From Crinalium sp. (lineage in GTDB: Bacteria; Cyanobacteriota; Cyanobacteriia; Elainellales; Elainellaceae): a DNA stretch of 64,000 bases. Shown piece by piece: positions 1 to 64,000 of the stretch. A program made the position numbers and the translations under genes. The notes beneath the pieces were generated by a model that saw only the letters and a program-made list of their open reading frames with translations, made no database searches and was not told where the DNA came from. How positions within the stretch are numbered: position 1 is the first letter of the stretch; every line of letters starts with the position of its first letter. The DNA is taken from the NCBI GenBank assembly GCA_036703095.1, contig DATNPS010000014.1, positions 3,822 through 67,821 of the forward strand. The letters are read 5' to 3'.

Positions 1-1003
1 AGGTGAATATCTGATTCACGCTGGTTTCATAGTCCCCAAACGTAACGATGCGATCGAACTGAAGTTCCTGGGCCGTCTTGGCGAACAGTTCAACGCGAGT
101 AGGGCGATCGTGACGATTGTTGAGAATAACGACTTTATGATGATCTGGATGTTGTTCAAATAGTTTTTGACTAATTTCAACGAAACTCTCGCGATCGTTC
201 ACCGCGAATAAATTTGCCCAGGTAATATCGCACTGATCAAATAGAATAGATTGAATGTTGAACATTCCCGGATCAGAGGCCGCAGCCTGCATTGCAGAGA
301 GTGCTTGCTTGAGTGGAACATTGAGAATTTCGGCAATGCGATACCCGATCGCAACATTTTCCTTAATCGCAAAATGCGCAAATCCCTCTAAGTCTTCTGA
401 AGCAACCAGGTTGTCATGGGCTAGAACGAGACGGGTATTTTTTGCTTTGGCATTTTTTTCAAGAATAGAAATCAGTTCGGGCTTAGTCTCTGAAGTAATT
501 AGAATACCGTTGCTGGGAATGGTTCTAGATAACGACTCCGCAATTTCCTCTAGCGTCTCTCCCATGTAATCGGTATGGTCGAGCCGAACATTCGTAATAA
601 TTCCAATATTGGAATGCATGACTTTCTCTTCCAACCATTCGGCATAAGTTGGATTGATTGCCATGCACTCCATTACAACAGCTTCTGCTTTCTGCTGGCT
701 GAATCGTTTCAGGATACGAACTTGCTCATTAATATTGGCATATCCAGGTCGCCCAAAATCAAAGTCTTGTCCATTGGGTTGAATGATTCTGGCCGCCGTT
801 CCAGTGGTTTTACCGAATGTTTGATATCCAGCAGCCCTAAAAATAGCGGATACATAGCGAGTTACAGAGGATTTTCCGCGAATGCCATTGACATGAACTC
901 GCCACGGAATATTTTGCTGATTAGTTTTGAACGTTTGAGACGAAATCAGGATAAAACTGAGATAAGAAGAGAGACTCGTTAATAACAGGAGAAACAGCGT
1001 CAT
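1..1003 (-). CDS. pgsB: Poly-gamma-glutamate synthase PgsB/CapB-like Mur-ligase-family protein; C-terminal end cut by the window edge (334 codons visible)
   Basis: My reverse-strand translation from ATG (1003..1001) stays open to position 1. It reads MTLFLLLLTSLSSYLSFILISS (TM helix) ... VHVNGIRGKSSVTRYV ... GKTTGTAARII ... ECMAINP ... ITNVRLDHTDYMGETLEEIAES. The GIRGKS-VTR P-loop, GKTTGT, ECMA-NP and DH-D-MG-TL-EIA blocks match what I recall of Bacillus PgsB/CapB. It is absent from the ORF track because it has no stop inside the window. Plus-strand ORFs 255..569 and 575..982 are its antisense shadows. Confidence 0.75.
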   Translation of the reverse strand, partial: MTLFLLLLTSLSSYLSFILISSQTFKTNQQNIPWRVHVNGIRGKSSVTRYVSAIFRAAGYQTFGKTTGTAARIIQPNGQDFDFGRPGYANINEQVRILKRFSQQKAEAVVMECMAINPTYAEWLEEKVMHSNIGIITNVRLDHTDYMGETLEEIAESLSRTIPSNGILITSETKPELISILEKNAKAKNTRLVLAHDNLVASEDLEGFAHFAIKENVAIGYRIAEILNVPLKQALSAMQAAASDPGMFNIQSILFDQCDITWANLFAVNDRESFVEISQKLFEQHPDHHKVVILNNRHDRPTRVELFAKTAQELQFDRIVTFGDYETSVNQIFT

Positions 1004-1299
1004 CTTTCAATTTTCAAGTCATGAAAAACTGAACAGGTAAGAAAGCGCCTCAATGTGACGCTTCCTGCTCTAGTAAAGTCGTCTATCCTACTTAGAGACG
1101 TGGGTAGAACTACTGAAGCTTGGTAACTGATATTTCTCTTTAAGCGATTTAATCGGTAAAAACCAGGATTGATGATATTCAATTGAATGCTGTATCGCAA
1201 CACTTTGTGAATAACAAAGTAAGTAAGTCGAAACGTTTTGACCTGCCTGTTGATGTCTGTTCCTGCGCTGCTTACGTGTTTAAAAATATCCGAACAATC

Positions 1300-1760
1300 G
1301 CTGGGTGCAACTGGCGGAGTTAATCCCGTGGGCAGAGTTTGAAGCCCACTATGCCGAACAGCTGAGCGAGGGCATGGGCGCACCTGCAAAATCTTTTCGC
1401 ATGGCATTTGGGACGAGGTTTAGCAAAAGTCTCAGCCCGAAAGCATGAGGAAAACGATGATGACGAATCACCTACCTCTCCAAATCAGGGGCAACTGATT
1501 GTTGATGCGAGTTGCACGCCTGCTGATATTCACTATCCCATCGATTAGGTCTGCTCAACGAAGCACGAGAACACACCGAACGAATCATTGATGCGCTTTA
1601 CGTGCAAGTGCGAGAATAAGGTGTGCAAAAGCCACACACCTACCGTTGAAAAGCACGGCAACAGTATTTGCACATTGCCAAGCCGCGTCAGGTGAAACGG
1701 AAAACGCCACGCAAGGCAGTGGGGCAATAGTTGCGACATCTCAAACGTAACCTCACTCAC
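1300..1760 (+). pseudogene. Remnant of an IS5/IS1182-type (InsH N-terminal + DDE) transposase: internally deleted, frameshifted, with in-frame stops and no catalytic domain
   Basis: Piecewise plus-strand translation gives LAELIPWAEFEAHYAEQLSEGMGAPAKSFRMAFG, then QLIVDASCTPADIHYPID. A 1-nt loss follows at gat-tag-gtc (expected gat-tta-ggt), then LGLLNEAREHTERIIDALYVQVRE, a stop, and KPHTYR(TGA)KARQQYLHIAKPRQVKRKTPRKAVGQ(TAG)LRHLKRNL. These are typical conserved blocks of this transposase type. The DDE core is missing. Confidence 0.7.
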
Positions 1761-1996
1761 ATTCTTATCTGAAATAAGTAATTCACAACAAAATCAGTGC
1801 AACCAGCTCAATCACGATATGCTGTGTCATGAGTTCTAGTAATATTTGTTTGCGTTAATTCCCCACCGACCTCTGGACTAGGAGCATTTGCCCCGATCGC
1901 TGCTTCCACGCTAGCCCATGCAAGACACAGAGCGGAATAACCAGCAAAATCAACGGGTGACAAGTAAGTAGGTAGGCACAATGAAACATTAGATAG

Positions 1997-2037
1997 AAAA
2001 ACAGGGGAGTGCCCCTCCGGGGCACTCCCCTGTTTTT
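1997..2037. repeat. GC-rich hairpin AAAAA-CAGGGGAGTGCCCC-TCCG-GGGCACTCCCCTG-TTTTT (bidirectional terminator-like); same family as 10654..10696
   Basis: Perfect 14-bp stem flanked by an A-run and a T-run. The core GGGGAGTGCYCCTYCGGGGCACTCCCC recurs at 10654..10696. Confidence 0.6.
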
Positions 2038-2076
2038 CTGGGTTTGGTTTAATTAGGCTTGCCTACTTATCTTGAC

Positions 2077-2276
2077 GTTAGACAGGTGTTCAGGGGTAGA
2101 ACGATGGTAAATATTGAGTTATTGGTGAACAGGGTGCGTGTGCTTCACTCCCAGTCAAGGGTTTCACCCCTGAACCCCATTCAGTTTCTAAATGACGTTG
2201 CTGTACCTAAAGTAGGAATGCTGCAAAATGTTCATTTTTTTAAGGATAGTAAACTAGCTTTGCTTTTTGTTCTAAC
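2077..2276. mobile_element. Long (200 bp) copy of the GTTAGRAC...GTYCTAAC small dispersed element (family 2)
   Basis: The 5' end GTTAGACAGGTGTTCAGGGGTAGAAC aligns with GTTAGGACGGAGTGCAGGGGTAGAAC of the copy at 20970. The 3' end GTTCTAAC (2269..2276) is the inverted terminus. Confidence 0.5.
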
Positions 2277-2321
2277 GACCTTCATCCTTGAGATAGATAT
2301 AAATAAAGTACCTCAATTAAA

Positions 2322-2380
2322 TATGAACTCAAACACCTGCGCCTCTCGCTGCGCGGGAGGCGCAGGTGTTTGAGTTCATA
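2322..2380. repeat. Perfect 24-bp-arm palindrome (TATGAACTCAAACACCTGCGCCTC / loop 11 nt / reverse complement)
   Basis: Arms 2322..2345 and 2357..2380 are exact reverse complements. Confidence 0.7.
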
Positions 2381-2576
2381 CTTCACTAAGACCACTCACT
2401 TATAGTGTTTATCATTCAACCAATTTATGGATAGCCAAAATTAGGGCCAACATTCCTCGTGCAAGGCTTCACTGCTAATTTTCCTGCTTACCCAGGCGGG
2501 AAACGTTATAAGAAAAATTCTAGAAGAGGGAATTGAAGGCTGTCTGAAAACGCCTTAACTAAGGGAGACAAAGGTC

Positions 2577-5500
2577 ATGGAATTGAATAACCAACTATGG
2601 CAGGGAACCCAGAAGAATACGCACATCAGAGCTGTTTTAGGGATGATTTTGCTCATCATAGCTGGGTGGTTGGGGAATTATTTCAGCTGGTCGTTCTTTT
2701 TCCATCTCGACTTTCTGTTTGGGACGATCGCCGTCTGGCTAGTACTGGGTCTATACGGGCAACGTTGGTGTATTCCAGCCGTTATTCTGGCTAGCAGTTA
2801 CACCTACTTCCTCTGGAAGCATCCCTATGCCATCATCATCTTCACTTGTGAAGCCTTATTTGTCAGTTGGTTATTTCGTCGCTCCCGCCAAAACCTTGTT
2901 CTGCTAGATGGCATCTACTGGATATGCATTGGGATGCCTCTGGTCTGGGTGTTCTATCATCACGTCCTGGATCACGATGCGACCCAGACCACCATCATCA
3001 TGCTGAAGCAGGCGGTCAATGGCATCTTTAACGCCCTGGTTGCCAGCCTGATTCTGATCTATCTTCCCATCCATCGCTGGTTTAACCGTCCTCAGGGCAT
3101 CAGTTCCCTTTCTCTGCAACAAACCTTATTCAACCTGCTCATTGCCTTTGTCTTCTTCCCCACCTTGATGCTGATGGCATTGGACAGCCATCGTGTGGTT
3201 CATAACATTGAAGTAACTGCCCAGGAAGAACTCAGGGCAACATCGATAGAATTAGGGGCACAAATCGATGCATGGCACGAGCAACTGTTGCACGCCACAG
3301 GAGAGTTAGCCCAAGTTGCGGCTCAGTCCAACCTGACTCAGACCATTCAATTGCAGCAAAGTACAGAACTCACCCAACGAGAATTTCTAGATTTTCATAC
3401 CCTCTATGTGGTTACTCCTACGGGCGAAGTCAGGGCGGTTTCTTCTGAATCAAATGTGTCAGCAGACGCCACTACAGCATTTAGTCTGGCGAGTGTTCCC
3501 TATTTTGAAATGATTCGTAACACTCGTCAACCGACCTTATCAGGTCTGTTGACCCCATCGAGTGGCATATCCACGGCTGGGGTGATTCTGAGTGTTCCTG
3601 TGATGCAACAAAATCGTCTATTGGGGTTTGTTATCAGTGAGATTGATTTAAATCGCATTGAGCGTCTCTTCAAAACGTATACCCATAAGGGGCTGCAAAT
3701 TACGCTGCTCGATCGCAGTAACACCATCATCACCAGCACTCAGAGCGATCGCATCGTTACCCAAACCTTTGACCCACAGCAGGGGGGCGAAATTCAGGCG
3801 ATCGCCCCCGATAGCTATCAGTGGTTTCCCACAACGGGCAGCTCTATGCTGATGGTGCAGTGGACTAATTCCCTCTTTGTGCGGCAAACTGCGCTGAAGA
3901 ATCAGATTCCCTGGAAATTGCTGATCGAGGTTCCTGCCGCCCCCTTCGTTTCGCAGGTGTTCCAAGTTCACGTCAGAAGTCTGACCATTCTGATGTTGAT
4001 TTCGGGATTAGCTCTAGCATTGGCAACCCTACTGACTCGCCGATTGGTCAGTCCCCTCTCCCAGCTCGCACGGGTTACCACAGACCTGCCCAATCAATTA
4101 GTCGAGCAAAAATCGATTGACTGGCCCAGCAGCTCCGTCATGGAAATTGGCTCCCTCGTCCGCAACTTTAAGGTCATGTCCTCGACCCTGACGCAAAAAT
4201 TTCAGGAGTTGCAAAAGGCTAAAGAAACGGCTGATGCGGCAAATCGGGCGAAAAGTCAGTTTCTCGCCAATATGAGCCACGAGCTGCGGACGCCCTTGAA
4301 CGCCATTCTCGGCTTTACTCAACTCTTGACGCGTAACGCCCCTCCCGGATCAGAAACCCCAGAACTCGCGATTATTCAGCGCAGCGGCGAGCATTTGTTA
4401 GAGTTGGTCAGCGATGTATTGGAAATGTCTAAGATTGAGGCAGGTCGAGTCGTCCTCAATGAAACTAGCTTTGATCTCTATCTTTTGCTCGACACTCTAG
4501 AAGAGATGCTGCAATTCCGGGCTGAATCCAAAGGACTGCAACTGGTGTTTAGCTGCTCACCCAATGTTCCCCGATATGTCCGAACGGATGAGCGGAAACT
4601 CCGTCAAGTTTTACTCAACTTGCTGGGAAATGCGATTAAGTTTACGGAAGCGGGACATGTCATGTTACGGGTGTCATCGGTCATTGATCATTCGTCACTC
4701 GTCACTAGTGAACAGCAAATCATTGACGACCGACAAATAACCAATGACAACCAACAAATGACGATCTGCTTTGAGGTTGAAGACACCGGGCCGGGGATTG
4801 CGGCCCATGAGATGAATCAGTTGTTTGAGGCGTTTTCCCAGACAGAAATCGGACAGAAATCTCAGCAGGGAACAGGGCTAGGGCTCACAATTAGTCGGCA
4901 GTTTGTGCGCTTAATGGGGGGAGATATTACAGCTGACAGTGAGTTAGGCCAGGGTGCCGTCTTTGCCTTTGCGATTAAAGTCGGGTTGGGAAATCCTGCG
5001 GAAATTCAGGTGCAACAGCCCTCTCGACGGGTCATTGGGCTTGCCCCCGATCAACCGAAATATCGCATTCTGGTGGTCGATGATCGCTGGGTGAATCGCC
5101 AATTATTGCTGAAACTGTTGGAACCGATCGGGTTTGAAGTTCGCGATGCTGAAAATGGGCAGCAGGCGATCGCCCTCTGGGAGGAATGGCAACCTCATTT
5201 AATCTGGATGGATATGCGGATGCCTGTGATGGATGGCTATGAAGCGACCCGGTACATTAAAGCCCATTTGCAAGGTCAGGCAACGGTGATTATTGCCATC
5301 ACAGCCAGTGTATTTGATGAAGAGCGGGCAATAGTTTTGGCTGCTGGCTGCGATGATTTTGTCAGGAAGCCCGTCTGGGAAGAAATCGTATTTGAGAAGA
5401 TGACTCAATATTTAGGAGTTCGTTATCTTTATGAAGAGAATGATCAGAAAGACACTCAACATGAAGGAATGAGCGCATTAAACAATGGAATGAATGAGGT

Positions 5501-5732
5501 TAAACTGCGTCCGTCGTTACTCCTATCCTCGGCTTCGCTTCAGGTCATGCCTTCTAGTTGGGTTGCTCAACTGCACCAGGCAGCGATGCAACTCGACGAT
5601 AAGCAAATTCTCTCGCTGGTCGCGACGATTCCCCCAGAACATGCTGCCCTTGCCAGCGCCCTGACGGATCTGGTCAACCGAGTGCGTTTTGATACGATCG
5701 TCAATCTTTCTCAACCCGTTGTTCAGACATGA
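2577..5732 (+). CDS. Hybrid sensor histidine kinase (multi-pass membrane N-terminus, extracytoplasmic sensor region, HAMP-like linker, HisKA, HATPase_c, C-terminal receiver)
   Basis: 1051-aa ORF. The H-box is [17 protein letters not shown] boxes are [18 protein letters not shown] and [10 protein letters not shown]. The receiver is [12 protein letters not shown]...[15 protein letters not shown]...KP. About 6 hydrophobic helices occupy the first 200 aa. An AAGGGAGA SD-like motif lies upstream of ATG 2577. Confidence 0.9.
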
Positions 5733-8125
5733 ATAGTGAACAGCCCAGGGCAACTAAAGGCAATATTTTGATTGTCGATGATGCATTGGACAATCTCAAT
5801 CTGTTGCACGCAACGCTGACCCAACAGGGGTACGAGGTGCGTAAAGCGCTCAACGGCTCAATGGCCCTGATGGGGGTACAGGCGGCTCCCCCCGACTTGA
5901 TTCTGCTGGACATTCGGATGCCTGATATGGATGGCTATGAAGTCTGTCAACGGCTGAAGGCATCCGAGGTAACCTATGATATTCCGATTATTTTTCTTAG
6001 CGCTTTGGATGAATCGCTGGACAAAGTGCGGGCGTTTTCATTAGGAGCAGCAGATTACATCACCAAACCGTTTCAAACTGAAGAAGTCCTCGCTCGGATT
6101 GAGAATCAATTAGCGCTTCAGGCTGCCAAAGCAGAAATTCGCAGGTTCAATGCTGAACTGGAACAACGGGTGCAGCAACGCACCGAGGAATTGCAGCGGG
6201 AAGTGCGAGAGCGCCAGCGGGCTGAGGACGCGCTCCGTCAACAGGCAGAACAACGGCAACTGGTTATGGCGATCGCCCAACGCATTCGTCAGTCCTTAGA
6301 CCTGGACACCATTCTCAATACCACCGTGGCCGAAATCCGCCAGCTTTTGCAAGTCGATCGCGTTCTCATCTATCGATTTGAGCCAGATTGGAGCGGCATG
6401 GTCGTGGTTGAGTCTGTGGTCAGCCGTGAACACTCCATTATCGGCAAAACCTTCATCGATCACTGCTTCCAAGAAGGCTTTGTGGAGCAATACCGACAGG
6501 GGCGGATTCAGAACCTGGAGGATATTTATACCGGAGGGTTGGCTGAGTGTCACGTTGATCTCTTAGCCAGTTTGGGGGTGAGGGCAAACTTAGTCGTGCC
6601 CATTGTGCAGGAGGAAACCCTGTGGGGGCTTCTCCTCGCCAACCAGTGTGTTCAGCCGAGACGATGGACACCTCTGGAAGTAGACCTGATGCAGCAGCTC
6701 TCAACTCAGGTGGCGATCGCCATTCAGCAGTCCGAACTCTATCATCAGGTACGACAATTCAACGTTGAATTAGAGCGCCAGGTTCAAGAGCGAACCCAAC
6801 AATTGCAGCGATCGCTCGACTTTGAAGCCGCTCTCAAACGCATTACAGATAAAGTTCGAGATAGCTTAGATGAAAGCCAGATTTTGCAAGCGGCAGTGCA
6901 AGAACTGGTGCATGTCCTTCAAATTGAATGCTGTAATGCAGGAATTTACAACGCTGAACTGACGACATCGACCATTACATTTGAATACACCACGTCTTTG
7001 CCCTACTATCAGGGTTTGGTGGTGCAGATGGTTGATTATCCAGAAATTTATCGCCAACTCCTGCAACATCAAAGCTTACAACTGTGTAATGCCCACCCTC
7101 GATTGATTCGTGAAACGTATTACCAATTCGCTATCCTGGCCTATCCAGTCGCAGATGATCAGGGCGTAATTGGAGATTTGTGGCTATTTAAGCCCCAAGA
7201 ATCCCTGTTTGAAGATCTGGAAGTGCGGCTCGTGCAGCAAGTTGCAAACCAGTGTGCCATTGCCCTGCGCCAAGCACGGCTATATGCGACGGCCCAAACC
7301 CAGGTGGAAACCCTGGAAAGCCTGCACCAGCTTAAGGATGATTTTCTCAGCACGGTTTCCCATGAATTGCGATCGCCTGTGACGAACATGAAGATGGCCA
7401 TTCAAATGCTGGACGTTGCCCTTAACCAGATCGAAACGAGTTTTGCAGCCATAGAAACAGACTCGCCATCCAACAAAACGGTTCAAAGAGCTATCCACTA
7501 TTTACAAATTCTCGACAGCGAATGCGAACGAGAAATTAATCTAGTCAATGATCTGCTGGACTTACAACGATTGGAAGCGGGTGTTCAAGACACCATCATG
7601 GATTGGATTGACTTGAATCTCTGGCTCCCTACCTTAATCAACGCCTTTGAGGAACGCGCGCAGGCTCGACAGCAACAGTTACAGATCGAAATACCACCCC
7701 AACTCCCTCAAATCTGCTCCGACTCTGATGCTTTGAGCCGCATCCTCACAGAACTGCTGCACAATGCTTGCAAATACACCCCACCCGGAGAAACGATTAC
7801 CGTAACGGCTCAAGTCGATCCATCTTCTCGCTCCTCGTTGCAATCTTCATCCTTAAATCAAGCCAAAGGAGCGGGCGCAGCGATGCGTCTCTCAACCTTC
7901 TTACTGAGCATCACTAACTCCGGGGTCGAAATTCCTGCCGATGAACTTCCTCGTATTTTCGAAAAGTTTTACCGGGTTGTCAGTGCCGACCGATGGCAGC
8001 AAGGGGGAACGGGGTTGGGGCTAGCTCTGGTGAAAAAGCTGGTAGAGCACTTGGGAGGAACGATTGAAGTCAGAAGCATTCAGAGTCGAACAACTTTTAG
8101 GATAGAGTTGCCTGCTACTTGTTGA
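5729..8125 (+). CDS. Receiver-coiled coil-GAF-GAF-histidine kinase (response regulator/sensor kinase fusion)
   Basis: 798-aa ORF. The N-terminal REC is [10 protein letters not shown]...[14 protein letters not shown]...ITKPF. Two GAF-like segments are [26 protein letters not shown] and [14 protein letters not shown]. The H-box is [12 protein letters not shown] and the G-box is [15 protein letters not shown]. The start overlaps the upstream stop (ATGA at 5729..5732). Confidence 0.9.
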
Positions 8126-8162
8126 TAGTTTAAGGGCTGCTATAGCTTTCACAAATACATTG

Positions 8163-8193
8163 TGAACAGGGTTCTACCCATGCACCCTGTTCA
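8163..8193 (+). terminator. Stem-loop downstream of the kinase gene (TGAACAGGGT / 11-nt loop / ACCCTGTTCA, followed by AAATTT)
   Basis: A 10-bp perfect stem lies 38 nt after the stop at 8125. Its sequence is related to the reverse complement of the family-2 core (CAGGGGTTCTACCCCTGCACCC). Confidence 0.5.
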
Positions 8194-8229
8194 AATTTCA
8201 GTTGAGATCGCTATAGAAAAAGTTGCTTG

Positions 8230-8373
8230 ATGAGATTGGCAAACATTCCCATATTTTACTTGCCAACCTTTCACATCAACCGAATTTTGAGCAGGTTAGG
8301 GATGAGCGATCGCACACAAGCAGCGGTCGTGGTCTTGAAGCGGGGAATTGCCAAATTGCCAATTTTCAACTGA
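8230..8373 (+). pseudogene. Possible orphan fragment of a LuxR/NarL-type HTH output domain (47 codons)
   Basis: The translation is MRLANIPIFYLPTFHINRILSRLGMSDRTQAAVVVLKRGIAKLPIFN. The segment H-x3-IL-x-KLG-x-x-DRTQAA is the recognition-helix signature of LuxR-family HTH domains. No receiver or remaining HTH is present upstream. Confidence 0.3.
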
Positions 8374-8396
8374 ACTTAAGTTCAGTTGAAAATTGG
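8359..8396. repeat. Perfect 38-nt palindrome CCAATTTTCAACTGAACTT|AAGTTCAGTTGAAAATTGG
   Basis: Exact self-complementarity read directly from the sequence. It overlaps the end of the LuxR-like fragment. Confidence 0.7.
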
Positions 8397-8546
8397 TTTT
8401 AGATATAGGTAGTGGCAGTCCTTTCGTTCCTGCAAATACTCAACTCTGAGTGGGCGACAAAGCAGCATCAGTTTTATAAGCTAAGGTCACGCAAATGCCA
8501 AGGTGAGTTGAACCATTACAGTCAGGAGGAATCGCAGATATGAGTC

Positions 8547-9155
8547 GTGGTAATCACTTTGCGCGATGAGAATCCCTTTTCGCTTGAGTGCCCGATGAAT
8601 CAAGATCATTATCCTCAGCAGCTTGTTGTTCCCCCCTCTCAGCAGGATCACTACCAGGGAGAGCTGAATGCCCCAGTGGTGCTTGTGGAATATGGGAATT
8701 ACCAATGTTCCCAGTGTGGGGAAGTACATCGATTAATTCAGTCAATTCAGCAAGATTTCGCGTCCGTGTTTCCTGAGGGGAATGAGATATGTGTCGTGTT
8801 TCGTCATTTTATCGAGCATTTAATCCATCCTCAAGCACAAAAGGCAGCAGAAGCAGTGGAAGCCGCTGCCGCACAGGGACAGTTTTGGCAGATGCACAAC
8901 ACCTTATTTGAGCATCAACAGGAGTTAGGAAACGGCTATCTGGTGGAATATGCCAATCATCTAGGACTTGATATCTGCCAGTTTCTGCAAGATATCTCCC
9001 AACAAGTTCACATTGATCGCATTAACAGAGACATTGAAAGTGGAATCCAGAGTGACGTAAAGGCTGCTCCAGCCTTGTTCATTAATGGAATTCGCTACAC
9101 CGATCGCTGGAATCTTGAGTCCTTGATAGTAGCCCTGATCAATGCAAGTCAATAA
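8547..9155 (+). CDS. DsbA-family thiol:disulfide oxidoreductase (thioredoxin fold, CSQC active site)
   Basis: Motifs are DHYQGELNAPVVLVEYGNYQCSQCGEV (CxxC), QGQFWQMHNTLFEHQ and APALFINGIRY. The start is ambiguous: GTG 8547 in the track, or ATG 8595 (MNQDHYPQQ...). A 9-codon micro-ORF (8540..8569) with a strong AGGAGG sits just upstream. Confidence 0.8.
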   Translation: MVITLRDENPFSLECPMNQDHYPQQLVVPPSQQDHYQGELNAPVVLVEYGNYQCSQCGEVHRLIQSIQQDFASVFPEGNEICVVFRHFIEHLIHPQAQKAAEAVEAAAAQGQFWQMHNTLFEHQQELGNGYLVEYANHLGLDICQFLQDISQQVHIDRINRDIESGIQSDVKAAPALFINGIRYTDRWNLESLIVALINASQ

Positions 9156-9190
9156 GCTAATACCGTTTTTATATAAAGATGCGCTGAATT

Positions 9191-9251
9191 GAAAAGGGGA
9201 TGAAGGGGGCGTTGCCCCCTTCGTGGGGGTTCCACCCCCACCCCCCTTTTC
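9191..9251. repeat. Y-shaped G/C-run structure: outer stem GAAAAGGGG/CCCCTTTTC enclosing two hairpins (GAAGGGGGC-GTT-GCCCCCTTC and GTGGGGGT-TCC-ACCCCCAC)
   Basis: All three helices are perfect Watson-Crick pairings read from the sequence. It lies 36 nt after the DsbA-like stop. Confidence 0.55.
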
Positions 9252-9317
9252 ATAAAGTTTCAGCTTCATATTGAATTGGTACAACCAAGAAATTATCAGA
9301 ATATCGAGGTGAAACCT

Positions 9318-9740
9318 ATGAACCAGCCTGCACACTCTCAGCTTGTCCCTATTGCAACAAGAAATGAATATCACTGGCAGCACTATTCAAACCCCATTCA
9401 ATTTCATCCTCAATCTCATCTTTTGTCTGCAAAACGTAGCCGCAATCGAGGGATCATTTTATCGCGCCAGGGGTGGCAAAAGTTGATGCAAGCTGGAGTG
9501 CTGTATGACGAGTTTGGAAGTCGCTACACCTATGAGCAGTTGAGCGATCGATCGTTTTTAGATGAGCGCACTGTTAGCCGATTATTAAGTTGTGAAGTAA
9601 AAGTGGGCAAGCGCACGATCAAGACATTTTTTTACGCCTTCAATTTAATATTGGAGGCTAGTGATTACATTACATCTAAGAGTAATGGAATGAATGCTAT
9701 ATCGCCTGATGCACCCACTCGCATTGCTTTAACGCGATAG
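9318..9740 (+). CDS. Small protein consisting of the HTH-like N-terminal module found on cyanobacterial STAND NTPases (stand-alone paralogue of 62874.. N-terminus)
   Basis: KRSRNRGIILSRQGWQKLMQAGVLYDEFGSRYTYEQLSDRSFLDERTVSRLLSCEVKVGKRTIKTFFYAFNLILEASDY aligns residue for residue with KRKRRGVILSQEGLQRLQEAQ...YAYTLEQLSQQTGLSVRSISRLQSCKVAVDRQTLEEFFRAFNLTLIEQDY at the other end of the window. The track ORF starts at TTG 9276. ATG 9318 has a GAGGTG upstream. Confidence 0.6.
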   Translation: MNQPAHSQLVPIATRNEYHWQHYSNPIQFHPQSHLLSAKRSRNRGIILSRQGWQKLMQAGVLYDEFGSRYTYEQLSDRSFLDERTVSRLLSCEVKVGKRTIKTFFYAFNLILEASDYITSKSNGMNAISPDAPTRIALTR

Positions 9741-9862
9741 ACTGAACAACTTTTGATTTGTTGATGAGCTAAGCGTTGCGATCGCATGAGTTACAGGTTT
9801 GATTTCTTGCAGAACATTTGGTAGATACTCCGTTGGTACACAGCTAGACGTAGGACTGCAAA

Positions 9863-10597
9863 ATGATACAAGCTATTTCTCGCCCCAAGTCTGACGATTG
9901 TGCTAATCAAGCTGTAAGGAAAGCTATAAGATCACACATTCTGCTGATCGAAAGTGAGAGCGAATTAGCTCAGCTAGTCGCCCAAGAACTTGATCGTGAA
10001 GGGTATCACGTTAGCTTGGTTGAAGATGGCACGAGTGGATTAATAGCTGCTCGCCAAACTAACCCGAATTTGATTATCGTGGCTTGGGCTCTTTCAGGGG
10101 TATCCTGTGTAGAGTTTTGTCATCGGCTACGCTCGACCTACAACTATGTGCCCATTATTGTATTAACTCGTGAAGGACAGGTTCGCGAACGAGTCATGGG
10201 TTTAGATGCAGGGGCGAGTGATTGCCTGAGCAAACCCTTTGTTGTAGAAGAACTAATTGCTAGAGTTCGGGCGCACTTAAGACAAGGCCCCAAAGACGCG
10301 CATCTCCTACAATTTGAGCAACTCGTTCTTAATCAGAAGACACGTCAAGCCTACTACAAAGATCAAGAAATTGAGCTAACAGCGAAAGAGTTCGATCTGT
10401 TGGGATATTTGATGCGGCATCCCTTACAAGTATTGACCCGTGACCAAATTCTAGGTGGTGTTTGGGGTTACGAAAATTTTGCGGCTTCAAATGTGATTGA
10501 AGTTTATATTCGATACTTGCGAATCAAGTTAGAGGCACAAGGTGCAAAAAATTTGATTCATACAGTTAGAAGTGTGGGGTACGTATTGAGACTCTAA
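9863..10597 (+). CDS. OmpR/PhoB-family winged-helix regulator with an atypical receiver (phospho-acceptor Asp replaced by Ala)
   Basis: The receiver reads ILLIESESELAQL...NPNLIIVAWALSGVSCVEF...PIIVLTR...LSKPF. The canonical DD pair is ES, and the LD acceptor position is VA (Ala74, codon 10082..10084). The C-terminal winged helix is ELTAKEFDLLGYLMRHP...VIEVYIRYLRIKL...IHTVRSVGYVL. Confidence 0.85.
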   Translation: MIQAISRPKSDDCANQAVRKAIRSHILLIESESELAQLVAQELDREGYHVSLVEDGTSGLIAARQTNPNLIIVAWALSGVSCVEFCHRLRSTYNYVPIIVLTREGQVRERVMGLDAGASDCLSKPFVVEELIARVRAHLRQGPKDAHLLQFEQLVLNQKTRQAYYKDQEIELTAKEFDLLGYLMRHPLQVLTRDQILGGVWGYENFAASNVIEVYIRYLRIKLEAQGAKNLIHTVRSVGYVLRL

Positions 10598-10600
10598 TAA

Positions 10601-10696
10601 CTAAGTAAGTAGAAGGGCTACTTACTTAGGTAACCAGAATTAAACAACATTATAAAAACCGGGGGAGTGCTCCTTCGGGGCACTCCCCCGGTTTTT
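10601..10696. repeat. Tandem hairpins after the regulator gene: CTAAGTAAGTAG-AAGGG-CTACTTACTTAG (10601..10629) and AAAAA-CCGGGGGAGTGC-TCCT-TCGGGGCACTCCCCCGG-TTTTT (10654..10696)
   Basis: Both stems are perfect. The second is the same family as 1997..2037, and the first matches the TAAGTAGG/CCTACTTA arms that flank that copy. Confidence 0.6.
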
Positions 10697-10764
10697 AATT
10701 ACGACCATCCACTTATCATATTCAGTCTTTTTTCTGTTCACACCATTAAGGAAAACTCAAAACT

Positions 10765-11304
10765 ATGCATTCACAAGCAGCTCAAACCAACACTACTGCT
10801 GACGAGTCGGCGATCCGTGCTTTCCATCGTCAGATGATTGATGCTTGGAACCGAGGTAGCGGCGAAGGCTTCGCTGCCCCATTCAGTGAAACTGCCGATT
10901 TCCTCACGTTCGAGGGTACGCATCTCAAGGGTCGAAAAGAAATCGCTGCATTTCATCAGCAAGCGTTCGACACGGTTGTTAAAGGAACACGTCTGGAGGG
11001 CGAGGTGAACTTTGTACGCTTCGTGAACTCACAACTCGCGCTCATGCACGTATTTATCAGGGTAATACTGCCCGGACAAACCGAAGCTTCACCGTCACGA
11101 GATTCCCTGCCGCTATACGTCGTAACGAAACGCGACGAAGGTTGGCAGATCGAAGGGTTACTTAATACCCGGAAGTTAACGCTAGAACGCCAATTCTTCT
11201 TAGACGACTTTGACTCACTGAGCGCAGAGGCTCAACGTCAAGTGACTGACTTTGTTTCAGACCTGAAACAGCGCCATCGAGCTAATCAATCACAGGAGAT
11301 GTAA
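10765..11304 (+). CDS. SnoaL-like/NTF2-fold protein (SgcJ/EcaC-type)
   Basis: DESAIRAFHRQMIDAWNRGSGEGFAAPFSETADFLTFEGTHLKGRKEIAAFHQQAF is the typical N-terminal pattern of DUF4440/SgcJ-EcaC proteins. Confidence 0.7.
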   Translation: MHSQAAQTNTTADESAIRAFHRQMIDAWNRGSGEGFAAPFSETADFLTFEGTHLKGRKEIAAFHQQAFDTVVKGTRLEGEVNFVRFVNSQLALMHVFIRVILPGQTEASPSRDSLPLYVVTKRDEGWQIEGLLNTRKLTLERQFFLDDFDSLSAEAQRQVTDFVSDLKQRHRANQSQEM

Positions 11305-12693
11305 GTGAACGTTGAATACTACGATGACATTATTATCGGTGGTGGCAAAGCGGGTAAAACACTGGCACCTGCGTTAGTTGCGGCTGGACGAAAAACTGCT
11401 CTGGTTGAACGCAGCTTAAATATGATTGGGGGCGGGTGTATTAACATTGCTTGCATTCCTACCAAAACGATGGTGGCGAGCGCAGAGGCAGCTCATACAG
11501 TCCGGCATAGCGCTGCCTATGGTGTGAAAACCAACGCACCTACGGTAGACCTCGCAACGGTCATTCAACGCAAGCGATTGGTGGTGGAAGCGGCACGGGC
11601 AGCGAACTTACATAATCTTGAAACGGCTCTCGGCCACGATCTCATCATTGGCACAGCGCGGTTTGTTGCTCCTAAAACTATTGAGGTGGCAACAGCGGAG
11701 AGTATCATTCGCCATCTCACCGCCGAGCGGCTGTTTATCAATACTGGCACACGCCCATTGATTCCACCCGTACCGGGACTTAAAGAAACCGGATTTTTGA
11801 CGAGTGAGTCAATCATGGAGCTAGAACAGTTGCCTGAGCATCTGCTCATTATGGGCAGTGGTTACATTGGGCTAGAGTTTGCCCAGATGTTCCAACGCTT
11901 TGGCTGTCGCGTCACGGTGATTGGGCAAAGTGGGCGAATCTTGTCGCAGCAAGACCCAGATATCGCGATCGCTGTTCAAACTCTCCTACAACGAGACGGC
12001 ATTGATTTTTTGCTGACGTCTAAAGTATTAAACGTCGATCGTGTGGGTCATGAAACCAGTCTTCAGATCCAGGTTGCTGATCGTGAGATGAGTTTGCGAG
12101 GTTCGCATTTGCTCGTCGCAGTCGGGCGATTGCCAAACAGTGATTCCTTAAATTTAGCCGCTGCGGGTATAGAAGCAGATGCTCGCGGTTTTATTCCCGT
12201 CAACCATCGCTTAGAAACCAACGTACCGGGAATTTGGGCATTGGGCGACATCAATGGTGGGCCACAATATACCCATGTGGCGCTGGACGATTATCGGATT
12301 ATCAGAACCAACTTGATTGAGGGTGGCAACCGCAGCACACGCGATCGCCCCATTCCCTCCTGCTTGTTTATTGATCCAGAACTGGCTCATGTCGGTTTAA
12401 CTGAAACCGAAGCACGACAACAAGGATATACGATTCGAGTGGCAAAGCTAAATGCATCCGACGTTCCGCGAGCAAAAACGCTGGGTCAAATGGATGGACT
12501 GCTCAAGGCGATTGTGGATGTTGAAAGCGATCGCATTCTCGGTTGTTCCTTGTTGTGTCATGCAGCAGGTGAAATGATTTCGACCGTGCAGATGGTGATG
12601 CAAGCTCAAATGCCCTACACCGTTTTGCGCGATGGTGTGTTGACCCATCCCACCATGACCGAAGGGTTGAATCTATTGTTCTCAAAGCTGTGA
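11305..12693 (+). CDS. Class-I pyridine nucleotide-disulfide oxidoreductase (mercuric-reductase/dihydrolipoamide-dehydrogenase-like flavoprotein, no NmerA domain)
   Basis: The FAD fold is DIIIGGGKAGKT and the redox-active CxxxxC is GGGCINIACIPTK. The NAD fold is LLIMGSGYIGLEFAQ. Also present are GDINGGPQYTH and the dimerisation-domain motif THPTMTEGL. The GTG start directly abuts the upstream stop (TAAGTG). Confidence 0.85.
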   Translation: MNVEYYDDIIIGGGKAGKTLAPALVAAGRKTALVERSLNMIGGGCINIACIPTKTMVASAEAAHTVRHSAAYGVKTNAPTVDLATVIQRKRLVVEAARAANLHNLETALGHDLIIGTARFVAPKTIEVATAESIIRHLTAERLFINTGTRPLIPPVPGLKETGFLTSESIMELEQLPEHLLIMGSGYIGLEFAQMFQRFGCRVTVIGQSGRILSQQDPDIAIAVQTLLQRDGIDFLLTSKVLNVDRVGHETSLQIQVADREMSLRGSHLLVAVGRLPNSDSLNLAAAGIEADARGFIPVNHRLETNVPGIWALGDINGGPQYTHVALDDYRIIRTNLIEGGNRSTRDRPIPSCLFIDPELAHVGLTETEARQQGYTIRVAKLNASDVPRAKTLGQMDGLLKAIVDVESDRILGCSLLCHAAGEMISTVQMVMQAQMPYTVLRDGVLTHPTMTEGLNLLFSKL

Positions 12694-12751
12694 GGTAGTC
12701 AGTGAAGACTGGTTAATGCTTAAACCAATAAAGGCTGTCGCTGCCTATTGA

Positions 12752-12889
12752 CATCACTATTGTTCCACCATCAGATCCTCAGTCCTAGTGCCCTTTGACG
12801 AGACTACCAGTGCTGGTGGAAAGGCGATCGCAATTCAGTCAGATGTGTCCAAAAAGCATTGCTTAATGTATTCGACTCCATTCACTTAA
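12752..12889 (+). pseudogene. Possible fragment of a short-chain dehydrogenase/reductase
   Basis: The translation ...VLVPFDETTSAGGKAIAIQSDVSKK... resembles the GGKA-A-QADVS segment that follows the cofactor-binding fold of SDRs. There is no TGxxxGIG upstream and no catalytic YxxxK downstream. Confidence 0.3.
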
Positions 12890-12914
12890 TCGTTAACTTT
12901 TAAGGAGTAATCTC

Positions 12915-13784
12915 ATGACAACATTTCACACTGTTTCGATCGAAGGTTTAGACATTTTTTATCGTGAAGCAGGTTCCCGTGACAATCCAACCATTTTGCT
13001 GCTGCACGGCTTTCCGACTTCATCGCACATGTTCCGTAATCTGATGACTGCGTTAGCTGATCAATTCCATCTGGTTGCACCGGATTATCCCGGTTACGGC
13101 AACAGTTCAATGCCAACGGTGGATGAGTTTGACTACACGTTTGACCATATGGCGGAGATTATGGAGAAATTTATTACCGCGATCGATCTTCAGAAATACA
13201 GCCTTTACGTAATGGATTATGGTGCTCCGATCGGCTATCGCATTGCAGCAAAATATCCAGAGCGGGTGCAGGCTCTGATTGTCCAAAATGGGAATGCCTA
13301 CGAGGAAGGTCTGCGCGAATTTTGGGACCCGATCAAGGCTTACTGGCACGAGCGATCGCCCGAAAATGCGAGTAAACTCACGTACCTCGTCACCCTGGAT
13401 GCAACGAAGTGGCAATATACTAACGGCGTTCGCAATTTGGACGCAATCAGTCCCGATACCTGGAACCTGGATCAACATTTCCTCGATCGCCCCGGCAATG
13501 CTGAAATTCAGTTAGCGTTGCTGTACAGCTATGGAACAAATCCACCGTTATATCCGCAATGGCAGGAGTATTTCCGCCAGCATCAACCTCCAACTCTAAT
13601 TGTTTGGGGTCAGAACGACTACATCTTCCCTGCTGATGGGGCTTACCCATATAAGCGCGATTTGAAAGACATTGAGTTTCACTTACTGGATACGGGACAT
13701 TTTGCCCTGGAAGAGGATGGAGAGGCGATCGCCAACCACATCCGTCAATTTCTCGCGTCGCGGCTGCAACCTATTCCTGCTTAA
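12915..13784 (+). CDS. Alpha/beta-fold hydrolase (epoxide hydrolase/haloalkane dehalogenase-like)
   Basis: 289 aa with an AAGGAG SD. Motifs are [19 protein letters not shown], the nucleophile elbow YVMDYGAP (Asp-type), and a C-terminal DTGHFALEE. Confidence 0.85.
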
Positions 13785-13838
13785 GGAGAAGCTGAAGACG
13801 TAAAGGCCATCGCTCAACGTGCAAGATTGGCGAAAATT

Positions 13839-13893
13839 TATCGGAAATTGGTTTGTAGTGCGGCTGAGCCGCACTACAAACCAATTTCCGATA
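13839..13893. repeat. Perfect 26-bp-arm palindrome (TATCGGAAATTGGTTTGTAGTGCGGC-TGA-reverse complement) after the hydrolase gene
   Basis: Arms 13839..13864 and 13868..13893 are exact reverse complements. Confidence 0.7.
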
Positions 13894-14018
13894 AAGTCTA
13901 TTATTTATCGCATGGATTTCGTATATATAAATCATTGATTGCATAAATATTCTGCCCGGTTTATCTTCAAGTTGTAGAGCAACAAACCTAATTCTTGAGT
14001 TCTCAGAAGGTAAGTCTT

Positions 14019-14831
14019 ATGAATGTTTTGATTGTCTATGCTCATCCTGAACCACAATCTCTTAACGCGTCATTGAAAAATCTAGCCGTGAGAGTTTTGA
14101 CGGAAGCTGGACATTCAGTGCAGGTATCGGATTTATATGCAATGCATTGGAAGCCATCGATCGATGGAGCAGATTTTTTGAACCGCATTAATCCCGATCG
14201 CTTAGATATCATCAAAGAATCGGGTAAAGCCTTTGCTGAAGGTAGTCAAACCAACGATGTCATTGGTGAGCAGGAGAAATTGCGCTGGGCAGATGCAGTA
14301 ATTTTTCAATTTCCTTACTGGTGGTTTTCCATGCCTGCGATTATGAAAGGTTGGGTTGAACGGGTCTTTGCCTATGGATTTGCTTATGGCGTAGGTGGCA
14401 ATAATCGCAAGCGATATGGTGAGGGCAATCTGAAAGGCAAACGTGCTATGTTATCGATCACCATTGGTGCTCCCGAAAAAGATTATTCAGAACGGGGAAT
14501 CAACGGTGCGATCGCCGATCTCCTTTTCCCAATTCACCACGGTATTCTCTTCTTTCCTGGCATGAGTGTGCTGCCACCATTTCTCATTTATAGCGCAGGT
14601 CATTTAACTGCGGCAGATTACAAGCAAGTTGAGGCAGATTACAAAGTGCGGTTACTGAATTTGTTTACAACGAACCCTATCCCTTTTCGCAGCCAAAATG
14701 GTGGTGATTATGATGATGATTATCAACTGAAGTCAGGACTTGAAGGACATCACACAGGATTAAAAATTCATCAGTCTATAGATTCAAAGACACGAAAAGC
14801 AATTAAAAATTACAGCAAAGAAGTAGCTTAA
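14019..14831 (+). CDS. NQO1 (DT-diaphorase)-like NAD(P)H:quinone oxidoreductase, long form with C-terminal domain
   Basis: Motifs are MNVLIVYAHPEPQSLNASLKN, VSDLYAMHWKP, EQEKLRWADAVIFQFPYWWFSMPAIMKGWVERVF, KRAMLSITIG, LLFPIHHGILFFPG and GHHTGLKIHQSI. These track the mammalian NQO1 sequence as I remember it along its whole ~270 aa. The track ORF starts at TTG 13995. ATG 14019 is more plausible. Confidence 0.85.
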   Translation: MNVLIVYAHPEPQSLNASLKNLAVRVLTEAGHSVQVSDLYAMHWKPSIDGADFLNRINPDRLDIIKESGKAFAEGSQTNDVIGEQEKLRWADAVIFQFPYWWFSMPAIMKGWVERVFAYGFAYGVGGNNRKRYGEGNLKGKRAMLSITIGAPEKDYSERGINGAIADLLFPIHHGILFFPGMSVLPPFLIYSAGHLTAADYKQVEADYKVRLLNLFTTNPIPFRSQNGGDYDDDYQLKSGLEGHHTGLKIHQSIDSKTRKAIKNYSKEVA

Positions 14832-14844
14832 CGTGAGTCTCCAA

Positions 14845-14883
14845 CAAGGGGGGTAGTAGTGCAGCGCACTACTACCCCCCTTG
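14845..14883. repeat. Perfect 18-bp-arm palindrome CAAGGGGGGTAGTAGTGC-AGC-GCACTACTACCCCCCTTG after the NQO1-like gene
   Basis: Exact reverse-complement arms lie 14 nt after the stop. Confidence 0.7.
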
Positions 14884-14911
14884 GGAAAACGAAAAGAAAA
14901 CACGTTTTCTT

Positions 14912-15123
14912 AGGAATTCGATGAACGGGCTTTTATAGCAATCGAGGGGTTAGTTAGGACGGGGTGCAGGGGTGGAACCCCTGGCCAGGGGCGCAGCCCC
15001 AATACTCCCTGTCCTAACCATCTCAACGGTTGCTATAGAGGTGATGCGCGCCGCGCGTCACCTCTAAAAGCCTGATTTTGCGTGCGCGACGCGCACGCAA
15101 AATCAGGTTTTGGAATTTACGTC
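14912..15123. mobile_element. Composite GAATTC-ended palindromic element (family 1) carrying nested inserts: a family-2 element (14953..15018), palindrome GGTGATGCGCG-C-CGCGCGTCACC (15040..15062) and palindrome TGATTTTGCGTGCGCGACGCGCACGCAAAATCA (15073..15105)
   Basis: The ends AGGAATTCGATGA and GGAATTTACGT match the termini of the other four family-1 copies. The inner arm GGGCTTTTATAGCAA pairs with TTGCTATAGA...TCTAAAAGCC, which is itself split by the 15040 palindrome. Confidence 0.6.
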
Positions 15124-15126
15124 AGC

Positions 15127-16050
15127 TTAAGATTTTTTTGGAGCTTCAATTGCTGCCGCCACTTCCCTGAGTGTATTTCTCAACCAAAGATGTCCTGGAT
15201 CTTTGCTTAAACGTTGATGCCATAGCATTCCCAACGGGAATTTGCGCTGGGGAAAGGGTGGTTCGTAAGCAATCAGATCCGTCAATTGCTGGAACATCTC
15301 CACCAATCGACGGGGTAGAACCGCAATATAATCGGTCTGAGCCAACACGATCGGAGCTAACAGAAAACTCGGCACGGTAAATGCAACACGTCGCTTTAAA
15401 CCCATTTCTGCCAAAATTTCATCCACAAATCCGGTTGCATCACCTGTACGTGAGATTAACAACTGTGGTGTGGCGACAAAAGATTCCATAGTCAATGGTT
15501 TAACTGCCAGAGGATGTCCTTTTCGCATGACACAGAGAAATCCCCCAGGTTCTAGCAAATGTTGGTGCTCAAACTGAGGCTGGAAAGACTCAAAGGGAGC
15601 GATCGCCAAATCGACCGCGTCTTCATCCAGCAATTTCATTCCCCACGCATCGTCCGCATAGATTAATCGCAAGTCAATGTTTGGGGCTTCCCGACTCAGT
15701 TTTACACCAAGACTGGGTAATAAAATCGATGCAGCAAAGTCATTGGTTGCTAGCTTGAATGTGCGACTGGTAGTAGCAGGATCAAAAACTTGAGGTTCCA
15801 ACGCAGTCTGGATTTGCATTAAGGCTTGTCGCAGCGGAACAGCTAGTTCCTGTGCTTTGCGCGTTGGCTGCATTTGGTCGGCACGACGAATGAACAAATC
15901 GTCTTTGAGTAGATGTCGCAAACGATTGAGTGCTGCACTTACCGCAGGTTGACTTAACCCAATGCGCTCTCCTGCCCGCGTCACATGGCGTTCAGCCATG
16001 AGTGCATCAAACACAACCAGTAGATTCAGATCGACCCCTGCCAAATCCAT
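15127..16050 (-). CDS. LysR-family transcriptional regulator
   Basis: 307 aa. The N-terminal HTH is DLNLLVVFDALMAERHVTRAGERIGLSQPAVSAALNRLR, followed by a LysR substrate-binding domain. Confidence 0.9.
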   Translation of the reverse strand: MDLAGVDLNLLVVFDALMAERHVTRAGERIGLSQPAVSAALNRLRHLLKDDLFIRRADQMQPTRKAQELAVPLRQALMQIQTALEPQVFDPATTSRTFKLATNDFAASILLPSLGVKLSREAPNIDLRLIYADDAWGMKLLDEDAVDLAIAPFESFQPQFEHQHLLEPGGFLCVMRKGHPLAVKPLTMESFVATPQLLISRTGDATGFVDEILAEMGLKRRVAFTVPSFLLAPIVLAQTDYIAVLPRRLVEMFQQLTDLIAYEPPFPQRKFPLGMLWHQRLSKDPGHLWLRNTLREVAAAIEAPKKS

Positions 16051-16201
16051 AAGCAGACCAACGTAATAGAACTCTAGCTAAGTAGAGTACCTTAATTAAA
16101 TATAAAACCCCAAAACCTGCACCCACCGCGTGGTTTTTTAGATTTTCTATTGACTAAGACCACCTACTTACAGGGGTTTTCAATCGCTTAAAACTCAGTT
16201 G

Positions 16202-16240
16202 TTTTTTGAAGAGCTGTGCTACGCGCGGCTCTCCAAAAAA
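16202..16240. repeat. Hairpin TTTTTTGAAGAGC / 13-nt loop / GCTCTCCAAAAAA inside the LysR-hydrolase divergent region
   Basis: A 13-bp stem with one mismatch. The neighbouring motif CTAAGACCACCTACTTACAG (16162..) recurs as CTAAGACCACTCACTTATAG at 2386.. . Confidence 0.4.
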
Positions 16241-16511
16241 TAACCGTGGTTTACTCAAGAGAGAATCGCTGTAATATCCCCGAAAGTCATAGAATCATTC
16301 GCTCTTTCGTTGAAAAAGCGATCGCCCCATTACAGGCATGGCTTTACAGGGTGCACTGCTTTAGCCCAGATCTAGGATCACTCTAACCCTGGTGTCACAA
16401 ACCTGGTCACACCGCTCTTCCGCAATAATCTTCAAAAAACTCGCAACTTTTTCCTAGATTTAGAACTTACTGTCCTCCTACGCTGAGAGCAGGTTTGACA
16501 GGAGCAAGAAC

Positions 16512-17240
16512 ATGAAAATTGAACAAACCGACGTGATCATTTCGACACCGGATGGACAGATGCCTGCCGTCCTGGTTGCACCCAGTCGTCCATCAGAACC
16601 GTCCCCCGCTGTGCTTCTGCTAATGGAGGCGTTTGGAGTTACGTCACACATACAAGATGTAGCAACCCAAATTGCGAATGAAGGGTATGTTGTTTTGATT
16701 CCAGACTTATACTACCGGGAATTGCCCAACAACAAGTTTGGCTATGATGAAGTAGATCAGGCAATGGCAATGATGTGGAGATTGAATTTTGGTCAACCCA
16801 TGGAAAATGACCTGAAAGCCGCCCTGACGTATTTGAAAACGCTTGCCAATGGATATGTCAATCGCATTGGGGTGACTGGATTTTGCCTGGGAGGGGGACT
16901 GTCTTTTCTAACGGCTTGCCGATTCTCCAATGAAATTGCTGCTGTCGCTCCCTTTTACGGCATGGTGCTTGACGAGTGGATTGATGCAGTCAAGGATATT
17001 ACCGTTCCCACGTATTTGTTTTTTGGAGGAAGAGATTCATTTATTCCGGGCGATCGCATCCAGCAAATTGACACCCGCTTTCGAGAACTGGGGAAAGACT
17101 ACAAACTGAAAATCTATCCTGATGCCGGACATGGCTTTTTCTGTAACGAGCGATCGGATTACAACCCCAATGCTGCCGCCGATGCCTGGGCAGAGTTAAA
17201 GCAGTTTTTTGAAAAATATTTATCAAACAAATTCGACTAA
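16512..17240 (+). CDS. Dienelactone hydrolase family protein
   Basis: 242 aa. Motifs are AVLLLMEAFGVTSHIQDVATQIANEGYVVLIPDLYYR, the nucleophile motif GVTGFCLGG, and a C-terminal YPDAGHGF. Confidence 0.85.
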   Translation: MKIEQTDVIISTPDGQMPAVLVAPSRPSEPSPAVLLLMEAFGVTSHIQDVATQIANEGYVVLIPDLYYRELPNNKFGYDEVDQAMAMMWRLNFGQPMENDLKAALTYLKTLANGYVNRIGVTGFCLGGGLSFLTACRFSNEIAAVAPFYGMVLDEWIDAVKDITVPTYLFFGGRDSFIPGDRIQQIDTRFRELGKDYKLKIYPDAGHGFFCNERSDYNPNAAADAWAELKQFFEKYLSNKFD

Positions 17241-17270
17241 AATTACCGGAACTGCCATGAAGATACCTAC

Positions 17271-17378
17271 GTAAATTCGATAGCGCCATTTCCGCCGCCC
17301 GTTGGGTAGCGGAAATGGCGCAAATTGGTATCCCGTGCGTCGTGCGGGATACCAATTTGCACATTCGTTGAATTCAAG
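17271..17378. mobile_element. Family-1 GAATTC-ended modular palindromic element (two internal hairpins)
   Basis: The layout is GTAAATTCGATAG, hairpin GCGCCATTTCCGC/GCGGAAATGGCGC, hairpin AAATTGGTATCCCG/CGGGATACCAATTT, then CGTTGAATTCAAG. Confidence 0.6.
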
Positions 17379-17397
17379 TTAAACCCGGAAGGTTCAG

Positions 17398-17995
17398 CTA
17401 TCGGACTGCTGTGAATTTGCGGAGGGGTTGGATAACCACCAGCATGAACCGTCCAGGCACATCGACTTTGAATTCCACCATCGTTGCAACCTCAGGAGGA
17501 ACATTAGTCGTCTGGACGTTGGTCATCGGTGCAGAGGTGAGTGAGGCTTCAGGGTAAACGCGATCGAACACTTCACCAATCATATGGAAGGCAGAAGTAT
17601 AGTTCGGGCCACCAACGCCGAAGAAGATGCGAACCGTTTCACCGACTTTGGCATGAAGGGGAGATTTTTCTGCCAGTGCTTTCGATGCTCCATTGAACAC
17701 AAAGTAGGAAGGTTGTTCGCTCAGCAGCTTATCGACGCTGAATTCTTGGTTACCGCGATCGCTAGCCGCTTGAACCGTATAAAGTTCACCTTGCATCACG
17801 TAAAATTCGCGATCGACTTTGGATAAACCACCTTCGGGTTCTACCAAAATCAGACCATACATGCCATTGATAATGTGATGTGCCACCATTGGCGTTGCAC
17901 AGTGGTAAACATACAGGCCAGGGTTAATGGGCTTAAAGGTAAAGACTTTTCCATCACCCGGAGATGCTTGCGTCAACGCTCTTGAGCTAGCGTTG
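17398..17995 (-). pseudogene. nirK: Copper-containing nitrite reductase (NirK) remnant, truncated at both ends
   Basis: The 192-codon ORF begins at TTG. It contains FKPINPGLYVYHCATPMVAHHIINGMYGLILVEP (the His-Cys...His...Met copper-ligand loop) and domain-2 sequence up to VEFKVDVPGRFMLV. The first ~110 residues, which carry the N-terminal Cu-ligand histidines, are absent. The C-terminus diverges (VVIQPLRKFTAVR) where VDH... is expected. Confidence 0.75.
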
Positions 17996-18000
17996 TTAAC

Positions 18001-18106
18001 GTGAATTCAATAGCGCCATTTCAGCTACGCGTCGTGCGGCTGAAATGACGCAAGAATATGCCCAAGCGACGTGTGGACATGTTCTTGCGCAGTTGTCGAA
18101 TTCAGG
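18001..18106. mobile_element. Family-1 GAATTC-ended modular palindromic element, same orientation as 17271..17378
   Basis: The layout is GTGAATTCAATAG, hairpin GCGCCATTTCAGC/GCTGAAATGACGC, hairpin GCAAGAATATG/CATGTTCTTGC, then GTCGAATTCAGG. Confidence 0.6.
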
Positions 18107-18477
18107 TTTTACCAAGTAATTGATGTGTTATTTCTCTCCAGCGAAAGCGATATTGAAGATCAGTCCTATTTCAACATTGACACTTATTTGGGTCAAGAAT
18201 TGTGTCAGCATGTCAATTTGAGATTGAAAGATGAGGTAGCTCATAGTTAGCAAGTTTTGATTCTGAGAAAGTATTTAGTGAGAAGTAAATGTGATAGTTT
18301 CCTCACAACTTCCTCAGGTTTGGTATCTAGACTTACAGAAAGTCCAAAAGTTCTGGTGAGCAAGCTTTCTAAGCATTACTACTCAATCCACTTTTTCATT
18401 TGTGAGTTCGTGCGCGATCGCACATCCAGCTTTGATCTGGAGTTTTCACTTTAAGGCTGATTGTAGAGATTACAACA

Positions 18478-20787
18478 ATGACAAGTCCTTCTATTCGTCT
18501 CAATACGCCTAAAACGGCGACTCGCAGGTGGGGAATTAGCCTACCTGCCTGGTTAGTATTGATTTGCGTCATCATGTTTTCCGTTCTGTTAGGAGCGGGA
18601 GCCGCCATCTGGAAAAATGCACCCCCTATTCCAGCAGCCGTGGTTTCGCCTCAGCAAAACGTGCTGTTCACACAGACTGAAATTCAGTCTGGTCAAGAAA
18701 TTTACCTCGCACGCGGCGGTCAGCATATTGGCAGCGTATGGGGGCACGGTAGTTATCTTGCACCTGATTGGTCAGCAGACTTTTTGCATAAATGGGGTTT
18801 AGCTACCGCAGGTGTGTTGCAAAGTGACAATCCCAACTTTACTCAAGCGGATCTCGAAGCACTGCCAGTGGGCGATCGCGCCAGCTTAGAAGCCAGAGTG
18901 GCAGAGCAATTTAAGACTAATCGCTTTGTTCCTGACACTCAAATTTTGACACTGACAAACGCTCAGTCAAAAGCGCTGCCTAAAGTGTTTGCAGACTATC
19001 AAACGCTGTTGTCCAATGGCTCACGTGAGTTCTCCATTCCCAGCGGTTGGTTTACGAACAATGAACAAATTCGGGACGTTAGTACCTTCTTTGCCTGGAC
19101 GGCTTGGGCTGCGTCGGCAAACCGCTTTAATGCACCATTCTCTTACACCGCCAACTTTCCCCATGACCCACTGGTTGGCAATGAAGCTCCCGGTCAGTTT
19201 GTCATCTGGTCGATCGCCTCTGTGATTCTATTAATTGGTGGCATCGGCGTTTTTCTATTCGTCAACCTGAAGATGGAGGATGCAGAAGAAGTACAGGAGG
19301 TCGTCGCCCGCCCTGCCCTTCGCATTCCCACCGCTAGCCAAAAAGTCACTACTCTATTCTTTGGCGTGGCGATGGCACTGTTCCTGGTACAGATCGCCAT
19401 GGGCATGGTGACAGCTCACTATGCGGTTGAGGGAGATGGGTTCTATGGTGTCCCGCTCGATAAGTTTCTTCCCTATGCTGCTTCACGCACCTGGCACTTG
19501 CAGTTAGCGGTATTCTGGATTGCCACCTGTTGGTTGGCGGCGGGTCTGTATTTCGCCCCTCGCTTTGGTAAACAAGAGCCCAAAGGACAGGCGATCGGGA
19601 ATAGCGTACTGCTGGGTGCATTGACGGTCGTGGTCGTGGGTTCCATGATCGGATCTTGGGCAGGCATCCAAGGAATTTTGGGAACTAATCTCAGCTTCTA
19701 CCTGGGACATCAGGGCTATGAATACGTTGAACTCGGTCGCGTCTGGCAAGTTCTCCTCATCGGTGGCATGACCTTCTGGCTGTGGTTGATGTACCGCGCC
19801 CTCAAGCCTGCATTGAAACAAGAAGGCTCGAAGACTGGGTTAAATCACTTCTTCCTGTATTCTGCCATCACGATTCCTCTGTTCTACTCTGCTGGGTTGA
19901 TGTACTCAAACCACACTCCGATGAGCGTTGCTGAGTACTGGCGCTGGTGGGTGGTTCACCTCTGGGTGGAAGGGTTCTTTGAAGTGTTTGCAACCGTGGC
20001 GATCGCTTACCTCTGTAGTGAACTGGGGTTCCTGAAGCGGGAAGCAGCTCTGAGAGCCACCTATCTGACAACCATTCTTTTCCTGGGCAGTGGCATTATT
20101 GGAACGTTGCATCACCTCTACTTTGCAGGCACACCCGTTTTCATTACCGCCATGGGTTCAGTTGCATCTGCACTAGAAGTTGTGCCTCTTACACTGATTG
20201 GCTTTGAAGTAGCAAAATCTCTCAAACTCTCACAAAATGCTCAGGGCTTCTATCGAATGCCACTGCGCTTCTTCATCGCGACTTGTGTATGGAACTTGAT
20301 TGGTGCCGGAGTGTTTGGTTTCTTAATCAATCCACCAATTGTTCTTTACTACTCACAAGGCCTTAACACCACTCCAATTCATGCTCACTCAGCATTGTTT
20401 GGTGTTTACGGTTCACTGGCTCTTGCGCTCATGTTATTTGCGCTGCGAGAGATTACCCCTGAAAAAGCCTGGAATGAAAAGCTACTGCGGTTCTCGTTCT
20501 GGCACATCAACGGTGGCTTGGCCGTAATGATGATCTTCGGTCTCATCCCCAACGGTTTCTACCAGTTAGTTCAGTCTGTCAATCACGGCACCTGGTACGC
20601 TCGTAGTGCAGAGGTTATTCACTCTCGCTTTATGGAATGGACTGTTTGGCTTCGTATTCCCGGTGATGTCATCTTCACCGTTGGTGCGCTGGCAATGATG
20701 TTGTTTGTGGGTCAGGCAATCTGGGCGATCTTTCGTCAACCCACTCAAGCTCAGCCAGAGTTAGTTGAAGTCAAAGAAGTTGTATAG
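18478..20787 (+). CDS. norB: Quinol-dependent nitric oxide reductase, large single-subunit form (qNOR, NorB/NorZ)
   Basis: 769 aa. It has an N-terminal TM helix plus a ~250-aa extension, followed by a 12+ TM heme-copper-oxidase core with WWVVHLWVEGFFEVF, GTLHHLYF and HAHSALFG histidine motifs. Confidence 0.9.
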   Translation: MTSPSIRLNTPKTATRRWGISLPAWLVLICVIMFSVLLGAGAAIWKNAPPIPAAVVSPQQNVLFTQTEIQSGQEIYLARGGQHIGSVWGHGSYLAPDWSADFLHKWGLATAGVLQSDNPNFTQADLEALPVGDRASLEARVAEQFKTNRFVPDTQILTLTNAQSKALPKVFADYQTLLSNGSREFSIPSGWFTNNEQIRDVSTFFAWTAWAASANRFNAPFSYTANFPHDPLVGNEAPGQFVIWSIASVILLIGGIGVFLFVNLKMEDAEEVQEVVARPALRIPTASQKVTTLFFGVAMALFLVQIAMGMVTAHYAVEGDGFYGVPLDKFLPYAASRTWHLQLAVFWIATCWLAAGLYFAPRFGKQEPKGQAIGNSVLLGALTVVVVGSMIGSWAGIQGILGTNLSFYLGHQGYEYVELGRVWQVLLIGGMTFWLWLMYRALKPALKQEGSKTGLNHFFLYSAITIPLFYSAGLMYSNHTPMSVAEYWRWWVVHLWVEGFFEVFATVAIAYLCSELGFLKREAALRATYLTTILFLGSGIIGTLHHLYFAGTPVFITAMGSVASALEVVPLTLIGFEVAKSLKLSQNAQGFYRMPLRFFIATCVWNLIGAGVFGFLINPPIVLYYSQGLNTTPIHAHSALFGVYGSLALALMLFALREITPEKAWNEKLLRFSFWHINGGLAVMMIFGLIPNGFYQLVQSVNHGTWYARSAEVIHSRFMEWTVWLRIPGDVIFTVGALAMMLFVGQAIWAIFRQPTQAQPELVEVKEVV

Positions 20788-20805
20788 CGTTACGCCATTA
20801 CATTA

Positions 20806-20840
20806 GAGCGGGGTGCAGGGTTCTATCCTTGCGCCCCGTC
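20806..20840 (+). terminator. Imperfect GC-rich hairpin (GAGCGGGGTGCAGGG / TTCTAT / CCTTGCGCCCCGTC) 19 nt after the norB stop
   Basis: A ~13-bp stem with one bulge and one mismatch. It shares GGGGTGCAGGG with the family-2 core. Confidence 0.4.
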
Positions 20841-20848
20841 TTAATCTT

Positions 20849-20946
20849 GCGTGAATTCGACAGACGGGCTTTTGGGAGGACACCTTCCCAAAAGCCCGTT
20901 TGTTATACGCGTCGCGCACGCAAAATCGCGTTCGCCGAATTCATGC
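20849..20946. mobile_element. Family-1 GAATTC-ended palindromic element
   Basis: The layout is GCGTGAATTCGACAG, hairpin ACGGGCTTTTGGGAGG-ACA-CCTTCCCAAAAGCCCGT, a half copy of the GCGTCGCGCACGCAAAAT palindrome, then CGCCGAATTCATGC. Confidence 0.6.
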
Positions 20947-20969
20947 GATGTATAGCTGTATTCATTCGG

Positions 20970-21048
20970 GTTAGGACGGAGTGCAGGGGTAGAACCCCTG
21001 ACTGGGAGCGAAGCTCCCATCCCCCCTCTTGGTTTTCGATGTCCTAAC
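20970..21048. mobile_element. Family-2 element GTTAGGACGGAGTGCAGGGGTAGAACCCCTG...GTCCTAAC
   Basis: It has 8-bp inverted termini and a conserved 5' ~30 nt with the internal hairpin CAGGGGT-AGA-ACCCCTG. Other copies are at 2077, 14953 and 60964. Confidence 0.55.
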
Positions 21049-21177
21049 GGACATGACTACAGGTATCTGACAAGACCAATGAAAATCAAGGAGGCAGAGC
21101 CTCTAAAACTACATGGCTAGCTAAAAGCCAGCCACGAGAATTAACAACGTTGTCTCAGAATTGATATTAAGGGACTT

Positions 21178-23016
21178 TTAAGCCACTACAAAGTGACTTG
21201 CATTAATAGTACTACTTAAGATATTTTGCAGAGTTACGAGTGGTATAAAAGTTGCACCAGCACCGCTACCATTTACATCCATCATTACCTTGGTATCCAA
21301 TCCTATCTGTTCTAACCTAACAAACTGGCGTAAGGAGGTTAGCGGATGATTGCCGCTAAATTCAGGTCTCGCAAAAATTCCCACTAGATTAATGAGATCG
21401 TCTGCTGGGTTGAAGTCTTTTATCGCATCTTCACCCTCGCTCACACCGTTATAGGTAAATATGTCTCGACCCAGACCACCTGTTAAAATATCTGCCCCTA
21501 GTCCCCCAACTAATACATCGCTTCCCCGACCTCCTAAAATTTTATCGTTACCGCTACCACTATCCAGCCAATCATCGCCATCCTGTCCATCAAGATAGTC
21601 CTTTCCGTTACCCCCATAAAGGCGATCGTTTCCTCGCTTTCCGCTCAGACGATCGCTATTGTCTAAACCACTCATGACATCATTGAAATTACTGCCCATC
21701 AACTTATCCGCTTTCTTCGTTCCAGTCAGCGTTCGAGGTTTAGGACGAGTTTTAAAGACAATGGGTGATGGTATTGCACTGGGGAGAATAGTGTCTCCCT
21801 GGAAAGAACCGTTTGCAGAATTGAACCCTGATGTGACAAAGTTCCAGGTCTGTGGCGTAGCCTGTCCTGTAGACGTATTAGTTGCCAGATCTTTGAATGC
21901 ACCAGGTGTATTTGTAATGTAGTAGTTCGTGCCAGGTTGCAGTAGACCTGCTGAATCTATTGTGACAACCAGATTGTCGGCACTAAGGGTAACTTGACCG
22001 GAGTTAACGTCAATCGTTGATATTAATGCATTGTCAAACGATCGATAGATCGAAAGGCTTCCCGCGCCTTTGAGAATAGGTTTGGTGAACGTTAAGACGG
22101 GCTTTCCAGCAGCGTCAGTTCCGTTAAACGTAAACGCAGAAGTTGGATTAGTGGAATCTCCCACTAAATTCAGCTCTACTGTCGCTCTCACTTGAAGTGA
22201 GGATTCACCCAGCATTCCACCGTATTCAACAAAGTAACCTTTAATATTGGGGTTTGTGTTCGCTAAATCATTCCATTGTCCAGCAAACTGTCCTGTGCCC
22301 AATAAATAACTATAGTGTTCACTGCCATTAAAGTTATTTGGCTCGGTGGGCATCCAGTTGGTATATGCTCCGTTTAAAGCGCTGCCTGCCTGTCCCTGTC
22401 CGCGCCAGAACAGTGTTCCGGTTTCTGGCCCGGTTGCCCACTGCCAGTCGCCTTCTTGTTGGGTATCGCTGGCACCAATCCAACCATCCTGCTGAAAGTT
22501 TTTGACCAAAAATTGATTTTCTGCGGGACTGGTTATAGTTGCTAAATAACCTTGTAGCCCAAAGAAATTTCGGCTTTCAGCCGTCGTTTTTGCTGTTTCC
22601 CAAGACACAATGCCAGGAACAAATTCATAGAAACGATCATTGGCAAAATCGGCGATCGCTTTACCTAATGAGATTTGCAGCTTGCGCGCGCTTCCTGCAT
22701 TCACGGCTCCCATGCTGAAATAAGTGATTTGTCTTAGAGCCGCTTCATAGACCTCGGTTGTTGCAGTGCCCGTCAAAACCAGCTTTCCTGCACTCGTGTC
22801 ATAGTTCCATGCTAAACCGTTGACAGTGCCGCCAGTAGAAATTCCCTGTCCCTGAAAACCCAGCCGATCCGTAGTGGCAAAGCCATCTGTTAAAGTAACA
22901 ATCGCTCCGTTAAGAGTGGTGGTGCCATTGGCCGCGATCATGAGAGTGGGCGCGATCGCCTGTGGAATAGTGCCGTTTGCGACGACAGCACCAGATGCAT
23001 TAAGAATGGGTGACAT
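21178..23016 (-). CDS. Secreted C-type-lectin-domain / Ig-like / RTX calcium-binding protein with type I secretion-style C-terminus
   Basis: 612 aa with no signal peptide. The CTLD (aa ~127-266, nt 22219..22638) reads SWETAKTTAESRN...GYLATITSPAENQFL...GWIGASDTQQEGDWQWATG...WMPTEPNNF...GQWNDLAN. An Ig-like segment covers aa ~280-400. The RTX repeats are GGNGKDYLDGQDGDDWLDSGSGNDKILGGRGSDVLVGGLGADILTGGLGRDIF. The tail DAIKDFNPADDLINLVGIF...ASHFVVA resembles the VC_A0849-type T1SS target domain. Confidence 0.85.
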   Translation of the reverse strand: MSPILNASGAVVANGTIPQAIAPTLMIAANGTTTLNGAIVTLTDGFATTDRLGFQGQGISTGGTVNGLAWNYDTSAGKLVLTGTATTEVYEAALRQITYFSMGAVNAGSARKLQISLGKAIADFANDRFYEFVPGIVSWETAKTTAESRNFFGLQGYLATITSPAENQFLVKNFQQDGWIGASDTQQEGDWQWATGPETGTLFWRGQGQAGSALNGAYTNWMPTEPNNFNGSEHYSYLLGTGQFAGQWNDLANTNPNIKGYFVEYGGMLGESSLQVRATVELNLVGDSTNPTSAFTFNGTDAAGKPVLTFTKPILKGAGSLSIYRSFDNALISTIDVNSGQVTLSADNLVVTIDSAGLLQPGTNYYITNTPGAFKDLATNTSTGQATPQTWNFVTSGFNSANGSFQGDTILPSAIPSPIVFKTRPKPRTLTGTKKADKLMGSNFNDVMSGLDNSDRLSGKRGNDRLYGGNGKDYLDGQDGDDWLDSGSGNDKILGGRGSDVLVGGLGADILTGGLGRDIFTYNGVSEGEDAIKDFNPADDLINLVGIFARPEFSGNHPLTSLRQFVRLEQIGLDTKVMMDVNGSGAGATFIPLVTLQNILSSTINASHFVVA

Positions 23017-23080
23017 AATTTAGTTGAACCTGAAATATTGCAGCACTTTTAAAACTTTCAAACAGAGTGAAATAGCTAAA

Positions 23081-23135
23081 CGTCTGTCTTGAAGTTGATG
23101 GAGAAATCCCCAACGAACGTACTTCAAGACAGACG
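23081..23135 (-). terminator. 15-bp perfect stem (CGTCTGTCTTGAAGT / 25-nt loop / ACTTCAAGACAGACG) between the giant gene stop and the lectin gene start
   Basis: Arms 23081..23095 and 23121..23135 are exact complements, positioned 10 nt downstream of the giant-gene stop on the minus strand. It could be a terminator, attenuator or RNA-processing site. Confidence 0.45.
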
Positions 23136-23144
23136 CTCAGCGTC

Positions 23145-26100
23145 TTAAATGCGAGGTCTACGGCGAATAATGATATTTTTGCCTTTCCCTGCGGAGATCT
23201 TGACGTGACGGGAGAAGACTACGATTCGGTCATTTCCTCGACCTGTGCGGATGATGCTACGACCACGACCCACTTGAATACGATTGTTGCCATTGCCAGC
23301 CGTAATGCGGTTATTGCCATCACCAACCGTAATGTGATTCGGGCCAGTTCCAGTCGTAATCCGGTTATTACCATGACCAGCGGCGATCGCCTTACGACCA
23401 TTGCCTGCTTTAACGGTATTGTTACCGTTACCTACGATGATGATGTCAGTTCCTTTGCCGGTGATGATTTGGTTATCGCCTTGACCTGCGATTACAGTAT
23501 TGTTTCCGCTGCCTGCGTTAACCACATTATTCCCTTCACCCGCTGAAATAACGTCAGCACCCTGTCCGGTCACGATCCAGTCAACACCGCTGCCAGCCGT
23601 GACATTGTTGTTCCCATTTCCTGCATTAATGGCATTTGTTCCATCTCCTGCATTGATCTGGTCATTGCCATTACCCGAGGTGATCTGATCATCGCCACTG
23701 CCTGTCAGAATGACATTATCGCCTCCACCAGCACTCACAGAGTTGTTGCCACTACCTGCATCAATCACGTCATTGCCAACTCCGGTGAAGATGGCATCAG
23801 CTCCAGTACCAGCCGTAATGTGATTGCTACCATCACCCGCATTGATAACGTTATTGCCATCGCCCGCGTTGATTTGATCATCACCACTGCCAGTTGTAAT
23901 CTGGTCATCACCAGTCCCGGTCGTGATCGTGTTAGCACCCTCGCCTGCGCTGATCGTATTGCTACCTTCACCCGCATTGATCTGATCGTTGCCACTACCG
24001 GACGTGATCTGATCATTGCCATTACCCGTTGTGATTTGGTTATCACCTTCACCCGCATTGATGGTGTTGTTGCCGACACCTGCATTGATGACGTCGTTAC
24101 CACTACCCGTGATGATTTGATCATCACCCCGGCCCGTGAGGATGGTATTGTTGCCGTCACCCGCCTGAATCAGATTGTTTCCATTGCCAGCCTGGATGAC
24201 ATCGTTACCGCTGCCCGTGGTAATTTGATCATGCCCATCACCTGTTGTAATCGTGTTGTCGCCTTCACCCGCGCTGATGCGATTGTTGCCGCTACCAGCA
24301 TTGATGGTGTCATGGCCACGACCAGTCGTCATCGCATTGTTGCCTTGACCTGCGGTGATCCGGTTGTTACCGTCCCCTGCATCAATGGTGTTATCACCGT
24401 CACCAACCTGGATGACATCATGCCCGGCTCCAGTCGTAATGTTGTTATTACCTTCCAGATCCAGAATGGTGTTATCACCCTGACCACCTTCAATACGATC
24501 ATTGCCACGGAGTCCCTGAATGACGTTGGCTTGGTTATCTCCAATGAGGTGATCATCAAAGTTAGAACCTTCCAGGTTTTCGATCGCAAAGTAGAGATCT
24601 CCTTTCGCTGCACCACCCAAGCCCACTCTCTGGGCAAGGTCAACCACAACCCCTTCAGTCGCAGTAGCGTAGGAAGCAGTGTCAGTTCCCTCACCACCAT
24701 CCACAATTTCAAAGGGATTGACGGCATGAGCGCGACCGCTATCGATTACGTCATCGCCCTGGCCGCCAAACAACATGTCGTTATCGTCTTGTCCAAAGAG
24801 TGCATCATTGCCCTCCTCTCCCAGGAGCACGTCATCACCTGCGCCGCCAAACACGGTGTCGCTACCCATCCCTGCATAGATTGCATTACTGCCCCGATCG
24901 CCAGTAATGGTGTCGTTAAAGGCGCTACCCAAGACGTTCTCAATGGTTTCTAGAGCATCAGTGCCACCGAAGCCATCCGTTGCTGTACCCGTTGCTAAAT
25001 TGACCGTGATGCCAGATGGATCTCGGCGGTAGTTGACTGTATCAATCCCCGCACCACCCTTGAGAGTATCGTTGCCCTCATTACCTAGCAGCAGGTCATT
25101 GCCACCCGATCCTTCAATCACGTTATCGGACGCGTTGCCAATTAAGACATCATCATGAGTGCTACCAGTGATGTTTTCCAGTCCCGTCAGGCGATCGTAG
25201 GTGTTAAAGCCATCTTGAGCCGTGCCTGTGTTGGCTACAAAGCTGGTTTCGATGTCACCCAGCAAGTAGTTGAAACCTGTGGTATTGGGATTGCGGTGTT
25301 GGTAACGGGAGCTTTCATCCAGGTTGACGACTGCACCTGCTACCGAGTTGTCGTAGCTAACAGTATCGACACCTTCGCCACCATCGATCGCATCATTGCC
25401 ATCATCACCCCGCATCCAGTCATCACCAACACCACCCGCAATCTGATCGTCACCGGATTGTCCGTACAGGGTATCGTTGCCTGCACCACCTACAATCACA
25501 TCATTGTCTGCACCGTTTCCGGGCAGGAAGTTCATCAGTGTAGTCCAGACGGTGCCAAAGAAGCGTCGTACCTTCGCGTTGCCGCCCGTGATGGTATCGT
25601 TACCACCGCCGACCGAGAGGTTGTCGTTACCAATTCCGCCAATCACAACTTTTTCACGATTGTCGGTGGTATCAACCACATCGGCTCCACCCACTTCCGT
25701 ATTGGTCGAAGTAATTTCAAAGCCCTCGCTATCGAAAGTGACGGTTGCCTCATCGCCAAAGATGACATCCGAACCTGTTGTTGTAGGATTGGCAGTCGTT
25801 TGAACGCGATCGCCGTTTGCTCCAGCAACCACGATATTTTCACCACCACCCAGACTAAACAGGTCAGCACCACCTTCTCCGATATTTTCGGACTGAGCCG
25901 TCACAACCCGTCCCGTTGCATCGACTTCAGCAGAAGCATCATCACCAAACAGGGTATTCGTGCCACCATTCGCGACGAACTGGTCATTGCCCACACCAGC
26001 AATCGCTGTTGTCGTACCGCTATTCAGGGTGAAAGTGTCTGTGCCACCCGCAGTAAAGTCACTGCTGGTGATTCTTTGGAAGTCACCCGATTCATTAAAC

Positions 26101-29100
26101 TGGGCGATCGCGTTGTCTCCCGTAATAATGGCTTGAGCAGACATTTCAGTACTGGAAACCGTAATGGTATCCGCTCCTGCGCCTGCAACAACAACGTTGT
26201 AGCCATTGGTAATCGAGACGGTATCCGCACCACCCTCTGCTGGGTTCAGAGACTTCACTTCAACCCGCTTGCCAGCGTTGAGCGTGACTTGACCTTCATC
26301 CATCAAGGTTAGGTTCGTACCATTGTTGGCCGTCAAAGTATCGTCACCTGCACCAGCGATCGCGGTATTCGTTCCGTTTTCCAAATGGATGGTGTCACTA
26401 CCACCAACCCCGCTAGCGGTGGACGTGAGCGTTTCTAACCGACCCATTTCATCAAAGGTGGCTTGAGCACCATCGGTCGTGAAGATGTTGGTTCCTCCAC
26501 TAGCCGTGACGGTATCGTTACCTGCGCCTGCGATCGCTGTCGTATTCCCGCTGACCAGGTTGAACGTATCGGCCCCACCGATGGCATCGTTGCTGCTGGT
26601 GATGGATTGGAGGAGTCCAGTGGCAGTGAACTGAGCGATCGCGCTGTCGCCCGTCACAATTGCCTGAGCATTCTCAGCGGTGCCATTGGTCGTAATGGTG
26701 TCGTTACCCGCACCCGCGATGACTACGTTATAGCCGTTCTGGATGTTGATCGTATCGGCACCGCCCACGGTTGGATTGAGCGATTGCATCTCTGTCAGAT
26801 TGCCTTCGTTGAAGGTTGCCTGACCTTCATCAGCATTGAGGCGATTGAGTCCACCCTTGAGCGTCAGAGTGTCATCGCCAGCCCCGGAAATGACGGTGTT
26901 CGTGCCGTCGGTAAGAGTGACAGTATCGCTTCCGGCAATGCCGCTTTGAATGGTTTCTAGTTGGGTCAGGTGTCCTGCCGCATTAAAGGTTGCCTGAGCA
27001 CCGTCGGTGGCAATCGCATTAGTGCCTCCTGTTGCTGTTACGGTGTCGTTTCCTGCACCAGCGATCGCCGTATTGGTACCGCTACCCAATGCGATCGTGT
27101 CTGCTCCACCTGCTTCAGGCTGGATACTGCGAATGGACTGTAGCGTACCGTCTGCGGTGAACCGAGCATCACCGTTGTCACTTACCAGGATGGCGATCGC
27201 ATCTGCTCCACCATTCGCGGTAGTGATCTGGTCTGCCCCTGCTCCCGTGATCACGACGTTGGTGCCGTTGCTGATCGTCACTGTATCCGCGCCGCCCACG
27301 GTTGGATTGAGGGATTGAAGCTGACTTAGATGACCTGCCTCAAAGGTTGCTGTTGCGTCATCTGTGAGGACGTAGTTGGTGCCTTTGGTGAGAGTCACCG
27401 TATCTGCCCCTGCACCTGCAATCACGGTGTTCGTACCCTCATATAGCTCAATCACATCGTCACCTGTTGCGCCGTTGATGGCACTGGTAACTCGGCTGAT
27501 GAGACCGTTGCTGGATTCAACCGTACCTTCGTCACCCAAAATAACGGCATGGGTGTCTGTAGAACGCTCGATAATGATGTGATCTGCACCGCCATCACCA
27601 ATGACCGCAAAGCGATCGAGCGACTGAAGCGATGCTTGAACCATGTCATCGCCTGTACCCGCATGAATGAACAGGTCGCCATTCTGAGCATTGACTTGAA
27701 TTTGATCGTTACCCGCCTCGGTGTCCAGTTGCAGGATCGTCTCGTTGAGGTCGGCAGGGGTACTCGTGTTGGCGATCGCCACCTGATCATTACCGCTGCC
27801 CGTCTTAACGGAAGACTCAACGCTGACAGACTGAATCGCAAAGGTGTCGTTACCAGAACCCAACTGGAGATTTACCTGATCGATGCCGCTATACTGCACA
27901 CCGATCGCCATGCCGAGTCCTGTCACTCTAGTTGCGGTGAGCTGACCGCTGTTGTCGGTGATGTCTCCACCATCGTTGAGGTTAAGCGTGTCGGCCCCTG
28001 TGCCACCTTCGATAGTGATGTGATTGGCGATCGCATCCAGCACCCCTTGAGGATTGCCCAGATTAACGGCATCCGCGCCATCGTTCGTCTTCAGCAACAC
28101 ATCACTGGAGGTGCTGTAGATGTTGAACGTATCGTTGCCAGTCCCCAAACGGATTTCGGTCGTTTCCAGACCACCATAGACGATACCCTGCGTCATACCC
28201 AATCCGGTGAGGGTAGAGTTTGTAAGGATGGCGCTGTTGTTTGCAGTATCACCAGAATCGTCTACTAACAGAAGATCTTGTCCTGTTCCACCTTGAATCG
28301 TTAGCAGAGCCGCGATGTCGTTTACCGTGTTGCTGGTATTGCGGATTTGAATCGTGTCGTTGTCATCACCAGCTTCAATGGTGGTCGCGTTATTGATGGC
28401 ATTGACGATGACCTGGTCATCACCCGCTTCTGTAGCAATTCGAGTGACAGCATCCGTGTTAAGCAGGGTGAAGATGTCATTGCCTGCACCCGTATTGAAG
28501 TCAAGGGTGCCTGTTGAAGTATTGATTAGCGTAATGATGTCTTGATCGGCTCCGAGATTGACAGCAATATTTTCTATGCTGTTGTACTGGAAACGACTAT
28601 CCAGCCCTAACCCTTGAATTGTGGTATCAGAGATGGAAATCGTCTCGTTGTAACCCAGATGATCTGCAAAGTCGAGCTTCAACAGGTCATCCCCACCATT
28701 GCCGCTAACCGTCAGTTGATAGTTGAAGTTTGCATCCTTCAACGTAAAGACGTCGCTACCGCCACTTAGGCGTACATCTAGATGTTGGAACCCGGTGTAG
28801 CCGAGGCTGCCCCGGTTCAGTTCCAACAGATCACCGTTCACTAGAGTGATATTGGCGGGTTCAACACTGTTGCTGTAGTCCACCTTGACGGTATTCTGCT
28901 GTCCGGCAGTAGTCAGGTTGAGCTTGGTGATGATGTCTGATGCGACCTGAGAGGTGTTGTTACCTGTTCCCAGATTGATATTAAGATTTTCAATCTGACG
29001 GTAAGTTACCGTGCCTGTCATGCCTGCTAGACCGCTGATCTTGTCGATAGTGACTTTCACAATCTGGTCAGCAGGATTGGCACTGTTGTCGATATTTAGC

Positions 29101-32100
29101 GTGTCGTTCAGGTCGTTGCCATCAACCGTGATGGACGCTTTAAGTTTATCAACAAGGTGATTTTCACCCAGGTTGATGATGTCGTCGCCGCCCATACCGC
29201 TGATGGTGGTGGCACTGTTGGTAGCCGTCAGATTAATGGTGTCGTTGTTCAGGTTACCGCTGATGATCAGACTGCTGCTGTTAAAGCTGCCGTCGAGCTG
29301 CATCAAGCTACCCACGCCCACGTCTTTATTGGTGGCACCAAAGTCACCTTGAATGATGATGCGATCGGGAGTGGTAATGGTTGCGGTGCGATCGATGGTG
29401 ACGTTATCGCCTGCCAGCAAGCTGATGTCGCCCTTCGTCGTGCGAATCGTAACTCCTGGGTCGATCGTCAGATCATCCCCTGCGGTTACCCCTTCACAGG
29501 CTCGCAGCGTAATCGTATCTCCTGCAACGATGTCGTTAGCAATAATCAGTGGACTGTGAGTTTCAATCTGCACCGCCCTACCCACAGTAATCGCATCAAC
29601 GGTAAGTTTGCCGTAGTTGCTCAGGTTCACTGAGGTTCCGGCGGCCATCGTCACGGTATTAAGGGTCGTTTCCAGGAGGTTAGTAACGCTGCCCACGCCA
29701 GCTGTGGTATTGGTCGTCAGGGTGTCTGCGATTAAATCGACTACGCCATCACTGAATTCGCTGTTAACCTGGCGAGCGGTGAAATGAACCGCATCGCTTA
29801 CAACCGTCCGACTCACGGAGATGGTATCTACAGCGGCAACGGTGAGGTTACCATCAGAAATCGCGACGTTATCCAGCGTTAGGGAGTTGGCTTCACGAAT
29901 GGTGAGATCACCCGTGTTGAGAATGGTTGAACCCAAACGATTGACATCGGTGGTGACATTAATATCGCTGAGGGCTGTCAAGTTCAAATTGGATGCTACC
30001 AGGGTTACGCCGTTAGCCGTGGTAATGTGTCCTCCAAAGAACTGTCCTTGAGTGTCAAAGTATCCCAGAGACGAGAGGGAAAGGGATTGGGCTGTGGGTG
30101 CGCCAATGACATTGATGTCAGCCCCACTGGTGATGTCTACACGGGTTCCCTTCAGGTCAGAGAAGCTGATGTTGCCCAGGTCACGCTGGGCCTTGATTGC
30201 GATCGAATCGGCAATCATCGGGAAGCCAAGGCGTGGATCACGCAGTTCGCCCACGGGAACAACAAGCTGCACACCCCCTGCCAGTTCTTCCTGCATCTTG
30301 GCTTGCAGATCCAGCGAGGTCGAGTTCACCTCTGTGAAATGGATCTGAACATTCTTGTACTGTGGATTTTGTTCCGCAAAGCGGCGGTAGTCTGACTCGG
30401 TAGAGTAAACCAGGGTGTAGGCAGATGTATCTACTCGGGTGCTCGTCTCCAGAATCGCTGAATCCAGCACTCTATAGACGTACAAGCCTTCTGCATTTTG
30501 ACGGGTGTAGGCTACGGTTCCATCCGGTTGTGTCCGATAGCGATCCTGTCCATCTGGGCCTTGATAAGTGACGTTGCCATCGACGCGATCGCGGTAATAT
30601 TCCCGGCCATCATTGCCAATGAAGACATACCGACCGCTCATCGATTCGCGCACTTGATAGCTAGTCATGTTCAGTACGGGAGCCAGTCGCAGAGCCGACA
30701 CCTGATCCGCCGCTATGGCAACTAGATTGCCACCCATTTCCTGGTAGACCTTGGTTCCCTGTCCCAGTTCAGCCTGATCCAGGTAGTAGGTTTCCTGGGT
30801 GTTGATATCGCGATAGCGGTAGTATCCAGCCAGATTACCCTCCAGCACCAGGTTACCCCGTGCTACCAGGCTGACCGTATTTAGCGGAATGGCTTTACCA
30901 TCACTGTTGGTAAAGGTTTCGGGAGACACAATCAACGTGCCCGAACCCAGTTCCAGCGTGAGATCCTTGGTGCGAATGTTGGGCAGTTGCACTGAACCCT
31001 GGAGAATGCCCGATACGCCCGAACCCAGGTGCATATTGTCTGCGTCGAGAGTAACGCTGTTATCAACCGTCAGCAGACCTGTCGTGATCAGGCTCAACGT
31101 TTGGGTCTTGAGCAGGCGATCGCTACCATCCTCCGTTGGACGAATCAGCATATTGCCTGTCCGGCTGACCAGTTCAATGCTGCCTGTGGGCGAAGATTCC
31201 AGATGAGCAGTGGCAATCAGATCATCGTGGGTAACCACACGGATGTTGCCATTCAAAGCAATCAGTTGCTCGAGGCTAAGGGCGTGGGGTTGAGCATTGT
31301 TGACATCGATGATGATGTCACCTTGGGTAGCGATCGCAGACAGCTCGTGCGTATCGATCTCCGGTGTGTTCAACCGTCCGACGTTCATTTCGATGCGGTT
31401 GGCTCGCAGGTCGGATTCACCATCGTCGGGAGTCGTAGCAGCGAGAGTACCACCTGCGTTGAGGACAATCGTGCCAAAGTTTATGCCTGCATCCACCAAC
31501 CCCAGAGTCATATCTCCACCCGAATTCAGGCGAATAGACTGCGCTGGAGCATCGTTATTCAGACGTAGTTGACCTGTAGTGAGAGTGCCAGAGGTGGTCA
31601 GGGTGAAGGTACCACCATCGCTGCTGCTGTCGTGCAGTTGCAGAGTGGCAGCGGTGTTCGACAGCGTGAAGGTACGGGTTCCCAACGTTTGAACGGTGAG
31701 GTCAGATACAGCTGTCGTCAGGTCAGTATTGCCATTGACCACCAGACTGAGGGATTGGCCATTGATACGGCTGCCCGTGTTCTTCAATGCATCCCCCTGG
31801 ATGTTGAAGGCGATCGCATTACCTGCATTCAACGTACCGTTTGCAGTAAAGCCAAGGCCGTTTTGCAGCACATTCATTGTCACGTCATGTCCAGCATTAA
31901 TCCGGTTGAGAATGACGCGATTGGCAGAGGTGATGGTGACATCACTGCCTGCGGTGAGCTGTTGCAGTTGAACCGCACCCACAGAATTGAGTGTGATGCT
32001 GCCTTGAGTAGCCGAGAGGGTTACGTTGGCGATCGCACCATCTTGTTTCGGTGCAACCGTGGCATTCACATCGCTGGTCGCGCTGGTTGCCGTCAGTTGA

Positions 32101-35100
32101 GCACCCTTCAGGTTGGTGGAAATCGCACCATTCGCGTTGAGCGTTACCGTATTGCCTTCGATCAACCCATGCTGCGGCGCGGTTTCACCATTCACCGTCG
32201 TGAACTGGTAGTTGCTGATGCTACCCGAATTGGCAGTCAGTTGAACCGTACCACCCTTGATCCAGGAACCGGGAAGGGCAATATTTCCAGCGCTGTTGCC
32301 TGCCGACAGAGCAATCTGTCCAGTAGTTGCGGTTTGCAGATAAACAAAGTCGTTGCCCGTGATGTCACCACTGCCAGAGGTCATGCCTGCCGTCCCGGTA
32401 ATGCTGCCACCTGCCAAGATTTGACCCGTCAGACTAAGATTTGCTCCAGCGTCTAGAGAAACCTGACCGTTGCCGCTGGTAGGATTGCCAGCGATCGCCA
32501 GCCCCCCAAAGTTCAGATCGCCTGTTGAATGCAAGGTAATCTGGCTGGTGTTGCTATCGGTTCTGAGTTCGCTCAGGTCGCGAATGGTGATTTGATTGGC
32601 AGTAATGGTCAACGCATTTTGGGTGCTGAGAACAGCAGGAGCGGCGATCGCATCCGTTACGCCCTGTGGCAGTTGCCCTTTGATTTCAGCGGTACCGACT
32701 GCGTTCACCGAAATCGTTCCAGCAGTTCCTGTGGTGCTGAGTTTGGCACTGAGGACGACGTTTCCACCCGCATTAATCGAAATCAAACCCGCAGATCGAA
32801 TCGAGTCTGCTCCAAATGCACCAAACGCTTTCTGGTTACTATCCGAGTTTTGCTCGGTTGCCCAAATCAGTTGATTTTGGATGATTTGATCAGTGCGGTA
32901 GCGAGTCTGAATGGATGTCTCAACATTCTTCGTCACGAAGTCGCGAGTTTCATAACGCGGACGATTATTAAAGATATCGTGCGAGTTGCTGACCCACTGA
33001 TAATTTAGTGTTAGGCGATTGTCATAAATCTTGCTGTACTTCGACTCCCAATTGTAATAGTAGTCTCGGAATGTCTCGTAGACATCTGCTGTTTTTGTCC
33101 AATATCCATTCGAGTTAATTTGATAGTTGAGTATTCCTGATGTATAGCCTGTGTAGCTTTGAGAACTTTGAATTCCTCCTGAATTGGAATGGGAACCCAA
33201 AAAGTCATTACCGCCGTTAAGTCCTGAATCTTCTTCCCAGAAAGTCCAGTTTAAATTCCAACTGGAGTCGTAGCGAAGTCCACTAGCCGATGCAAGGGTT
33301 TGATAAGTGGAACCACCCTGTGAACCACCACTCCATCTCCAATCAACAATCCCTGAAGATCCTCCGACAGAACCATCAATGTGATACCAGGGCTCCTCAG
33401 AACCTACTTCTGTATCAATGTTAAATGAATAACCAGTCAGGATAAGGCTGGCATCGTACAGATACTCCATGCGATCGCCCACATCTAGGGTCTGGCTACC
33501 TGCTAGATTTTGGGTATTGATCAGACGGCTGGTTGAGTAGTATTCGCTTGGTGCATAGGTGCGAACACTATTGAGGTCAGTTCCATTCTGCAAGGTGGTT
33601 ACGCCAGCCCATCCCGGAAGTTGGAAGTGTTGTACAGCATTCGTTCCAGTACGACCATCGAAGATGGAATACCAGCGTTTACCATTATCAACGTAGCTGA
33701 TTTGCCAACGATTGGGTTGGTTGTCACTATCGGTCTCGTAAATGTATGAGCCAGACCAGGCTTGATGGGTAGACAGAATTTGGTCGTACAGCACCCTCGA
33801 CTGATCCCAGTAATCACCCACGTATTCACCTAAATTCTTGGTTGTGTCGTTGGGATTGATAGGATTGCCAACATTCAGTCGTGCTTCACCCTGAGAGACA
33901 GCCCGTAGCCAATCGTCCTGCGCTCCATTCGGTAGACGGATGTATTTATCCTGCAAGCCATCCAGATTGATATTGACGATCGTTTTGGCATTGTTGACCC
34001 AGGATGGAGTCCAACCAATTTCAGTTGGATTGCCATTGACCGTCAGTTCGGTCTTGTAGTTGCTGGAACTAAAGTTGTATAGCTTCTTGTATCCCAACTG
34101 AGCAATGACAACATCTCGTTGTGCATCTGTGAGGTCATTGAAGGTGTAGCCAGGATTGGTTGGTCTACCAGCCGCCCCCCAGTTGATGCTGTCGATGGTG
34201 TAATCAACCTTGTTAACAAACCATTCCTTCTGCGTACCCGTTGTGGCGTTGTAGTAGCCATCCTGAGTCAGAGTGACATCCATTGTGAAGAACTCGTTGC
34301 CAACCTTCACCGTGTCAAAGCCAACCTGTTCGTTAGCTGTCGTAGGAATCCAGGAGACTACAGGAACAGCGATCGTTCCATCTGCCACCTGGCGAGTACC
34401 CGTCACCACAGAAACGATCATCGGATGTTGCGAGAGGAACGGCATCACATCAGACTTCGTACCGTTTTGTAGAGTTGAATCAGCTTCGACGCTGACATTG
34501 CCACCTGCCAGCAGCGACACGTTACCCGATGCATCCAGGAAGCCACTGGTACTGAGCAGGATATCGCCACTCGTGAGATCGGTACGGCTGAGGGTTCCCT
34601 GTAGTTTTGTGATATCCCAACCGAGATTGACACCGGAACGAACGTCTAGATTGCCGAGCGATCGCACCGTTCCAGTCACCGTTACCTTCTCAGAAGCATT
34701 TAGCAGAATGCGGCTGTTTAGACCGCCCGTAACGGTTCCATCAATCCACATTTCGCGGCTGGTCATGTCTACTAGACCAATCGCTTCAACGGAGGCACGC
34801 CCACTGAGGTAGCCATTGCGAGCAATTAAGGTGCGATCGCTACCCACCATCCGAATCTTGCTGCCATCAGCGTAGGTCTTGATTTGTCCTTCGCCAATCA
34901 CATTCAGGTTGTGACCATTGAGCGTGATGCTATTTTGTGCACCCAGGAAGCCGTCAACAGTGACGTCACCACTGCGGCTCGTGACCGAAATGCGATCGGC
35001 GGTAACGGTTGCGCCATTCCGCCCTACAGTTCCTTCCAGGACAATGTGACCTGTTGCAGAGAGGTCAATTGTGCCACTCTGAGCAACGTTTAACGTACCG

Positions 35101-38100
35101 CCACCCAACCGTTCTAGATTAGGATCTGTATTGGAAACAGGGGATGTTCCCTTGGTTAGCAGATTGCCTGTTTCATCGACATACTGGCCCGATGCATCCA
35201 CATAGACGTTAGAGGCATTGATCAAACGGCCTTGAGAATTGCGGTACATCACAGGTTCTACAATCAGACCGTAGCCATTGCTGTTCTGTCCACCATTTAA
35301 GGTCAGGGTCTTGTCTGTCTTGATGAAGCCATCGACCAACAGCAGTCCACCAGATTGCAGGGTGATAGTAGACCCAACATCCTCAGTGGTCATAGAACCA
35401 TAGATTTGAGCATCGCCAACCGTATTGAGGGTAATGCTGGTAGAGTTACCGCTATCAATCTTGTTGGTTCTCAGGAAACTGTCGCTAGAGAGGCTAAAGT
35501 CCAACAGAGTTGCGCCACCTTGAGTGGTGATGGCAATGCTTCCCGTAGACTCAATCGAGCCACCTCGATGCACCGAGTTACCAGTCTGATCCACGCTCAT
35601 ACCACCCAGGATCAGTGCATCACTGGCAGTCACGTTTACAGTTGCCTGTGCCCCCGTCCAGGCTAAGCCAGATTGGGTGTAGACTGCACCTGCTTGCAAG
35701 GAACCGATCAGGTTGATCCGGTCACCCACAACCGTCAGGGTGCTACCATTGCCACCCGTCAGAACTTGTACACCTGCGCCGATGTTAACTGCACCTGCGC
35801 CTTGTAGGGTGATGGCATCCACGGCTGAGAGGAGTGCACCCTGTTGCTGTGATACACCGTTCACCTCAACGAGTTGACCGAGAGCGATGGTGCCTCCCAC
35901 ATTGGTTTGGACTAGACGCAGGGTTTCACCTGCTTCAGTAACAACAATCTGACCGTTGTAGAGGGCGATCGCATTTCCAGCCTGCACCAACACAGAACCT
36001 GCACTGACCAGATCCGCCGTGATGGTTGCATTGTGTTCAGCTTGAATTAGCACCTCGGTTGTGTTAGAAGTGCCATCGGCTTGAGTTTGACGGACGACAC
36101 CCAGTACATTTACGTCTGTCCCTTGAATCCGAATATCGGCGCTGCTGACAATTCGACCAGAAGTACGGGCGATCGTCGTGATGCCGTCAGCGGATTGAAT
36201 CGTGATGTTTTCTAGACGATTCGTTTGTTCCCCAATCGAGCTGTCGATAATCACATCGTTCAAGCCCGCTACTGTAATGGTGCGTGCATCCAGACGGCTG
36301 GTGCCAAAGGTGTGAACGCTAACGTCACCAGGAGTAATCACCTGACCACCAGACAAACGAATTTCGTCCGTTGCCGTCAGACTGCCGTATAGTTCCAGCG
36401 TTGCTTCCGAAGACAGAATGATGTCAGAACCTGCGCCACCCGCGATGATGTCACCGCGAACTACGCCGAACTTGCCGACGTTCATGGCGATCGAACCGTT
36501 GATGGTTTCCAGTAAGCCAGTACCATCTAGTTCGATGTCAATGCCATCCGGCGAAGTGCCGCTGTAAAGTTTGATCTCGTCATGAGCTAGCACTTTACCT
36601 GCGATGTACAGTTTGCCATTCGGGCCGAGAGGCGCACCAATCGAAACCACCGAACCTTGTTCTTTCGCACTGATCGTGTAGGGTAGCGAGGAAGTCAGGT
36701 CTGCGGTCAGGTTGGTGAAGCCCAACTGATCGGCATTGCTGGAACCCGCTTGCATTAGCGTGAACCCGTAGGGGCCAGCCAGCAGGAAGTTACCGTTATG
36801 CAGTTTGACGGTCAGATCGCGATCGCTTTGAGACTGGCTATAGCGGCTACCCAGTGGATGATCTGTATTGTCGGAGCGAACAACCGTCCAGCTTGCCGAA
36901 TCCAGTGAGGATTGCAAGTCTGCCATCAAATCCATGATGGTGGTATTGTCAGCGGTCGCACTGGCATTCAGAACAACCGTCGTTTCGATCTCAAAGTCCA
37001 CTTTGTTAAGGCGAATCTTGAGAGCAACATCCTGCGTCAACTGTCCACTTGACCGTGGAACGAAGCCCGTTGCCACAATTTCATTGGTATGAGCCGGAGC
37101 AAGAATATCCACACGCCCGGGTGCATTCAGGTTGATCTGGCTATTCTCGCGCCAGGTTTCTAACCGGGTAGAGCCGTAGAGAACAATGCCTTTACCGGAA
37201 TGGGGGACTCCCGCTTCTACAGGGTCATTGCCACCCACCAGATCAATCTGCTTGCCTGCACGGAGGTCTTGACCAATACGGATTTGGTTATCGGCCTCAA
37301 CCCGAATGGTGGAATTGCCATTGAAGTGATTCACCTGACGCCCCAGATAGATACCGTCGGCATCCCGGACGTCTACAATATCACCACCCGGCAACACCAG
37401 ACCTTGAATATCTGCATCGCTCTTGGAGCTAATGAAGATACTGCTATCCGGTGTATGAGTCACCAGTTCGCTAGATCCCTGGACGAAGACGCCCGTGCCC
37501 GTCGTTTGTTTGCCGATCACCTCAATGCGATCGCTCGCTATCAGGTACCCGCCTGTCTGAATCGTTTCACCCGCTTTGTTAACGGTATTACCGCCAATGA
37601 AGGCTTGTCCCGCTGCTTCTATATGAATCAGACCTGTATTGCCTGACCAGTTGATCGTTTGGGACTTGAGTTTTTGATTCTCAAAGGTTTGGAACAGTTG
37701 ACCACCCGCAACCAGCCAACCCATCGTCTCAATGTTGCTGGCGCTATAGACATTGATCGTGCCACCGCTGTTATCGGAGGCATAACCTGCGGCAGTAATA
37801 CCGCCTGCGGTGTTGATCAACACGCCTAAACCGCGATCGTCTGCTCCAGCAATGCCACCTTGGACAGTGACCGACTTGGAACCTAACAGACCGGAATCCA
37901 GGTAAATCTGCTCTCCAGCCGTTACAGTAATCCCCGCATCATTACCCGCCCAGGTCACACCATTGGCACCAATCGAGCCACCCGCAACCACAGCACCGAG
38001 GATATCCACATCCCTGGCACCCTGAATCACGATCTGGCTACCTGCTTGCCGTGTGGTGGTGCGAGCGGTGTCATGGATGTAAACGCTGGAACCCTCGCTG

Positions 38101-41100
38101 CTAGATCCGCCTGTGGCTTGTCCCTGAGCATCAAAGCCACCCTTAATCGTCAGGTTGTTCTGAACATCCATCCGGCCCTCGTGGTAGACCCAACCTGCCG
38201 AACGCACGTTCAGGTTGGAGTTCTGACCAAAGACATTGATGTTGCCACGGATAATGATGTCATCTTGAGCGACCAGATCCAGCGTGGTGTTGTCGGCGAG
38301 ACTGGTCAGTGTGCCTGTTATCAACAGGCTGAACTGATCCTCATGGATGCGCTTCAGGTACTGGTCATTCCCCTTTGCATCGACAGGTAATTGGCTGAAG
38401 TAGCTGTCATAGTAGTGGTCGATCGGGGTGCCTGCGGACAACAGCATTTGATCGCTGGTCGTGACCGTCCCTTTAATCACCAGTTCACCCGGTGAAACGA
38501 TGCGGGCATCAGCTCCTTCGCCTGTCTTAATGGGTACAGGGGTGTCGCCAATGGTTTCAAAGCGTGCTCCGGCTGTAACGGCCCCACCCGCTTCAATGGT
38601 GACAATGCGACCTGCGGCAATATCAATTTGACCTTCATTAGAACGAGCCGCAATCACTCCGCCTTGCATGACGGTGAAGTTGGTTGTAGCAAAGAGGTTG
38701 ATGGTGGAATGGTCACCCAACGCCTCCACTAGACCCGCAATCTTGCTGTAGTCCGTGGTGCGAGAGTCGATCGAGCTACCCGGTTGCAGCGAGGTAATGT
38801 CGCTGCCAATGTCAGTAATCAGTTGATTGGCGCGAATCATGACGGTTTCCGCTCCACGCAACCAACCGCTGACGGTCATCTGCTCGGAGATCTCCATGCG
38901 CAGATTGCCCGCTGTAATCCCGGCTCCGGGTACGAGGAAATTATTCTGACGGAAAATCTGCGCGTTGCTGGCTTTAATCGTCAAATTTTCTCCAGGGGCC
39001 CGAGCATCACCGCGAACCTCTAGGCGATCGGTCAGCAGGAACGTTGTGTCACGGAATTCGGGTTGGAGGGCATTGGCAGGACGAGCACGAAGGACGCCAT
39101 CGGTGCCTCCCCGGACAATATCACCCTGGAAGATGTCGCCAATATCCATGAAGTTGCCCGCATCGCGACGACCGATGGTGACGGTGGAGAAGCCATCCGC
39201 CAGGGCCGCCAAATCTCGGTTGGACAACTCCATAGCAGGGCCATCATTGATACCCAGGTCGATCCAATCCTGACCCAAACGATTTTCGGCAGTGCTACCC
39301 AGACGATATAGTTCTGTGGTCTTATAAGCCTGGAGAACGAGATCGCCACTACCCGTAACATGGTTGATGCCACTGCGGAAGTCCATATCGTCCGCTGTCA
39401 GGGTGATATCGCCACCGAATTTCTCGTTTGACAGGAAGCCGCTGTCCAATCGCAACAGGGCATCCTCGCCCTTCATGGTGATGGTGATATCTCCATTACG
39501 AATGGCGATCGCATAGGGGTCATTACCATCCGTAATCAGGCTGCGCCAGTCAGTGCTAAGGTTCTGAATCCACTGCGTATTCGCCATCCATTTGGGCGTT
39601 TCGGCCAGGTTGGGTAGCGTCAAGCCAGAGTTGACAACAGGTGCGGTTTTCTCGATATTGGTCAGCGTCAGGCTGTCTTTCTCAACGATCACCAGATTAC
39701 CAGTGCCATGCTGAGATGTAGCAGCAGTAAGGGTTGCCACATCGGTCAGTAATGCAGCCGTAGACGTACCGAGGGCATTCTTCGCCTTCAGGATCAGATG
39801 GCTACCGCTACCCAGAATTTCGGACTGATTGGTGTTCACGACCGAACCGTCGGGCGTGACCAACCGGACAAACCCGCTTCCCTGTCCGTCTTCGCTATCT
39901 CCGGTAGATACCTTCAGATCCGCAGACAGCCAGATGCTCGACTTGTCGCCGTAGGTGCGCAGATCGATATAACCATCGCGAACTGCGTTCAGGGTTTGAT
40001 TGACGCGAATATCCTTAATCGTTTCAACGATGATGGCATCAGAGTTAATCTGGCTCTGGAGAGTCGCCTGATTAGCGACCACACGCACATCTGTGTTGGC
40101 ATTGCGCGTGATGTTGTTGAAGTCGGTGTTGGTAAGCGTAACGTTACCACCAAAGTCGAGGATATCGGTATTGTTCACCTGAGCGGCTCGACCGATGATC
40201 GTCAACCGATCCAATCCACTGGTGTAGTTAAGAATTTCGCGGCCATTCAGGAGTTGCCCCTGATTGAGAGCGATCGCACTCTGCATAAACTGCTCCGCAA
40301 TCACCTCATCAAAGGCTCCCCCCCGATCATCCAGGTTGATGATGCCCTGACCTACACCTTGAGCACGACCTAAGCGCATTCGATAGGAGTCGTTGCCCCC
40401 GATATCGTCGATGTAGATGGTGCGATCGCCAAAATCGGTGACATTCATCACGTCATCGCCAAGCCCCATCATGATGCGATTAAAGGTCTGGTTACCAACG
40501 ACTTCATTGCTAGCACCCTGGTTGATGGTAAATCCACGACGCGTCAGGGTGACATCAATGCGACGAGTCGCCTGACTGAAATCAAAGGCTTGAATACCCT
40601 TGCTGTCAATCAATCGATCCAGTCCAAAGTCATCGCCAAAGGCGTAGGTATCATCGCCCTCACCGCCTGCCAGATTATCAACCCCTCTACCCCCATCAAG
40701 GATGTCATTGCCCAGATCGCCTGTCAGGCGGTCATCATCATCCCCACCCCGGAGAATGTCATTAGCAATACTGCCGATCAGCTTGTCCTTACCGGAACCG
40801 CCAATCAGGGTTGCTCCCTTGAAGGCGTTGCGATATGACGCATACCGTGAGGCGGTGTCATCAAACAGCCAGGAGACAGACGCATCCATGACATCGTCAT
40901 CCGCGCCACCATCGGCAATACCGCCTCCTGCGCCTAACAGCAGGGTGTCTTTTCCTTCACCACCCGTCAGTTCAACACCAATGTCAAACAGGCGAGTTGC
41001 ATCAAAGGTGTCATCGCCAAGCCCACCATCGGCTACCACTTTGGTGACGCCCGTAAAGGTTTGATAATAGCCATCAAACTCCACGCTGACCGTATTGCCC

Positions 41101-44100
41101 TGGCCGTAGAAGGTGAAGGATTCACTCATATCCTTCAAGCCATCCTTGGTGCTGCTATAGCCCCGCAATCCAGCCCGACTACCGCTGTTGATGTACAGGA
41201 CACCGTCGATGATTTTACCCAGGTGAGGTTGTACCTGAGGTGCATCGTACTGGAACTCGTAGATCTTGAGATTATTCAGGACTTTCAAGTCCAGTAGTCT
41301 AATTTTCTTAACGAACAGGTTGGCATCCAGGAAGATATTGGCAGAGAGGCTGATATCACCGTGAATATTGGCTAGGTTCTTGATACCGCCAATGCTGCCA
41401 TCATCTTCAGGATCGTAAGTCCACATGGTGGCAATTTCAGACATGCGGATTTTGCCATCGCTTTCCCAGGTCTGATTGGTAACAAAGCCCAAACTATCCT
41501 TCGTCAAGGTGGACTTAGAAATATCTTGCAGGTCAATTCCCACACGAGCTGTAATACTGCCACCGAGTCCCGCTTCCAGAATGCCAAGTTGCAGGCTCGC
41601 TTCCAGGCCAATCGTGGCACTGAAACTAAATTCATCTTTTTCGTGAGGCTTCTCACCCTTGCGAGTCGGAATCGAGAAGTCCGTGAGAAAGAATCCATCA
41701 AAGGCATCCAGCGGATTGTGGGAGGTAATCGCTTTACGGATGCCGTAGGTGTCATAACCAAAGCCCAGGTCAGCAACGGCAGAGAAACCACCCTTCGCGT
41801 AAAGATTGAGGTTGATCGGAGGTGGCGTCCAGATGGGGACTGTTGCCAGCAGTTGGGTAAAGTCCTTACTGAACTCCAGCAGTGGCAATTCGTAGGTAAA
41901 CAGCGTGGCATCACCGCCTGTCAGCAGAGCTTTCCAGTTGGAAATGTCTTTGATGTACTCCAGAATTCGGAAGCCCGATCGCGGTGTTTTGGTGACGGCT
42001 GATGATTTACCGGGTGTTGCTCCGGGAACATCCTGCCGCGTGTTTTGGTTGAGGAAGTCTTGCAGTTCAGGCGCGATCGTTTGAGGAGCCGTAGTCGCCG
42101 TTGTCTGCACGTTGGCCGTACCCAAGCCCATAATGTCGCCCAGCGGCAACCAGTCACCTGCCTTCAACGAACCAAGTTTATCCACCAGCCCTAACATTTG
42201 TTTCGCTTCATCAATGAAGCTCCAATCGATAGGCTTCATTCCCTTCAGCAGCAGGATTTGATTGATTAATCCCTTGAGGGTGGGGTCGGAAGGAATAATT
42301 TTCTTGAGTCCACCGATTGGCTCAGAGAGCTTATCGATCATCGGTCGCATGGGTTCCAGCGCATCCGCGATCTCCCGTGCAATAGGCGTCATGAAGTCGC
42401 TAATAAAGCTGCCCATGTCAATCCGCATATCGCGCAGACCGAAGCTGGGAGCCGCCATCTTCTGACCCAACTGCCATTTCCAGTCAAATTCCAGATCGGC
42501 CCCAAGGCGAGGGAGTCCTTTTGGCCCTTCCAGTTCAAGCGTGACGCCTAAGTCGAGTTTGGTGTCTACGCCAAACTGGATGGCAAACACATCTTTGGCA
42601 CTACCAGAGAACAGCTTGCCGAGTGGCAAACGACCGCGAGCATCACCCTTGAGGTCAACGGATAGACCACCGTAGATACCGCTAGCTCTGCCGTTGGGGT
42701 TGTTGTCTTGCAGATGAGCTTTGAAGAATAGCAGCTTACCATCCGCATTAAACGGTGTAATAACATCAGGATTAGTTGGGCTGCCGTCCAGATAAGCGCT
42801 GATGCCCAATTCGATTTCAGGGGTACCGTTCTTATTGGTAGATAGGTAGAAGCTATCTTGCAAGCTCAACCCAAAACCAAAGTCGAATTTCCAACCGATA
42901 TCTAGCCCAAAGCCACCATTCACATCCAGGCTGAAGCCAGGGAGGCTAAAGTCAAGGGGCAGGTCAATACCAGTACCGACTAGACGCCCCCCCAAATCCA
43001 TGTCGAATTGAATAGCATCGGCTCCAGTGGGTAAGGCTCCACCTAACACCCAGGGTTGCATCAGGTTACCCAGCTTGTCGTACCAGCCGATCTGCACGTC
43101 ATCAATAGTGATGCGGCTGTCGTGGTTCAGGTCAAGGATGAGATTGAGCTTATCGGGGCCAAGAACGTTGTATAGGGTTTCACGCAGGAATTCGATCGCC
43201 TTGCCATTGCCACTTAATTTCTGACGCAGATCAGACAAAATGCCCTGCCGCATGTCGCGCAGGAAGGATGCCGCATCGCCTAACTTACTGCCAATCAGAG
43301 GAATGTCTTGTGCCAGGTTAGAATCCAACACTTCCTGGAGAGTGCCAACGGAAGCATCAATGCTGTCCAGAATGAAAGAGGGATCATTGATTAACGACAG
43401 CAAGGAGAACTGACCACCCAGCAGATCAAACTTGCCCCGAATGTCGGGAAATTGCATTTCTAGCGGTTGGGCAGCACCCTTGTCTGGTGAATTCGCCAGA
43501 TGTTTGAATAGTTGCACCAACCCCTGATCGCCGTACACGGGATTGGTTTTCACCTGGATGGCTTCCATGTCGAAGTCCATCCCTCCAATTTCCAGCCGTA
43601 CTGGCAGATTGATGTCAAAACCACCCGTTAGCTTGGCACTGAAATTGTCTGAGAAAGATTCCTTGCCAATGTAAAATCGTCCATCATCAGGAGTTGTGCC
43701 CGCTTTCTGGTCGATCGCCACCAATAGACCAGCATAATCCTTCGTGTCTGCTCTACCATCCGCATCCAGAACTACCGTTCCCCGGTTGATTCCGATATTG
43801 ATCGGGCCTGCCTTAAAGTTCAGATCCATATCAGTTCCTACTAAACGGGCACCCAATTGGGCATGGGTACCCGTCTGAGTCGCTGCATCGTAATCGCGCA
43901 GGAAGATCTTCGGATCGCCCTGGAGCAAGCTATTCATATCGATGCCAATGTCGAAGTTGAGCTTGGCGATCGCCTCCAACGTCAAATTTGCTCCTCCTTG
44001 CAGATCGATCAGCGCATCGATCGCATCCAGCGCCACAGCACCCGCATTGCCAGACAGTTGCTTCAGGCTATCCAGGTCAAGGTTAAAGTCAAATTTGTCA

Positions 44101-47100
44101 GAGAATAGCGCCTGCCAACCCAGGTGCATATTCAGCGAGCCATTGCTGAGGTACAGTGAAAACTTCTGCTGATCAACGGGCAGCGTGTTGTTGTCCTCAA
44201 GCCCCAAAGCCCGCTCAATGGTAAATTCCACTTCTTGAATCATGCCAGCAGGATTTTGGGCGGCGACCTGTAGTTTGTTGGTCAGATCATCCAGGAAGTT
44301 GAAGGTGTCACTCAGAGAGCGGTTAATGATGGGAATAGACGCGTTGTAGAACGGCTGATCAGCCAGGGATTCGCGAACCAGGTCAATGCCTGCCTCGACC
44401 CCCTGAAGCACCATGTCAAAACTGAGGTTCTTGAGGCTGAACAGGTCGTTCATATCGGGAACCACGAGGATCGCCCCTTCATTGCGAACCTGTCCACTGG
44501 CGATCGCTGTCTGCAAGTCAAATGCCGTCGTCACAGGTTGCTTCACGGTCTGCAATCCCTTGTTGAAGCTCATCAGCGATGGCACATAGACAGACAGTTC
44601 TGCATTGGGTGCAATGTTGATATTGCCAAAGCCACCATTAACCGACAGCCCCTTCAGTTTGGCGTAAGCATCGCCATCGAGTTTGAAGTAGAAGGAGTTG
44701 AATAGCTCACCGCTCAAGAGGTCGTTAAAGCTAAAGCGGCGATCGCCCGGAGTCACCGTATTTGGATCGCGATCCAATCCGGTAGAAATCGATGCAGCCA
44801 TCCGCACCCCGGAACCCGTTCCCGTTCCACCAGCGGTCAGCCCCAGGAAGCCCAACGTTGCGGCGACTTGCAGATCGGTGACTTCCAGGCTGGCCTCACC
44901 TTTTAGCTCCACATTATCAACGTAGAGATTAATGCCTTCCTTGCCTGTGGGGCCGTCAAAGTCGATGACAAAATCAGCCCGTCCATTCACCCCAGCCTTC
45001 ACAGCCGTCTTGGCATTGGTAGACAGAGAAATGACGCCACCCAAATCCATCCCTAAATCAATCGGGGTATCCGTTAGCAGCGGCAATTCCTTCGTGAAGC
45101 TGAAGGGAATGACCATCTCATTTGCGATCGGGTCATAGGTGAGGGAGACACCATCTGGCAAAATGCCAGAACGGTTAATGGCTGGAATTAATTCCTGGAA
45201 GGTGCGCAGCAATTGGAGACGTTCATGCACTACAAAGGGTGTATTCGTCATGCTCAGACCGCTTGCACCGTCAATCACCAGCGCATTATTTTCAACAGCA
45301 CTGATGCGGAACGTTTGATCGTCGAGGGTGATGTACTTACCAACGAAATTGCTGCCAAAAGTAACGCCCGTGGCTGTGATGCGGCCATTCGCTAACGACG
45401 CACCGACTCCATTTAGCAAATCGATTCTGGGTTTGTAGAAGTCAATCTTTGAGAGGACATTCTTGTTAATAGCAGTACCGAAGTCGAGCACGCTGCCCAG
45501 CAACAGATCCACAAAGGGGATCTCTTTTTGCATGAACTCATAGTCGCGATACTCTTCCGCCCACTTCACCATGTCCTGGAACATGGACAGCACATCGCCC
45601 ACACCAAAGTTGCGGAAGTTCACCAACTTGTCAAAATTCTCAGTGCGGAAATCTAACCCACTACCACCAAAAAGTTGACCCTTGATAAACGCCTTGGGCG
45701 TTGCCCCTGCCGATAAATCATTACCTGCTAAGGTTGCATAGACAGGCAGTGTAACGTCAATGAGATTGTCATTAGCAGTTACTTTAAATGCACCATCGAC
45801 GTAGGAAATGGCACCCCCTAAGCTAATCGTGGCTTGCCCTTTCTCCTTGTTGGGGTCAGTGGAACCAATGCTGAGTCCGAGTGGCCCGAAGTATGCACCC
45901 AATACCACATCGTTTGCAGACGCCGCAGCTTTAAAGGACAACCGATTCAGATCGAAGTTGGCCGTGAATGTCTTCCAGTCAAAGCTGAGGTCAAAGTCAA
46001 TCCCTAAATCAACGCCGACTCCGATTTTAGCCGCGCCCTCAAATTCCAAACCAAAGGCGCTAGCTTTGTCGTCTAGAGCAATGCCAATGGTGCGCTCGAA
46101 ATGTGTATCGGCGGCGTAAGTGAGGGAGAATCCACTATCCCCAATAATGAAATCCAGTCCCTTCGCCACGGATAGGGTAGAGAGCCAATCGGTTCGCAGG
46201 TAGCCGATCATGCCTCGCAGGGTGAGGTGCTCATCCTGCGGTACCTGGGAGTCCAGATATTCCTTGACGGAGTTGCCTAACTCCAGGTATTTGCTCAGTT
46301 CCAGAATGCCGTCAATGGTAGTGTCGGTGCCCAGCAGCGGTTGGTTCAGAATGCTATCGGAAATCAGATTGCCGTTCTCATCAACTTCAGGCAGCAGTTT
46401 CTTCTGAAGCTCAGTCAGGTCTGCCGCACTGGATCGCAATGCTCGGATGATATCTTCGGTGAGTACCAGATCCAGATTGTTGGCATTAAGGCGGCTGTAA
46501 TCGCTGGCGCTAATCAAGTCAATTGTGGTGGTCTGGTTGTTGATGGCGATCGCCTCATTCACCACTTTCCCAGACTTGTTAACTTCTACACCCAAGTCGC
46601 CCGTGAAGATCAGATCCTCGTTATCACCCACTTGTAAGGTGGCAGTGCCAGAGCCTTGCAGTGCATAACCGCCACCCTTGTACATCACTAGACCCAGACT
46701 GCCATTGCTTAACCCACCGGATAACCCGCCAGTGAGATTAACATTGGCGCTAATGTTGCGACCTGCGCCCAGAATAGCCCCATCCGACTCGCGAATCTGA
46801 AAACCGAGATCGACACTGAGCGTCACCAAGTCTGCAATTCCTAGCTGTAGACCCGTACCGACGATCTGGTTAGCACCTGCTGCAACAGTTGTGCCTCCCA
46901 ATGCCAGAGCTGTACCTGTCTTATTCGCCTGAGCCGAAACATGGCCTTGAAGGGTTAGCCCACTAATTCCAACTAGAGCAACGTCACCAGACAGGTTATA
47001 GGCATAGGCGCTCTTACCCGTAGCATCCTTCCGCAGTTGCACGACTGCGTCAACATTGCTAATGGACAGTCCCACATCATCCGTCAGGATAGTGGTGCTG

Positions 47101-50100
47101 GCTCCCACACCCACGAAAGCGCTGGCATCCGTTGCACCGATTTCAACAATCTGCTGACCGTTCTGATTAAAGACATTAAAGTCAAAATTGCCCTTGAAGC
47201 GAGCATAGTCAGATACGGCTAGCTCCAACTCATCCAAATGAACACTGACATTGTTCTGATTACCGTTGGCGCTCACCTGTCCAGAGAAATTGAACAAATC
47301 AATCCCTACAAGAGCCGCATTGGCATGATCAATGGTGTATTCATACGTATTGTCAGGATTCAGCGTCAGGGTGAATGCAGCATCACTGAGATTCATGCCA
47401 ACATCATCTGCGGTGTCAGTTGTGCTGGCTCCCACACCGATAAAGGCAGAAACACTGGTCCCACCCAATTGAATGGTGGTCTGACCATTAGTGGTCGTAG
47501 TTTGGAATGTGAGATCACCGCTGAGTCTGGCATAATCTGCTAGCTGTAGTTCCAAGCCATTCAGGGCAACGTTAATTTGATCCTGATCACCATCCGCATT
47601 AACAGTGCCAGAGAATTGGAAGAGATCAATCCCCTTCAAGGCCACTTCTGCATTGCGAATCTGGTAGGTATAGTCGCTGCTGCCGTTGTAGGTGAGGTTA
47701 ATATCTGCATTGCTCAAACCCAAACCGCGATCGTCCGACTCATCATCCGTGCTGGCTCCTGCCCCCACAAAGGCAGACGCCTGAGTTGCATTCAGTTGAA
47801 TGGTTGTGTTACCTGCCATTCCCGATTCCACTGAGAAATCAAAGTTGCCCGTGAGCCTAGCGGAACTGCCAATTCCCAGCTTCATGTCCTGCAATTGCAG
47901 TTTGATGCTGTCTTTGTCGCCGTAAGCATTCACCTGACCGGAGAAGTTCAGCAGATCCAACCCGACCAGAGCCGCATTACCGTTCTCTAACGCATACTGA
48001 TAGCTACCATCCGTTCCCTTCTTGAAATGGAATTGGGCGTCCGTGAGTCTCGCGCCAATCTCATTGGGAGTGTCTTTGTTGATTCCAACAAAGGCCGCCA
48101 TCTGGTTGGCATCAATGGTTAGATCTCGTTGCCCATTAGCGGCCAGTTCACCAATGGTGACGGCAAAGTTGCCAGAAATATCCAGCACGCTACCCGCTTT
48201 CAATTGGGCGTTGCCTTCCACACGAGTCAGAGTTGATTCATCTTGTGTAAAGGCAACCGTGACGGATTCGTTATTACCGAGGGCGATCGCCTGATTCACC
48301 GCGCTACCCATCCGGTTAATTCGCGCCTTCATCGTGCCATCTAACGAGAAGCCGGGAATACCTGCCAATGCAGCCGTGCCGCTGGCTTCTAGTGCATATT
48401 GGACAGCGGTATTCCCGCTCTTCTGCATGACCAGACCGAGTTTGCCATTGGTTAGCTTAACGCCCAATTCTGTGGGCGTCTGGTAGCCGGAACCCATAAA
48501 GGCTGAGACGTTCGTTGCACCGATTAAGAATTGGGTGCGATCGCCTGTTGCATCTACAATCTGCTTCTGCTCAAAGAAGAACTCACCGCTAGCCGTCGCA
48601 ACGTTGGCGATGTTCAGATTCGCTGTTCCACTCAAACGAGTTAGGTGCCCTTCAGTGGCACTGAACTGAATGGGAACGGATTGCCCACTGGAGAGGGCGA
48701 TCGTTTCATTCACTGCTTGTTCTGTCCGGTTGACGGAAAGGGACAGATTATTCGCGGTCAATTGCACATCAGCAGAGCCACTCAACAATGCAGCAGAGCC
48801 ATTCGCCTGCAATGCATAGGTGCTGGCAGTTCCATTCGCGCCCTGATACAGCACCATCCCCAGATTCACATTGCTGAGGCTCACCCCGATCGCCTCACGG
48901 GTGTCATACCCAGTACCGACAAAAGCTCCAACTCCTGTTGCTCCCAGGCTGAGCTTGCTATCGTTCGCTTCATAGCGCAATGCAGTTCCGGCCAGAGTAA
49001 TGTTATCTCCCAAGCCCAGTGCAAAGTTACCCAGAGTCACTAAAGTGCTAGCCTGATTGCCACTCGCGGTAAGAGAGTCTACCGTTAAAGTGACATCGCT
49101 CAATCCACGCATTTGCACGCGGTTGGCAGCTAGGTTGTAGTTGTATGTGCGGTCAGGGGCGATCGCGATCGCTACATTGGCACCATCAATCCCAAAGCCC
49201 ACATCATCACTACTGCTGACGGTATCCGCTCCCTTACCGATGAGGGCAGATAGATTCGTGGCTGAGAAGTCTATCGTCTTACCGCTAGCGGTTTGTTGAG
49301 AAACAAAGTCGAGGGTTTCACCCGTTAGAGAAACTAGACCCCCTATACCCAGAGCATAGTTGTTAAGAGAAACGGTGCTGGTGGTGCGATCGCCCCTAGC
49401 ACTAACGGTTGCAGCAGAAAGAGTTAATCCCGGAATGCCAGCAATCGCAGCTTGAGCATTATCTAGCGCATAGCGATAGCTCTGATCTGCGTTTAGTGCA
49501 ACTTCTAAGCTGGCATTGCTAACCGACAGACCAACATCATCAGTGGTCGTAGCTGTATCTGCACCGTAACCAACTAGAGCAGCAATATTGCTGCCACTGA
49601 ACTTGATGTCCTTACCACTTGCGGTTTGTTGAGCGGAGAAGTTAAGGGCATTGCCACTGAGACGAGCAACACCACCTACACCAAACTCAAAACTACCCAG
49701 CGTTACGTTGGTGCTGGTTTGATCACCGGTTGCAGTGATATTGCTAGCATTGAGAATTAAGCCAGATACTCCAAGCACCGAAGTATTGGCATTGCTCAAG
49801 TTGTAGTTGTAGGTCTTGTCTGCGCTCAGGTTAACACTCAAAGTTGCATTGCTGACCGACAAACCAACATCATCAGTAGTTGTTGCTGTATCTGCACCAT
49901 AACCAACTAGAGCAGCAATATTGCTGCCACTGAACTTGATGTCTTTACCACTTGCAGTTTGCTGAGCCGTGAAGTTGAGAGTATTACCACTCAACCGAGC
50001 AATTCCACCAACTCCAAACTCAAAGCTAGCCAATGCGACATTCGTACTGGTTTGATTGCCTGTTGCGGTGACGTTAGTCGCATTTAGAGTAAGCCCAGAA

Positions 50101-53100
50101 ACTCCCAGAACGGAGGCATTCGCATTGATCAAGCTATAGTCATAGCTCTTGTCTGCGTTCAGATTGACACTCAAATTAGCACTGTTGATGGACAGACCAA
50201 CATCATCCGTCGTTGTTGTTGTGTCAGCCCCATAACCAACCAGAGCCGCAATATTGCTACCATTGAATTTGATGTCCTTACCGCTTGCTGTTTGCTGAGC
50301 CGTGAAGTTAAGAGCGCTACCACTAAGGCGGGCAACACTTCCTACTCCGAACTCAAAGCTACCCAAAGTAACATTGGTGCTGGTTTGATTCCCGGTTGCT
50401 GTGATGTTAGTCGCATTCAGGGTTAAACCAGTAACTCCTAAAACGGCAGCATTAGCATTGCTTAAGCTATAGGCATAACTTTGATCAGCATTCAGTATGA
50501 CGCTCAGATTAGCGCTACTGATAGACAAACCGACATCATCACTAGTCGTTGTGGTATCAGCGCCATAGCCAATTAATGCAGCAATATTGCTACCACCGAA
50601 CTTGATATCTTTGCCACTTACCGTTTGCTGAGCCGAGAAGTTAAGCATATTGCCGCTCAATCGTGCAACTCCACCGACTCCAAGTTCAAAACTACCTAAT
50701 ACAACATTGGTACTCGTTTGATTTCCAGTTGCTGTAATACCCGTTGCATTTAGGGTTAAACCAGGAACGCCCAGAATGGCAGCATTCGCATTACTCAAGC
50801 TGTAGGTATAGCTTTGGTCAGCATTCAGCGCAACATTCAGATTTGCACTGTTGATAGACAAACCAACATCGTCACTGGTTGTTGTCGTGTCAGCACCATA
50901 ACCAATTAAGGCAGCAATATTATTGCCACTGAATTTGATGTCTTTACCGCTTGCGATTTGCTGAGCCGAGAAGTTGAGAGCACTGCCACTCAATCGGGCA
51001 ATTCCACCGACTCCAACCTCAAAGTTACCTAATACCACATTGGTACTGGTTTGCGTTCCTACCGCTGTGATATTGCTGGCATTTAAGGTTAAACCAGGAA
51101 CACTGAGGATTGCAGCATTCGCATTGTTCAAGCTGTAGGCATAGCTTTGATCAGCATTCAGCGTAACGTTTAGGTCAGCACTATTGATGGACAGACCTAC
51201 ATCATCTGTAGTGGTAGCGGTATCCGCTCCATATCCAATGAGGGCAGCAATGTTACTACCACTAAACTGAATATTTTTACCGCTAGCAGTAGTTTGGGCA
51301 GAGAAATTGAGGGCATTACCACTGAGCCGTGCAATTCCACCTGTACCAAATTCAAAGTTACCCAAGGCAACACTGGTACTGGTTTGATTTCCGGTTGCTG
51401 TGATATTGGATGCGTTCAGAGTCAGACCATTAATGCCCAACAGCCCTGCACTGCTGGCAGTGACGTTGTAGGTGTATTTGCCCTGGTTATCGAGGGCGAT
51501 CGCGACATTTGCACCCTGAACGCTTAAGCCGCGATCGTCGCTGGTGTCTGTGGTACTGGCTCCATAGCCAACAAGGGCAGAGGCATTGGTGGTGGAGAAG
51601 GTAAAGTTACCGTTTTGAGAGTAGAACGAAAGGGCACTGCCTTCTAAACGGGTTAAATCCGCTAACCCAAGGGCAAAGGCTCCTGTAGTGACAGAAAGAT
51701 TATCTTGAGTGCCGTCGATATTGACTTGATCAGCGCTGATAGTCAGTCCGTTTAATCCCCGTGTGGCGATCGCCCCATTACGGAAACTATAGCTATAGGT
51801 TTTATCTGGATTGAAAGTCAGATCTAAATTCGCATTACTGATGAACAACCCATGATCATCTGAGATATCTGGTGTATCAGCACCATAGCCAACGAATGCC
51901 GAAAGCTGTTGGCCGCTGAAATGAATGGATTTTGCACTGCCAACTGGTTCAACATTGAACTGTACATTGCCACTGCTAAGACTTAATAAGCCACCCAGAC
52001 CGAGGGTGGCATCCGCCAAACTGAGGCTGAACTGATTCGTGGTGTTATTGCCACTGGCTTGTATCGAACTAGCGGATAGGGTCAGCCCATTAAATCCAAC
52101 TGCGGCAAAATCAGCGTTGTTCAGCAGATAGTTGTAGGAGGAATCTGCATTGAGGGCCAGGTTAAAGTCAGCGTTGCTGAGGCTAAAGCCCTGGTCATCG
52201 CTTGTAGTGGCTGTATCTCCTCCAATCCCTACAAAGCTAGAAATGTTATTTCCTGTAACTTGAGTATTGCCATTACCGTCATTCTCAAAGCTGAAGTCGC
52301 CAGAGAGTTTAACCGCACCTGCAAGGTTGAGTTCAGCAGCACCGCTGATCCGAGTTACATTGTCGGGCGTGGTGAATTGTAGGGCGATCGCCCCACCTGG
52401 GGTGGTAATCGTCTCATCGATCACCTGACCTGTGCGGTTAACTTGCACATCCAGATTGCCACTCACTTCTACTCCGGTTACGCCCGTCAGTTCAGCCGCA
52501 CCTTCACCACTGAGGGCATAGGTCATGGCCTGCTGTTCGTTCAGCGGTTTCGTATAGTCAATAGTTTTGTAGAGCGCTAATCCTAGATGGGTGTCTGTTA
52601 ACTTAACGCCTGTTTCCTGGGCTGTACCATAGTCAGAACCAACGAAGGCATAGCCATTTGTGATACCTGCTAGCAGTTTGGTCGCTTCCTTTTGTTGCTC
52701 GTCGTAAGTCATGGCAACGTCGCGGAAGCTAACCCGCCGACCTGCGGTAACTGCCGTTGCGGTTGCTAATGAATCAAGACGAGAGGTTGTAGTTCCTGCT
52801 GTGAGGGTAACCGTAATTCCCAGATCGCGACTGAGACGTTCCTGTAAGGCGACTGTCGTATCCCGACGCTGTTGGGCCAAGTCGTTGGCCGTGGAAAAGT
52901 CTACTCCACTGCGGACAAATTGATGATTGCCTGTTCCTCCTGCGGAAGTGAGGTCAATTGCCTGTCCGTTTGGCGTTGCTGAGAGCTGAAGTGATGTTCC
53001 TTGATTGCTAATGACATAATAGGTTGCTCCATCCACTAAACCACCGATCGCCGCTGTGCCATTGGTGCGGTACTGCACGGCTTCCCCGACCTTTAAATCA

Positions 53101-56100
53101 GTTGGAGTGGGCAGAAGAATGCGATCGCCTTCCAGGTCAACCTGAATATCATTCTGGGCAGTAAAACTCGTTCCCATCTGTACGAAGCGGTGTTCACCTC
53201 GACCATCGCTGGTGAGATCAATAGCCGCTCCGCCGGGAATTGCTGTAAGTTGAATTGCCGTATCGCTAATCCGCTTAACGTAGTACGTATTGCCAAACGT
53301 AAGCCCCCCAATAGCGGGATTACTGCCAGCGTCGTAGCGAACTTGTGCGCCATCTGTCAGGGTGTGAGCGGTGCTAAAGATAATTTGGTCTTGTGCTGCA
53401 TCGACAGCCTGTTGCCCCGCAGAGGCAAAGCTCCACGTAGGCATCAGGCGGAAGCCATCCCCACTGCCTGGATTGGAGAGAGTCACGAAGCGTCCTGCGT
53501 TCAGATCTGCCTCGGTTTCTGCAAACTGGATGCGCCCCTGAGAATCTACTTTGACAACATAAAGATGCTCTTGCGCAACGCTATAGACCTGAGGTTGAGT
53601 GGAATAGGGAATCGCTGTAATGCCCCCGATGGGAGACTGAGCATTCACTGCATTGGGATCAAGTTGCACCATCACGGCTTGCCCAGTCTTGAGGCCGTGG
53701 GCATAGTTTAGTTTTAAGGTGGTGCTGTTGACAAAGGTGATATCTGATTTAGCGTGAAAATCGAGTAGGCTGCGATCCGCAGTGCCGTTGCTGTAGCGTT
53801 CGATCAGGGTAAACGTTTGGGTACCCGTACCAGGAGTAGTGAGATCGAGAGCACGGTTTGCCAGGGCATCACTGCGAGTTTTCGCCAGCTTGATGACAGT
53901 ATCACTGACGCGAATGACATAGTACGGATACACCTCTGTGCTCGTTTGCAATGCGTCGAACGTACCGCCCATTGGGTCGCCATTCACTGCATCGTAGTAC
54001 TGAATTTTGTCTCCTGTATTGAGATAGTGCGTACCCGTGAATGTGATGGTTTCGTTGGTGATGTCAACACTGCCAGAAGCATTTTGGGTGGGGAAACTGA
54101 CGACTGGCCGCAGGGCATGAAGTCCTACGCTGTCAGACGTGAGGTTAATCACTGAACCACCTGTGAGCGATCGCAGCCTTACCGCTGTTGGACTAACCAC
54201 CTCAACGAAATACTCCTGACCATTCACCAACCCACCGATCGCCGGATTGGTGCCCGCATCATAAACCACACGGCTCAAGTTGGTGAAACCGTGAGGTGTA
54301 TTGAAGAGAATCAGCTCTTGCTGAAGATCAACATGGATCTGGTTGGTTGCGCCGAACTCGACTACGGGTTTCAGTTGTTGAACTCCACTTCCCGCACTGG
54401 TCAGGTCAATCACAGTTCCGTCCAGACCCGCCAATTGGATAGTTTGGCTATCAACTACGACAACCTTATACGCCTGTCCATCTACTAAGCCACCGATCGC
54501 TGTATTGCCACTTCCGGCGGTGTAAATAACCGTTTGCCCATTCGCGAAGCTGTGGTTCTGGTACAGGTTGAGGCGATCGCCCACCACATCTACGAAATCT
54601 TCGTTAAACGCATATCCATCTACCGTTGCGCTGATGGACTTCACGACAGCATTTTGAGCTTCTAATTGCGCTTTGGCGATCGCCAACTGAGTACGCATCT
54701 GTTGATACAGCGTTTCGCTGATGGTCGTCTGCTGCTCGTCTAACAGAACGGGATTGACCGATACAGCGGATGAAAGCCCTGTTGCACCGGGAGTTTGCTG
54801 CGTAAACAGTTCAAGCGAGAAATCGCCTCCAAATGCCAACGCTCCTGCCACATTTGCATCAACTCTGCCCTCAACCCGCAGCTGGTTTTCCTGCCCCTGT
54901 GTAAAGACAACCGGGAACTGTCTCCCATCTCCCAACGTAATGAACTCATTGACGGTGCTACCTGCGCGGTTCAGCCGAATGGCCAGCGAACCTTCAACCG
55001 TTAGATCCGTCGCGCCAGTCACCGATCCGGAACCGTTGGCAACCACCGCGTAGCGACTGCCATCGCCGTTGTAAATCACCAATCCCAAATCGCCATTGCT
55101 GAGTTTGACCCCGGTTTCCTGACTGGTACCCTCTGCGGCTCCCACAAATGCCTGGATTCCCGTAGCCGCAATGCGTAGCGGATCGCTGCCATTTTCAGCG
55201 GGATCAAATGCGAATCCAGTGCCTTTGACATAGCCAATCCCTTCTAAGCCCAGTTCAAAGCTGCCAGTAGAGACCGTCGTCGTGTTCTGATCACCACTGA
55301 CATTGACCTGATTCACAGCCAGCGTCAAACCAGAAATGCCCACGAGAGCAGCATTGGCGTTAGTCAGGGTGTAGGTATAGGTCTGGTTATTGGCAACAGT
55401 AACGGTGAACGTCGCGTTGGTGATTGACAGTCCTTTATCGTCCGTTAGGGTTTCGGTGTTTGCACCATAGCCGAGCAGGGCTGAAGCGTTGAGTGCGCTG
55501 AGCGTAAAGGGTTGACCTTCCTGAAGGTTAAATGCCAGCCCATCTCCCTTCACCCGCGCCACATTGCCCACGCCCAGCGCAAAGGCATCCATGCTAACGG
55601 AGAGGTTCGTGCGATCGCCTGCCACACTTACTCCACCAGCCTGTACGTCTAATCCGGGAACCCCAGAAACAGCAATATCGGCATTGTCTAGCCGATACTC
55701 ATAGCTATTATTGGCTTGGAGCACAAGGTCAAGGTCGGCATGGCTAATCGCTAACCCTATATCGTCGTTGGGATCAGGATTGGTGACGTTGTATCCAGCG
55801 GCGGCAGAGAGGTTTCGCCCCTTAAATTTGACGGTTTGATCCGTACCCATTCGCTCAACCGCAAACTCTAACGATGCTCCACTCAGTGCAATAAGATTGC
55901 CCAACTGCAACTGAGCATTCTGCAAATTGAAGCTTGTGTGATCTCCATCCCCATTAGCAATTACTGCATCAGCAGAAACGCTCACTCCGGTCATACCGCG
56001 AGTGGTGATGTGACCGGACTGGAGGCTGTAGGAGTAAGTGCGATCGCCTTTCAGCAACAGATCTAGATTGACATTGCTGATCGCTAAACCAATGTCATCG

Positions 56101-58454: not shown

Positions 58455-59230
58455 GCACTTTGACTAATTTTTATTGGGAGAATATAGGCGCATAAAAAGA
58501 GACTCCCCGATGAGAGGGAGACTGTTTATCTTCAAATTTTCTATAACGCTCAAAAATGGTTCGTGAGCACAGGGTGGGGAGGCAGGTGAATTTAACGGTT
58601 GAGGGGCTAAACCTGGCAAATGAACTCGCGGCTATCCAAACGAAATCCACCTTCGCGAACTGGGCGTTGGCAGCCTGCGAAGGTCGGTTTTATCTGGTAA
58701 CTGCGGTTTTAACTGCCACCCTCCTAACGCAAGTCCTAAATTAGGAGCGGCAGGAAGGGAGAAGACGGTCAAGAAAAAGCTGCTTCAGGAAACATCTCTA
58801 CTATTTTGAATTGAATGAGACATTAATAGCATTATGCTTGGAGCAAGTCTCACGGTGTTTTCAACCGAGAAATGCAGGGACTGTCAGCCGGACTGAGTAA
58901 GTATACGGAAGCAATAGCTCTAAGGTTATGTCTTTTTCGAAAAACTATCTCTACAACAAAGTTTCTTTTCCCCTACAAATGCTTTTCTCAGCAAGAAAAA
59001 CTTCTTTCTCTCTAAAAACCTATTTTCTCTTTAAATAAAAAATCAGTCATTAAGCAACTTAAATTGAGCTGTCTTTAAACAAACGTGGATTCGATGAATG
59101 CGTAAAGCATTCCCCTCACGGAGCCAGGAAAATGTTTTGCGCACTTAAACTGAAAGCAGATTGAGTCAATGAACCCATCAGCTATTCAAATTAACCGGCA
59201 ATTGAACGATCGACAATTGTCTTGATTAAA

Positions 59231-59700
59231 ATGGATACGATTAAATCTCTTCTATCAGAAGATCAAATGCCGGATGCCTGGTACAACATTCAGGTAGATT
59301 TTCTTACCCCTCTACCTCCTGTTCTCCACCCAGGAACAGGTCAACCCATCACTCCAGACGATCTGCCTCCTCTGTTGCCCATGAGCCTAATCGCTCAGGA
59401 AGTGAGCCAAGAGCGTTGGATTGAGATTCTGGATGAGGTGCAGTCAATTTATCGTCAGTGGCGTCCCACTCCCCTCAGTTCTGCTGAAAGCCATAAGCCG
59501 AATACAGCCGTGGCCCAAGCGTATGACAACAAACAGGTAGTCGTAGGCGATCGACCACTGAAACTGGAGTCGGACAGTGGGGAGCTTTCCTGGCCTTTGC
59601 GGATGTGCTGTTTGGGCTAGAAAATTTAGTCTACATGATGAAGGTCAGCTACAACCAAAAGCCTTATCGTCGTGCATCGAATGCTCTCTCACTAGGAGTA
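59231..59700 (+). pseudogene. TrpB2-type (tryptophan synthase beta-like, PLP-dependent) gene remnant with internal deletion, frameshift and 3' truncation
   Basis: MDTIKSLLSEDQMPDAWYNIQVDFLTPLPPVLHPGTGQPITPDDLPPLLPMSLIAQEVSQERWIEILDEVQSIYRQWRPTPL jumps directly to SHKPNTAVAQAY, skipping ~30 residues including the PLP-lysine neighbourhood. A second frame then reads [10 protein letters not shown] and a third reads [10 protein letters not shown] before ending. Confidence 0.7.
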
Positions 59701-59707
59701 TAAGACC

Positions 59708-59890
59708 ATGAATCCCAAGCAAACAGCATTGGTTTTGATTGAGTATCAGAATGACTTCACAACCGAGGGAGGAACGCTGCATCAGAGTGTGAAGGGGGTG
59801 ATGGAAGGGACGAATATGCATCCACAATGGGTTATGAGCACCGCAACTCAAATGGATTGCGGTGCTCACACTTTGCAATCACTAAAGAAA
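59708..59890 (+). pseudogene. N-terminal fragment of an isochorismatase-family (cysteine hydrolase) gene, cut off by the element at 59890
   Basis: MNPKQTALVLIEYQNDFTTEGGTLHQSVKGVMEGTNM matches the family N-terminus (TAL-vID-QNDF...GG-L). The rest of track ORF 59708..60088 reads through the palindromic element and is not coding. Confidence 0.55.
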
Positions 59891-60000
59891 CGTGAATTCG
59901 ATAGCCCAATTTTGCGTGCGCGACGCGCACGCAAAATTGGGCTTTTGGGAGAGTGGCGCGTCGCGCCACTCTCCCAAAAGCCCGATCGTCAAATTCACGT
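59890..60000. mobile_element. Family-1 GAATTC-ended palindromic element with nested palindromes
   Basis: The termini are ACGTGAATTCGATAG ... CGTCAAATTCACGT (12-bp inverted repeats). Inside are CCAATTTTGCGTGCGCGACGCGCACGCAAAATTGG (59906..59940) and GGGCTTTTGGGAGAGTGGCGCG-TC-GCGCCACTCTCCCAAAAGCCC (59939..59983). Confidence 0.65.
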
Positions 60001-60009
60001 TAAAAAACG

Positions 60010-60387
60010 TCAACCGTCTCCATACAAACATCTGTACAACCCTTGCCTATACCTAAAACTACCTGGTCGCGCCCGTGGAGAAATGTAGGTTCTGCAATAT
60101 CCTGGCGCATCTTGTATCTGTGGATGGCTGTCAGGCTGATCCTCTGAGGAGGGTAGTTCGACAGTATCTTCATTTACTGATGGCTCAGTACTCGTTGGTT
60201 CAATTGCGGTTGGTGCAGATTGTTCTTGAACCGCATCTTCTGGCATGGCTGGAGGAGAAACGGTATTAGATTCAGGATATTGGGCTGTATTGATTGGTAA
60301 CGCTAACAAGGCATTCGGCTTAGGCAGGAGGATTCCAGCGATCGCGATAGAGATGCCAAACGTTAATGTGGTAATGCTAAGCTTCAT
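60010..60387 (-). CDS. Small secreted Pro/Glu/Ser-rich protein (hypothetical)
   Basis: 125-aa ORF with a signal-peptide-like N-terminus (MKLSITTLTFGISIAIAGILLPKPNALLA) and an acidic low-complexity middle. The last ~25 codons abut the palindromic element and may not be original. Confidence 0.45.
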   Translation of the reverse strand: MKLSITTLTFGISIAIAGILLPKPNALLALPINTAQYPESNTVSPPAMPEDAVQEQSAPTAIEPTSTEPSVNEDTVELPSSEDQPDSHPQIQDAPGYCRTYISPRARPGSFRYRQGLYRCLYGDG

Positions 60388-60963
60388 CGGGAGTTCTCCT
60401 AGAACGTGAGTGAATAGCAGTAGATATGTGTCTTCATAAATGTGCAGTTCTCAATCAGTTGTGAGACAAATAGCGTTTCCATCTATAACCTTCACAATCT
60501 AAATTGGTTAAAAAATCATTCCTCGAATCTGTCATCTTTTATTTGTCTATAGCCGTTGAAAACAACTGCTTACAGTATGGGATATGAATTAATTTCTAAC
60601 CATCCCAGATCGTAGTGTTAAGGAGGAATTTAAGATGACTAGTGCTAACTTGAGAATGTATTATTCCGCAGATCTGTAAGCAGATCTATAAGTTGTGTTG
60701 ATTCACGGATGAGGCAGGAACACTCAAACGTGCGTCTCGCGCAATCGCAGTCATTACGTAACTTCGCTAAATCGCTGTATCTGAGACAAATCGCGTTTCC
60801 GTTTCATGCAAAAACGTTGCGAATAGCGCTTTGTTTGAGGTAACGCATCTTGCTGAAGACGCAATATTTAAATCAGCATCCTCCAAACTAAACCTGCCTT
60901 TATAGGGGTGTGAAGCCCATCATCCATAGCCACACTTGCGTTAGATGTAGCTGTAGCCCTTGG

Positions 60964-61039
60964 ATTAGGACGGGGTGCAGAAGTGAAACCTCCGGTTGGG
61001 GGCAACATTTCATAACTCCTTTGGGTTTGATGTTCTAAC
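60964..61039. mobile_element. Divergent family-2 element ATTAGGACGGGGTGCAGAAGTGAAACCTCCGG...GTTCTAAC
   Basis: The first 20 nt and the terminal octamer match the copies at 14953 and 20970. Confidence 0.5.
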
Positions 61040-61120
61040 CGAGGTGGGGCTATACCTCCGCTTTCAAGAAATAGCATTACATTCAACCTAATTGAATGTA
61101 GTGTTCGTTGAGGAATAAAA

Positions 61121-62521
61121 ATGACTATTAAAAATAGACCAGAACTTAGAGAACAGTATGGTTACGTTATTTTCATTAGCGCATCCGCAGCCCTTGGGGG
61201 GTTTTTGTTTGGGTATGATACGGCTGTCATTAATGGGGCTGTTGCAGCCATCCAGAGCGGCTTTCAAGCGAATAGCTGGCAGATTGGTCTAGCCGTATCT
61301 TTGGCGCTGATCGGCTCTGCGATCGGGGCGTTTTATGCTGGCCCGATCGCAGAGCATCAGGGACGAATTCGATCCATGCTAATAGCGGCGGTGTTGTTTG
61401 TGATTAGCGGTATTGGATCTGGATTTGCGTTTACTATCTGGGATTTTACCTTCTGGCGCGTTTTAGGAGGCATTGCCGTGGGTGCGGCTAGTGTGCTTGC
61501 GCCTGCTTATATTGCTGAGGTTTCTCCGGCTCGTTTGCGGGGGAGACTTGGCTCTCTACAGCAGATGGCTATTGTGGTCGGCATTTTTGTGGCGTTGCTC
61601 TGTGATTACTTTATTGCTACAGCCGCTGGATCAGCGACAGAACCCTTATTTGGAATTACGGCCTGGCGCTGGATGTTTTGGTCTGAAGTTCCACCCGCTG
61701 TACTATATGGTATTGCAGCGTTAACCATTCCTGAATCCCCTCGCTATCTAGTTGCTCAACACCGTGCATCTGAGGCGATCGCCATCCTAGCTAAAGTTGG
61801 AGAACGGAATCCAGCCGCAAAAGTCGAAGATATTGAAGAAACGGTAATGCATGAGCGTAAACCTCGCTTCTCGGATCTATTGAGTAGAAGTGGCCATATT
61901 CTCCCGATTGTCTGGATTGGCATGGGGTTATCGATCTTTCAACAGTTTGTTGGAATTAACGTCATTTTCTACTACAGCAGCGTGTTGTGGCGTTCTGTTG
62001 GCTTTAGCGAATCCAGCTCGCTGATAATCACCGTCATCACCAGCGTTACTAATATTGTGACGACATTAATTGCTCTCCTGTTTGTAGACCGATTTGGTCG
62101 TAAGCCGCTGTTGCTCCTGGGTTCGATTGGAATGACGCTGACCTTAGGAACGCTAGCGACCACCTTTGCAACTGCACCTGTAGATGCCACAGGTGCACCC
62201 GCCCTTTCGGGCAGTGCAGGGATTATTGCCTTGATTGCAGCCAATGTTTATGTCTTTTGCTTTGGGTTTTCCTGGGGACCTGTAGTTTGGGTGTTGCTGG
62301 GTGAAATGTTTAATAACCGGATTCGTGCCCTTGCTCTGGCGATCGGGGCTGCTGTGCAATGGATCGCCAATTTTATTGTCTCAACGACGTTTCCTCCTCT
62401 GCTGGACTATGCTGGACTGGGAACCGCGTATGGGTTATATACTGCCGCCGCCGCCGCTTCATTTTTCTTCGTCCTGTTCTTAGTTAAAGAAACGAAGGGC
62501 AAGGAGTTAGAAGCGATGTAG
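61121..62521 (+). CDS. Sugar-porter-family MFS transporter (glucose/xylose:H+ symporter-like)
   Basis: 466 aa with 12 predicted TM segments. Sugar-porter signatures are GFLFGYDTAVINGA, GRIRSM, WRWMFWSEVPPA, PESPRYL, PVVWVLLGEMFNNRIR and KETKGKELE. Confidence 0.9.
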   Translation: MTIKNRPELREQYGYVIFISASAALGGFLFGYDTAVINGAVAAIQSGFQANSWQIGLAVSLALIGSAIGAFYAGPIAEHQGRIRSMLIAAVLFVISGIGSGFAFTIWDFTFWRVLGGIAVGAASVLAPAYIAEVSPARLRGRLGSLQQMAIVVGIFVALLCDYFIATAAGSATEPLFGITAWRWMFWSEVPPAVLYGIAALTIPESPRYLVAQHRASEAIAILAKVGERNPAAKVEDIEETVMHERKPRFSDLLSRSGHILPIVWIGMGLSIFQQFVGINVIFYYSSVLWRSVGFSESSSLIITVITSVTNIVTTLIALLFVDRFGRKPLLLLGSIGMTLTLGTLATTFATAPVDATGAPALSGSAGIIALIAANVYVFCFGFSWGPVVWVLLGEMFNNRIRALALAIGAAVQWIANFIVSTTFPPLLDYAGLGTAYGLYTAAAAASFFFVLFLVKETKGKELEAM

Positions 62522-62560
62522 TCCTGATAATACCTCTAGACACTAAGTCTCATTATGCAA

Positions 62561-62644
62561 ATGGGTGACAATGCAAGCGCGCCGAAGGTACGCTGGCATT
62601 GCCACCCATTCTGAGTTTTGCGCACCCGACGGGTAAGCAAAACC
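62561..62644 (+). terminator. Two consecutive hairpins after the transporter gene (AATGGGTGACAATGC...GCATTGCCACCCATT; GTTTTGC-GCACCCGACGGGTAA-GCAAAAC)
   Basis: The first stem is 15 bp with one mismatch (62561..62611). The second is a 7-bp stem with an inner ACCCG-A-CGGGT helix (62616..62644). Confidence 0.5.
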
Positions 62645-62760
62645 CGCAATGGGTTCCAAACTGAGAATTGCTAAGCTACAGCTATATTTTGTGATACAGG
62701 AATCTGGAAATGGTAAATTGACAGATGTAGTGTCAAGTTACTGTAGGTGCAGGATAAACT

Positions 62761-62874
62761 ATGAAACCAGAACAGTTGGGAATTCAAATTGCAACCCAAA
62801 TTTGCGATGGTGACATCGTAAAAGTCAGTAGCCGCGACACAACTTTATATCACTGTGAATATCACGATGATTAA
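62761..62874 (+). CDS. Possible 37-codon upstream ORF overlapping the STAND gene start by 1 nt (TAATG)
   Basis: The translation is MKPEQLGIQIATQICDGDIVKVSSRDTTLYHCEYHDD. The only evidence is the open frame and the stop/start overlap. Confidence 0.2.
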   Translation: MKPEQLGIQIATQICDGDIVKVSSRDTTLYHCEYHDD

Positions 62875-64000
62875 TGATGGCTAAACCTGTTCAAAAGCGC
62901 AAACGTCGGGGTGTGATTCTTTCACAGGAGGGGTTACAGCGTCTTCAGGAGGCTCAAGAGCAATTAGCCATCAAAAACAACGGGGGATATGCCTACACGC
63001 TAGAACAGCTCAGTCAGCAGACAGGACTGAGCGTGCGGTCTATTAGTCGGCTGCAAAGCTGTAAAGTAGCCGTTGATCGTCAAACGCTGGAAGAATTTTT
63101 TCGGGCCTTCAATCTAACGCTGATTGAACAGGACTATACTCAGCCAGATCTTCAGCTAGAGGAGATTGTAGAACAGACCTTTGTCAGCTCAATAGCCCCA
63201 AATTGGGGAGAAGCCCCTGATATTTCACTATTTTGTGGACGCACGACAGAACTGGCAACTCTAACTCAGTGGGTGCTATCCGATCGCTGTCGATTGCTTG
63301 GAATTTTTGGAATTGGTGGCATTGGCAAGACGGCGCTATCGGTCAAGCTGGCAGAACAGGTACAGGAACACTTTACCTATGTAATCTGGCGATCGCTCTA
63401 CAATGCCCCACCGCTCGAAACCCTGTTGGCCGATCTGGTGCCCTTCCTTTCGGGACAGCAAACCACCAAAGCCGATGTGAGCAGCTTTTTGGAATGCTTG
63501 CGCAATGCACGCTGTTTGGTGGTGCTTGACAACATGGAAACCCTGCTGCAAACGGGAATGCAGGCGGGACAGTACCGCTCCGGCTACGAAGCGTATGGGA
63601 CTCTGCTGCGCATGGTCGCTGAAACCCGTCATCAAAGCTGTTTGATCATCACCAGTCGAGAAAAGCCCTCTGAGGTGGCTCGATATGAAGGTATCGATCT
63701 GGCCGTGCGGACATGGCCTCTAAGCGGTTCCCCAGAAGCTGCTGCTGCATTGATTACAGCAACGGGGGTGACTGGTTCAGACGCACAGAAACAGGAGTTG
63801 GGCGATCGCTATCGATACAATCCCCTGGCGCTCAAAATTGTAGCCATTTCCATCCGCGATTTATTTGATGGCGAAATTGAGCTATTTCTGCAACAAGACA
63901 CATTAGTGTTTAATGGCTTACGCCGATTGCTCGATCAACAGTTCGATCGCTTATCTGGATTAGAGCAGAGCATCATGTATTGGCTTGCGATTAATCGAGA
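62874..64000 (+). CDS. STAND NTPase (NB-ARC/AAA-type P-loop) with N-terminal HTH-like module; 3' end beyond the window
   Basis: My translation is MMAKPVQKRKRRGVILSQEGLQRLQEAQ...FFRAFNLTLIEQDY...FCGRTTELATLTQWVLSDRCRLLGIFGIGGIGKTALSVKLAEQV (Walker A) ...ARCLVVLDNMETLL (Walker B) ...SCLIITSREKP...YRYNPLALKIVA. It is open to position 64000, which is why it is missing from the ORF track. Confidence 0.85.
   Translation, partial: MMAKPVQKRKRRGVILSQEGLQRLQEAQEQLAIKNNGGYAYTLEQLSQQTGLSVRSISRLQSCKVAVDRQTLEEFFRAFNLTLIEQDYTQPDLQLEEIVEQTFVSSIAPNWGEAPDISLFCGRTTELATLTQWVLSDRCRLLGIFGIGGIGKTALSVKLAEQVQEHFTYVIWRSLYNAPPLETLLADLVPFLSGQQTTKADVSSFLECLRNARCLVVLDNMETLLQTGMQAGQYRSGYEAYGTLLRMVAETRHQSCLIITSREKPSEVARYEGIDLAVRTWPLSGSPEAAAALITATGVTGSDAQKQELGDRYRYNPLALKIVAISIRDLFDGEIELFLQQDTLVFNGLRRLLDQQFDRLSGLEQSIMYWLAINR

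Follow-up and report, generated by a model that had tools for sequence, protein, structure and literature searches.

Five hairpin-bearing elements of one family lie in the window, by which we mean the whole 64-kb stretch of Crinalium sp. DNA that was analysed. Covariance model R1 placed them at 15011-15123, 17268-17380, 17998-18108, 20848-20947 and 59889-60001, in agreement with an earlier note that had recognised related palindromic repeats at these places, and revealed no sixth family member within the 64-kb window. The elements are MITEs with terminal inverted repeats (TIRs), of type A or B, and the first forms part of a longer composite. The features, as window positions with strand, are:

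14830..15123, minus strand: composite long-form MITE of 294 bp, with module C followed by a B-type two-hairpin body (its GACGAA-type end first) that a nested family-D element interrupts
14825..14829, no strand: left copy of the target-site duplication AGCTT, by sequence reading
15124..15128, no strand: right copy of the target-site duplication AGCTT, by sequence reading
14830..14914, plus strand: module C, consisting of AACGTGAGTCTCCAAC, a hairpin with 18-bp arms and GGAAAACGAAAAGAAAACACGTTTTCTTAGG; an alternative long end joined to the AATTCGA of the body
14936..15035, no strand: nested family-D element, TAGCAATCG..GGTTAGGACGGGGTGCAGGGG..GTCCTAACC..CGGTTGCTA, in the left arm of hairpin 2
17268..17380, plus strand: A-type MITE of 113 bp, 98.4 bits with the covariance model
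17998..18108, plus strand: A-type MITE of 111 bp, 75.5 bits, separated by 22 nt from the nirK fragment at its truncated 5' end
20848..20947, minus strand: decayed B-type MITE, 43 bits
59889..60001, plus strand: canonical B-type MITE of 113 bp, 123.4 bits, in the order TIR, hairpin 1, hairpin 2, TIR

The composite, with the outer ends AACGTGAG... and ...GAATTTACGTC, occupies the entire spacer between two convergent genes, one flavodoxin-like with its end at 14831 and the other a LysR gene with its end at 15127, and is bracketed by a perfect AGCTT duplication. Its start had been put at 14912 and has to be moved to 14830, since the 85-nt module at 14830-14914 belongs to this copy. Reconstruction of the empty site gives GTAGCTTAAGATT, where the TAA stops of the two genes overlap in the palindrome CTTAAG, and the ORF ends show that both stops are intact after the insertion. 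The nested family-D element is bracketed by a TA duplication of its own (14934-14935 and 15036-15037), and its excision from the composite results in a 21-bp stem with one mismatch (GGCTTTTAGAGGTGATGCGCG / CGCGCGTCACCTCTAAAAGCC). Family D itself is present at about 580 loci in the genome. The nesting proposed for this copy is real, but the insert is a member of another repeat family.

The element at 17268..17380 follows a dienelactone-hydrolase gene, whose stop is at 17240, and precedes a nirK fragment, whose 3' end is at 17398; its flanks (ATACC / AAACC) agree at four of five positions. Its neighbour at 17998..18108 has the same orientation, and the absence of a target duplication there (flanks TTGTT / TTACC) points to a deletion or recombination next to it. 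On either side the nirK fragment is cut short beside a MITE copy, bearing out the pseudogene breakpoint suspected there. A second breakpoint, in an isochorismatase pseudogene, was not borne out: we found no isochorismatase signal near any copy, no Pfam match to isochorismatase in the ORFs beside copy 5 (59889-60001), and a six-frame search of the whole contig with PF00857 gave no match either. In the decayed element at 20848..20947, which sits between two family-D-like repeats downstream of a qNOR gene, hairpin 2 has lost its GC core, hairpin 1 has a degraded left arm, and the mutated ends (TGCGTG.. ..CATGCG) are without a duplication. The copy at 59889..60001, flanked by AAAGA / AAAAA, had been taken for a second case of nesting; it is instead canonical, its two hairpins lying next to each other (CCCAATTTTGCGTGCGCG-A-CGCGCACGCAAAATTGGG and CTTTTGGGAGAGTGGCGCG-T-CGCGCCACTCTCCCAAAAG). 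Folded as single-stranded DNA, it is predicted to form a three-way junction of -55.5 kcal/mol (z = -14.5).

Genome-wide, the family comprises about 970 loci, which add up to 95 kb or 1.1% of the 8.4-Mb genome. The canonical element of 113 bp consists of a 13-16-bp TIR, two tandem GC-cored hairpins and a second TIR; it is short, without coding capacity, and its interior holds two hairpins and nothing else. The TIRs read (A/G)ACGTGAATTCGA…TCGAATTCACGT(T/C), and their 14 terminal pairs are 90.6% complementary across 51 copies. The common termini, already noticed in the window, are far above chance: CGTGAATTCGATAG at ≤2 mismatches has 830 occurrences in the genome, compared to 30-77 for shuffled 14-mers. 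Where termini are paired, the distance from GTGAATTC to GAATTCAC peaks sharply at 107 nt. The copies fall into two clean consensus subfamilies, A and B. A long form of about 190 bp carries an additional 85-nt hairpin module on one end; composites with this module C number 95 genome-wide and have it on either end of either subfamily. Their outer 5-bp duplications are exact in 12 of 61 cases and match at four of five positions in 7 more. In the 69-nt forms the left arm of hairpin 1 is fused to the right arm of hairpin 2, so that these are products of deletion across the common GCGCG-N-CGCGC cores and not single modules. Forms with one, two and three hairpins all occur. The variable hairpin content described earlier thus holds as an observation, whereas its cause is not a free combination of hairpins: it lies in the two subfamilies, in deletions between hairpin cores (69-nt forms), in rare duplications, in the optional end module and in insertions of other MITE families.

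The 5 bp immediately outside NACGTG...CACGTN were identical in 65 of 298 copies (1.7 expected) and alike at four of five positions in 40 more (12.7 expected). The duplicated pentamers comprise at least 55 different sequences, duplications were also seen in other genera, and the target logo, YT-AANTT-AR, describes a TTAANTTAA-like site. Copies without duplications are more diverged than duplication-bearing ones. For 25 copies the joined flanks recur at other genomic positions as uninterrupted sequence, in up to 133 places; about 20 of these copies have a clear paralogous empty site with a single copy of the pentamer. Examples are C213:49183 and C387:60986 in repeat E, C379:4546 in a module-C junction, and C502 and C565 in repeat D. 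Such pairs of filled and empty sites demonstrate precise insertion and past mobility. In addition, at a locus that is filled in one related genome (G016), three congeners have no element between the corresponding genes; in MITE-rich genera other than that of the window, congener genes are 73-80% identical and the spacers unalignable. The earlier note had named an absence of further copies in the genome, or of insertion polymorphism, as findings against its view. Neither was observed: about 970 loci were found, filled and empty paralogous sites exist, and congeners differ in the presence of the element. The target-site duplications for which the note had proposed to search are present as well. 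These data uphold its view of a mobile, multi-copy, mutually inserting palindromic family. Nesting is the insertion of whole MITEs of different families into one another: MITEs lie inside other small repeats and other repeats inside MITEs, hence the hairpin-in-hairpin appearance.

The position at gene ends seen in the window also holds throughout the genome. Intergenic locations account for 752 of 793 elements (95% of copies), compared to 19% for random positions, and the median distance to the 3' end of a gene is 54 nt. Convergent spacers hold 211 elements and divergent ones 59, with both spacer types equally numerous in the genome.

A candidate parent is found in the same assembly. At G000:C387:43590-44514 lies a degraded 925-bp IS982-family element with the TIRs AACGTGAGTTCGACG / AACGCGAGTTCGACG, in which 14 of 15 positions agree with the MITE end AACGTGAATTCGACG. 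This element is the sole IS982 copy in the genome and has a broken transposase frame; this pseudogene, with its stops, scores 135 bits on NF033520 (cut-off, 130 bits), and intact relatives of 292-293 aa reach 242-261 bits on this IS982 model and 1e-66 for PF13612. The partner IS982 elements of related genomes measure 925-989 bp. In G022 the IS982 ends AACGTCAGTTCGGGATAAGG / AACGTCAGTTCGGGTTAAGC are those of the MITEs of genus g17 (AACGTCAGTTCGGGATAAG... ...CTTAACCCGAACTGAGGTT, target-site duplication AATAC), and likewise the intact IS982 elements of G022, G033, G071, G074 and G024 have ends equal to those of MITEs in related genera. Members of the IS982 family are about 1 kb long with direct repeats of 0-10 bp, a range that includes the 5-bp duplication made by several of them, and their inverted repeats start with 5'-AC in the pattern AC(N)6T(N)5TT (PMC7335449). 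Counted in the element as delimited by the duplication, the MITE has this AC at positions 2-3; the T after six bases is present, and the TT is shifted or absent. Nothing in the IS corresponds to the interior hairpins, and the MITE is therefore not just an internally deleted IS.

From the matching ends, we infer mobilisation in trans by an IS982 transposase. An intact transposase with MITE ends was found neither in this assembly nor in the MITE-rich genomes G016, G014, G006 and G027; transposase presence and MITE load correlate poorly across genomes, with 32 transposase matches and no MITE match in G067, and among the roughly 6 full-length IS copies of relatives that were inspected, only 2 have a clean 5-bp duplication. 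Other routes to a parent were tried. Paired MITE ends 0.45-6 kb apart, with and without matching 5-bp flanks, all turned out to enclose ordinary genes between separate MITEs, and clustering of ORFs ≥150 aa gave only psbA-type and other cellular paralogues, the assembly being almost without repeated IS. A Tn3-type end was dismissed as its orientation is reversed and the outer GGGG missing; TCACGTTAA is common to the MITE and the inner part of the Tn3 inverted repeat. Joining of modules at EcoRI sites was dropped as well, GAATTC being a genome-specific variant of the IS982 end.

TIRs, target duplication, ends in common with an IS, and filled and empty sites are thus all present and identify the family as a prokaryotic MITE. 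For the whole explanation, that the five window elements belong to one gene-less family of non-autonomous MITEs of about 113 bp carrying IS982-family terminal inverted repeats, we estimate a probability of about 0.88. In the proposed mechanism, an IS982-family DDE transposase supplied in trans would bind both MITE ends and insert the element at a palindromic, AT-rich TTAANTTAA-like target, the central 5 bp of which would be duplicated. This target would resemble both a TAA stop codon and the CTTAAG in which convergent genes overlap, and selection probably removes insertions in genes or promoters; both together would explain the accumulation just downstream of genes. Subfamilies A and B and the long form have been amplified to about 970 loci. 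Unless an intact IS982 is absent merely from the fragmented assembly, the family in the Crinalium sp. assembly is probably a decaying fossil.

Across relatives, covariance model R1 detected the family in 26 of 57 genomes and in 12 of the 25 genera of the order. Loads vary widely within genera, for instance at least 66, 12, 8 and 0 in g17. A strict two-terminus pattern, applied to 61 relatives, matched in the own genome only; GAATTC in the ends is specific to this genome, and other genera have GTCAGTTCGGG ends. BLAST with the consensus against plasmid records gave no match. Judging by the names of the MAGs that carry the element, the host is a Leptolyngbyaceae-type filamentous cyanobacterium and not of a heterocystous lineage.

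The hairpins are well paired and at the same time variable. In unfiltered copies 92-94% of stem positions are paired, and a figure of 98% is inflated because it derives from an alignment of copies pre-filtered at ≤4 stem mismatches; in this pre-filtered alignment, 13 of 16 and 17 of 19 stem pairs changed on both sides. Complementary two-arm changes numbered 266 in A (22 expected) and 201 in B (9 expected), 12-22 times more than independence predicts, counts that are open to inflation by copies of common descent. The transition:transversion ratio was about 1:1 for complementary two-arm changes compared to about 5:1 for one-arm changes, and 6-8% of stem positions are decaying by such transition-biased one-arm changes. 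The genome contains 418 perfect palindromes with arms ≥17 nt, representing 269 distinct arms, with T (201) or A (187) far more often at the centre than G (17) or C (13). For hairpin 2 of subfamily A alone, 79 perfect palindromes have 71 different arms. Flips of the loop base in hairpin 1 are independent of those in hairpin 2, and pairing is kept across genera while the sequence changes. One plausible explanation, to which we give slightly less than even odds, is that the hairpins are kept palindromic at the DNA level, one arm being copied from the other; such copying might proceed by template switching at quasi-palindromes during replication or transposition. Stepwise compensation as in RNA is the less likely route. 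More doubtful is the extended proposal that the hairpins are self-correcting DNA palindromes, maintained by template switching or extruded-hairpin repair with A/T flips at the apex, rather than passive cargo. If true, self-correction would make stems hypervariable yet perfect, and IS982-type ends would spread palindromes shaped by replication-level homogenising and possibly needed for transposition via a three-way-junction intermediate.

Could the hairpins themselves be the mobile units, with GAATTC-ended units as mere frequent landing pads for autonomous, very small repeats? The real nesting in copy 1, the one-, two- and three-hairpin forms and the independently flipping loop bases would all fit, but A1 is strictly linked to A2 and B1 to B2, with zero chimeras, and 93-94% of modules lie ≤260 nt from a MITE terminus, the inspected remainder being decayed MITEs. 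Moreover, the 69-nt forms are core-to-core deletion fusions, and what is inserted in copy 1 is 100 nt long, belongs to another family and has a TA duplication of its own. This explanation is very unlikely and largely refuted: the hairpins do not move alone. Spread of REP/REPIN-type palindromes by a RAYT, an IS200/IS605-type tyrosine transposase acting on single-stranded hairpins, is scarcely credible. TIRs and variable 5-bp duplications are not made by Y1 transposition, and the ends match an IS982 element, even though hundreds of extragenic, GC-rich hairpins with compensatory changes are what a RAYT would leave behind and the genome does encode one Y1 transposase. The RAYT/IS200-like mobiliser suggested earlier accordingly finds no counterpart, as this single gene (C545:14150-14509) is not flanked by MITE hairpins.

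It is also unlikely that the elements are host-useful structures under selection at each locus, for which transposition is only the delivery. Possible roles would be those of 3'-end RNA stabilisers, bidirectional terminators between convergent genes or protein-binding DNA cruciforms, and subfamily A hairpin 2 does have the order A-tract, GC stem, T-tract. However, in three of the four hairpin types the GC core is preceded by the T-run (5') and followed by the A-run (3'), a polarity opposite to that of a terminator, and a terminator scan did not call the window copies intrinsic terminators. The extreme predicted stability (z = -14.5) and a pairing preserved between genera despite sequence change speak for a functional structure, yet no Rfam family matches: Rfam 15 gave nothing above the gathering score and only sub-threshold chance hairpin matches to microRNA models. 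The strong bias towards 3' ends and convergent spacers, which selection for a role there would produce, is also explained by the TTAA-like target and purifying selection, and both the 6-8% one-arm stem decay and the divergence of copies without duplications are as for neutral fossils.

With the IS982-end MITE as the preferred reading, one family accounts for about 1% of this genome and, across at least 12 related genera, for hundreds of intergenic hairpins. In annotation, its hairpins should not be taken for sRNAs, terminators or regulatory palindromes. The TTAA-like target places elements exactly on the overlapping stops of convergent genes and leaves these genes undamaged, and copies mark places where the genome has been rearranged, for example where two of them enclose the nirK remnant. 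The family probably also causes much of the assembly fragmentation. The MITE is an ordinary kind of selfish DNA with hairpins that are perfectly paired yet unusually variable in sequence. Several hundred copies in one genome, with very strong arm-to-arm covariation and two mutation spectra, form a set that can help to tell homogenisation of palindromes at the DNA level from selection on RNA structure.

The family is previously undescribed, and its general type, the IS-derived MITE, is already known. The small dispersed repeats of heterocystous cyanobacteria (Elhai et al. 2008), with units of 20-30 nt, more narrowly about 21-27 nt, reportedly move alone. Like these, the present elements are small, palindromic and nested in other repeats of cyanobacterial intergenic DNA; unlike them, their hairpins do not disperse independently, and the behaviour first ascribed to the window copies gives way to that of a whole 113-bp TIR element with a 5-bp duplication as the mobile unit. 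With REPINs and REP sequences the MITEs have in common extragenic hairpins whose pairing is kept by compensatory changes inside one genome, but REPINs are without TIR or target duplication and depend on a RAYT (PMC3116915), and neither applies here. The partner elements (925-989 bp, one transposase gene of about 292 aa, inverted repeats of 15-20 bp) are in line with the IS982 family, which includes the cyanobacterial ISNsp1 (PMC7335449), whereas the MITE is gene-less and has (A/G)AC... ends, with the conserved AC one base inward. Nezha, a MITE of 130-170 bp in Nostocales with ends common to ISNpu3, and further MITEs of cyanobacteria (Zhou et al. 2008; Kaneko et al. 2007; Lin et al. 2011; summarised in PMC3184786) resemble the present family: they have TIRs, direct repeats, folds predicted to be stable and both empty and filled sites, and their parent IS can be missing from the host genome. 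Our family differs from Nezha in its ends, parent family and host order. The ISCca4-derived (IS982 family) MITE of the Cardinium endosymbiont of Oedothorax gibbosus, about 240 bp long and accompanied by intact parents, is likewise non-coding, with IS982-family inverted repeats, lineage-specific amplification and more copies than its parent IS (PMC9769881). In contrast to it, the elements described here measure 113 bp, enclose two perfect hairpins unrelated to the IS, have a lone pseudogene as parent and extend over at least 12 genera of one cyanobacterial order.

The five palindromic stretches of the earlier note were all present with the sequence as stated there, and they are MITEs derived from IS982 that duplicate 5 bp of a TTAANTTAA-like target. 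A genome-wide search for further copies, as the earlier note had asked, was carried out in the window's own genome (G000; 8.43 Mb, 599 contigs, 49.7% G+C). The terminus CGTGAATTCGATAG occurred 830 times with at most two mismatches, compared to 30-77 times for each of five shuffled 14-mers of equal composition. When each left terminus was paired with the closest right one, the lengths peaked sharply, with 166 pairs at exactly 107 nt (GTGAATTC to GAATTCAC) and about 300 pairs spaced 95-112 nt. BLAST with consensus sequences located the family at about 970 loci (95 kb, 1.1% of the genome). R1, a covariance model of the family, recovered the five reported copies and no other member in the window, where two further weak matches were other hairpin repeats.

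Oriented copies split into two clean subfamilies. Subfamily A reads AACGTGAATTCGATAG-CGCCATTTCAGCCGCGCG-A-CGCGCGGCTGAAATGGCG-CAAAAAGGTGTCCCGCGCG-T-CGCGCGGGACACCTTTTTG-CGCATTCGTCGAATTCACGTT, and subfamily B carries CCCGATTTTGCGTGCGCG-A-CGCGCACGCAAAATCGGG and CTTTTGGGAGAGTTGCGCG-T-CGCGCAACTCTCCCAAAAG in the same frame. The strand is predicted to fold into a three-way junction of the TIR stem and two hairpins; the two consensus sequences reach minimum free energies of -87 and -85 kcal/mol (RNA parameters), and the window copy at 59889-60001, folded as DNA, reaches -55.5 kcal/mol (z = -14.5). Hairpin types were strictly linked: B1-B2 (90 copies) and A1-A2 were the commonest architectures, and none of the copies typed for architecture combined an A hairpin with a B hairpin. 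Twenty copies had a 69-nt form, in which a deletion between the GCGCG-N-CGCGC cores common to both hairpins has fused the left arm of the first hairpin with the right arm of the second, and one copy of 138 nt had three hairpins. Because 93-94% of hairpin modules had a recognisable MITE terminus no more than 260 nt away, and the exceptional modules that we inspected had decayed termini, the hairpins are parts of one element, and the independent movement of tiny hairpins proposed earlier was not borne out.

In addition, 95 copies had a long form, in which one end reads AACGTG-AGTCTCCAAC..(hairpin with 18-bp arms)..GGAAAACGAAAAGAAAACACGTTTTCTTAGG-AATTCGA. The 81 nt inserted between AACGTG and AATTCGA, together with AACG of the terminus, make up an 85-nt extra hairpin end (module C), which was found at either end and in both subfamilies. 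The composites had a median length of 190 bp, and their outer 5-bp duplications, exact in 12 of 61 and matching at 4/5 positions in 7 more, indicate that they moved as units.

When all offsets and lengths were scanned for target duplications, only the 5 bp directly outside NACGTG...CACGTN stood out, being identical in 65 of 298 copies (1.7 expected) and matching at 4/5 positions in 40 (12.7 expected). The duplicated pentamers comprised many different sequences, and the reconstructed targets gave the palindromic logo YT-AANTT-AR, with 75% A+T in the duplicated part. The joined flanks of 25 copies matched uninterrupted sequence elsewhere in the genome, and about 20 of these were clear paralogous empty sites; in each example listed below, the uninterrupted paralogue contained the pentamer once.

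Examples of MITE copies with paralogous empty sites
C213:49183-49295, inside repeat E (>100 copies), after AAATT
C387:60986-61098, inside repeat E (>100 copies), after AAATT
C379:4546-4658, inside a module-C junction, after TTCTT
C502 and C565, inside repeat D

At the level of sequence, such filled and empty sites are direct evidence of transposition, and together with the 5-bp duplications they bear out the mobility suspected earlier. Repeat E (..GGATTTAATAAAACCCGAAACTTAATTGTTGAAAGCGCGGCTCTGCCGCGCTTTCAACAATTAAAAATTTGGTTTTAATT..), a single-hairpin element present at G000:C390:46537-46611 and in >100 other places, none of them in the window, is where empty sites of MITE insertions are clearest.

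Features of the window (window positions)
2320-2382, isolated long hairpin (ATATGAACTCAAACACCTGCGCCTC..GAGGCGCAGGTGTTTGAGTTCATA), weak R1 match, outside the MITE family
14830-15123, copy 1, with module C at 14830-14914
14936-15035, repeat D
17268-17380, copy 2, A-type
17398-17976, minus strand, nirK remnant, 192 codons
17998-18108, copy 3, A-type
18478-20787, qNOR gene, apparently intact
about 20783-20845, repeat D
20848-20947, copy 4, decayed, between D-type repeats
20970-21027, repeat D
59889-60001, copy 5, canonical
62545-62669, two-hairpin element of another family, ending ..ACTGAGAATTGCT; members of that family often interrupt A/B MITEs elsewhere in the genome

Copy 1 occupies the entire spacer that separates two convergent genes, one flavodoxin-like and one for LysR, and has AGCTT on either side. 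In its reconstructed empty site (GTAGCTTAAGATT) two TAA stops overlap within CTTAAG, and the insertion leaves both intact. All five places given earlier held; as a module-C composite, copy 1 starts at 14830 and not at 14912. Nesting had been described for copies 1 and 5: it is real in copy 1, where a 100-nt family-D element with a TA duplication sits within the left arm of hairpin 2 and its removal in silico restored the stem with one mismatch, and copy 5 is not nested. The overall observation was therefore confirmed, with boundaries and nesting corrected. Repeat D itself (about 100-105 nt, TAGCAATCG..GGTTAGGACGGGGTGCAGGGG..GTCCTAACC..CGGTTGCTA; about 580 genome loci) both invades and receives IS982-type MITEs, and the TA duplication at the nested copy suggests an IS630/mariner-type MITE.

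Copies 2 and 3, in one shared orientation, bracket the nirK remnant, which has 74% identity to residues 346-525 of a related genome's 580-aa NirK, adjoins the qNOR gene and is truncated on both sides, in agreement with the pseudogene breakpoint described before. The lack of a target duplication at copy 3, upstream of the remnant, suggests an adjoining deletion or recombination and, taken with the same orientation of the bracketing MITEs, a MITE-associated deletion. The isochorismatase breakpoint was not recovered, with no signal beside copy 5 or elsewhere on the contig.

With genes approximated by long ORFs (77% coverage), 752 of the 793 elements were intergenic, compared to 19% for random positions. 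Convergent spacers held 211 elements and divergent spacers 59, although the genome has as many of one type as of the other. Elements lay a median of 54 nt from a 3' end (one quarter within 6 nt) and 268 nt from a 5' end, so the location at gene ends holds genome-wide. A target resembling stop codons, together with selective removal of insertions in promoters and genes, would account for this bias; a host function is not needed. No Rfam family matched, the window copies were not called as intrinsic terminators, and the A/T-run polarity was wrong for a terminator in 3/4 hairpin types. Mobilisation by a RAYT, put forward as a check, is contradicted by the TIRs, duplications and gene context.

The hairpins are perfect yet diversifying, the single feature deserving further work. 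Stem pairing in unfiltered copies was 92-94%, compared to 33-47% with partners slid one or two positions. In a 51-sequence alignment that includes relatives and was pre-filtered at ≤4 mismatches, so that its 98% pairing is inflated, 13/16 and 17/19 stem pairs had changed on both sides, 0/500 shuffles reached the observed covariation measures, and the TIR stem varied almost only on one side. Genome-wide, 418 palindromes centred on CG-N-CG were perfect over arms of ≥17 nt and comprised 269 distinct arms (71/79 distinct for hairpin 2 of subfamily A). Their centre base was T in 201, A in 187, G in 17 and C in 13, and the A/T state was independent between an element's two hairpins.

Hairpin changes counted against the subfamily consensus
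One-arm changes, transitions:transversions: A 206:37; B 126:27
Complementary two-arm changes, observed vs expected: A 266 vs 22; B 201 vs 9
Complementary two-arm changes, transition-type:transversion-type: A 137:129; B 108:93

Thus, two processes are seen: one-arm changes are transition-biased, and two-arm changes are far above expectation and unbiased. The former may be ordinary post-insertion decay. Stepwise compensation via G:U-type intermediates as the source of the latter, the less likely route, would favour transition-type doubles. Another possible explanation is selection that keeps an intermediate of active source copies able to fold. We infer that double changes and apex flips may arise by arm-from-arm copying on DNA, through template switching at quasi-palindromes, which would mirror any substitution, whatever its type.

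R1 matched 26/57 genomes and 12/25 genera of the order, with loads that varied widely inside genera; five genomes had from 59 to at least 66 matches each. Insertion polymorphism among relatives, also looked for, was found at a filled locus of one related genome (G016), where three congeners lack the element between the same genes. The exact 21-mer of the left end was present in MAGs named Leptolyngbyaceae and Pseudanabaenaceae, whose copies keep the two-hairpin frame with different stems and the right end GAACTGACGT. A single exact 21-mer match in a Pirellulaceae-labelled MAG (JANRLS010000126.1), from the same source study as a Pseudanabaenaceae MAG, is probably chance or partial, since the surrounding sequence is unlike the element. 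In the window's genome, the median copy differed from its subfamily consensus at 17 (A) or 10 (B) of 113 positions, copies with intact duplications being less diverged, and the family is probably no longer mobile there. Several MITE-rich genomes had no intact IS982 gene that we could find, and thus many MITE populations may be fossils.

Searches for the parent via paired ends and multi-copy ORFs in the own genome found nothing; a DDE_Tnp_1 domain scan followed by an end-motif search located G000:C387:43590-44514. This 925-bp element (ends AACGTGAGTTCGACG / AACGCGAGTTCGACG), the sole IS982-family copy in the assembly, is likely the dead parent of the family; stops and frameshifts interrupt its transposase frame. 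Its read-through product has relatives in 18/57 genomes of the order; intact relatives of 292-293 aa matched PF13612 and, at 242-261 bits, exceeded the cut-off of 130 for the IS982 equivalog NF033520. Full-length relatives are 934-989 bp long with ends such as AACGTCAGTTCGGGATAAGG / AACGTCAGTTCGGGTTAAGC, and two copies had 5-bp duplications (TAGCT, AACTT). In one genus (g17), the MITEs (AACGTCAGTTCGGGATAAG.. ..CTTAACCCGAACTGAGGTT, TSD AATAC) share these ends, left/right asymmetry included. A related genome of another genus (G067) had 32 matches (about 70% identity) to the IS982-type transposase, many of them located where contigs end, and none to the MITE model; it appears from these matches to have active IS copies but no MITE.

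The MITE family, abundant in Leptolyngbyaceae-type cyanobacteria, is previously undescribed; its kind is already known, with a precedent for IS982-derived MITEs in Cardinium (PMC9769881). The features of the parent agree with those of the IS982 family (PMC7335449), except for the conserved AC at positions 2-3 found here.

Follow-up and report, generated by a model that had tools for sequence, protein, structure and literature searches.

The window analysed here is a 64,000-nucleotide stretch of a Crinalium sp. genome (contig C329:3822-67821 of an 8.43-Mb assembly in 599 contigs, 98.7% complete), and the locus of interest lies between a dienelactone hydrolase (DLH) gene and norB, the gene for a single-subunit quinol-dependent NO reductase (qNOR). 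The only substantial frame in this interval is a minus-strand ORF that carries a truncated piece of nirK, the gene for copper nitrite reductase, with one full-length MITE copy (A and B) on either side and short stretches of filler DNA between element and gene (Table 1).

Table 1. Features of the locus from the DLH gene to norB, with positions counted from the first nucleotide of the window.
Feature	Position	Strand	Remarks
DLH gene	16512..17240	+	flanks the nirK remnant opposite norB
MITE copy A, 111 bp	17269..17379	+	full length; 81% identical to the 111-bp consensus
Filler, 58 bp, unique	17380..17437	.	from element A to the nirK 3' breakpoint; single copy in genome
Open frame, 192 codons	17398..17976	-	TTG start; an internal ATG used by gene callers gives 163 aa
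nirK remnant	17438..17979	-	central 180 codons; 85.6% nucleotide identity, ungapped, to L052 5998-6539
Filler, 19 bp	17980..17998	.	from the nirK 5' breakpoint to element B
MITE copy B, 109 bp	17999..18107	+	full length; 80% identical to the consensus
Spacer, 120 bp, unique	18108..18227	.	from element B to the conserved norB control region; single copy in genome
norB control region	18228..18477	+	conserved with G016, G026 and L052
norB, single-subunit quinol-dependent NO reductase, 769 aa	18478..20787	+	Pfam domains complete; matches solved qNORs

Comparison with solved enzymes and with relatives establishes the descent of the ORF from nirK. Its residues 1-180 align with residues 239-417 of 456 in the three-domain NirK of Hyphomicrobium denitrificans (PDB 6tfd/2dv6; E 4e-74), the best solved match over the whole homologous stretch, and a scan of all GTDB species yielded two much closer nirK relatives, L052 and L053, with amino-acid identities of 93% and 88%, respectively (93% amino-acid and 85.6% nucleotide identity for L052), and with 74% for the intact NirK of the family genome G003. 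Against the profile TIGR02376 the ORF covers positions 100-292 of 326 at 178.1 bits, below the curated whole-protein cut-off for NirK of 296.3 bits; the intact G003 protein scores 339 bits. Alignment to full-length NirK and to the relatives sets the breakpoints at 17438 and 17979, and the 542-nt core between them (17979-17438) has zero gaps and zero stops in its ungapped match to L052, the closest relative. The first-pass annotation had described a nirK core of about 190 codons: the ORF does comprise 192 codons, but nirK homology spans 180 of them, and the final 12 codons (VIQPLRKFTAVR, followed by the stop) have no match in any frame. The other frames of 17200-18480 gave only noise when checked for nirK remnants, and an Rfam search of the region returned zero matches.

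What survives is the last third of core domain I, including its Cys-His-Met copper loop, and about three quarters of domain II. The HC...H...M loop noticed at the outset (YVYHCATPMVAHHIINGMYG) is indeed kept, as is the catalytic-His block SAFHMIGE, the equivalent of His255. In classical numbering the type-1 copper ligands are His95, Cys136, His145 and Met150, of which the Cys, the second His and the Met are kept and His95 is missing; among the type-2 ligands (His100, His135, His306) and the catalytic pair Asp98/His255, the remnant keeps His135 of the HC pair and the His255 equivalent, while His100 and Asp98 were lost with the N-terminus and His306 at the 3' breakpoint. Altogether, three of the seven copper ligands are missing. 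The reported absence of the first copper-ligand histidines is thereby borne out: the upstream H-x-D-F-H ligand block was not found in the ORF, and the His95 region (HSVDFH in G003, L052 and L053) falls outside the remnant, ahead of the 5' breakpoint. The same holds for the degeneration noted at the last type-2 histidine, where homology ends at ...GRFMLV, one residue short of the His in the LVDH block of the relatives, and the sequence continues as LVVI.

Gone from the gene are its promoter and signal peptide, the whole N-terminal cupredoxin domain, the first two thirds of core domain I and, at the other end, the final ~40-55 codons. The frame opens within core domain I; L052 and G003 still have the leader and the N-terminal sequence that would precede it. 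An N-terminal loss of about 110 residues, as first estimated, is correct relative to the classical two-domain enzyme (99 profile positions) and far too low relative to the three-domain lineage to which this gene belongs (~250-345 residues). The intact NirK of G003 (Cupredoxin_1 + Cu-oxidase_3 + Cu-oxidase_2, with an N-terminal cupredoxin domain) has the same architecture as the H. denitrificans three-domain enzyme, in contrast to which the present sequence retains nothing beyond the aligned segment and has no N-terminal cupredoxin domain, no first or C-terminal His and no export signal. No promoter-like site occurs on the minus strand in 17150-18550, and direct reading reveals neither a Shine-Dalgarno-like motif before either start (TTG or ATG) nor a signal peptide. 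In searches of the assembly by tblastn (queries: full-length G003 NirK, NirC, RIC and CRP) and with TIGR02376, no further pieces of nirK were found, so the missing parts do not lie elsewhere in frame in the 8.4 Mb, and nirC was likewise absent by tblastn with G003 NirC. With His95, Asp98, His100, His306 and an export signal missing and its domains incomplete, the remnant cannot give rise to a copper nitrite reductase.

Both breakpoints lie close to an element without touching one. The 5' breakpoint is 19 bp from element B and the 3' breakpoint 58 bp from element A; the ~5-20 bp initially quoted for both is therefore accurate on the B side only, and on the A side it is the stop codon of the ORF, not the breakpoint, that lies ~18 bp from the element. 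The 58-bp filler supplies the last 12 codons of the ORF and its stop (17398-17400); none of its frames is homologous to nirK, nirC or ric, and it falls outside the ungapped match to L052. Similarly, the 19-bp filler has no homology with the conserved stretch that codes for GPGGG in the nirK of G003 or L052, and the 120-bp spacer beyond element B does not align to intergenic DNA of L052 or G016 beyond the palindrome described below. A chimeric assembly was considered and rejected: two independent metagenome contigs (L017 and L018), 99.85-99.95% identical here, carry the truncated locus with the same structure, which rules out an assembly artefact. The remnant shows no polymorphism on these two contigs, which are thus uninformative on the history of the locus.

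The neighbouring norB is full length, as had been stated initially. Its domains are complete (PF22085, NorB cytochrome c-like, 1-181 of 181; PF00115, COX1, 1-436 of 436), residues 25-762 align end to end with the qNOR structures of A. xylosoxidans, N. meningitidis and G. stearothermophilus (E 1e-181 to 1e-165), and amino-acid identity amounts to 89% with G016, 85% with G026 and 78-79% with G003. Together with a dN/dS of 0.04-0.06 against L052, these features indicate an intact full-length qNOR, predicted to be functional on the strength of purifying selection.

The control region of norB is homologous to that of L052 from the start codon out to a 16-bp palindrome, GATGAGGTAGCTCATA, and not beyond (18228-18477). 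The palindrome, at 18231-18246, overlaps the promoter-like sequence TTGAGA-18-CATAGT (18218-18247) at its -10 element. Exactly three copies occur in the genome, upstream of norB, of the di-iron repair gene ric, which lies away from norB on contig C229, and of a globin gene on contig C407 (154 aa, palindrome 26 bp upstream). The candidate operator palindrome, TATGAGGTAGCTCATA, has the pattern ATGAG-N4-CTCAT. Upstream of norB the palindrome is conserved in G016, G026 and L052, and in L052 it also precedes nirK and glbN-ric. By this shared motif, norB, ric and the globin gene look like one NO-responsive regulon minus nirK-nirC.

The two flanking elements belong to a family of non-coding repeats with a 111-bp consensus (ACGTGAATTCGA...TCGAATTCACGT), 12-bp inverted termini containing GAATTC and two internal hairpins. 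Copy A has the termini ACGTAAATTCGA...TTGAATTCAAGT and two internal hairpins (17283-17321 and 17320-17360), and copy B a hairpin at 18013-18051; in agreement with the first-pass annotation, both have the same orientation and a common hairpin, GCGCCATTTC(C/A)GC, and they are 78-80% identical to each other. The family occupies 432 genomic places, far above chance, with ~250 full-length copies whose identity to the consensus ranges from 66% to 98%, and it is apparently intergenic where examined. A 7-bp, AT-rich (TAAnTTA-like) target duplication is perfect in 30 of 214 copies, as against 0.1% of shuffled pairs, and is recognisable in ~14-19% of all copies. Massive expansion is confined to this genome: elsewhere, matches turn up in small numbers in a few genera and are mostly partial, the best reaching 73-79% identity across 75-102 of the 111 consensus bases, and the two closest nirK relatives, L052 and L053, have none. 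In a non-exhaustive search for an autonomous partner, pairs of termini 0.4-4 kb apart enclosed only ordinary genes. On sequence features the elements would be classed as MITEs in every respect except for an identified autonomous partner.

Neither copy at the locus shows a clean target duplication, the flanks of A (GATACCT / TAAACCC) matching at 4/7 positions and those of B (GTTGTTA / TTTACCA) at 3/7; when A and B are taken as the two ends of one composite, the outer flanks share TACC, again 4/7, a match of at least 4/7 being found in ~20% of shuffles. By identity to the consensus, A and B rank at the 28th-33rd percentile, and the closest sibling copy is 87% identical for A and 84% for B. However, ages of MITEs read from divergence are unreliable, because hairpin arms co-vary and source copies may be missing from the 599-contig assembly; the second hairpin of A, for example, pairs at 16/16 positions yet departs from the consensus on both arms. 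MITEs commonly sit in the spacers on either side of a gene in this genome. Adjacent MITE pairs 0.3-4 kb apart number 52, and in five of them, the nirK remnant included, the longest open frame leaves no more than 60 bp free at either end; the other four such frames, judged by eye alone, resemble small complete genes (a ferritin-like and an FHA-like protein among them).

Very few oxygenic cyanobacteria have a copper nitrite reductase: within the family, nirK was found in 2 of 57 genomes (this one and G003), and among 401 genomes from a phylum-wide sample none of the same class has it. norB is carried by six of the 57, five times in full length and once as a C-terminal fragment, and norB without nirK, the situation in four of the six carriers, with unrelated flanks, is a common state in the family. 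Family-level relatives offer neither a syntenic flank nor an empty site, and a scan of metagenome contigs returned nothing nearer than 75% identity. In G003 the genes are laid out as crp> <norB <ric <nirK <nirC. The more informative arrangement is that of L052, in which norB(-) is followed by a 542-bp control region with two palindromes (TATGAG(G/C)TA(G/C/T)CTCATA), nirK(+), a nirC remnant, a further palindrome, the truncated-haemoglobin gene glbN and ric. This layout shows the divergent arrangement of nirK and norB to be the ancestral one in the clade, and the present remnant has the same divergent orientation as L052 nirK and lies at nearly the same distance from norB; the match in position and orientation to the ancestral layout decides for a remnant left in situ over a transposed fragment. 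The suggestion that related loci be searched for an intact nirK-norB pair and for empty sites of the elements has thus been answered in part, since the divergent pair exists in L052, with its nirK broken in a different way, and empty sites were not found among the family-level relatives.

The lesions of L052, a metagenome-assembled genome, differ from those described here: its nirK has lost ~170 codons in frame, so that GEGKLIF runs directly into VRVGDTVE, and reads TAA where NGMYG has its Tyr codon (still TAT in the present genome), and its nirC is truncated to a 60-codon stump, while norB, glbN and ric remain whole. The nirK of L053 is open from the contig edge to the natural stop. On these grounds, the loss of nirK and nirC appears to have been parallel and independent in the present genome and in L052.

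Substitution patterns place the loss late. Between this genome (G000) and L052, the core differs at 77 of 537 positions, distributed 6/6/65 over the three codon positions, with zero indels; the resulting dN/dS of 0.03-0.05 is indistinguishable from the value for norB. Three-taxon parsimony assigns eight non-synonymous and 34 synonymous changes to the G000 branch (N8/S34) and N7/S25 to L053. A neutral phase exceeding 5% of the G000 branch is rejected (P<0.05), non-synonymous changes as few as eight or fewer being unlikely in that case, and neutral divergence since constraint was lost comes to under ~1.3% per site. The core was thus constrained until very recently, which implies a young truncation; both the truncation here and the lesions of L052 appear, from these comparisons, to be recent. 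Comparisons of dN/dS with G003 and L050 were uninformative, as dS is saturated, and the tree shows no acceleration of the G000 branch relative to its sister. There are, furthermore, what may be small signs of present relaxation: G162E and G163V strike a GG pair conserved at 99% across 113 homologues, V132M adjoins the catalytic His, and near-identical strains differ by GY-to-SD, the Y-to-D change creating a HIP1 (GCGATCGC) site. The HIP1 content of the genome, like its relatives, marks it as cyanobacterial. Changes at conserved columns (5/13 vs 5/31, P = 0.13) show a weak, non-significant trend. Strong purifying selection and an uninterrupted frame are equally compatible with a fragment that is still under selection and with a truncation of recent date.

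Taken together, the locus most probably holds an in-situ pseudogene remnant of nirK, neither a short cupredoxin gene nor a transposed fragment, with the MITEs likeliest to be older residents. The ancestor would have carried a small NO-metabolism island in which a single control region with palindromic operators drove norB and nirK in opposite directions, with nirC after nirK and, further on, the globin gene and ric. Two recent deletions or rearrangements would then have removed the 5' part of nirK, from its operator and promoter through the signal peptide and the N-terminal cupredoxin domain to most of core domain I, and the 3' part, its last ~40-55 codons, together with nirC, leaving the central 542 bp joined to unrelated DNA; here we infer both the order of events and the mechanism of deletion. 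MITEs A and B would most likely be older residents of the flanking non-coding DNA and at most local facilitators of deletion. The comparative evidence supports the view that NO detoxification has been kept while endogenous NO production from nitrite has been lost, although the physiological consequence is one that we infer. The locus is a case of ordinary gene loss, of some comparative interest.

The first-pass annotation went further and attributed the erosion of nirK to the elements, which would require MITE transposition into or beside the gene, followed by recombination, transposase-mediated adjacent deletion or hairpin breakage, to have produced both truncations. Several observations lend this some appeal. 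The breakpoints are near MITE ends (19 and 58 bp), the family is mobile, judging from 7-bp duplications well above the level in shuffled pairs and from copies that reach 98% identity with the consensus, and it has expanded only in this lineage; A and B without an intact target duplication are also what recombinant or deletion-associated copies would look like. Yet this last point says little when only ~14-19% of copies have a duplication at all, and the junctions do not coincide with element termini, unique filler separating element from gene on both sides. Moreover, A and B are of middling age and look several-fold older than the truncation, nirK having lost its constraint very recently, L052 has lost nirK and nirC without any such element, and the four other tightly bracketing pairs enclose apparently complete ORFs. 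The causal claim is accordingly not upheld, and element-driven erosion is considered unlikely. For two random points to fall within 60 bp of a MITE is itself unlikely at 336-432 copies in 8.4 Mb; the two-sided proximity is suggestive, yet no evidence of mechanism, and the elements may have some connection with the loss, for instance through hairpin-stimulated deletion. In a more specific form, palindromic MITEs would act as deletion hot-spots at which stalled replication or hairpin cleavage seeds illegitimate joins, both truncations having ended 19-58 bp away. We regard this as rather improbable; if true, MITEs would steer which accessory genes are trimmed in this MITE-swamped genome, here removing the NO-producing half of the NO island and sparing the detoxifying half.

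Two further readings would leave the sequence a function or a foreign origin, and both face more serious difficulties. A product of 163-192 aa might be expressed and selected, for instance as a stand-alone cupredoxin-like or regulatory protein, in keeping with 180 homologous codons that are open, low in dN/dS and free of indels relative to relatives. The fragment does not, however, correspond to whole domains: two thirds of core domain I lie ahead of its start and the final strands of domain II beyond its end, it is without one type-1 and two type-2 copper ligands and the catalytic Asp, no signal peptide, ribosome-binding motif or promoter-like site accompanies it, and its tail is read from junk DNA. 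The substitutions at the 99%-conserved GG pair and the non-synonymous polymorphism within the population point the same way, and conservation of the same short ORF in related genomes, which would have spoken for a genuine protein, is not seen: the architecture occurs in no other genome, and shorter database matches are mostly cut-off genes on short contigs. A genuine short protein is therefore very improbable. Little speaks for the capture of a gene fragment, in which a MITE-nirK'-MITE composite (Pack-MITE-like) would have moved into the DLH-norB spacer from another nirK copy or from foreign DNA. Two same-orientation MITEs do flank a gene piece, and the outer flanks of the composite share TACC; but a 4/7 match is expected in about a fifth of shuffled pairs, the unit is single copy in the genome, and the supposed composite contains filler that is neither nirK nor MITE. 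With the position and orientation of nirK relative to norB being ancestral according to L052, a chance landing is implausible, and we consider such a capture extremely improbable.

Read as an in-situ remnant, the locus has counterparts in known systems. Synechocystis sp. PCC 6803 has a stand-alone qNOR NorB and is not known to have a NirK, a constellation that serves NO detoxification rather than denitrification. Four of the six family genomes with a norB match resemble it in having no nirK, unlike the present genome, which keeps the scar of a former nirK-nirC partner. Meningococci provide cases in which aniA was lost while norB was kept. The closest analogue in function and layout is the Neisseria aniA-norB pair, of which L052 is reminiscent in its likewise divergent arrangement with palindromic operators. 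In Neisseria, aniA (nirK) and norB are divergently transcribed from one regulatory intergenic region (PMC10187123). The cyanobacterial locus differs in phylum, in its three-domain NirK and in its operator (ATGAG-N4-CTCAT), and inactivation has here proceeded by two-sided truncation, not by point lesions; the outcome nevertheless resembles that of meningococcal isolates nonfunctional in denitrification. The elements, for their part, are comparable to bacterial MITEs such as the cyanobacterial Nezha and the Neisseria Correia elements (reviewed in PMC10969869), with which they share a length of ~110 bp, terminal inverted repeats, hairpins, the absence of an ORF, hundreds of copies, an apparently intergenic location where examined and, at the level of the family, target-site duplication. 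Their TAAnTTA-like 7-bp duplication and GAATTC termini were not matched here to a named family, and literature searches yielded no paper on the nirK remnant locus or on this MITE family.

The part of the first-pass annotation that concerns metabolism, namely that the NO-producing step has been lost and the NO-detoxifying step retained, is supported by a dead nirK beside an intact qNOR and by norB, ric and the globin gene behind the same palindrome. Together with L052, L053 and G003, the locus documents a small cyanobacterial nirK-nirC-norB-ric island that has been repeatedly and recently dismantled, and two lineages have independently inactivated nirK and nirC while keeping norB, ric and a globin gene behind a shared operator, which argues that selection favours detoxifying NO without producing it endogenously. 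In annotation, nirK pseudogene is the proper label for the 163/192-aa ORF, and denitrification potential called from the presence or absence of nirK would be wrong for this organism.

The 8.4-Mb genome that carries the window has exactly three copies of a 16-bp palindrome, (T/G)ATGAGGTAGCTCATA, which is probably the operator of an NO-responsive regulon. Upstream of norB, the intact qNOR gene, the same palindrome is retained in two other genomes (G016 and G026) and in L052, the locus holding the closest relative of nirK; in G003, a family genome with an intact nirK, and in G455, TTGACTTAAGTCAA stands in its place, adjoining a divergent crp-family gene.

Coordinates of palindrome copies, NO-metabolism genes and MITE pairs
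Feature	Location	Remarks
Palindrome copy, norB	window 18231-18246	upstream of norB
Palindrome copies, own genome	C229:2262-2277 and C407:15666-15681	upstream of ric and of 154-aa globin gene
Palindrome copies, L052	5290-5305, 5545-5560, 7229-7245	ahead of nirK and of glbN-ric
Complete crp / norB-ric-nirK-nirC cluster	L016 (G003:C15:9001-29000) 8809-15874	oxygenic cyanobacterium
norB remnant, last 117 codons only	L049 (G454:C156) 8689-9039	
Example MITE pairs around small genes	C192:8550-9507 and C571:10-774	

The gene order behind these operators differs between genomes. In L052 (7229-8471) a truncated-haemoglobin gene sits between operator and ric, whereas in the own genome (C229:2261-3110) ric follows the operator directly, with no globin gene between them, and the globin encoded on C407 differs from the L052 truncated haemoglobin and has an operator of its own; the NO island has been not only trimmed but also rearranged. 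The norB remnant of G454 is a further scar of this island, found in another genus; it shares 93% identity with the window norB but only 67% with that of its congener G003, suggesting lateral exchange of the island. The three-domain NirK of G003, with its N-terminal cupredoxin, scores above the TIGR02376 cut-off; such a nirK turned up in only 2 of the 57 family genomes and, among 401 genomes sampled across the phylum, in none of the same class.

Within the nirK remnant itself, a HIP1 site (GCGATCGC, window 17747-17754) lies in the S-D-R codons AGC GAT CGC. Because the S-D pair is G-Y both in P0121, a near-identical strain variant, and in the relatives, a very recent Y-to-D change created the motif within the dead nirK.

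The MITE family, two copies of which (elements A and B) flank the remnant, shows a 7-bp, AT-rich, TAAnTTA-like target duplication, and its copies often occupy both spacers around small genes, with 52 adjacent pairs 0.3-4 kb apart in the own genome, where a search of terminus pairs 0.4-4 kb apart found no autonomous element with termini of this family. In individual copies, as in the second hairpin of element A (window 17320-17360), both arms depart from the family consensus and yet pair perfectly (16/16), so that hairpin arms change in concert, through templated repair or selection for the stem, which makes divergence-based ages of the copies unreliable.

Follow-up and report, generated by a model that had tools for sequence, protein, structure and literature searches.

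The cyanobacterial-type gene for a 612-aa protein in the 64-kb stretch of DNA analysed here (the window) encodes, as judged from its sequence, a clear member of a bacterial family in which an N-terminal β-sandwich (N-domain) is joined to a C-type lectin domain (CTLD). In the alignments, residues E225, N227, E233, N249 and D250 of this CTLD form a complete Ca2+ site-2 ligand set at homologous positions. We propose, with moderate confidence, that the protein is a self-standing, secreted, Ca2+-dependent exolectin of the Man/Glc/GlcNAc/Fuc type, used for matrix binding or adhesion. C-type lectins are usually regarded as animal proteins. The lectin gene is a clear example of a very large bacterial family, which keeps the full Ca2+/sugar site and the EPN/QPD switch but has no disulfides. 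Such CTLDs are already labelled by database pipelines, and current views are not overturned.

The sequence-only reading had placed the open reading frame at 21178..23016; translation gives the same frame, which lies on the minus strand and opens at the first possible ATG. The positions of all features are listed in Table 1. The protein has a mass of 64.6 kDa and a pI of 4.66. From the N-terminus, the order of domains is the β-sandwich, the CTLD, a Big_5 domain, eight RTX nonapeptides and a C-terminal tail. The earlier claim that the usual cysteines are lacking in the CTLD was correct and can be widened, because there is no Cys along the full length. Pfam likewise found the Ig-like domain (Big_5) and the RTX repeats (HemolysinCabind) to which the CTLD had been said to be fused. 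The N-termini of orthologues P0002 (82% identity) and P0003 (61%) begin at the same point as that of the lectin. The dN/dS values against lineage L001 (0.07 for the gene and 0.05 for the lectin domain alone) indicate that the gene is under purifying selection.

Table 1 Features of the lectin gene and its surroundings (positions are those of the window).
Feature	Position	Strand	Evidence
Whole gene, modular RTX lectin	21178..23016	-	ORF list, translation; stop codon 21178..21180
N-terminal domain, aa 1-125	22642..23016	-	β-sandwich plus one helix, AlphaFold; without signal peptide
CTLD, aa 126-268	22213..22641	-	Pfam Lectin_C, family profile, Foldseek
Lectin_C match, aa 154-252	22261..22557	-	Pfam PF00059, 30.0 bits
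EPN (E225-P226-N227)	22336..22344	-	Exact coordinates; aligned to EPN/QPD of solved lectins
Glu233, third acidic site-2 ligand	22318..22320	-	Aligned to Glu of CD23 'GEDC'
WND (W248-N249-D250), on β-4	22267..22275	-	Aligned to WND of CD23, aggrecan, CLEC4F
Big_5 bacterial Ig-like domain, aa 300-395 (spacer)	21832..22119	-	Pfam 23.6 bits, exactly at cut-off
RTX block, aa 429-547: eight nonapeptides and capping segment	21376..21732	-	HemolysinCabind 77.4 bits
C-terminal 65 aa (...NASHFVVA), presumed uncleaved type I secretion signal region	21181..21375	-	C-terminal similarity
Terminator-like hairpin, T-rich tail	21112..21136	-	Consensus scan, 11 pairs; 42 nt 3' of lectin stop
Predicted promoter-like site, TTGAAA-16 nt-TG-AATATT	23034..23061	-	Consensus scan, 9/12 matches, extended -10 TG
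RNA hairpin, 21-bp stem, candidate terminator or processing/stability element	23075..23141	-	Fold energy
Giant gene, 11,769 aa: N-terminal DUF4347, C-terminal RTX repeats, 3 Cys	23145..58454	-	ORF list, Pfam

Searching the protein with the Lectin_C profile, a check suggested by the sequence-only reading, gave a match at E 9.3e-7, and its 30.0 bits exceed the gathering cut-off of 22.6 bits. Therefore, the domain belongs to PF00059. A family profile made from 33 sequences was run against the PDB sequences and matched CD23 (6e-17), MBP-C (1e-13) and langerin and DC-SIGN (both near 1e-12); in the table of PDB matches, MBP-C, langerin, mincle and DC-SIGN lie between E 1e-14 and 1e-11. The AlphaFold model of the N-domain and CTLD together has a pLDDT of 95.8 and a pTM of 0.91. 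When the model was compared with the PDB by Foldseek, the best 50 matches were all domains of animal Ca2+-dependent C-type lectins, and the single-domain matches had TMt values of 0.59-0.80; the agreement with animal carbohydrate-recognition domains is at TM 0.7-0.8. In the model, the domain is predicted to have the C-type lectin fold, in which a long loop region accompanies two helices and two sheets. It has the WIG(A) core motif, and a family-specific insertion of about 17 residues (TGPExGTxFW) lies between β-2 and the long loop. Disulfides are typical of the C-type lectin family but are not demanded by the Pfam model. The conserved disulfides C1-C4 and C2-C3 (Zelensky-Gready numbering) are absent from this Cys-free protein: the Cys3 position, aligned with the Cys of 'EDC', is Tyr235 and the Cys4 position is Asn253. 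Most bacterial family members have Tyr in place of Cys3; Cys is kept there in six of the 33 family modules and at the partner position in four.

In animal lectins, EPN is the specificity determinant of the Man/Glc/GlcNAc/Fuc type. The motif segments WMPTEPNNF and GQWNDLAN were found exactly where they had been reported, and in the alignments EPN, Glu233 and WND fall on the residues that bind Ca2+ at site 2 in CD23, aggrecan and CLEC4F. When the single protein was the query, they were paired with the EPN or QPD, the Glu and the WND residues in CD23 and in aggrecan. With the 33-sequence profile, the same pairing was obtained in four alignments, namely three CD23-derived chains and CLEC4F. The spacing from E225 to E233 and on to N249 is 8 and 16 residues, and is identical to that of the site residues E168, E176 and N192 of bovine mincle (PMC7618208). 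A cis-Pro position is retained. As shown by the family alignment, the site-2 ligands are the most conserved positions across the bacterial CTLD family: EPN is conserved at E in 32, P in 33 and N in 29 of the 33 sequences, Glu at position 233 in 31, and WND at W in 33, N in 31 and D in 33. Residue 234 is more variable (D in 17, H in 5 and N in 5 of the 33 sequences) and is His in the window protein; MBP-A, like the family consensus, carries the site-1 Asp at this position. The equivalent of Ca2+ site 1 is incomplete, and because His234 takes the place of the consensus Asp, the affinity or the loop stability could differ. Langerin functions with Ca2+ site 2 only (PMC7618208). Among the orthologues, P0003 (the closest non-trivial one) has WFD where WND is expected, and in P0004, a copy in a related MAG, the lectin domain is deleted. 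These two cases suggest that sugar binding is not maintained in every lineage.

The sequence-only reading had implied that a bacterial C-type lectin with EPN and WND is rare. This was wrong, since the profile of the bacterial N-domain/CTLD family finds about 5,000 representative protein clusters at E<=1e-30. In a sample of 243 domains, EPN is present in 154, QPD in 30 and all five site-2 ligands in 144. The window protein shares 30-46% identity with the family across both domains. Bacterial CTLDs with EPN and WND are common building blocks of bacterial surface proteins and are apparently uncharacterised: in the literature and the PDB we found neither an experimental paper on a member of the N-domain/CTLD family nor a solved structure, and literature searches on bacterial canonical C-type lectins, prokaryotic EPN, lectin-plus-RTX proteins and cyanobacterial cases returned no paper on the family. 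RTX repeats are present in five of 63 sampled lectin-bearing proteins of the family. The combination of lectin and RTX was seen again in P0143, P0180, P0131 and P0105, and further large RTX proteins contain the CTLD module as well.

The N-domain and the CTLD form a conserved two-domain module and are aligned together in most homologues. The N-domain has a pLDDT of 83.7 when modelled alone, compared with that of the two-domain model given above. In giant proteins, it occurs as a tandem array with up to 42-43 copies. It has no family match in Pfam, and a search of its fold against the PDB gave nothing at E<1e-3, the top match being an accessory domain of human B4GALNT1 (E 0.018). The sole lead on the N-domain is a set of weak matches of tandem copies, summed, to the Calsyntenin C-terminal family PF19699.

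Between the CTLD and the RTX block lies the Big_5 domain, which is also present in the precomputed annotation of orthologues P0003 and P0004. HemolysinCabind matches the lectin in four stretches, and eight Ca2+-binding nonapeptides of the form GGxGxDxUx follow one another in register at aa 450-521. When the RTX region was compared with the PDB sequences, the RTX regions of CyaA, lipase and serralysin were matched. The tail had been described as being of the type I secretion (T1SS) type. This description stands as far as similarity goes, because the C-terminus resembles those of serralysin, lipase and SMc04171-type proteins: the NCBIfam SMc04171-family match reaches aa 597 and the match to lipase 2z8z reaches aa 555. 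In contrast, no model specific to a type I secretion signal matched the C-terminus in the profile searches. The C-terminal ends of the orthologues are HFILT and NFVVI. At the N-terminus of the lectin, there is no charged or hydrophobic signal-like stretch. From the RTX block, the lack of an N-terminal signal peptide and the C-terminal similarity taken together, we infer a T1SS-type tail, through which the lectin would be exported by a type I system. The scan of the window covered 15 ORFs around the lectin gene and revealed no gene for an ABC transporter, a membrane-fusion protein or a TolC-like protein (13 of these ORFs have at least 150 aa; the only other ORF of this size, with 154 aa at 9276..9740, was left out of the scan). 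Because type I secretion genes are often unlinked to the gene of their substrate, their absence nearby does not exclude secretion.

From the position of the lectin gene beside a giant gene, a two-component surface system of a fibre with a soluble or tip lectin had been proposed. The placement is as claimed: the giant gene is upstream in the same orientation, at a distance of 128 bp (spacer 23017..23144). In the giant protein, DUF4347 is matched at E 1.7e-55 and HemolysinCabind in 24 stretches, all of which lie in the last 4,800 aa. If the two products formed a two-component adhesin, the lectin would dock in trans on the DUF4347-RTX fibre as its sugar-binding tip or decoration, and the genes would be co-transcribed. 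Apart from the adjacency, this idea is supported by the giant protein itself, in which our searches detected no lectin domain, and by other large surface proteins that carry the N-domain/CTLD module in cis. For example, P0105 is a single chain with DUF4347, the N-domain/CTLD module, Ig (Big_13) repeats and RTX, and this fusion suggests a functional link between DUF4347, the CTLD module and RTX. However, the RTX repeats are the only part that the lectin and the giant protein share: copies of the N-domain, CTLD or Big_5 in the giant protein, which might have pointed to docking or to shared repeats, were detected neither by BLASTP nor by maximum-sensitivity HMMs. Moreover, the N-domain recurs as a generic repeat in many proteins that are otherwise unrelated, T9SS substrates among them, and therefore is not a specific docking module.

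The gene order in relatives points both ways. Our synteny sample consisted of three lineages (L007, L001 and L005), and the lectin-giant pair is kept in L007, where the protein is identical, and in L001 (82-86% identity). These are close relatives only, and simple inheritance could account for the synteny. In contrast, the 5.4 kb upstream of the L005 orthologue (61% identity) contains unrelated genes, including those for an FGGY kinase and an M15 peptidase, and no giant gene, and in a related 8.6-kb contig there is no giant gene within 7 kb downstream. The scan of genome contigs for orthologous loci gave two loci, one of them with too little upstream sequence to be informative. Metagenome-contig scans with alignment A1 and with the CTLD and Big_5 segment yielded no further relative. 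Orthologous giants were also sought by a protein search, for which the C-terminal portion of the giant with the fewest repeats served as the query; all matches were to generic RTX proteins (30-47% identity).

The spacer contains indirect signs against co-transcription. A very stable hairpin begins 4 nt past the stop codon of the giant gene (-49.2 kcal/mol, z -5.9), and none of 200 shuffled sequences was equally stable. In L001, a non-homologous hairpin occupies the corresponding position (-52.8 kcal/mol, z -5.4). A dispersed repeat was considered as the origin of the window hairpin and rejected, because its arms have no second copy in the window. The promoter-like site is located just 5' of the lectin start codon, and conservation of the spacer in L001 is limited to the ~45 nt that adjoin the ATG. 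Judged from these sequence features, the lectin gene probably has a promoter of its own. Thus, the two-component proposal keeps the synteny in L007 and L001 and the P0105 fusion on its side, while the L005 locus, the hairpin with the promoter-like stretch and the lack of a docking feature count against it, and we consider it unlikely. It is also unlikely that a giant adhesin has been split and that the lectin is its detachable subunit for sugar binding. In this reading, the parts that P0105 unites in one chain would have come apart in the present lineage, and the lectin module, now a separate type I-secreted protein, would re-associate with the DUF4347-RTX fibre or act alongside it in trans; if this were true, the bacterial EPN/QPD family would consist of true Ca2+-dependent lectins with the specificity code of animal C-type lectins. 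The lectin and the giant protein are probably related in function through a shared export route and a surface role.

Ligands other than sugars are known for many C-type lectin-like domains. Here, too, the fold and the motifs could serve to bind another protein or the surface of a mineral or of ice, or to hold a purely structural Ca2+. The replacement of the site-1 Asp by His234 and the tolerance of WFD in P0003 would be compatible with such a use, and the binding face might be altered in shape by the insertion of about 17 residues. However, the five site-2 ligands and the cis-Pro are all present with canonical spacing and the ligands are the best-conserved positions of the family, and the alternation of EPN with QPD is the pattern expected of a sugar-selecting site. 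A non-sugar ligand seems improbable. Secondary binding sites of C-type lectin domains have been reviewed (PMC7618208). That the protein is an RTX cytotoxin or haemolysin is very improbable and effectively refuted by its domain content. The repeat block is matched by the CyaA structures and by two NCBIfam models, RTX_toxin and EhxA, and JGI gives orthologue P0002 the name 'Ca2+-binding RTX toxin-like protein'. However, the model matches are confined to the nonapeptides (72 and 65 bits versus cut-offs of 1000 and 2000), and the protein has neither an acylation domain nor a hydrophobic region for pore formation, the remainder being the CTLD, the Ig-like domain and the β-sandwich.

We therefore return to the proposal of a secreted exolectin. 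The lectin would be made without a signal peptide and would most likely leave the cell in a single step, still unfolded, through a type I system that is encoded elsewhere in the genome and recognises the C-terminal region. The missing disulfides fit an export route that bypasses the periplasm. In RTX proteins, the nonapeptides bind Ca2+ outside the cell and fold into a β-roll. In the same way, the eight nonapeptides of the lectin would take up extracellular Ca2+ and form a β-roll; the N-domain/CTLD module would fold next, and Ca2+ would be loaded at site 2. Given the EPN motif, this Ca2+ would be expected to ligate mannose, glucose, GlcNAc and fucose, in which the 3-OH and 4-OH are equatorial. 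Site 2 is supported by the alignment and the model, and its sugar chemistry would follow that of the animal lectins. The polysaccharide bound may be in the sheath, in the exopolysaccharide matrix or on neighbouring cells, and binding would lead to matrix organisation, aggregation or adhesion. One point against the proposed role is that a single CTLD per chain is monovalent. For the host, the lectin points to Ca2+-dependent polysaccharide recognition in the surface and matrix toolkit, beside the giant RTX protein. Because the protein is 65 kDa, free of Cys and confidently modelled, it is a convenient candidate with which to begin structural and glycan-array work on the family, and it is suited to asking whether the animal rule that EPN means mannose type extends to bacteria.

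Among the closest known relatives are the other members of the bacterial N-domain/CTLD family, with which the window protein has GHYYEFV, GYLATITS, GWIGxSD, TGPExGT, EPNN, EDY and WND in common. The family is widely represented among the surface proteins of bacteria, including the Bacteroidota. These proteins are exported by the T9SS or have cadherin-like, PKD, TIG or DUF11 domains, and most of them are far larger than the 612-aa lectin. The relatives from Bacteroidota bear CHU_C or Por_Secre_tail T9SS sorting domains, whereas the window protein has an RTX tail. With the animal C-type lectins of PF00059 (CD23, mincle, langerin, MBP, DC-SIGN and CEL-I), the window protein shares the fold, the WIG(A) core and the EPN, Glu and WND residues, and the EPN/QPD alternation of these lectins is common to the bacterial family. 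It differs from them in the lack of Cys, in the insertion of about 17 residues after β-2, in His234 for the site-1 Asp and in the fixed N-terminal β-sandwich that precedes the CTLD. Moreover, its host is a bacterium, and the RTX tail replaces the neck, coiled coil or membrane anchor.

Two further bacterial systems resemble the proposed one in part. In the adhesins MpIBP and MhLap, PA14 modules bind terminal sugars through vicinal hydroxyls on Ca2+ (PMC6650083, PMC8092209). These adhesins and the window lectin have in common a Ca2+-dependent sugar module tied to RTX repeats and to type I secretion, which for the lectin is a prediction. However, the modules of MpIBP and MhLap have the PA14 fold and act in cis within a megadalton adhesin with an N-terminal retention module, whereas the window lectin is a separate 65-kDa protein with a C-type lectin fold, in which no retention module was identified. 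With 612 aa, one Ig-like spacer and a generic N-domain, it is not a giant adhesin of the LapA/MpIBP type. The Rap proteins of Rhizobium leguminosarum (RapA and others) are small Ca2+-binding lectins secreted by PrsDE, and they bind the bacterium's own exopolysaccharide or capsule (PMC9298526). They are not homologous to the window lectin; they use Ra/CHDL cadherin-like domains, none of which was found here by Pfam. Nevertheless, the proposed logic is the same, and a role of the window lectin in the matrix or in adhesion would parallel that of the Rap lectins, namely that of a small, type I-secreted, Ca2+-dependent polysaccharide binder in the biofilm matrix.

The lectin gene is real, intact and under selection, and it encodes a modular RTX lectin with a canonical EPN-type Ca2+/sugar site. 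The ORF list and the translation bore out what the sequence-only reading had stated about the ORF, about the coordinates and peptides of the EPN and WND motifs, and about the lack of the usual cysteines in the lectin domain; the whole protein has none. The lectin, Ig-like and RTX domains it had named were matched in Pfam (Table), and the giant co-oriented gene lies 128 bp away, as the ORF coordinates confirm.

Table. Features of the lectin gene and its surroundings.
Feature	Position	Strand	Remarks
Lectin ORF	21178..23016	-	612 aa; first possible start codon after in-frame stop
N-domain	22642..23016, aa 1-125	-	predicted beta-sandwich plus one helix; motif LTLTG...Y..ALR.V.Y
Lectin_C (Pfam)	aa 154-252		E 9.3e-7, 30.0 bits, cut-off 22.6
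EPN motif	aa 225-227, nt 22336..22344	-	within WMPTEPNNF
WND motif	aa 248-250, nt 22267..22275	-	within GQWNDLAN
Big_5 (Pfam)	aa 300-395		23.6 bits, equal to cut-off
HemolysinCabind (Pfam)	four stretches of lectin protein		77.4 bits
Giant ORF	23145..58454	-	11,769 aa; upstream, same orientation as lectin ORF
Hairpin	23075..23141	-	21-bp stem; starts 4 nt past the giant's stop; -49.2 kcal/mol, z -5.9
Hairpin, related locus L001	about 2190..2240 (L001)		same position, unrelated sequence; -52.8 kcal/mol, z -5.4

Convergent to the lectin gene is a single-subunit NorB-type nitric oxide reductase gene (18478..20787, +; NorB cytochrome c-like plus COX1). It is adjoined by a possibly fragmentary multicopper-oxidase-like ORF of 192 aa (17398..17976, -), which matches part of Cu-oxidase_2 only. 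A gene cluster 10-20 kb from the lectin gene (2577..10597, +) comprises two hybrid histidine kinases (dCache and GAF types) together with a DsbA-like thioredoxin and an OmpR-type response regulator.

The assignment of EPN and WND to Ca2+ site 2 was upheld by alignment to lectins of known structure. When the lectin domain alone was used as phmmer query against PDB sequences, its segment YTNWMPTEPNNFNGSEHYSYLLGTGQFAGQWND aligned with a 29-residue segment of CD23 and also with aggrecan FEKWRPNQPDNF...GEWNDV. A profile of 33 family modules (alignment A2) matched CD23 (E 6e-17), CLEC4F and Endo180 (about 2e-15), mincle (about 2e-14), MBP-C and langerin (1e-13) and DC-SIGN (about 1e-12). In all four printed alignments (three CD23-derived chains and CLEC4F), EPN faced EPN or QPD, WND faced WND, and Glu233 and Tyr235 faced the Glu and Cys of 'GEDC'. 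Moreover, the spacing E225-(8)-E233-(16)-N249 equals that of E168/E176/N192 in bovine mincle, which are site-II and sugar ligands (PMC7618208). In A2, P226 and D250 are invariant, and E225, E233, N249 and N227 are conserved in 32, 31, 31 and 29 of the 33 modules, respectively. From MBP-A D161, E165, N188 and D194, we take D184, E188, N228 and His234 to be the site-1 equivalents. Because His234 replaces an Asp present in 17 of the 33 members, site 1 may be incomplete. In langerin, site II alone suffices for sugar binding.

For aa 1-290, AlphaFold2 modelling from A2 gave a mean pLDDT of 95.8 and a pTM of 0.91. These values imply that the lectin domain would be held in a fixed position relative to the N-terminal beta-sandwich. 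The top 50 Foldseek matches in the PDB were animal C-type lectin domains only, including CEL-I, CD23, mincle, aggrecan, SRCL, snake-venom lectins, SP-D and MBP (single-domain TMt 0.59-0.80, from E 2e-8). No bacterial structure appeared among these or among the top 60 of the PDB sequence-profile search, and no Pfam family or PDB fold match (at E<1e-3) was found for the N-domain.

The module of N-domain and lectin domain is widespread in other bacteria at 30-46% identity, for example in type IX secretion (T9SS)-exported proteins of Flavobacterium and Mariniflexile and in proteins of Bauldia and Hymenobacter; some already bear the name 'C-type lectin' or 'Lectin C-type domain' in their sources. 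Its hallmarks are GHYYEFV, GYLATITS, GWIGxSD, EPNN, EDY and WND. Unlike animal C-type lectin domains, the bacterial family has a near-invariant TGPExGTxFW insertion between beta-2 and the long loop. Scanned in full with the family HMM, a set of 1.84 billion representative proteins gave 50,555 matches at E<=1e-3; of these, 23,280 reached E<=1e-10 and 4,976 reached E<=1e-30. Large proteins contain one to four copies of the module. In giant proteins thousands of residues long (P0048-P0197), the N-domain is found alone, repeated in tandem as many as 42-43 times; these tandem copies gave summed weak matches to Pfam CLSTN_C (Calsyntenin C-terminal, PF19699). Among the 150 best matches, 63 carry lectin domains, 243 in all: EPN is present in 154, QPD in 30, WND in 161 and all five site-2 ligands in 144, and EPD, QPN and EPS variants also occur. 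The Pfam partners of these proteins (DUF11, Cadherin_5, Big_9, PKD, TIG, Por_Secre_tail) are typical of bacterial surface proteins. Thus, a bacterial lectin domain with intact EPN and WND is common, not exceptional.

Close orthologues are few. P0002 (82% identity) has an unchanged architecture. P0003 (61%; loci L004 and L005) has WFD for WND, so that a Ca2+ ligand Asn becomes Phe, and P0004 (loci L002, L003 and L006, the last an Elainellaceae MAG) lacks most of the lectin domain through a deletion and has a frame-shifted RTX part. These changes suggest that the lectin function is decaying in that lineage. Against L001, dN/dS was 0.07 for the whole gene and 0.05 for the lectin domain; these values are approximate because dS (1.4-2.1) is near saturation, but the constraint on the lectin gene is clear.

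In its C-terminal third, the lectin protein is similar to RTX regions of CyaA, lipases, serralysins and the SMc04171 family, and eight nonapeptides lie in register there (aa 450-521). Its pI is an acidic 4.66, and its N-terminus does not resemble a signal peptide. Acidity and the absence of cysteine and signal peptide are usual traits of type I secretion substrates. Because none of the 15 flanking ORFs scanned in the 64-kb window encodes an ABC transporter, a membrane-fusion protein or a TolC-like protein, type I export is only inferred. The missing disulfides fit an export route that bypasses the periplasm. However, Tyr occupies the Cys3 position in most family members, T9SS ones included (Cys3 is kept in 6 and its partner in 4 of the 33 modules). 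Therefore, the cysteine-free state is older than the RTX fusion. Lectin and RTX are also combined in P0143 (four lectin domains), P0180, P0131 and P0105.

The sequence-only reading had seen in the gene pair a fibre plus a soluble or tip lectin. Two other loci share the arrangement: L007, from another metagenome, with an identical lectin protein, and L001, from a relative, with 86% identity at the giant's C-terminus and 82% in the lectin. In L005, however, the 61% orthologue is preceded by a spacer of about 620 bp, an opposite-strand FGGY kinase, an M15 peptidase and other genes, and a related 8.6-kb contig has no giant gene in the 7 kb downstream. Metagenome scans and a giant-protein search found no further loci with the pair. 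P0105 (1953 aa) unites DUF4347, the lectin module, eight Big_13 repeats and C-terminal RTX in one chain, parts that are divided between two adjacent genes in the window. In the window, DUF4347 lies at the N-terminus of the giant protein and RTX at its C-terminus. The single chain of P0105 is domain-fusion evidence for the parts working together. On the other hand, the giant protein, when searched, contained no N-domain, lectin domain or Big_5, and the two genes are separated by the hairpin at the giant's stop and a promoter-like stretch before the lectin ATG. The hairpin is conserved in structure and not in sequence, as expected of a terminator or an RNA processing or stability element. Between the window and L001, conservation of the spacer is confined to the ~45 nt directly upstream of the lectin ATG, which contain a predicted promoter-like TG-extended -10. 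Thus, a dedicated system of giant fibre and tip lectin is a minority possibility. Cysteine occurs only three times among the 11,769 residues of the giant protein, which has a long, very regular G-x-G-N/D-N/D-x-I-x-x repeat run in its last ~450 aa (23145..24500, -) and a basic tail (...KNIIIRRRPRI) unlike the usual type I secretion signal.

The most useful by-product of this analysis is the recognition that bacteria have a very large family of EPN/QPD C-type lectins with a partner N-domain, for which our literature search found no experimental paper and no structure or biochemistry. The small cysteine-free lectin protein would be a good entry point to it. Most likely, this protein is secreted by a type I system and acts on matrix polysaccharides or on those of other cells; its nearest functional analogues are the Rhizobium Rap lectins (PMC9298526).

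What the first reader, a model, noticed from the sequence alone, without database searches (positions are those of the whole stretch)
23145..58454. One uninterrupted 35.3-kb ORF (11,769 codons) fills 55% of the window
The ORF track shows no stop for 35,310 nt on the minus strand. The product has a DUF4347-like N-terminal domain, no signal peptide and RTX repeats at the C-terminus. Between them lie at least nine compositionally distinct blocks. These are two arrays of a ~111-aa module (~26 units in total), six IGGL..YYV..IDLTS modules and a ~1,800-aa non-repetitive core. There is also an internal RTX block, a beta-helix-like shaft with two aromatic-rich inserts, GLGM modules, 531-bp supra-repeats and a 48-unit nonapeptide array. 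It would rank among the largest bacterial proteins. Most of its length maps to no family I can name.
Basis: partly seen in the sequence, partly recalled or inferred. Interest (0 to 1): 0.8.

Follow-up and report, generated by a model that had tools for sequence, protein, structure and literature searches.

The report
Giant calcium-binding surface protein gene
This is a real, conserved 35-kb gene of a filamentous cyanobacterium that encodes a 1.2-MDa calcium-binding protein, most likely an exported surface fibre, with an N-terminal domain that looks like a cysteine protease; it is unusual in size and parts but belongs to a known kind.

Summary
Window 23145..58454 (-) is one stop-free frame of 11,769 codons (probable ATG start at codon 7; 1,226 kDa, pI 4.3, 3 Cys). 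It is not an assembly artefact: the longest exact internal DNA repeat is 44 bp, and an independent metagenome contig reproduces the last 1,329 codons at 99.99%. Orthologs at 64-70% identity show codon-position identity of 72/81/42%, which indicates purifying selection. New here: DUF4347 has a caspase/CPD-like cysteine-protease fold with a conserved His172-Cys215 pair, homologous to the T6SS effector Tce1. The 111-aa modules are not Ig-like. The IGGL module is shared with cyanophage tail fibres. The core-RTX-shaft body recurs in 6,000-7,500-aa 'LEPR-8K' proteins of several phyla. Best reading: a type-I-secreted, Ca2+-folded surface megaprotein, a non-canonical variant of RTX adhesins. It is large but far from the bacterial record. 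Function, secretion route and protease activity remain inferred.

The parts
23145..58454 (-). Whole ORF: 11,769 codons from TTG plus stop (23145-23147). The probable start is the ATG at 58436 (codon 7).
58104..58454 (-). aa 1-117: N-terminal leader. It is polar and acidic, with no signal peptide and no LEPR-8K motif.
57642..58103 (-). aa 118-271: DUF4347 with a caspase/CPD-like (clan CD) fold. The putative dyad is His172 (57939-57941) and Cys215 (57810-57812).
54984..57599 (-). aa 286-1157: first array, 8 copies of the ~111-aa all-beta module.
52812..54665 (-). aa 1264-1881: six IGGL..YYV..IDLTS modules of 82-122 aa. The same module occurs in cyanophage tail-fibre or baseplate proteins.
46938..52811 (-). 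aa 1882-3839: second array, 17 copies of the ~111-aa module. The six most similar copies lie at aa 2351-3016.
41055..46937 (-). aa 3840-5800: degenerate modules followed by a core without internal repeats. This is the most conserved part of the protein, with 78% identity to the ortholog at aa 4501-5000.
40485..41054 (-). aa 5801-5990: internal RTX (beta-roll) block.
29355..40484 (-). aa 5991-9700: 'shaft' without detectable internal repeats and of unknown fold. It has 328 relatives. It carries aromatic-rich inserts at aa 7951-8560 (32775-34604) and aa 9151-9360 (30375-31004).
27615..29354 (-). aa 9701-10280: 'GLGM' modules, which are degenerate Gly/Asp-rich repeats.
25635..27614 (-). aa 10281-10940: 177-aa (531-bp) supra-repeats made of three ~59-aa subunits.
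24495..25634 (-). aa 10941-11320: canonical RTX nonapeptide blocks separated by spacers.
23148..24494 (-). aa 11321-11769: uninterrupted nonapeptide array (x-U-x-x-G-x-G-x-D/N) that runs to the last residue. The final ~45 aa are basic and degenerate (...IIIRRRPRI).
21178..23016 (-). Downstream 612-aa gene on the same strand, encoding C-type lectin + Big_5 + RTX with a typical RTX C-terminal end. The gap is 128 nt with no terminator-like site in it, so it is a possible operon partner.

Best explanation
The gene encodes a 1.2-MDa, acidic, almost cysteine-free, calcium-binding megaprotein of a filamentous cyanobacterium. The contig is annotated in NCBI as a 'Crinalium sp.' MAG. The protein is most likely exported C-terminus-first by a type I secretion system encoded elsewhere in the genome. 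Once outside, the ~2,000-aa C-terminal Gly/Asp repeat region (RTX beta-roll, 177-aa supra-repeats and GLGM modules) would fold on binding Ca2+. The conserved core-RTX-shaft body, with its two aromatic-rich inserts, would be the distal working part and a candidate ligand-binding region. The two arrays of 111-aa all-beta modules and the six phage-fibre-like IGGL modules would form the long stalk. The N-terminal DUF4347 domain emerges last. It is a compact alpha/beta fold related to the cysteine protease domains of MARTX and TcdB toxins (Peptidase C80, clan CD). It would therefore act as the cell-proximal plug or anchor, as a self-processing or release protease, or as both. Shown here: the gene is real and is under purifying selection. 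Also shown are the domain order, the RTX content, the DUF4347 fold, its conserved His/Cys pair, and the family relationships. Inferred: the T1SS route, the surface location, the adhesin or fibre role and the protease activity.
For: Gene reality. There is a single stop in 11,770 codons. Codon-position GC resembles that of neighbouring genes. No DNA repeat of 55 bp or more occurs in the ORF. Independent contig L005 equals window 20130-27135 with one mismatch. The ortholog in Cyanobacteria bacterium RM1_2_2 is colinear over aa 1218-9149. It is 64% identical over 4,768 aligned positions, and codon positions 1/2/3 are 72/81/42% identical. A third ortholog is 70% identical over aa 4203-7390. A Nostoc cf. 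commune homolog spans 1,525 + 8,164 codons in one frame. Independent sequences span most block junctions. Export and T1SS-type features. There are 25 HemolysinCabind stretches and matches to RTX toxin and serralysin NCBIfam models. There is no signal peptide or TM segment. The pI is 4.3 and there are 3 Cys in 11,769 aa. The adjacent same-strand gene encodes a lectin-RTX protein. DUF4347. The Pfam hit has E 3e-55. S-H172-G and Y-G-C215 are conserved in 96-100% of 122 homologs. The AF2 model has pLDDT 90.3. The best Foldseek hit is the Tce1 structure 9qpe_G (E 1.3e-6), followed by caspases 3/6/7, legumain, CED-3 and Csx29. The family profile aligns both motifs to 9qpe_G, whose depositors call it a 'DUF4347 domain-containing protein'. 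Tce1 is described as a putative cysteine protease with a TcdB-CPD-like dyad, His186/Cys240 (PMC13323088). There is a sub-threshold Peptidase_C80 hit at E 0.0025, seen in 9 of 61 family members. DUF4347 sits at the N-terminus of proteins with very diverse passenger domains such as cadherin, Big, lipase, GH18, S8 and RTX, which suggests a generic secretion or processing role. Stalk. The three-module AF2 model is all-beta with pLDDT 83 and pTM 0.76.
Against: No T1SS ABC transporter, membrane fusion protein or TolC gene lies in the 64-kb window. The C-terminus lacks the non-repeat tail seen in the neighbouring 612-aa RTX protein and in P0011. Instead the nonapeptides run to the last residue and turn basic. 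Relatives that share the body carry an N-terminal LEPR-8K motif, and several have no RTX tail, so the body is not tied to T1SS. No canonical retention module or Ig-like extender was found. Protease activity has not been shown even for Tce1 (PMC13323088). No expression data exist.
Confidence: 0.6

Rival explanations
1. It is a MARTX-like autoprocessing exotoxin. In this reading the giant RTX protein is secreted and the DUF4347/CPD-like domain cuts it into effector pieces that act on other cells such as grazers or competitors.
For: The head has a CPD-like (Peptidase C80-like) fold with a conserved His/Cys pair. Its closest solved relative, Tce1, is a T6SS effector candidate. The protein contains RTX repeats.
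Against: No recognisable effector or enzymatic domain occurs anywhere in 11,769 aa. The window has no RtxC-type acyltransferase and no rtx transport genes. The protease-like domain sits at the extreme N-terminus rather than internally next to effectors. About 60% of the protein is structural repeat or shaft. The domain is ~160 aa, shorter than the C80 profile region needed for the InsP6-binding flap (not tested).
Confidence: 0.1
2. It is a cell-envelope, sheath or motility component (like SwmB, oscillin or an S-layer) rather than an adhesin. In this reading the fibre forms part of the trichome surface used for gliding or sheath organisation.
For: The host is a filamentous cyanobacterium. The protein is a Ca2+-binding nonapeptide protein without a signal peptide. 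From my own knowledge, oscillin and the S-layer protein Sll1951 are RTX-type cyanobacterial surface proteins, and SwmB is a 10,791-aa surface protein needed for Synechococcus swimming.
Against: No sequence comparison with SwmB, oscillin or Sll1951 could be made with the tools at hand. No motility genes lie in the window. This is a sub-case of the best explanation rather than a contradiction of it.
Confidence: 0.2
3. It is exported or anchored by a route other than T1SS, for example a system that recognises the N-terminal head, as presumed for LEPR-8K relatives. In this reading the RTX-like repeats serve only as a Ca2+-dependent structural scaffold.
For: Homologous 6,000-7,500-aa proteins carry LEPR-8K heads and non-RTX C-termini. 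The giant's C-terminus is atypical. No T1SS genes lie nearby.
Against: There is no Sec or Tat signal. About 2,000 aa of RTX-type repeats sit at the C-terminus, as in T1SS substrates. In cyanobacteria T1SS genes are commonly unlinked to their substrates (own knowledge).
Confidence: 0.1
4. It is an assembly artefact, a chimera or a decaying pseudogene whose long frame is not expressed as one protein.
For: The source is a metagenome-assembled contig. Orthologous contigs show frame switches near aa 7895 (L001) and near aa 7383 (L007), and the Nostoc homolog has an in-frame TAA.
Against: The longest exact internal repeat is 44 bp. An independent assembly is identical over 7 kb. Third-codon-position divergence of 42% identity against 81% at position 2 shows selection on the protein. 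Most block junctions are reproduced in other organisms. The interruptions in relatives lie at different places, and at least one is in a low-coverage contig (4.3x for L001). A dead gene of 35 kb would accumulate stops quickly.
Confidence: 0.03

Closest known systems
RTX adhesins (LapA, MpIBP, FrhA, SiiE type; T1SS-anchored fibrillar adhesins)
   Same: Both are the largest protein of the genome class, 1,500-15,000 aa. Both lack a signal peptide and are acidic. Both have a folded N-terminal domain, long tandem ~100-aa beta modules, a complex non-repeat region towards the C-terminal half and a C-terminal RTX beta-roll.
   Different: No retention-module family match was found, and the head is DUF4347 instead. 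The extender modules are not Ig-like: they have no Big Pfam hit and no beta-sandwich Foldseek match. No adjacent T1SS genes or LapG/LapD-type genes are present. The C-terminal end is atypical.
MARTX toxins and large clostridial toxins (Peptidase C80 cysteine protease domain)
   Same: The domain is of clan-CD type, with His after one strand and Cys after the next. There is a sub-threshold C80 profile hit. MARTX toxins also have an RTX context.
   Different: Here the domain is N-terminal and ~160 aa. There are no effector domains, no A/B glycine-rich MARTX repeats were detected, and no acyltransferase gene is present. InsP6 dependence is unknown.
Tce1 (PA0256), the DUF4347 T6SS effector of Pseudomonas aeruginosa (PDB 9qpe; PMC13323088)
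   Same: It belongs to the same Pfam family. It is the best structural match (E 1.3e-6, TM 0.54-0.58). The SHG and YGC motifs align.
   Different: Tce1 is a 310-aa protein loaded into Hcp3 rings. Here the domain heads an 11,769-aa RTX protein. Identity is only ~19%.
LEPR-8K / 'LEPR-XLL domain-containing' giant proteins (NF012209), e.g. Maridesulfovibrio frigidus WP_031484953.1 and Methylocystaceae NVK17780.1
   Same: They share a colinear core, internal RTX block and shaft. Identity is 33-41% over up to ~4,300 aa.
   Different: Their heads are the 24-residue LEPR-8K motif rather than DUF4347. They lack the 111-aa arrays, and several lack the long RTX tail.
Cyanomyovirus tail-fibre or baseplate giant proteins (phrog_2885; Prochlorococcus phages MED4-213 and P-HM1)
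   Same: They share the IGGL module. The hit to phrog_2885 has E 1e-30 with 5 stretches. tblastn gives 32-34% identity over ~140 aa.
   Different: Only this ~90-aa repeat is shared, and nothing else in the protein matches phage families.
SwmB of marine Synechococcus, and cyanobacterial RTX surface proteins such as oscillin and Sll1951
   Same: All are giant or RTX-type cyanobacterial cell-surface proteins without classical signal peptides (own knowledge; SwmB literature located).

Membership tests
Pfam PF14252 DUF4347 | Profile match above the gathering score | tested here: met
   186.8 bits against a cut-off of 24.6, E 3e-55, aa 118-271; 193.9 bits on the isolated segment.
Pfam PF14252 DUF4347 | Family-wide conserved S-H-G and Y-G-C motifs | tested here: met
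   H172, G173 and C215 are present, and they are conserved in 96-100% of 122 homologs.
Clan CD cysteine peptidases (caspase / legumain / C80 CPD fold) | Alpha/beta fold with His-Gly after one strand and Cys after the next strand | tested here: met
   AF2 model with pLDDT 90.3, strands ending at H172 and C215. Foldseek hits to caspases, legumain, CED-3 and Csx29 at E 1e-4 to 3e-3, but with modest TM scores of 0.35-0.43.
Clan CD cysteine peptidases (caspase / legumain / C80 CPD fold) | Proteolytic activity dependent on the dyad | not testable with these tools
   This needs biochemistry. It is not demonstrated even for Tce1.
Pfam PF11713 Peptidase_C80 | Profile match above the gathering score | tested here: not met
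   18.5 bits against a cut-off of 23.8, E 0.0025. It is a distant relative, not a member.
RTX proteins (PF00353 HemolysinCabind) | Tandem GGxGxDxUx nonapeptides | tested here: met
   293 bits and 25 stretches. There are 15 canonical and 53 relaxed motifs, and 47 in-register terminal units.
RTX adhesins (as defined in bioRxiv 10.1101/2025.09.30.679566) | N-terminal retention module | tested here: not met
   No retention-module family appeared in Pfam or NCBIfam. The head is DUF4347. A functional analogy is possible but untested.
RTX adhesins (as defined in bioRxiv 10.1101/2025.09.30.679566) | Tandem array of Ig-like (BIg) extender domains | tested here: not met
   The tandem array exists with 25 modules, but it gives no Big-family hit. 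The AF2 three-module model has no Ig-like or other PDB neighbour; the best hit has E 0.028 and TM 0.16.
RTX adhesins (as defined in bioRxiv 10.1101/2025.09.30.679566) | C-terminal beta-roll followed by a T1SS signal | tested here: inconclusive
   The beta-roll repeats are present, but they run to the last residue and end in a basic tail. This differs from the neighbouring 612-aa RTX protein.
T1SS substrate locus | Linked ABC transporter, MFP and TolC genes | tested here: not met
   None is present in the 64-kb window. The rest of the genome was not available.
MARTX toxins | Internal CPD flanked by effector domains, with rtxC acyltransferase and rtxBDE genes | tested here: not met
   No effector domains and no such genes were found.
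NCBIfam NF012209 LEPR-8K (LEPR-XLL) giant proteins | N-terminal LEPR-XLL motif | tested here: not met
   Relatives score 27-33 bits, but the giant's first 294 aa give no hit at E<=1. Only the body is shared.
SwmB-like giant cyanobacterial surface proteins | Sequence homology to SwmB | not tested

The most novel reading that the evidence does not exclude
DUF4347 may be an active, self-contained maturation or release protease that heads a large class of exported megaproteins. It would fold before or at the end of C-terminus-first export and plug or anchor the chain at the envelope. It would then cut the chain free, combining in cis the roles played by the retention module plus LapG in LapA-type adhesins, or by the CPD in MARTX toxins. 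It would be functionally interchangeable with the LEPR-8K head that the same protein body carries in other phyla. In addition, the 111-aa modules would represent a new, non-Ig, continuous beta-sheet extender fold.
Probability: 0.2. Interest if true: 0.7.

Novelty: new variant of a known kind. Interest (0 to 1): 0.45.

Why it matters
The gene provides a complete, uninterrupted example of a megaprotein family that public assemblies almost always break into fragments. Most hits found here were partial or frameshifted. It ties DUF4347, a 'domain of unknown function' seen here in cyanobacteria, Proteobacteria and Nitrospirota, to the cysteine-protease domains of MARTX and clostridial toxins. It also places that domain at the head of exported giants. 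This suggests a testable processing or anchoring mechanism for non-canonical RTX surface proteins. The analysis further defines three uncharacterised building blocks. The first is a non-Ig 111-aa extender. The second is the IGGL module shared with cyanophage tail fibres. The third is the core-RTX-shaft body shared across phyla. All three are good targets for structural work and for understanding how filamentous cyanobacteria build their surfaces. As a size record it is unremarkable among bacteria.

Tried and rejected
Curated family and structure searches:
- Pfam and NCBIfam scans of the whole protein gave only DUF4347 and RTX.
- The DUF5004, DUF2689, BRCA2 and TrbD hits have no individually significant stretch, so I treat them as repeat or composition artefacts.
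- PDB sequence searches with the module profile, the IGGL profile, the DUF4347 segment alone and 9,000 aa of core and shaft found nothing beyond RTX.
- PHROGs scans of the modules, core, shaft and inserts found nothing.

Structure comparisons of the three-module model:
- Foldseek found no significant neighbour in the PDB or BFVD.
- The weak hits to beta-barrel porins and to a VPS13-like 'Chorein-N' protein (E 0.03-0.04) show only a generic antiparallel beta-meander. I do not claim a repeating beta-groove fold.

Other tests that gave nothing:
- Hydrophobic autocorrelation of the shaft, used as a beta-helix test, showed no signal above shuffles.
- An exact 36-mer search of metagenome contigs for the core found nothing.
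- Rfam found no RNA family in the window.
- The genome-contig scan did not return the source genome itself, only a 68%-identical relative.
- The exact protein was not returned by the protein searches, so the source was identified through its neighbours instead.

Hypotheses considered and rejected:
- Repeat collapse and a chimeric join.
- An alternative downstream start that would remove the 117-aa leader. This is possible but unsupported, and the independent gene call uses the codon-7 ATG.
Full report
THE OBSERVATION

The ORF list gives one frame at 23145..58454 on the minus strand, with 11,769 codons and a TTG first start. Translation has a single stop, at the end. The first ATG is codon 7, at window 58436. 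An independent JGI gene call on another contig of the same organism begins exactly there (offset derived from the shared sugar-transporter gene). The likely product is therefore 11,763 aa. It weighs 1,226 kDa, has pI 4.3, and has Cys only at positions 65, 215 and 9653. GC at the three codon positions follows the pattern of the neighbouring genes along the whole length. A stop-free run of this length cannot arise by chance.

IS THE ASSEMBLY SOUND?

- The window is part of an 84.9-kb contig that NCBI holds as a third-party-annotated MAG labelled Crinalium sp. The neighbours are HEY9618847 to HEY9618865. From the numbering, the giant is probably HEY9618862; this is an inference.
- The NorB neighbour clusters at 90% or more with Leptolyngbya strains. 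The host is therefore a filamentous cyanobacterium whose genus label should be treated loosely.
- Repeat collapse is unlikely. The longest exact direct repeat inside the ORF is 44 bp, and no 55-mer occurs twice.
- The most similar module copies form a 333-bp repeat with 5.7 copies. They are only 69-79% identical at the DNA level.
- A contig from a different metagenome assembly (JGI 3300037473; L005, 7,006 bp) equals window 20130-27135 with one mismatch and no gaps. It therefore reproduces the last 1,329 codons, the stop and the downstream gene.
- Another assembly holds the first 887 codons next to the same upstream genes.

Most junctions between blocks are also reproduced in other organisms:
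- head to modules: P0132, P0133 and P0002;
- modules to IGGL: P0133, and L001, which continues into the second module array;
- modules to core: P0001, P0002 and L001;
- core to RTX to shaft: P0003, P0183 and L001;
- shaft to the C-terminal repeats: P0185.

IS IT UNDER SELECTION?

- The one related locus in the genome collection is Cyanobacteria bacterium RM1_2_2 contig JAAUQT010000011 (L001). It is colinear with aa 1218-9149.
- Over 4,696 aligned codons (aa 3145-7890, 64% protein identity), the nucleotide identity at codon positions 1, 2 and 3 is 72%, 81% and 42%. This is the signature of purifying selection on the protein.
- The core at aa 4501-5000 is the most conserved stretch, at 78%.
- A third ortholog (metagenome contig QQTW01003687, L007) is 70% identical over aa 4203-7390 in one frame.
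- Both orthologs change frame once, but at different places: near aa 7895 in L001 and near aa 7383 in L007. L001 has only 4.3x coverage, and L007 ends in an inverted duplication. I read these as assembly errors, although real lesions cannot be excluded.

ANATOMY

I found the following, in order.

1. aa 1-117 is a polar leader without a signal peptide or any hydrophobic segment.
2. aa 118-271 is DUF4347 (E 3e-55).
3. aa 286-1157 and aa 1882-3839 hold 8 + 17 = 25 copies of a ~111-aa module. They were found with an iterated HMM and aligned. G57, G70 and Y90 are invariant.
4. aa 1283-1849 holds six IGGL..YYV..IDLTS modules of 82-122 aa.
5. aa ~3840-5800 holds degenerate modules followed by a core without internal repeats.
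6. aa 5801-5990 is an internal RTX block. Pfam detects it, and it matches CyaA, serralysin, lipase and AlgE RTX chains in the PDB.
7. aa 5991-9700 is a 3,700-aa 'shaft' with almost no internal repeats.
8. The shaft has two aromatic-rich inserts, with 12.5% W/Y/F at aa 7951-8560 and 10% at aa 9151-9360. Their flanks have 2-5%.
9. aa 9701-10280 holds 'GLGM' modules.
10. aa 10281-10940 holds 177-aa supra-repeats, each made of three ~59-aa subunits.
11. aa 10941-11320 holds canonical RTX blocks.
12. aa 11321-11769 is a nonapeptide array in perfect register to the last residue. Of 53 in-register units, 47 fit the motif and 45 are uninterrupted.

The shaft being 'beta-helix-like' could not be confirmed.

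THE N-TERMINAL HEAD

Reading the sequence suggested a caspase-like His...Cys arrangement: 'AVHIISHG', then 'DILLYGCDLA'. I tested this in five ways.

- Conservation. Among 122 homologs, S171-H172-G173 are 95-100% conserved and Y213-G214-C215 are 96-99% conserved.
- Model. An AlphaFold2 model of aa 100-290 with a 61-sequence alignment has mean pLDDT 90.3. It is an alpha/beta fold in which the strands end at H172 and C215.
- Structural neighbours. The best Foldseek match in the PDB is 9qpe chain G, the Hcp3-Tce1 complex of Pseudomonas aeruginosa (E 1.3e-6, TM 0.54-0.58). Next come caspases 3, 6 and 7, legumain, CED-3 and the CHAT protease Csx29 (E 1e-4 to 3e-3, TM 0.35-0.43).
- Sequence link to Tce1. 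The depositors name that chain 'DUF4347 domain-containing protein', and the family profile aligns both motifs to it. Tce1 is PA0256, already noted as a DUF4347 protein (PMC8262886). It was described in 2026 as a putative cysteine protease whose His186/Cys240 superpose on the dyad of the TcdB cysteine protease domain. Activity was not shown for Tce1 (PMC13323088).
- Sequence link to Peptidase C80. The giant's DUF4347 gives a sub-threshold Peptidase_C80 hit (E 0.0025, 18.5 bits against 23.8) over the stretch that includes both residues. So do 9 of 61 family members.

The fold assignment is therefore well supported, while catalysis is inferred. In the homolog list, DUF4347 is fused to very different passengers, including cadherin, Big, FG-GAP, lipase, GH18, subtilisin and RTX. 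In the family alignment it lies close to the N-terminus. This pattern points to a generic role in export, anchoring or processing rather than in binding.

THE MODULES

A three-module model (aa 606-941, aligned with 16 other triples from the same protein) is all-beta. It has several 13-17-residue strands, mean pLDDT 83 and pTM 0.76. The high pTM suggests that the modules pack into one continuous body rather than beads on a string. Foldseek finds no significant neighbour. The best PDB hit has E 0.028 and TM 0.16, and the hits are beta-barrel porins. The best viral hit is a VPS13-like protein with E 0.036. If the modules were bacterial Ig-like sandwiches, the PDB would have returned many matches, so the canonical extender type is excluded. 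The caveat is that the alignment consisted only of internal copies and I could not inspect coordinates.

The IGGL modules recur in tandem in about 50 metagenomic proteins of 1,500-2,100 aa with no Pfam annotation, and in one flagellin-like protein. They hit phrog_2885 'baseplate wedge subunit' (E 1e-30, five stretches). They also match the tail-fibre proteins of Prochlorococcus myoviruses MED4-213 and P-HM1 at 32-34% identity. They are thus a fibre-building unit shared between phage tails and cellular surface proteins.

THE BODY

The core has 11 relatives in the first search. They include 64%- and 54%-identical fragments from cyanobacteria, a Magnetococcales protein (37% over aa 3742-6179), and ~3,000-aa RTX proteins that share aa ~4400-5940 at ~25%.

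The exhaustive search with aa 6000-7199 found 328 relatives, 141 of them at E<1e-30. Many are 6,000-7,500 aa long and colinear with aa ~3,900-9,200 at 33-41% identity. Named examples are:
- Maridesulfovibrio frigidus WP_031484953.1 ('calcium-binding protein', 7,259 aa);
- Methylocystaceae NVK17780.1;
- Chlorobium MBV5330735.1 ('LEPR-XLL domain-containing');
- a Verrucomicrobia protein.

The N-termini tested carry the 24-residue LEPR-8K motif (NF012209, 27-33 bits), which the giant lacks. One relative, P0213 (4,642 aa), has DUF4347 plus modules, core and RTX. The protein is therefore a mosaic. It combines a widely distributed body with a cyanobacterial stalk, one of two alternative heads, and a long RTX tail.

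In Nostoc cf. commune SO-36, a complete genome, the homolog is 1,525 + 8,164 codons in one frame. It is interrupted by a single TAA inside the first IGGL module.

SURROUNDINGS

- A 612-aa gene lies 128 nt downstream on the same strand. It encodes C-type lectin + Big_5 + RTX and has a typical RTX C-terminal end.
- No terminator-like site lies in that gap, but one follows the 612-aa gene. Co-transcription is therefore plausible.
- The remaining genes encode two-component sensors, redox enzymes, qNOR, LysR and a sugar porter. No T1SS component is in the window.
- Rfam finds nothing.

HOW IT MOST LIKELY WORKS

The features fit a type I secretion substrate. The protein has no signal peptide, is very acidic, has almost no cysteine, and carries ~2,000 aa of Ca2+-binding repeats at the C-terminus. 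Such substrates are exported unfolded and C-terminus-first, and they fold outside on binding Ca2+. This is established for RTX proteins and summarised in bioRxiv 10.1101/2025.09.30.679566.

In RTX adhesins only the N-terminal retention module folds without Ca2+, and it plugs the outer-membrane channel. DUF4347 is a compact alpha/beta domain at the same position, so it is a natural candidate for that role. Its protease-like dyad also suggests self-processing or release, as the C80 domain does in MARTX toxins. The module arrays would form the stalk. The conserved core, shaft and aromatic inserts would form the distal working region.

These steps are inferred. The evidence against them is threefold:
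- no T1SS genes lie nearby;
- the repeat-to-the-end basic C-terminus is atypical;
- relatives with LEPR-8K heads lack RTX tails.

COMPARISON AND NOVELTY

The protein works like an RTX adhesin but fails two of that family's three minimum features. It has no retention module and no Ig-like extenders, and the secretion signal is unresolved. I therefore file it as a non-canonical variant, not a member.

It is a true member of DUF4347 and of the RTX repeat class. It is a distant relative of Peptidase C80 rather than a member. It shares the body, but not the defining motif, of the LEPR-8K proteins.

In size it is at the top of what is known for cyanobacteria: 1,226 kDa against 1,200 kDa in PMC9529120. 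Among bacteria it is ordinary, since predicted proteins reach 85,804 aa and the >=10,000-aa class occurs in many phyla.

The gene is already in a public MAG, and its family is present in databases but uncharacterised. Interest is moderate (0.45). The most valuable leads are the protease-like head of exported megaproteins, the non-Ig extender module and the phage-shared IGGL module.

Noticed in passing
L006 ~14579-14581 (Nostoc cf. commune SO-36, AP025732.1): The homologous giant gene of this complete Nostoc genome is annotated as two ORFs of 1,525 and 8,164 codons. They lie in the same frame and are separated by a single TAA inside the first IGGL module. This could be a nonsense mutation, a sequencing error or a readthrough site. 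Uninterrupted, the gene would be ~9,690 codons.
   Followed up: partly
window 49407-51404 (aa 2351-3016): The six most similar 111-aa modules are 74-81% identical to the first copy in protein but only 69-79% identical in DNA. The longest exact repeat in the whole ORF is 44 bp. The copies are therefore old and kept similar by selection on the protein, with synonymous sites diverged. This also limits recombination and makes the gene assemblable from short reads.
   Followed up: partly
window 21178-23016 (-): A 612-aa C-type-lectin + Big_5 + RTX protein (NCBI HEY9618861.1, 'lectin-like protein') lies 128 nt downstream of the giant on the same strand. No terminator-like site lies between them, and a hairpin follows at 21136-21112. 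It may be a co-exported partner or glycan-binding accessory.
   Followed up: partly
window 52812-54665 (aa 1264-1881): The IGGL module matches phrog_2885 'baseplate wedge subunit' (E 1e-30). It also matches tail-fibre proteins of Prochlorococcus myoviruses MED4-213 and P-HM1, and a flagellin-like protein (P0164). It is a fibre repeat shared by phages and cells, and it has no Pfam model.
   Followed up: partly
window 40485-41054 (aa 5801-5990) and just after: The internal RTX block is followed by a 'GDDTYAFGDDFGLDRLID...FDFS' stretch that looks like the segment normally found after the last RTX repeats near a C-terminus. About 3,000-aa relatives (P0006-P0010) have the core followed by RTX repeats towards their C-terminal part. 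This suggests that the body arose by fusing a core+RTX protein to the shaft.
   Followed up: no
L001 ~22045-22072 and L007 ~9500: Both orthologous contigs change reading frame once, at different positions (about aa 7895 and aa 7383 of the giant). L007 also ends in an inverted copy of its own sequence. These are probably short-read assembly errors in giant genes.
   Followed up: partly
window 58455-61120: A 2.6-kb stretch upstream of the giant has only short ORFs. It contains a perfect 20-bp-stem hairpin at 59939-59983 and a terminator-like hairpin at 58503-58520, about 50 nt upstream of the giant's start. The latter could be an upstream gene's terminator or a 5'-leader element.
   Followed up: no
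window 23148-23282 (last ~45 aa): The otherwise very acidic protein ends in a strongly basic, degenerate nonapeptide tail (RIQVGRGRS IIRTGRGND RIVVFSRHV KISAGKGKN IIIRRRPRI). This is unlike the hydrophobic or neutral C-terminal ends of the neighbouring RTX protein and of P0011.
   Followed up: no
window 17398-20787: A quinol-type nitric-oxide reductase large subunit (NorB with an N-terminal cytochrome-c-like domain, 769 aa) sits next to a 192-aa multicopper-oxidase fragment. The NorB gene is shared at 90% or more with Leptolyngbya strains.
   Followed up: no
proteins P0187, P0188, P0190, P0005: Giant relatives from Desulfobacterota, Alphaproteobacteria, Chlorobi and Chloroflexi start with the LEPR-8K motif (..LEQRILLSG..). 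Shortly after it, P0187 and P0188 also share a 'GTVVNxGxVSPGNSPG' segment. There is almost no literature on this head, with only 2 papers mentioning the name.
   Followed up: partly

Follow-up and report, generated by a model that had tools for sequence, protein, structure and literature searches.

Judged by its sequence, the C-terminal tail of a giant protein encoded in a Crinalium MAG is a genuine RTX array, an unusually long and regular rod whose distinctive part appears to be the chain end, where the array runs to the terminus and a basic stub occupies the place in which relatives carry an export domain. The tail forms the C-terminus of a single ORF of 11,769 aa (23145..58454, - strand; ORF list) in the window, the 64,000-nt stretch of DNA that was analysed. 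With moderate confidence, it is read here as an RTX module that would be mostly a Ca2+-binding roll with a basic end, within a giant acidic protein of the T1SS type located at the surface or outside the cell.

The array consists of 48 in-phase RTX-type nonapeptides (aa 11333-11764; 23163..24458, - strand), identified by register, position counts and Pfam, with the consensus G-x-G-(N/D)-(N/D)-x-I-x-(A/T) and no indels within the last 437 aa. When these 437 aa were cut into 9-mers, 46 G-x-G units fell at offset 0, and the other offsets gave none. Across the 48 units, Gly occupied position 1 in 46 and position 3 in 47; position 4 was Asn in 23, Asp in 9 and His in 4, position 5 was Asn in 27 and Asp in 18, position 7 was Ile in 42, Val in 5 and Met in 1, and position 9 was Ala in 25, Thr in 15 and Val in 5. 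Three further, degenerate units (aa 11306-11332; 24459..24539, - strand) stand before the array in the unit listing and keep the same 9-residue phase. At its other end the array stops 5 aa ahead of the TAA stop codon, the extreme C-terminal peptide RRPRI (23148..23162, - strand; translation) following directly after ..IIIR. An earlier note on this DNA had described 48 perfectly phased nonapeptides without indels, reaching to 5 aa from the stop in an RTX beta-roll register with Ala or Thr in place of the canonical Gly-1, and the register and position counts agree with that description throughout.

Profile and structure searches likewise led to RTX proteins. Pfam PF00353 HemolysinCabind matched the 437-aa tail alone with 281 bits (cut-off 23; E=1.4e-85) over 17 stretches, NCBIfam returned RTX families only for the last 1,151 aa (E<=0.01), and the closest solved structure by sequence was the CyaA RTX domain (7usl_C, 2.8e-14). 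In the AF2 model of the tail, a strand recurs each 9 residues with a pLDDT of 70-90 from aa ~11412 to ~11750, and the array as a whole is predicted to be a single, unbroken beta-roll. As AF2 models contain no ions, the arrangement of two units per turn was taken from RTX precedent. Foldseek placed the CyaA RTX domain (7usl_C) at the top for this model and the Ca2+-dependent beta-helix of MpAFP (3p4g) at ranks 2-5, matches that fit at the level of the family but whose TM values, only 0.17-0.22, are too low to fix the geometry.

The repeats are real features of the genome. TRF on the array DNA detected a sole period of 108 nt at 68% match, which indicates that the DNA copies have diverged. In addition, a metagenome contig from a separate assembly (L001; JGI 3300037473) carries an array identical to the Crinalium array; over 5,887 nt it has a single mismatch to the window, at position 20151 and outside the array. 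An assembly artefact was rejected on the basis of this independent assembly and the diverged DNA copies, and the array is accordingly not the assembly noise that had earlier been put forward as a possibility. The matching cluster representatives numbered 102,075; of the best 150, 5 contained strictly in-phase runs of 48 units or more and 14 contained runs of 30 or more, the longest comprising 262 units. Metagenomic giants often have long uninterrupted arrays, and length by itself is not unusual. The remark that an uninterrupted roll of ~24 turns is unusual therefore holds only in part.

Upstream of the array lie canonical RTX blocks (GGxGxDxL) with linkers of the form 'xDTVSY...IENxxGSxFxD' (24540..25649, - strand; translation, with Pfam and NCBIfam RTX matches). 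The translation, in which linkers stand between the GGxGxD runs, fits the earlier account of canonical, interrupted blocks at ~24460-25650. The whole 11,769-aa protein has a computed net charge of -643 and a pI of 4.3. Its tandem extender repeats, 111 residues long over aa ~300-5000 and 177 residues long over aa 10000-10950, matched no Ig-like family in Pfam. The annotated TTG start is probably wrong, Met7 (MNLND...) being likelier, and neither a hydrophobic stretch nor an N-terminal Sec signal was seen by eye at the N-terminus (MNLNDSLQPTDNSHELLGQ..). HIP1 (GCGATCGC) was counted 75 times, against 1.1 expected. Neighbouring proteins agree exactly with HEY9618854 and HEY9618860 of the Crinalium sp. 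MAG, and a plasmid collection gave a 94-nt match to Kovacikia only. Near the N-terminus, a DUF4347 domain (aa 118-271; 57642..58103, - strand; Pfam E=4.5e-55) has His (..SHG) and Cys (..YGC) in invariant columns, and Foldseek on its AF2 model gave weak matches to legumain and caspase. In the literature, DUF4347 was found in single full-text mentions in four papers and was absent from titles and abstracts; a preprint on giant genes contained nothing pertinent. The domain also heads DUF4347+RTX proteins with ordinary C-terminal export domains, and such proteins of Massilia carry classic ..TDFMVI C-terminal domains.

Comparison with close relatives brings out what is missing at the chain end. In six cyanobacterial proteins (P0271, P0273, P0305, P0315, P0389 and P0335, the last from Trichocoleus desertorum), 25-30 in-phase units including D-D-N-N runs are followed by a C-terminal domain of 72-75 residues. 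These relatives share the D-D-N-N order and the acid-at-position-2 rule described below, with ~17-20 units of the D-D-N-N type followed by the domain, against 48 units without the domain in the window protein. The relatives' domain ends FTFV, FSVV or TTVA and is 127 residues long in P0360; proteins that carry it share 42-51% identity with the window protein across the array and the blocks before it. An HMM built from the domain found nothing at the 3' end of the giant ORF in any frame, and in place of the T1SS signal domain of ~50-75 residues after the last repeat there are only the 5 terminal residues. Frameshift and read-through were considered and rejected, since the other frames at the 3' end have stops or no similarity and the HMM finds no remnant of the domain. 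Read-through into the downstream gene was also ruled out, that gene lying in a different frame and having its own promoter-like site (23061>23034). The lack of an ordinary C-terminal signal, suspected in the earlier note, is thus borne out more strongly than before, the domain being present in relatives and absent here in all frames.

The downstream gene encodes a 612-aa protein with C-type lectin, Big_5 and RTX regions (21178..23016, - strand; Pfam, translation) and is the sole significant match of the C-terminal-domain HMM in the window (E=4e-5). It retains an ordinary ..HFVVA ending, which indicates that the genome uses both endings. An inverted repeat of 21 nt (23075..23141; 90% complementary, 25-nt loop, no T-tract) starts 4 nt past the stop codon of the giant ORF, and a terminator scan found no terminator.

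A genome scan with the pre-array canonical region identified homologous regions at 77 loci, of which only that of Cronbergia shares the terminal array; the others have runs of 2-20 units and mostly classic endings. In Cronbergia sp. UHCC 0137 (L002), a 45-unit array ends 7 aa from the stop, and the final peptide is KKFKPQVEE. A second orthologue, from a JGI metagenome (P0411/P0170), is a complete protein of 6,878 aa that ends ..NDTKKFK, the TAA after KKFK in L087 being a true stop. Both resemble the window protein in having RTX blocks ahead of a long D-D-N-N array at the terminus. The Cronbergia locus is cut at its 5' end, and among the orthologues the N-terminus is seen in P0411 only, where M-x-LND.. 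precedes DUF4347 as in the window protein. The orthologues' arrays comprise 43-45 units, and the chain stops 4-9 residues past the last unit. The lineages are 53-68% identical, and the indels among the three orthologues, of 36 and 54 aa, are whole units. A short K/R cluster lies directly after the last unit in all three lineages (Crinalium, Cronbergia and the JGI metagenome), and it is among these three only that the cluster is conserved. The export domain is thus absent in the window protein and in two orthologous lineages, with a short basic peptide there instead. The search for other proteins ending in long arrays that the earlier note had proposed thus produced two orthologous lineages, but no transporter genes beside them; in the 64-kb window, a check of ORFs with a minimum length of 150 aa likewise found no ABC, MFP or OMF/TolC-like genes.

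In Crinalium, the basic character extends over a wider segment. The last 95 aa (23148..23432, - strand), which comprise ~10 degenerate units and RRPRI, contain 19 K/R and 2 D/E according to the charge profile (net +17, pI ~12), and the 342 aa preceding them have a net charge of -36. Within this segment the last 60 aa, correctly called strongly basic at the outset, hold 15 K/R against 2 D/E (net +13). Arg or Lys occupies loop positions 2 and 4 (GRGRS, GRGND, GKGKN), and the segment is modelled by AF2 as a roll continuing to ~aa 11755, the pLDDT of 10-residue blocks staying at 83-91 as far as aa 11752 and falling to 67 in the block that follows. In a three-way alignment, the +17 patch was not present in the two orthologues: their last units are ordinary and acidic with only the final peptide basic, whereas the last units of Crinalium are themselves basic, and the array lengths differ by whole units. 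A search of 5.8 billion proteins with the basic 95-aa tail gave two candidates and no homologue, all matches listed by this word-indexed search being at most ~1.75x the query length, which places the giant orthologues outside its reach. A metagenome scan with the last 120 aa found generic RTX matches only, at 32-42% identity and none with a basic end. The wider basic patch thus appears to be private to the Crinalium MAG and, as it has no homologue in these searches, any role for the patch rests on a single genome.

One explanation of this chain end, although rather unlikely, is that a new sorting or retention signal has taken the place of the T1SS domain. The signal would be the short basic peptide or, in Crinalium, the whole of the last ~95 residues, and it would address another transporter or act as an electrostatic tether to anionic LPS, sheath polysaccharide or another surface. 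A canonical domain that is present in relatives and absent here without a frameshifted remnant, a K/R cluster right past the last unit in all three orthologous lineages, a +17 patch on a -643 protein, and a neighbouring RTX gene with the ordinary ending in the same genome all point in this direction. The cluster is nevertheless confined to three lineages and the extended basic region to one, and neither the 64-kb window nor the surroundings of the orthologues contained a candidate transporter or partner. Moreover, no known sorting-signal family was matched: PEP-CTERM, LPXTG, GlyGly-CTERM, T9SS CTD and TIGR03661-type signals were not detected by NCBIfam in the last 1,151 aa (E<=0.01), and the translated tail has no hydrophobic helix, PEP motif or LPXTG motif. 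Since T1SS signals are not conserved in sequence (PMC8870123), the basic tail could also be an ordinary, divergent signal.

The composition of the ligand position bears on whether the array binds calcium. The earlier observation that the ligand Asp at this position (position 5 of the array units) is very often Asn was confirmed by the counts, with Asp in 18 of the 48 units, and not in every unit as expected of RTX repeats, Asn in 27 and other residues in 3. The position-5 string reads NDNNNDNN(DDNN)x7.., one phase being Asp in 11 of 12 and two others Asn in 11 of 12. This D-D-N-N super-period spans 36 residues, and autocorrelation maxima were found at lags 36, 72 and 108. Furthermore, an acidic residue occurs at position 2 in 13 of 27 Asn units versus 1 of 18 Asp units (p=0.003). 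In a pooled set of 25 other proteins, the figures are 299 of 529 and 97 of 536, respectively (odds ratio 5.9, p=1.4e-39). The Asn residues in the array are ordered, not random. If two units make up a turn, the D-D-N-N order would leave one Asp at every inter-turn site. A precedent for Asn is available from alkaline protease (AprA), where Ca2+ is coordinated by the side chain of Asn347; the same review counts GGXGX(D/N) as a Ca site (PMC3034196). Because the ordered Asn and the position-2 acid rule are found in unrelated proteins as well, Ca2+ binding has probably been retained in the greater part of the array.

These regularities weigh on the quite doubtful proposal that the whole array is a Ca2+-independent beta-solenoid, stabilized by Asn ladders and hydrogen bonds instead of metal. 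Such a solenoid would fit the excess of Asn over Asp at the ligand position, the lower acidity of the array compared with the canonical blocks, and the fact that AF2 folds the array without ions, a behaviour also seen for HlyA (PMC8870123). However, the D-D-N-N order retains an Asp at each presumed site, the Asn units carry a compensating acid by a rule kept across unrelated proteins, and Asn is a proven Ca ligand at that position (PMC3034196). The same array type also stands before the export domain in proteins with ordinary endings, and the profile match to Ca-binding RTX repeats is very strong (E=1.4e-85). The Ca-independent solenoid suggested in the earlier note is therefore not supported for the bulk of the array, and only the ~8-10 basic units at the end may be independent of Ca.

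Decay of the gene's 3' end, by which the protein was truncated, the last units drifted and the basic tail became functionless, would account for the loss of the canonical domain relative to paralogues. It would also account for a tail sequence that was not conserved beyond the Crinalium MAG in the 5.8-billion-protein search and the metagenome scan, and for the finding that the most degenerate units are the last ones. Decay is nonetheless improbable: the ORF of 11,769 codons is intact, the truncated architecture is common to three lineages at 53-68% identity, one of them complete at 6,878 aa, the degenerate units retain the G-x-G...I register and are modelled as a roll, and a net charge of +17 in a strongly acidic protein would be hard to reach via neutral drift. 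Finally, a ligand- or ice-binding face, with flat Thr/Asn/Gln-rich roll sides that would be adhesive or ice-binding like MpAFP region IV, is very improbable and was set aside because a regular Thr ladder is absent (Thr at position 2 in 3/48 and at position 8 in 15/48); MpAFP 3p4g does supply Foldseek matches 2-5 and T, Q, N and S are frequent at strand positions 6 and 8, which face outward, but TM is low (0.17-0.22) and the same array type is widespread in unrelated organisms.

The preferred reading, a mostly Ca2+-binding RTX module with a basic end, suggests how the tail may work. The host is a filamentous cyanobacterium, and the giant protein appears to be built like a T1SS substrate. At two units per turn, each inter-turn Ca2+ site would combine one Asp carboxylate with one Asn carbonyl oxygen, so that most of the roll, ~19 of 24 turns, would still fold upon Ca2+ binding outside the cell. 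The standard rise of a beta-roll is ~4.8 A per turn; on this assumption the folded roll would form a stiff rod of ~11-12 nm. By analogy with other RTX proteins, the roll may drive or ratchet C-terminus-first export. The last ~5 turns, which have Arg/Lys in their loops and almost no carboxylates, probably do not bind Ca2+, and may constitute a built-in C-terminal cap that nucleates folding and stands in for the lost domain as a cap. The likeliest candidate for a recognition or retention signal of the orthologue group would be the short basic peptide at the C-terminus. A broader proposal, which is unlikely, holds that the Crinalium MAG, Cronbergia and JGI orthologues form a class of their own among giant RTX proteins, the T1SS cap/signal domain having been replaced by a roll running to the end and a basic peptide as a distinct export or retention signal, the last turns in Crinalium serving in addition as a Ca2+-independent cap that nucleates a Ca2+-dependent rod.

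Several known systems resemble parts of this architecture. The tail shares the nonapeptide register GGxGxDxUx with the beta-rolls of serralysin/alkaline protease, HlyA and CyaA, but differs from them in having Ala/Thr at Gly-1, D-D-N-N alternation instead of Asp throughout, and 48 uninterrupted units instead of blocks of ~5-10; it also has no C-terminal cap/signal domain, and its last ~10 units are basic. Another cyanobacterial RTX protein, oscillin of Phormidium uncinatum, is extracellular and rod-shaped and has 46 repeats within its 646 residues (PMC3034196). As compared through that review's description, it is approximately equal to the tail in array length; oscillin, however, is a small stand-alone protein that forms fibrils at the surface, whereas the array described here forms the tail of a chain of 11,769 residues. 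With the adhesins LapA, MpIBP, SiiE and FrhA, the window protein shares giant size, acidity, a long tandem-repeat extender and a C-terminal RTX module. Unlike them, it has no C-terminal signal after the repeats and its extender has no Pfam Ig-like match, and DUF4347 takes the N-terminal place held by a retention module in LapA-type proteins; neither a LapG-type site nor LapD/G genes were noticed.

Altogether, the bulk of the tail is an ordinary if long RTX array and overturns no existing knowledge, and the points of interest to RTX and T1SS specialists lie in three features. The D-D-N-N order with an acid at position 2 amounts to an unrecognised rule for mixed Asp/Asn arrays across many unrelated proteins; it suggests how a beta-roll may go on binding metal at its sites when only half the normal number of carboxylates is available, which is relevant to engineered Ca-responsive beta-roll materials. 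The same array occurs together with the C-terminal domain in paralogues but lacks it in the three orthologous giants, which offers a natural test of the role of that domain in T1SS export. The basic last turns are a candidate for a self-capping roll end that could do without Ca2+, and the chain end is the part worth pursuing, as a possible different secretion or retention signal.

The C-terminal array belongs to a giant ORF of 11,769 aa, located at window positions 23145..58454 on the minus strand (ORF list), whose translation places the repeat tail in its last 437 codons. By splitting the tail into 9-mers, a single register was found, in which G-x-G-(N/D)-(N/D)-x-I-x-(A/T) is repeated 48 times. 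G1 is kept in 46/48 units, G3 in 47/48 and I, V or M at position 7 in 48/48, and position 9 is mostly Ala (25), Thr (15) or Val (5). Five residues (RRPRI) separate the array end from the TAA codon. There are 19 K/R and 2 D/E among the last 95 residues; the protein overall has a net charge of -643 and a pI of 4.3. Furthermore, the array was identical in a contig of another metagenome assembly, and its DNA copies have diverged (108-nt period, 68% match; TRF), so assembly noise could be ruled out as its source. The phased nonapeptides with a basic end described in the earlier note were thus confirmed. The HIP1 octamer GCGATCGC, a cyanobacterial mark, occurs 75 times in the window against 1.1 expected. 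Among the neighbouring proteins, two match proteins of a Crinalium sp. MAG exactly.

Sequence and model comparisons assign the tail to the RTX repeats. Pfam HemolysinCabind scored 281 bits on the tail alone (E=1.4e-85), NCBIfam returned RTX families exclusively for this region, and the solved structures nearest by sequence were the CyaA RTX domain, HlyA, lipase and serralysins. A single-sequence AlphaFold2 model predicted one strand per nine residues from aa ~11412 to ~11750 (pLDDT 70-90), and its top Foldseek matches, with low TM-scores, were CyaA RTX and the Ca2+-dependent MpAFP helix. Compared with canonical GGxGxDxUx, the tail has Ala or Thr for Gly-1, and ligand position 6 holds Asn (27 units) more often than Asp (18). 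When 1.84 billion cluster representatives were scanned in full with HMMER, 102,075 matched the tail at E<=1e-3, of which 5,165 reached E<=1e-30. Among the best 150 of the 102,075, strictly in-phase runs reached at least 48 units in 5 and at least 30 in 14, the longest having 262 (P0121). In addition, 46 repeats are given for oscillin, a rod-shaped cyanobacterial protein (PMC3034196). The RTX register and the Asn in place of ligand Asp pointed out earlier therefore stand, but the long uninterrupted roll is less unusual than was claimed.

The unusual feature of the giant protein is its end, rather than the length of its array. Cyanobacterial relatives with 42-51% identity (P0271, P0273, P0305, P0315, P0335 from Trichocoleus, and P0389) share its pre-array blocks, then have 25-30 in-phase units, and close with a C-terminal domain of 72-75 residues (last residues FTFV, FSVV or TTVA) that the giant protein lacks. 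Massilia DUF4347+RTX proteins also carry classic C-terminal domains (..TDFMVI). An HMM of the relatives' domain matched the 612-aa protein encoded downstream (E=4e-5) and had no match at the giant ORF's 3' end in any frame; the domain is therefore absent, and a frameshifted remnant was ruled out.

This domain-less architecture is common to two further lineages. The orthologue of Cronbergia sp. UHCC 0137 has 45 units, then ..NDIKKFKPQVEE and the stop; the JGI metagenome orthologue P0411/P0170 (6,878 aa) begins like the giant protein with M-S-LND.. and DUF4347, and ends ..NDTKKFK before a real TAA. The last 700 residues share 53-68% identity among the three lineages and show indels of whole units (36 and 54 aa). 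Three or four K/R cluster straight after the last unit in 3/3 lineages, whereas the larger basic patch (last ~10 units) is found in the Crinalium protein only. No homologue of the 95-residue basic tail was found in a 5.8-billion-protein search or in the metagenome scan. The oddness of a basic end without the usual domain was thus upheld. Since type-1 secretion (T1SS) signals show no sequence conservation (PMC8870123), this end may be an unusual-looking, functionally ordinary signal; a new sorting or retention signal is rather unlikely.

In another class of short RTX-array proteins (P0051, P0052, P0084, P0101, P0116 and an ORF of locus L080 ending ..KTGCEL), the chain stops a few residues past the array with the motif Cys...Cys-Glu-(Leu/Tyr/His), e.g. 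..TVTSCEL, ..AKCEL or ..VVNCEY, which may be a further non-canonical ending. Downstream of P0170 lies a 1,105-aa ORF (L087, 6426-9743, minus strand) beside two small ORFs, all without Pfam match.

Position 5 runs along the array from NDNNNDNN through seven clean DDNN periods to a degenerate end. Autocorrelation gave maxima at lags 36, 72 and 108 and none at other multiples of 9, in agreement with the 108-nt TRF period. Asp/Glu occupies position 2 in 13/27 Asn units against 1/18 Asp units (p=0.003). The same covariation was found in 25 other mixed-array proteins (299/529 against 97/536 pooled, p=1.4e-39, a total dominated by the 262-unit array of P0121), being significant singly in 11/25, e.g. 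P0151, P0170, P0190 and P0201. The distal ~17-20 units of the relatives also follow the D-D-N-N order and the position-2 rule. In alkaline protease, every Ca2+ sits between two successive turns and receives one side-chain oxygen per turn from the position-6 residue, Asn347 among these (PMC3034196). With two units per turn, as taken over from RTX precedent, D-D-N-N would give each site one Asp and one Asn, and the position-2 acid of Asn units would restore its charge. On these grounds, we infer that Ca2+ binding is retained in most of the array. For the tail bulk, the ordered pattern and compensating acid argue against the Ca-independent solenoid proposed in the earlier note, making it improbable. 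There is little likelihood that the tail is a product of evolutionary decay, and the roll is very unlikely to carry a face that binds ice or a ligand.

P0121 (5,960 aa) carries its 262 strictly in-phase nonapeptides at residues 237-2603, with the mixed D/N code of the tail and position-2 acid in 109/148 Asn units against 1/114 Asp units. This array is N-terminal; neither a C-terminal position nor T1SS export is therefore a requirement for arrays of this mixed D/N type.

At the other end of the giant ORF, DUF4347 covers aa 118-271 (window 57642-58103, minus strand; Pfam E=4.5e-55). An invariant His in ..(I/V)SHG directly follows a predicted beta-strand, an invariant Cys in ..LLYGC directly follows the next long strand, and Foldseek gave weak legumain and caspase matches among Rossmann-like dehydrogenases (E 1e-3 to 3e-2, TM 0.3-0.4). 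At their N-terminus, the giant RTX proteins of this kind may thus carry a cysteine peptidase of clan-CD-like type or an autoprocessing domain. Tandem repeats of ~111 residues (aa ~300-5000; autocorrelation 0.23 at lag 111) and ~177 residues (aa 10000-10950; 0.32 at lag 177) matched no Pfam family beyond chance level. Directly after the stop codon, a 21-nt inverted repeat (23075-23141; 90% complementary, 25-nt loop) has no T-tract, and the scan for intrinsic terminators did not report it. The 612-aa protein (21178-23016, minus strand; Pfam, translation) combines C-type lectin, Big_5, RTX and a canonical C-terminal domain (..HFVVA). Its gene lies 128 nt downstream in another frame, behind a promoter-like site, and may encode a functional partner or a mere neighbour. 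Further along, the copper nitrite reductase model (326 positions) is matched by a 192-aa ORF (17398-17976, minus strand) from position 100 to 292 only; this ORF, possibly truncated or mis-started, adjoins a quinol-type nitric-oxide reductase of full length (NorB with cytochrome-c-like domain; 18478-20787, plus strand). By sequence, the two represent denitrification-type equipment in a cyanobacterial MAG.

In the likeliest reading, the giant protein would, by its build, be a T1SS-type surface protein with the tail as its RTX module; T1SS transporter genes were found neither among the ORFs of at least 150 aa in the 64-kb window nor beside the orthologues. The tail would form a rod of ~24 turns and 11-12 nm, folding on Ca2+ outside the cell. 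For CyaA, a C-terminal capping structure is described as critical for folding, which runs from the C-terminus. With the cap domain lost, the last turns would take over this role, and those of the Crinalium protein would probably fold without Ca2+, because Arg/Lys fill their loops, where carboxylates are nearly missing. In the giant protein and its two orthologues, the short basic peptide would serve as a recognition or retention determinant.
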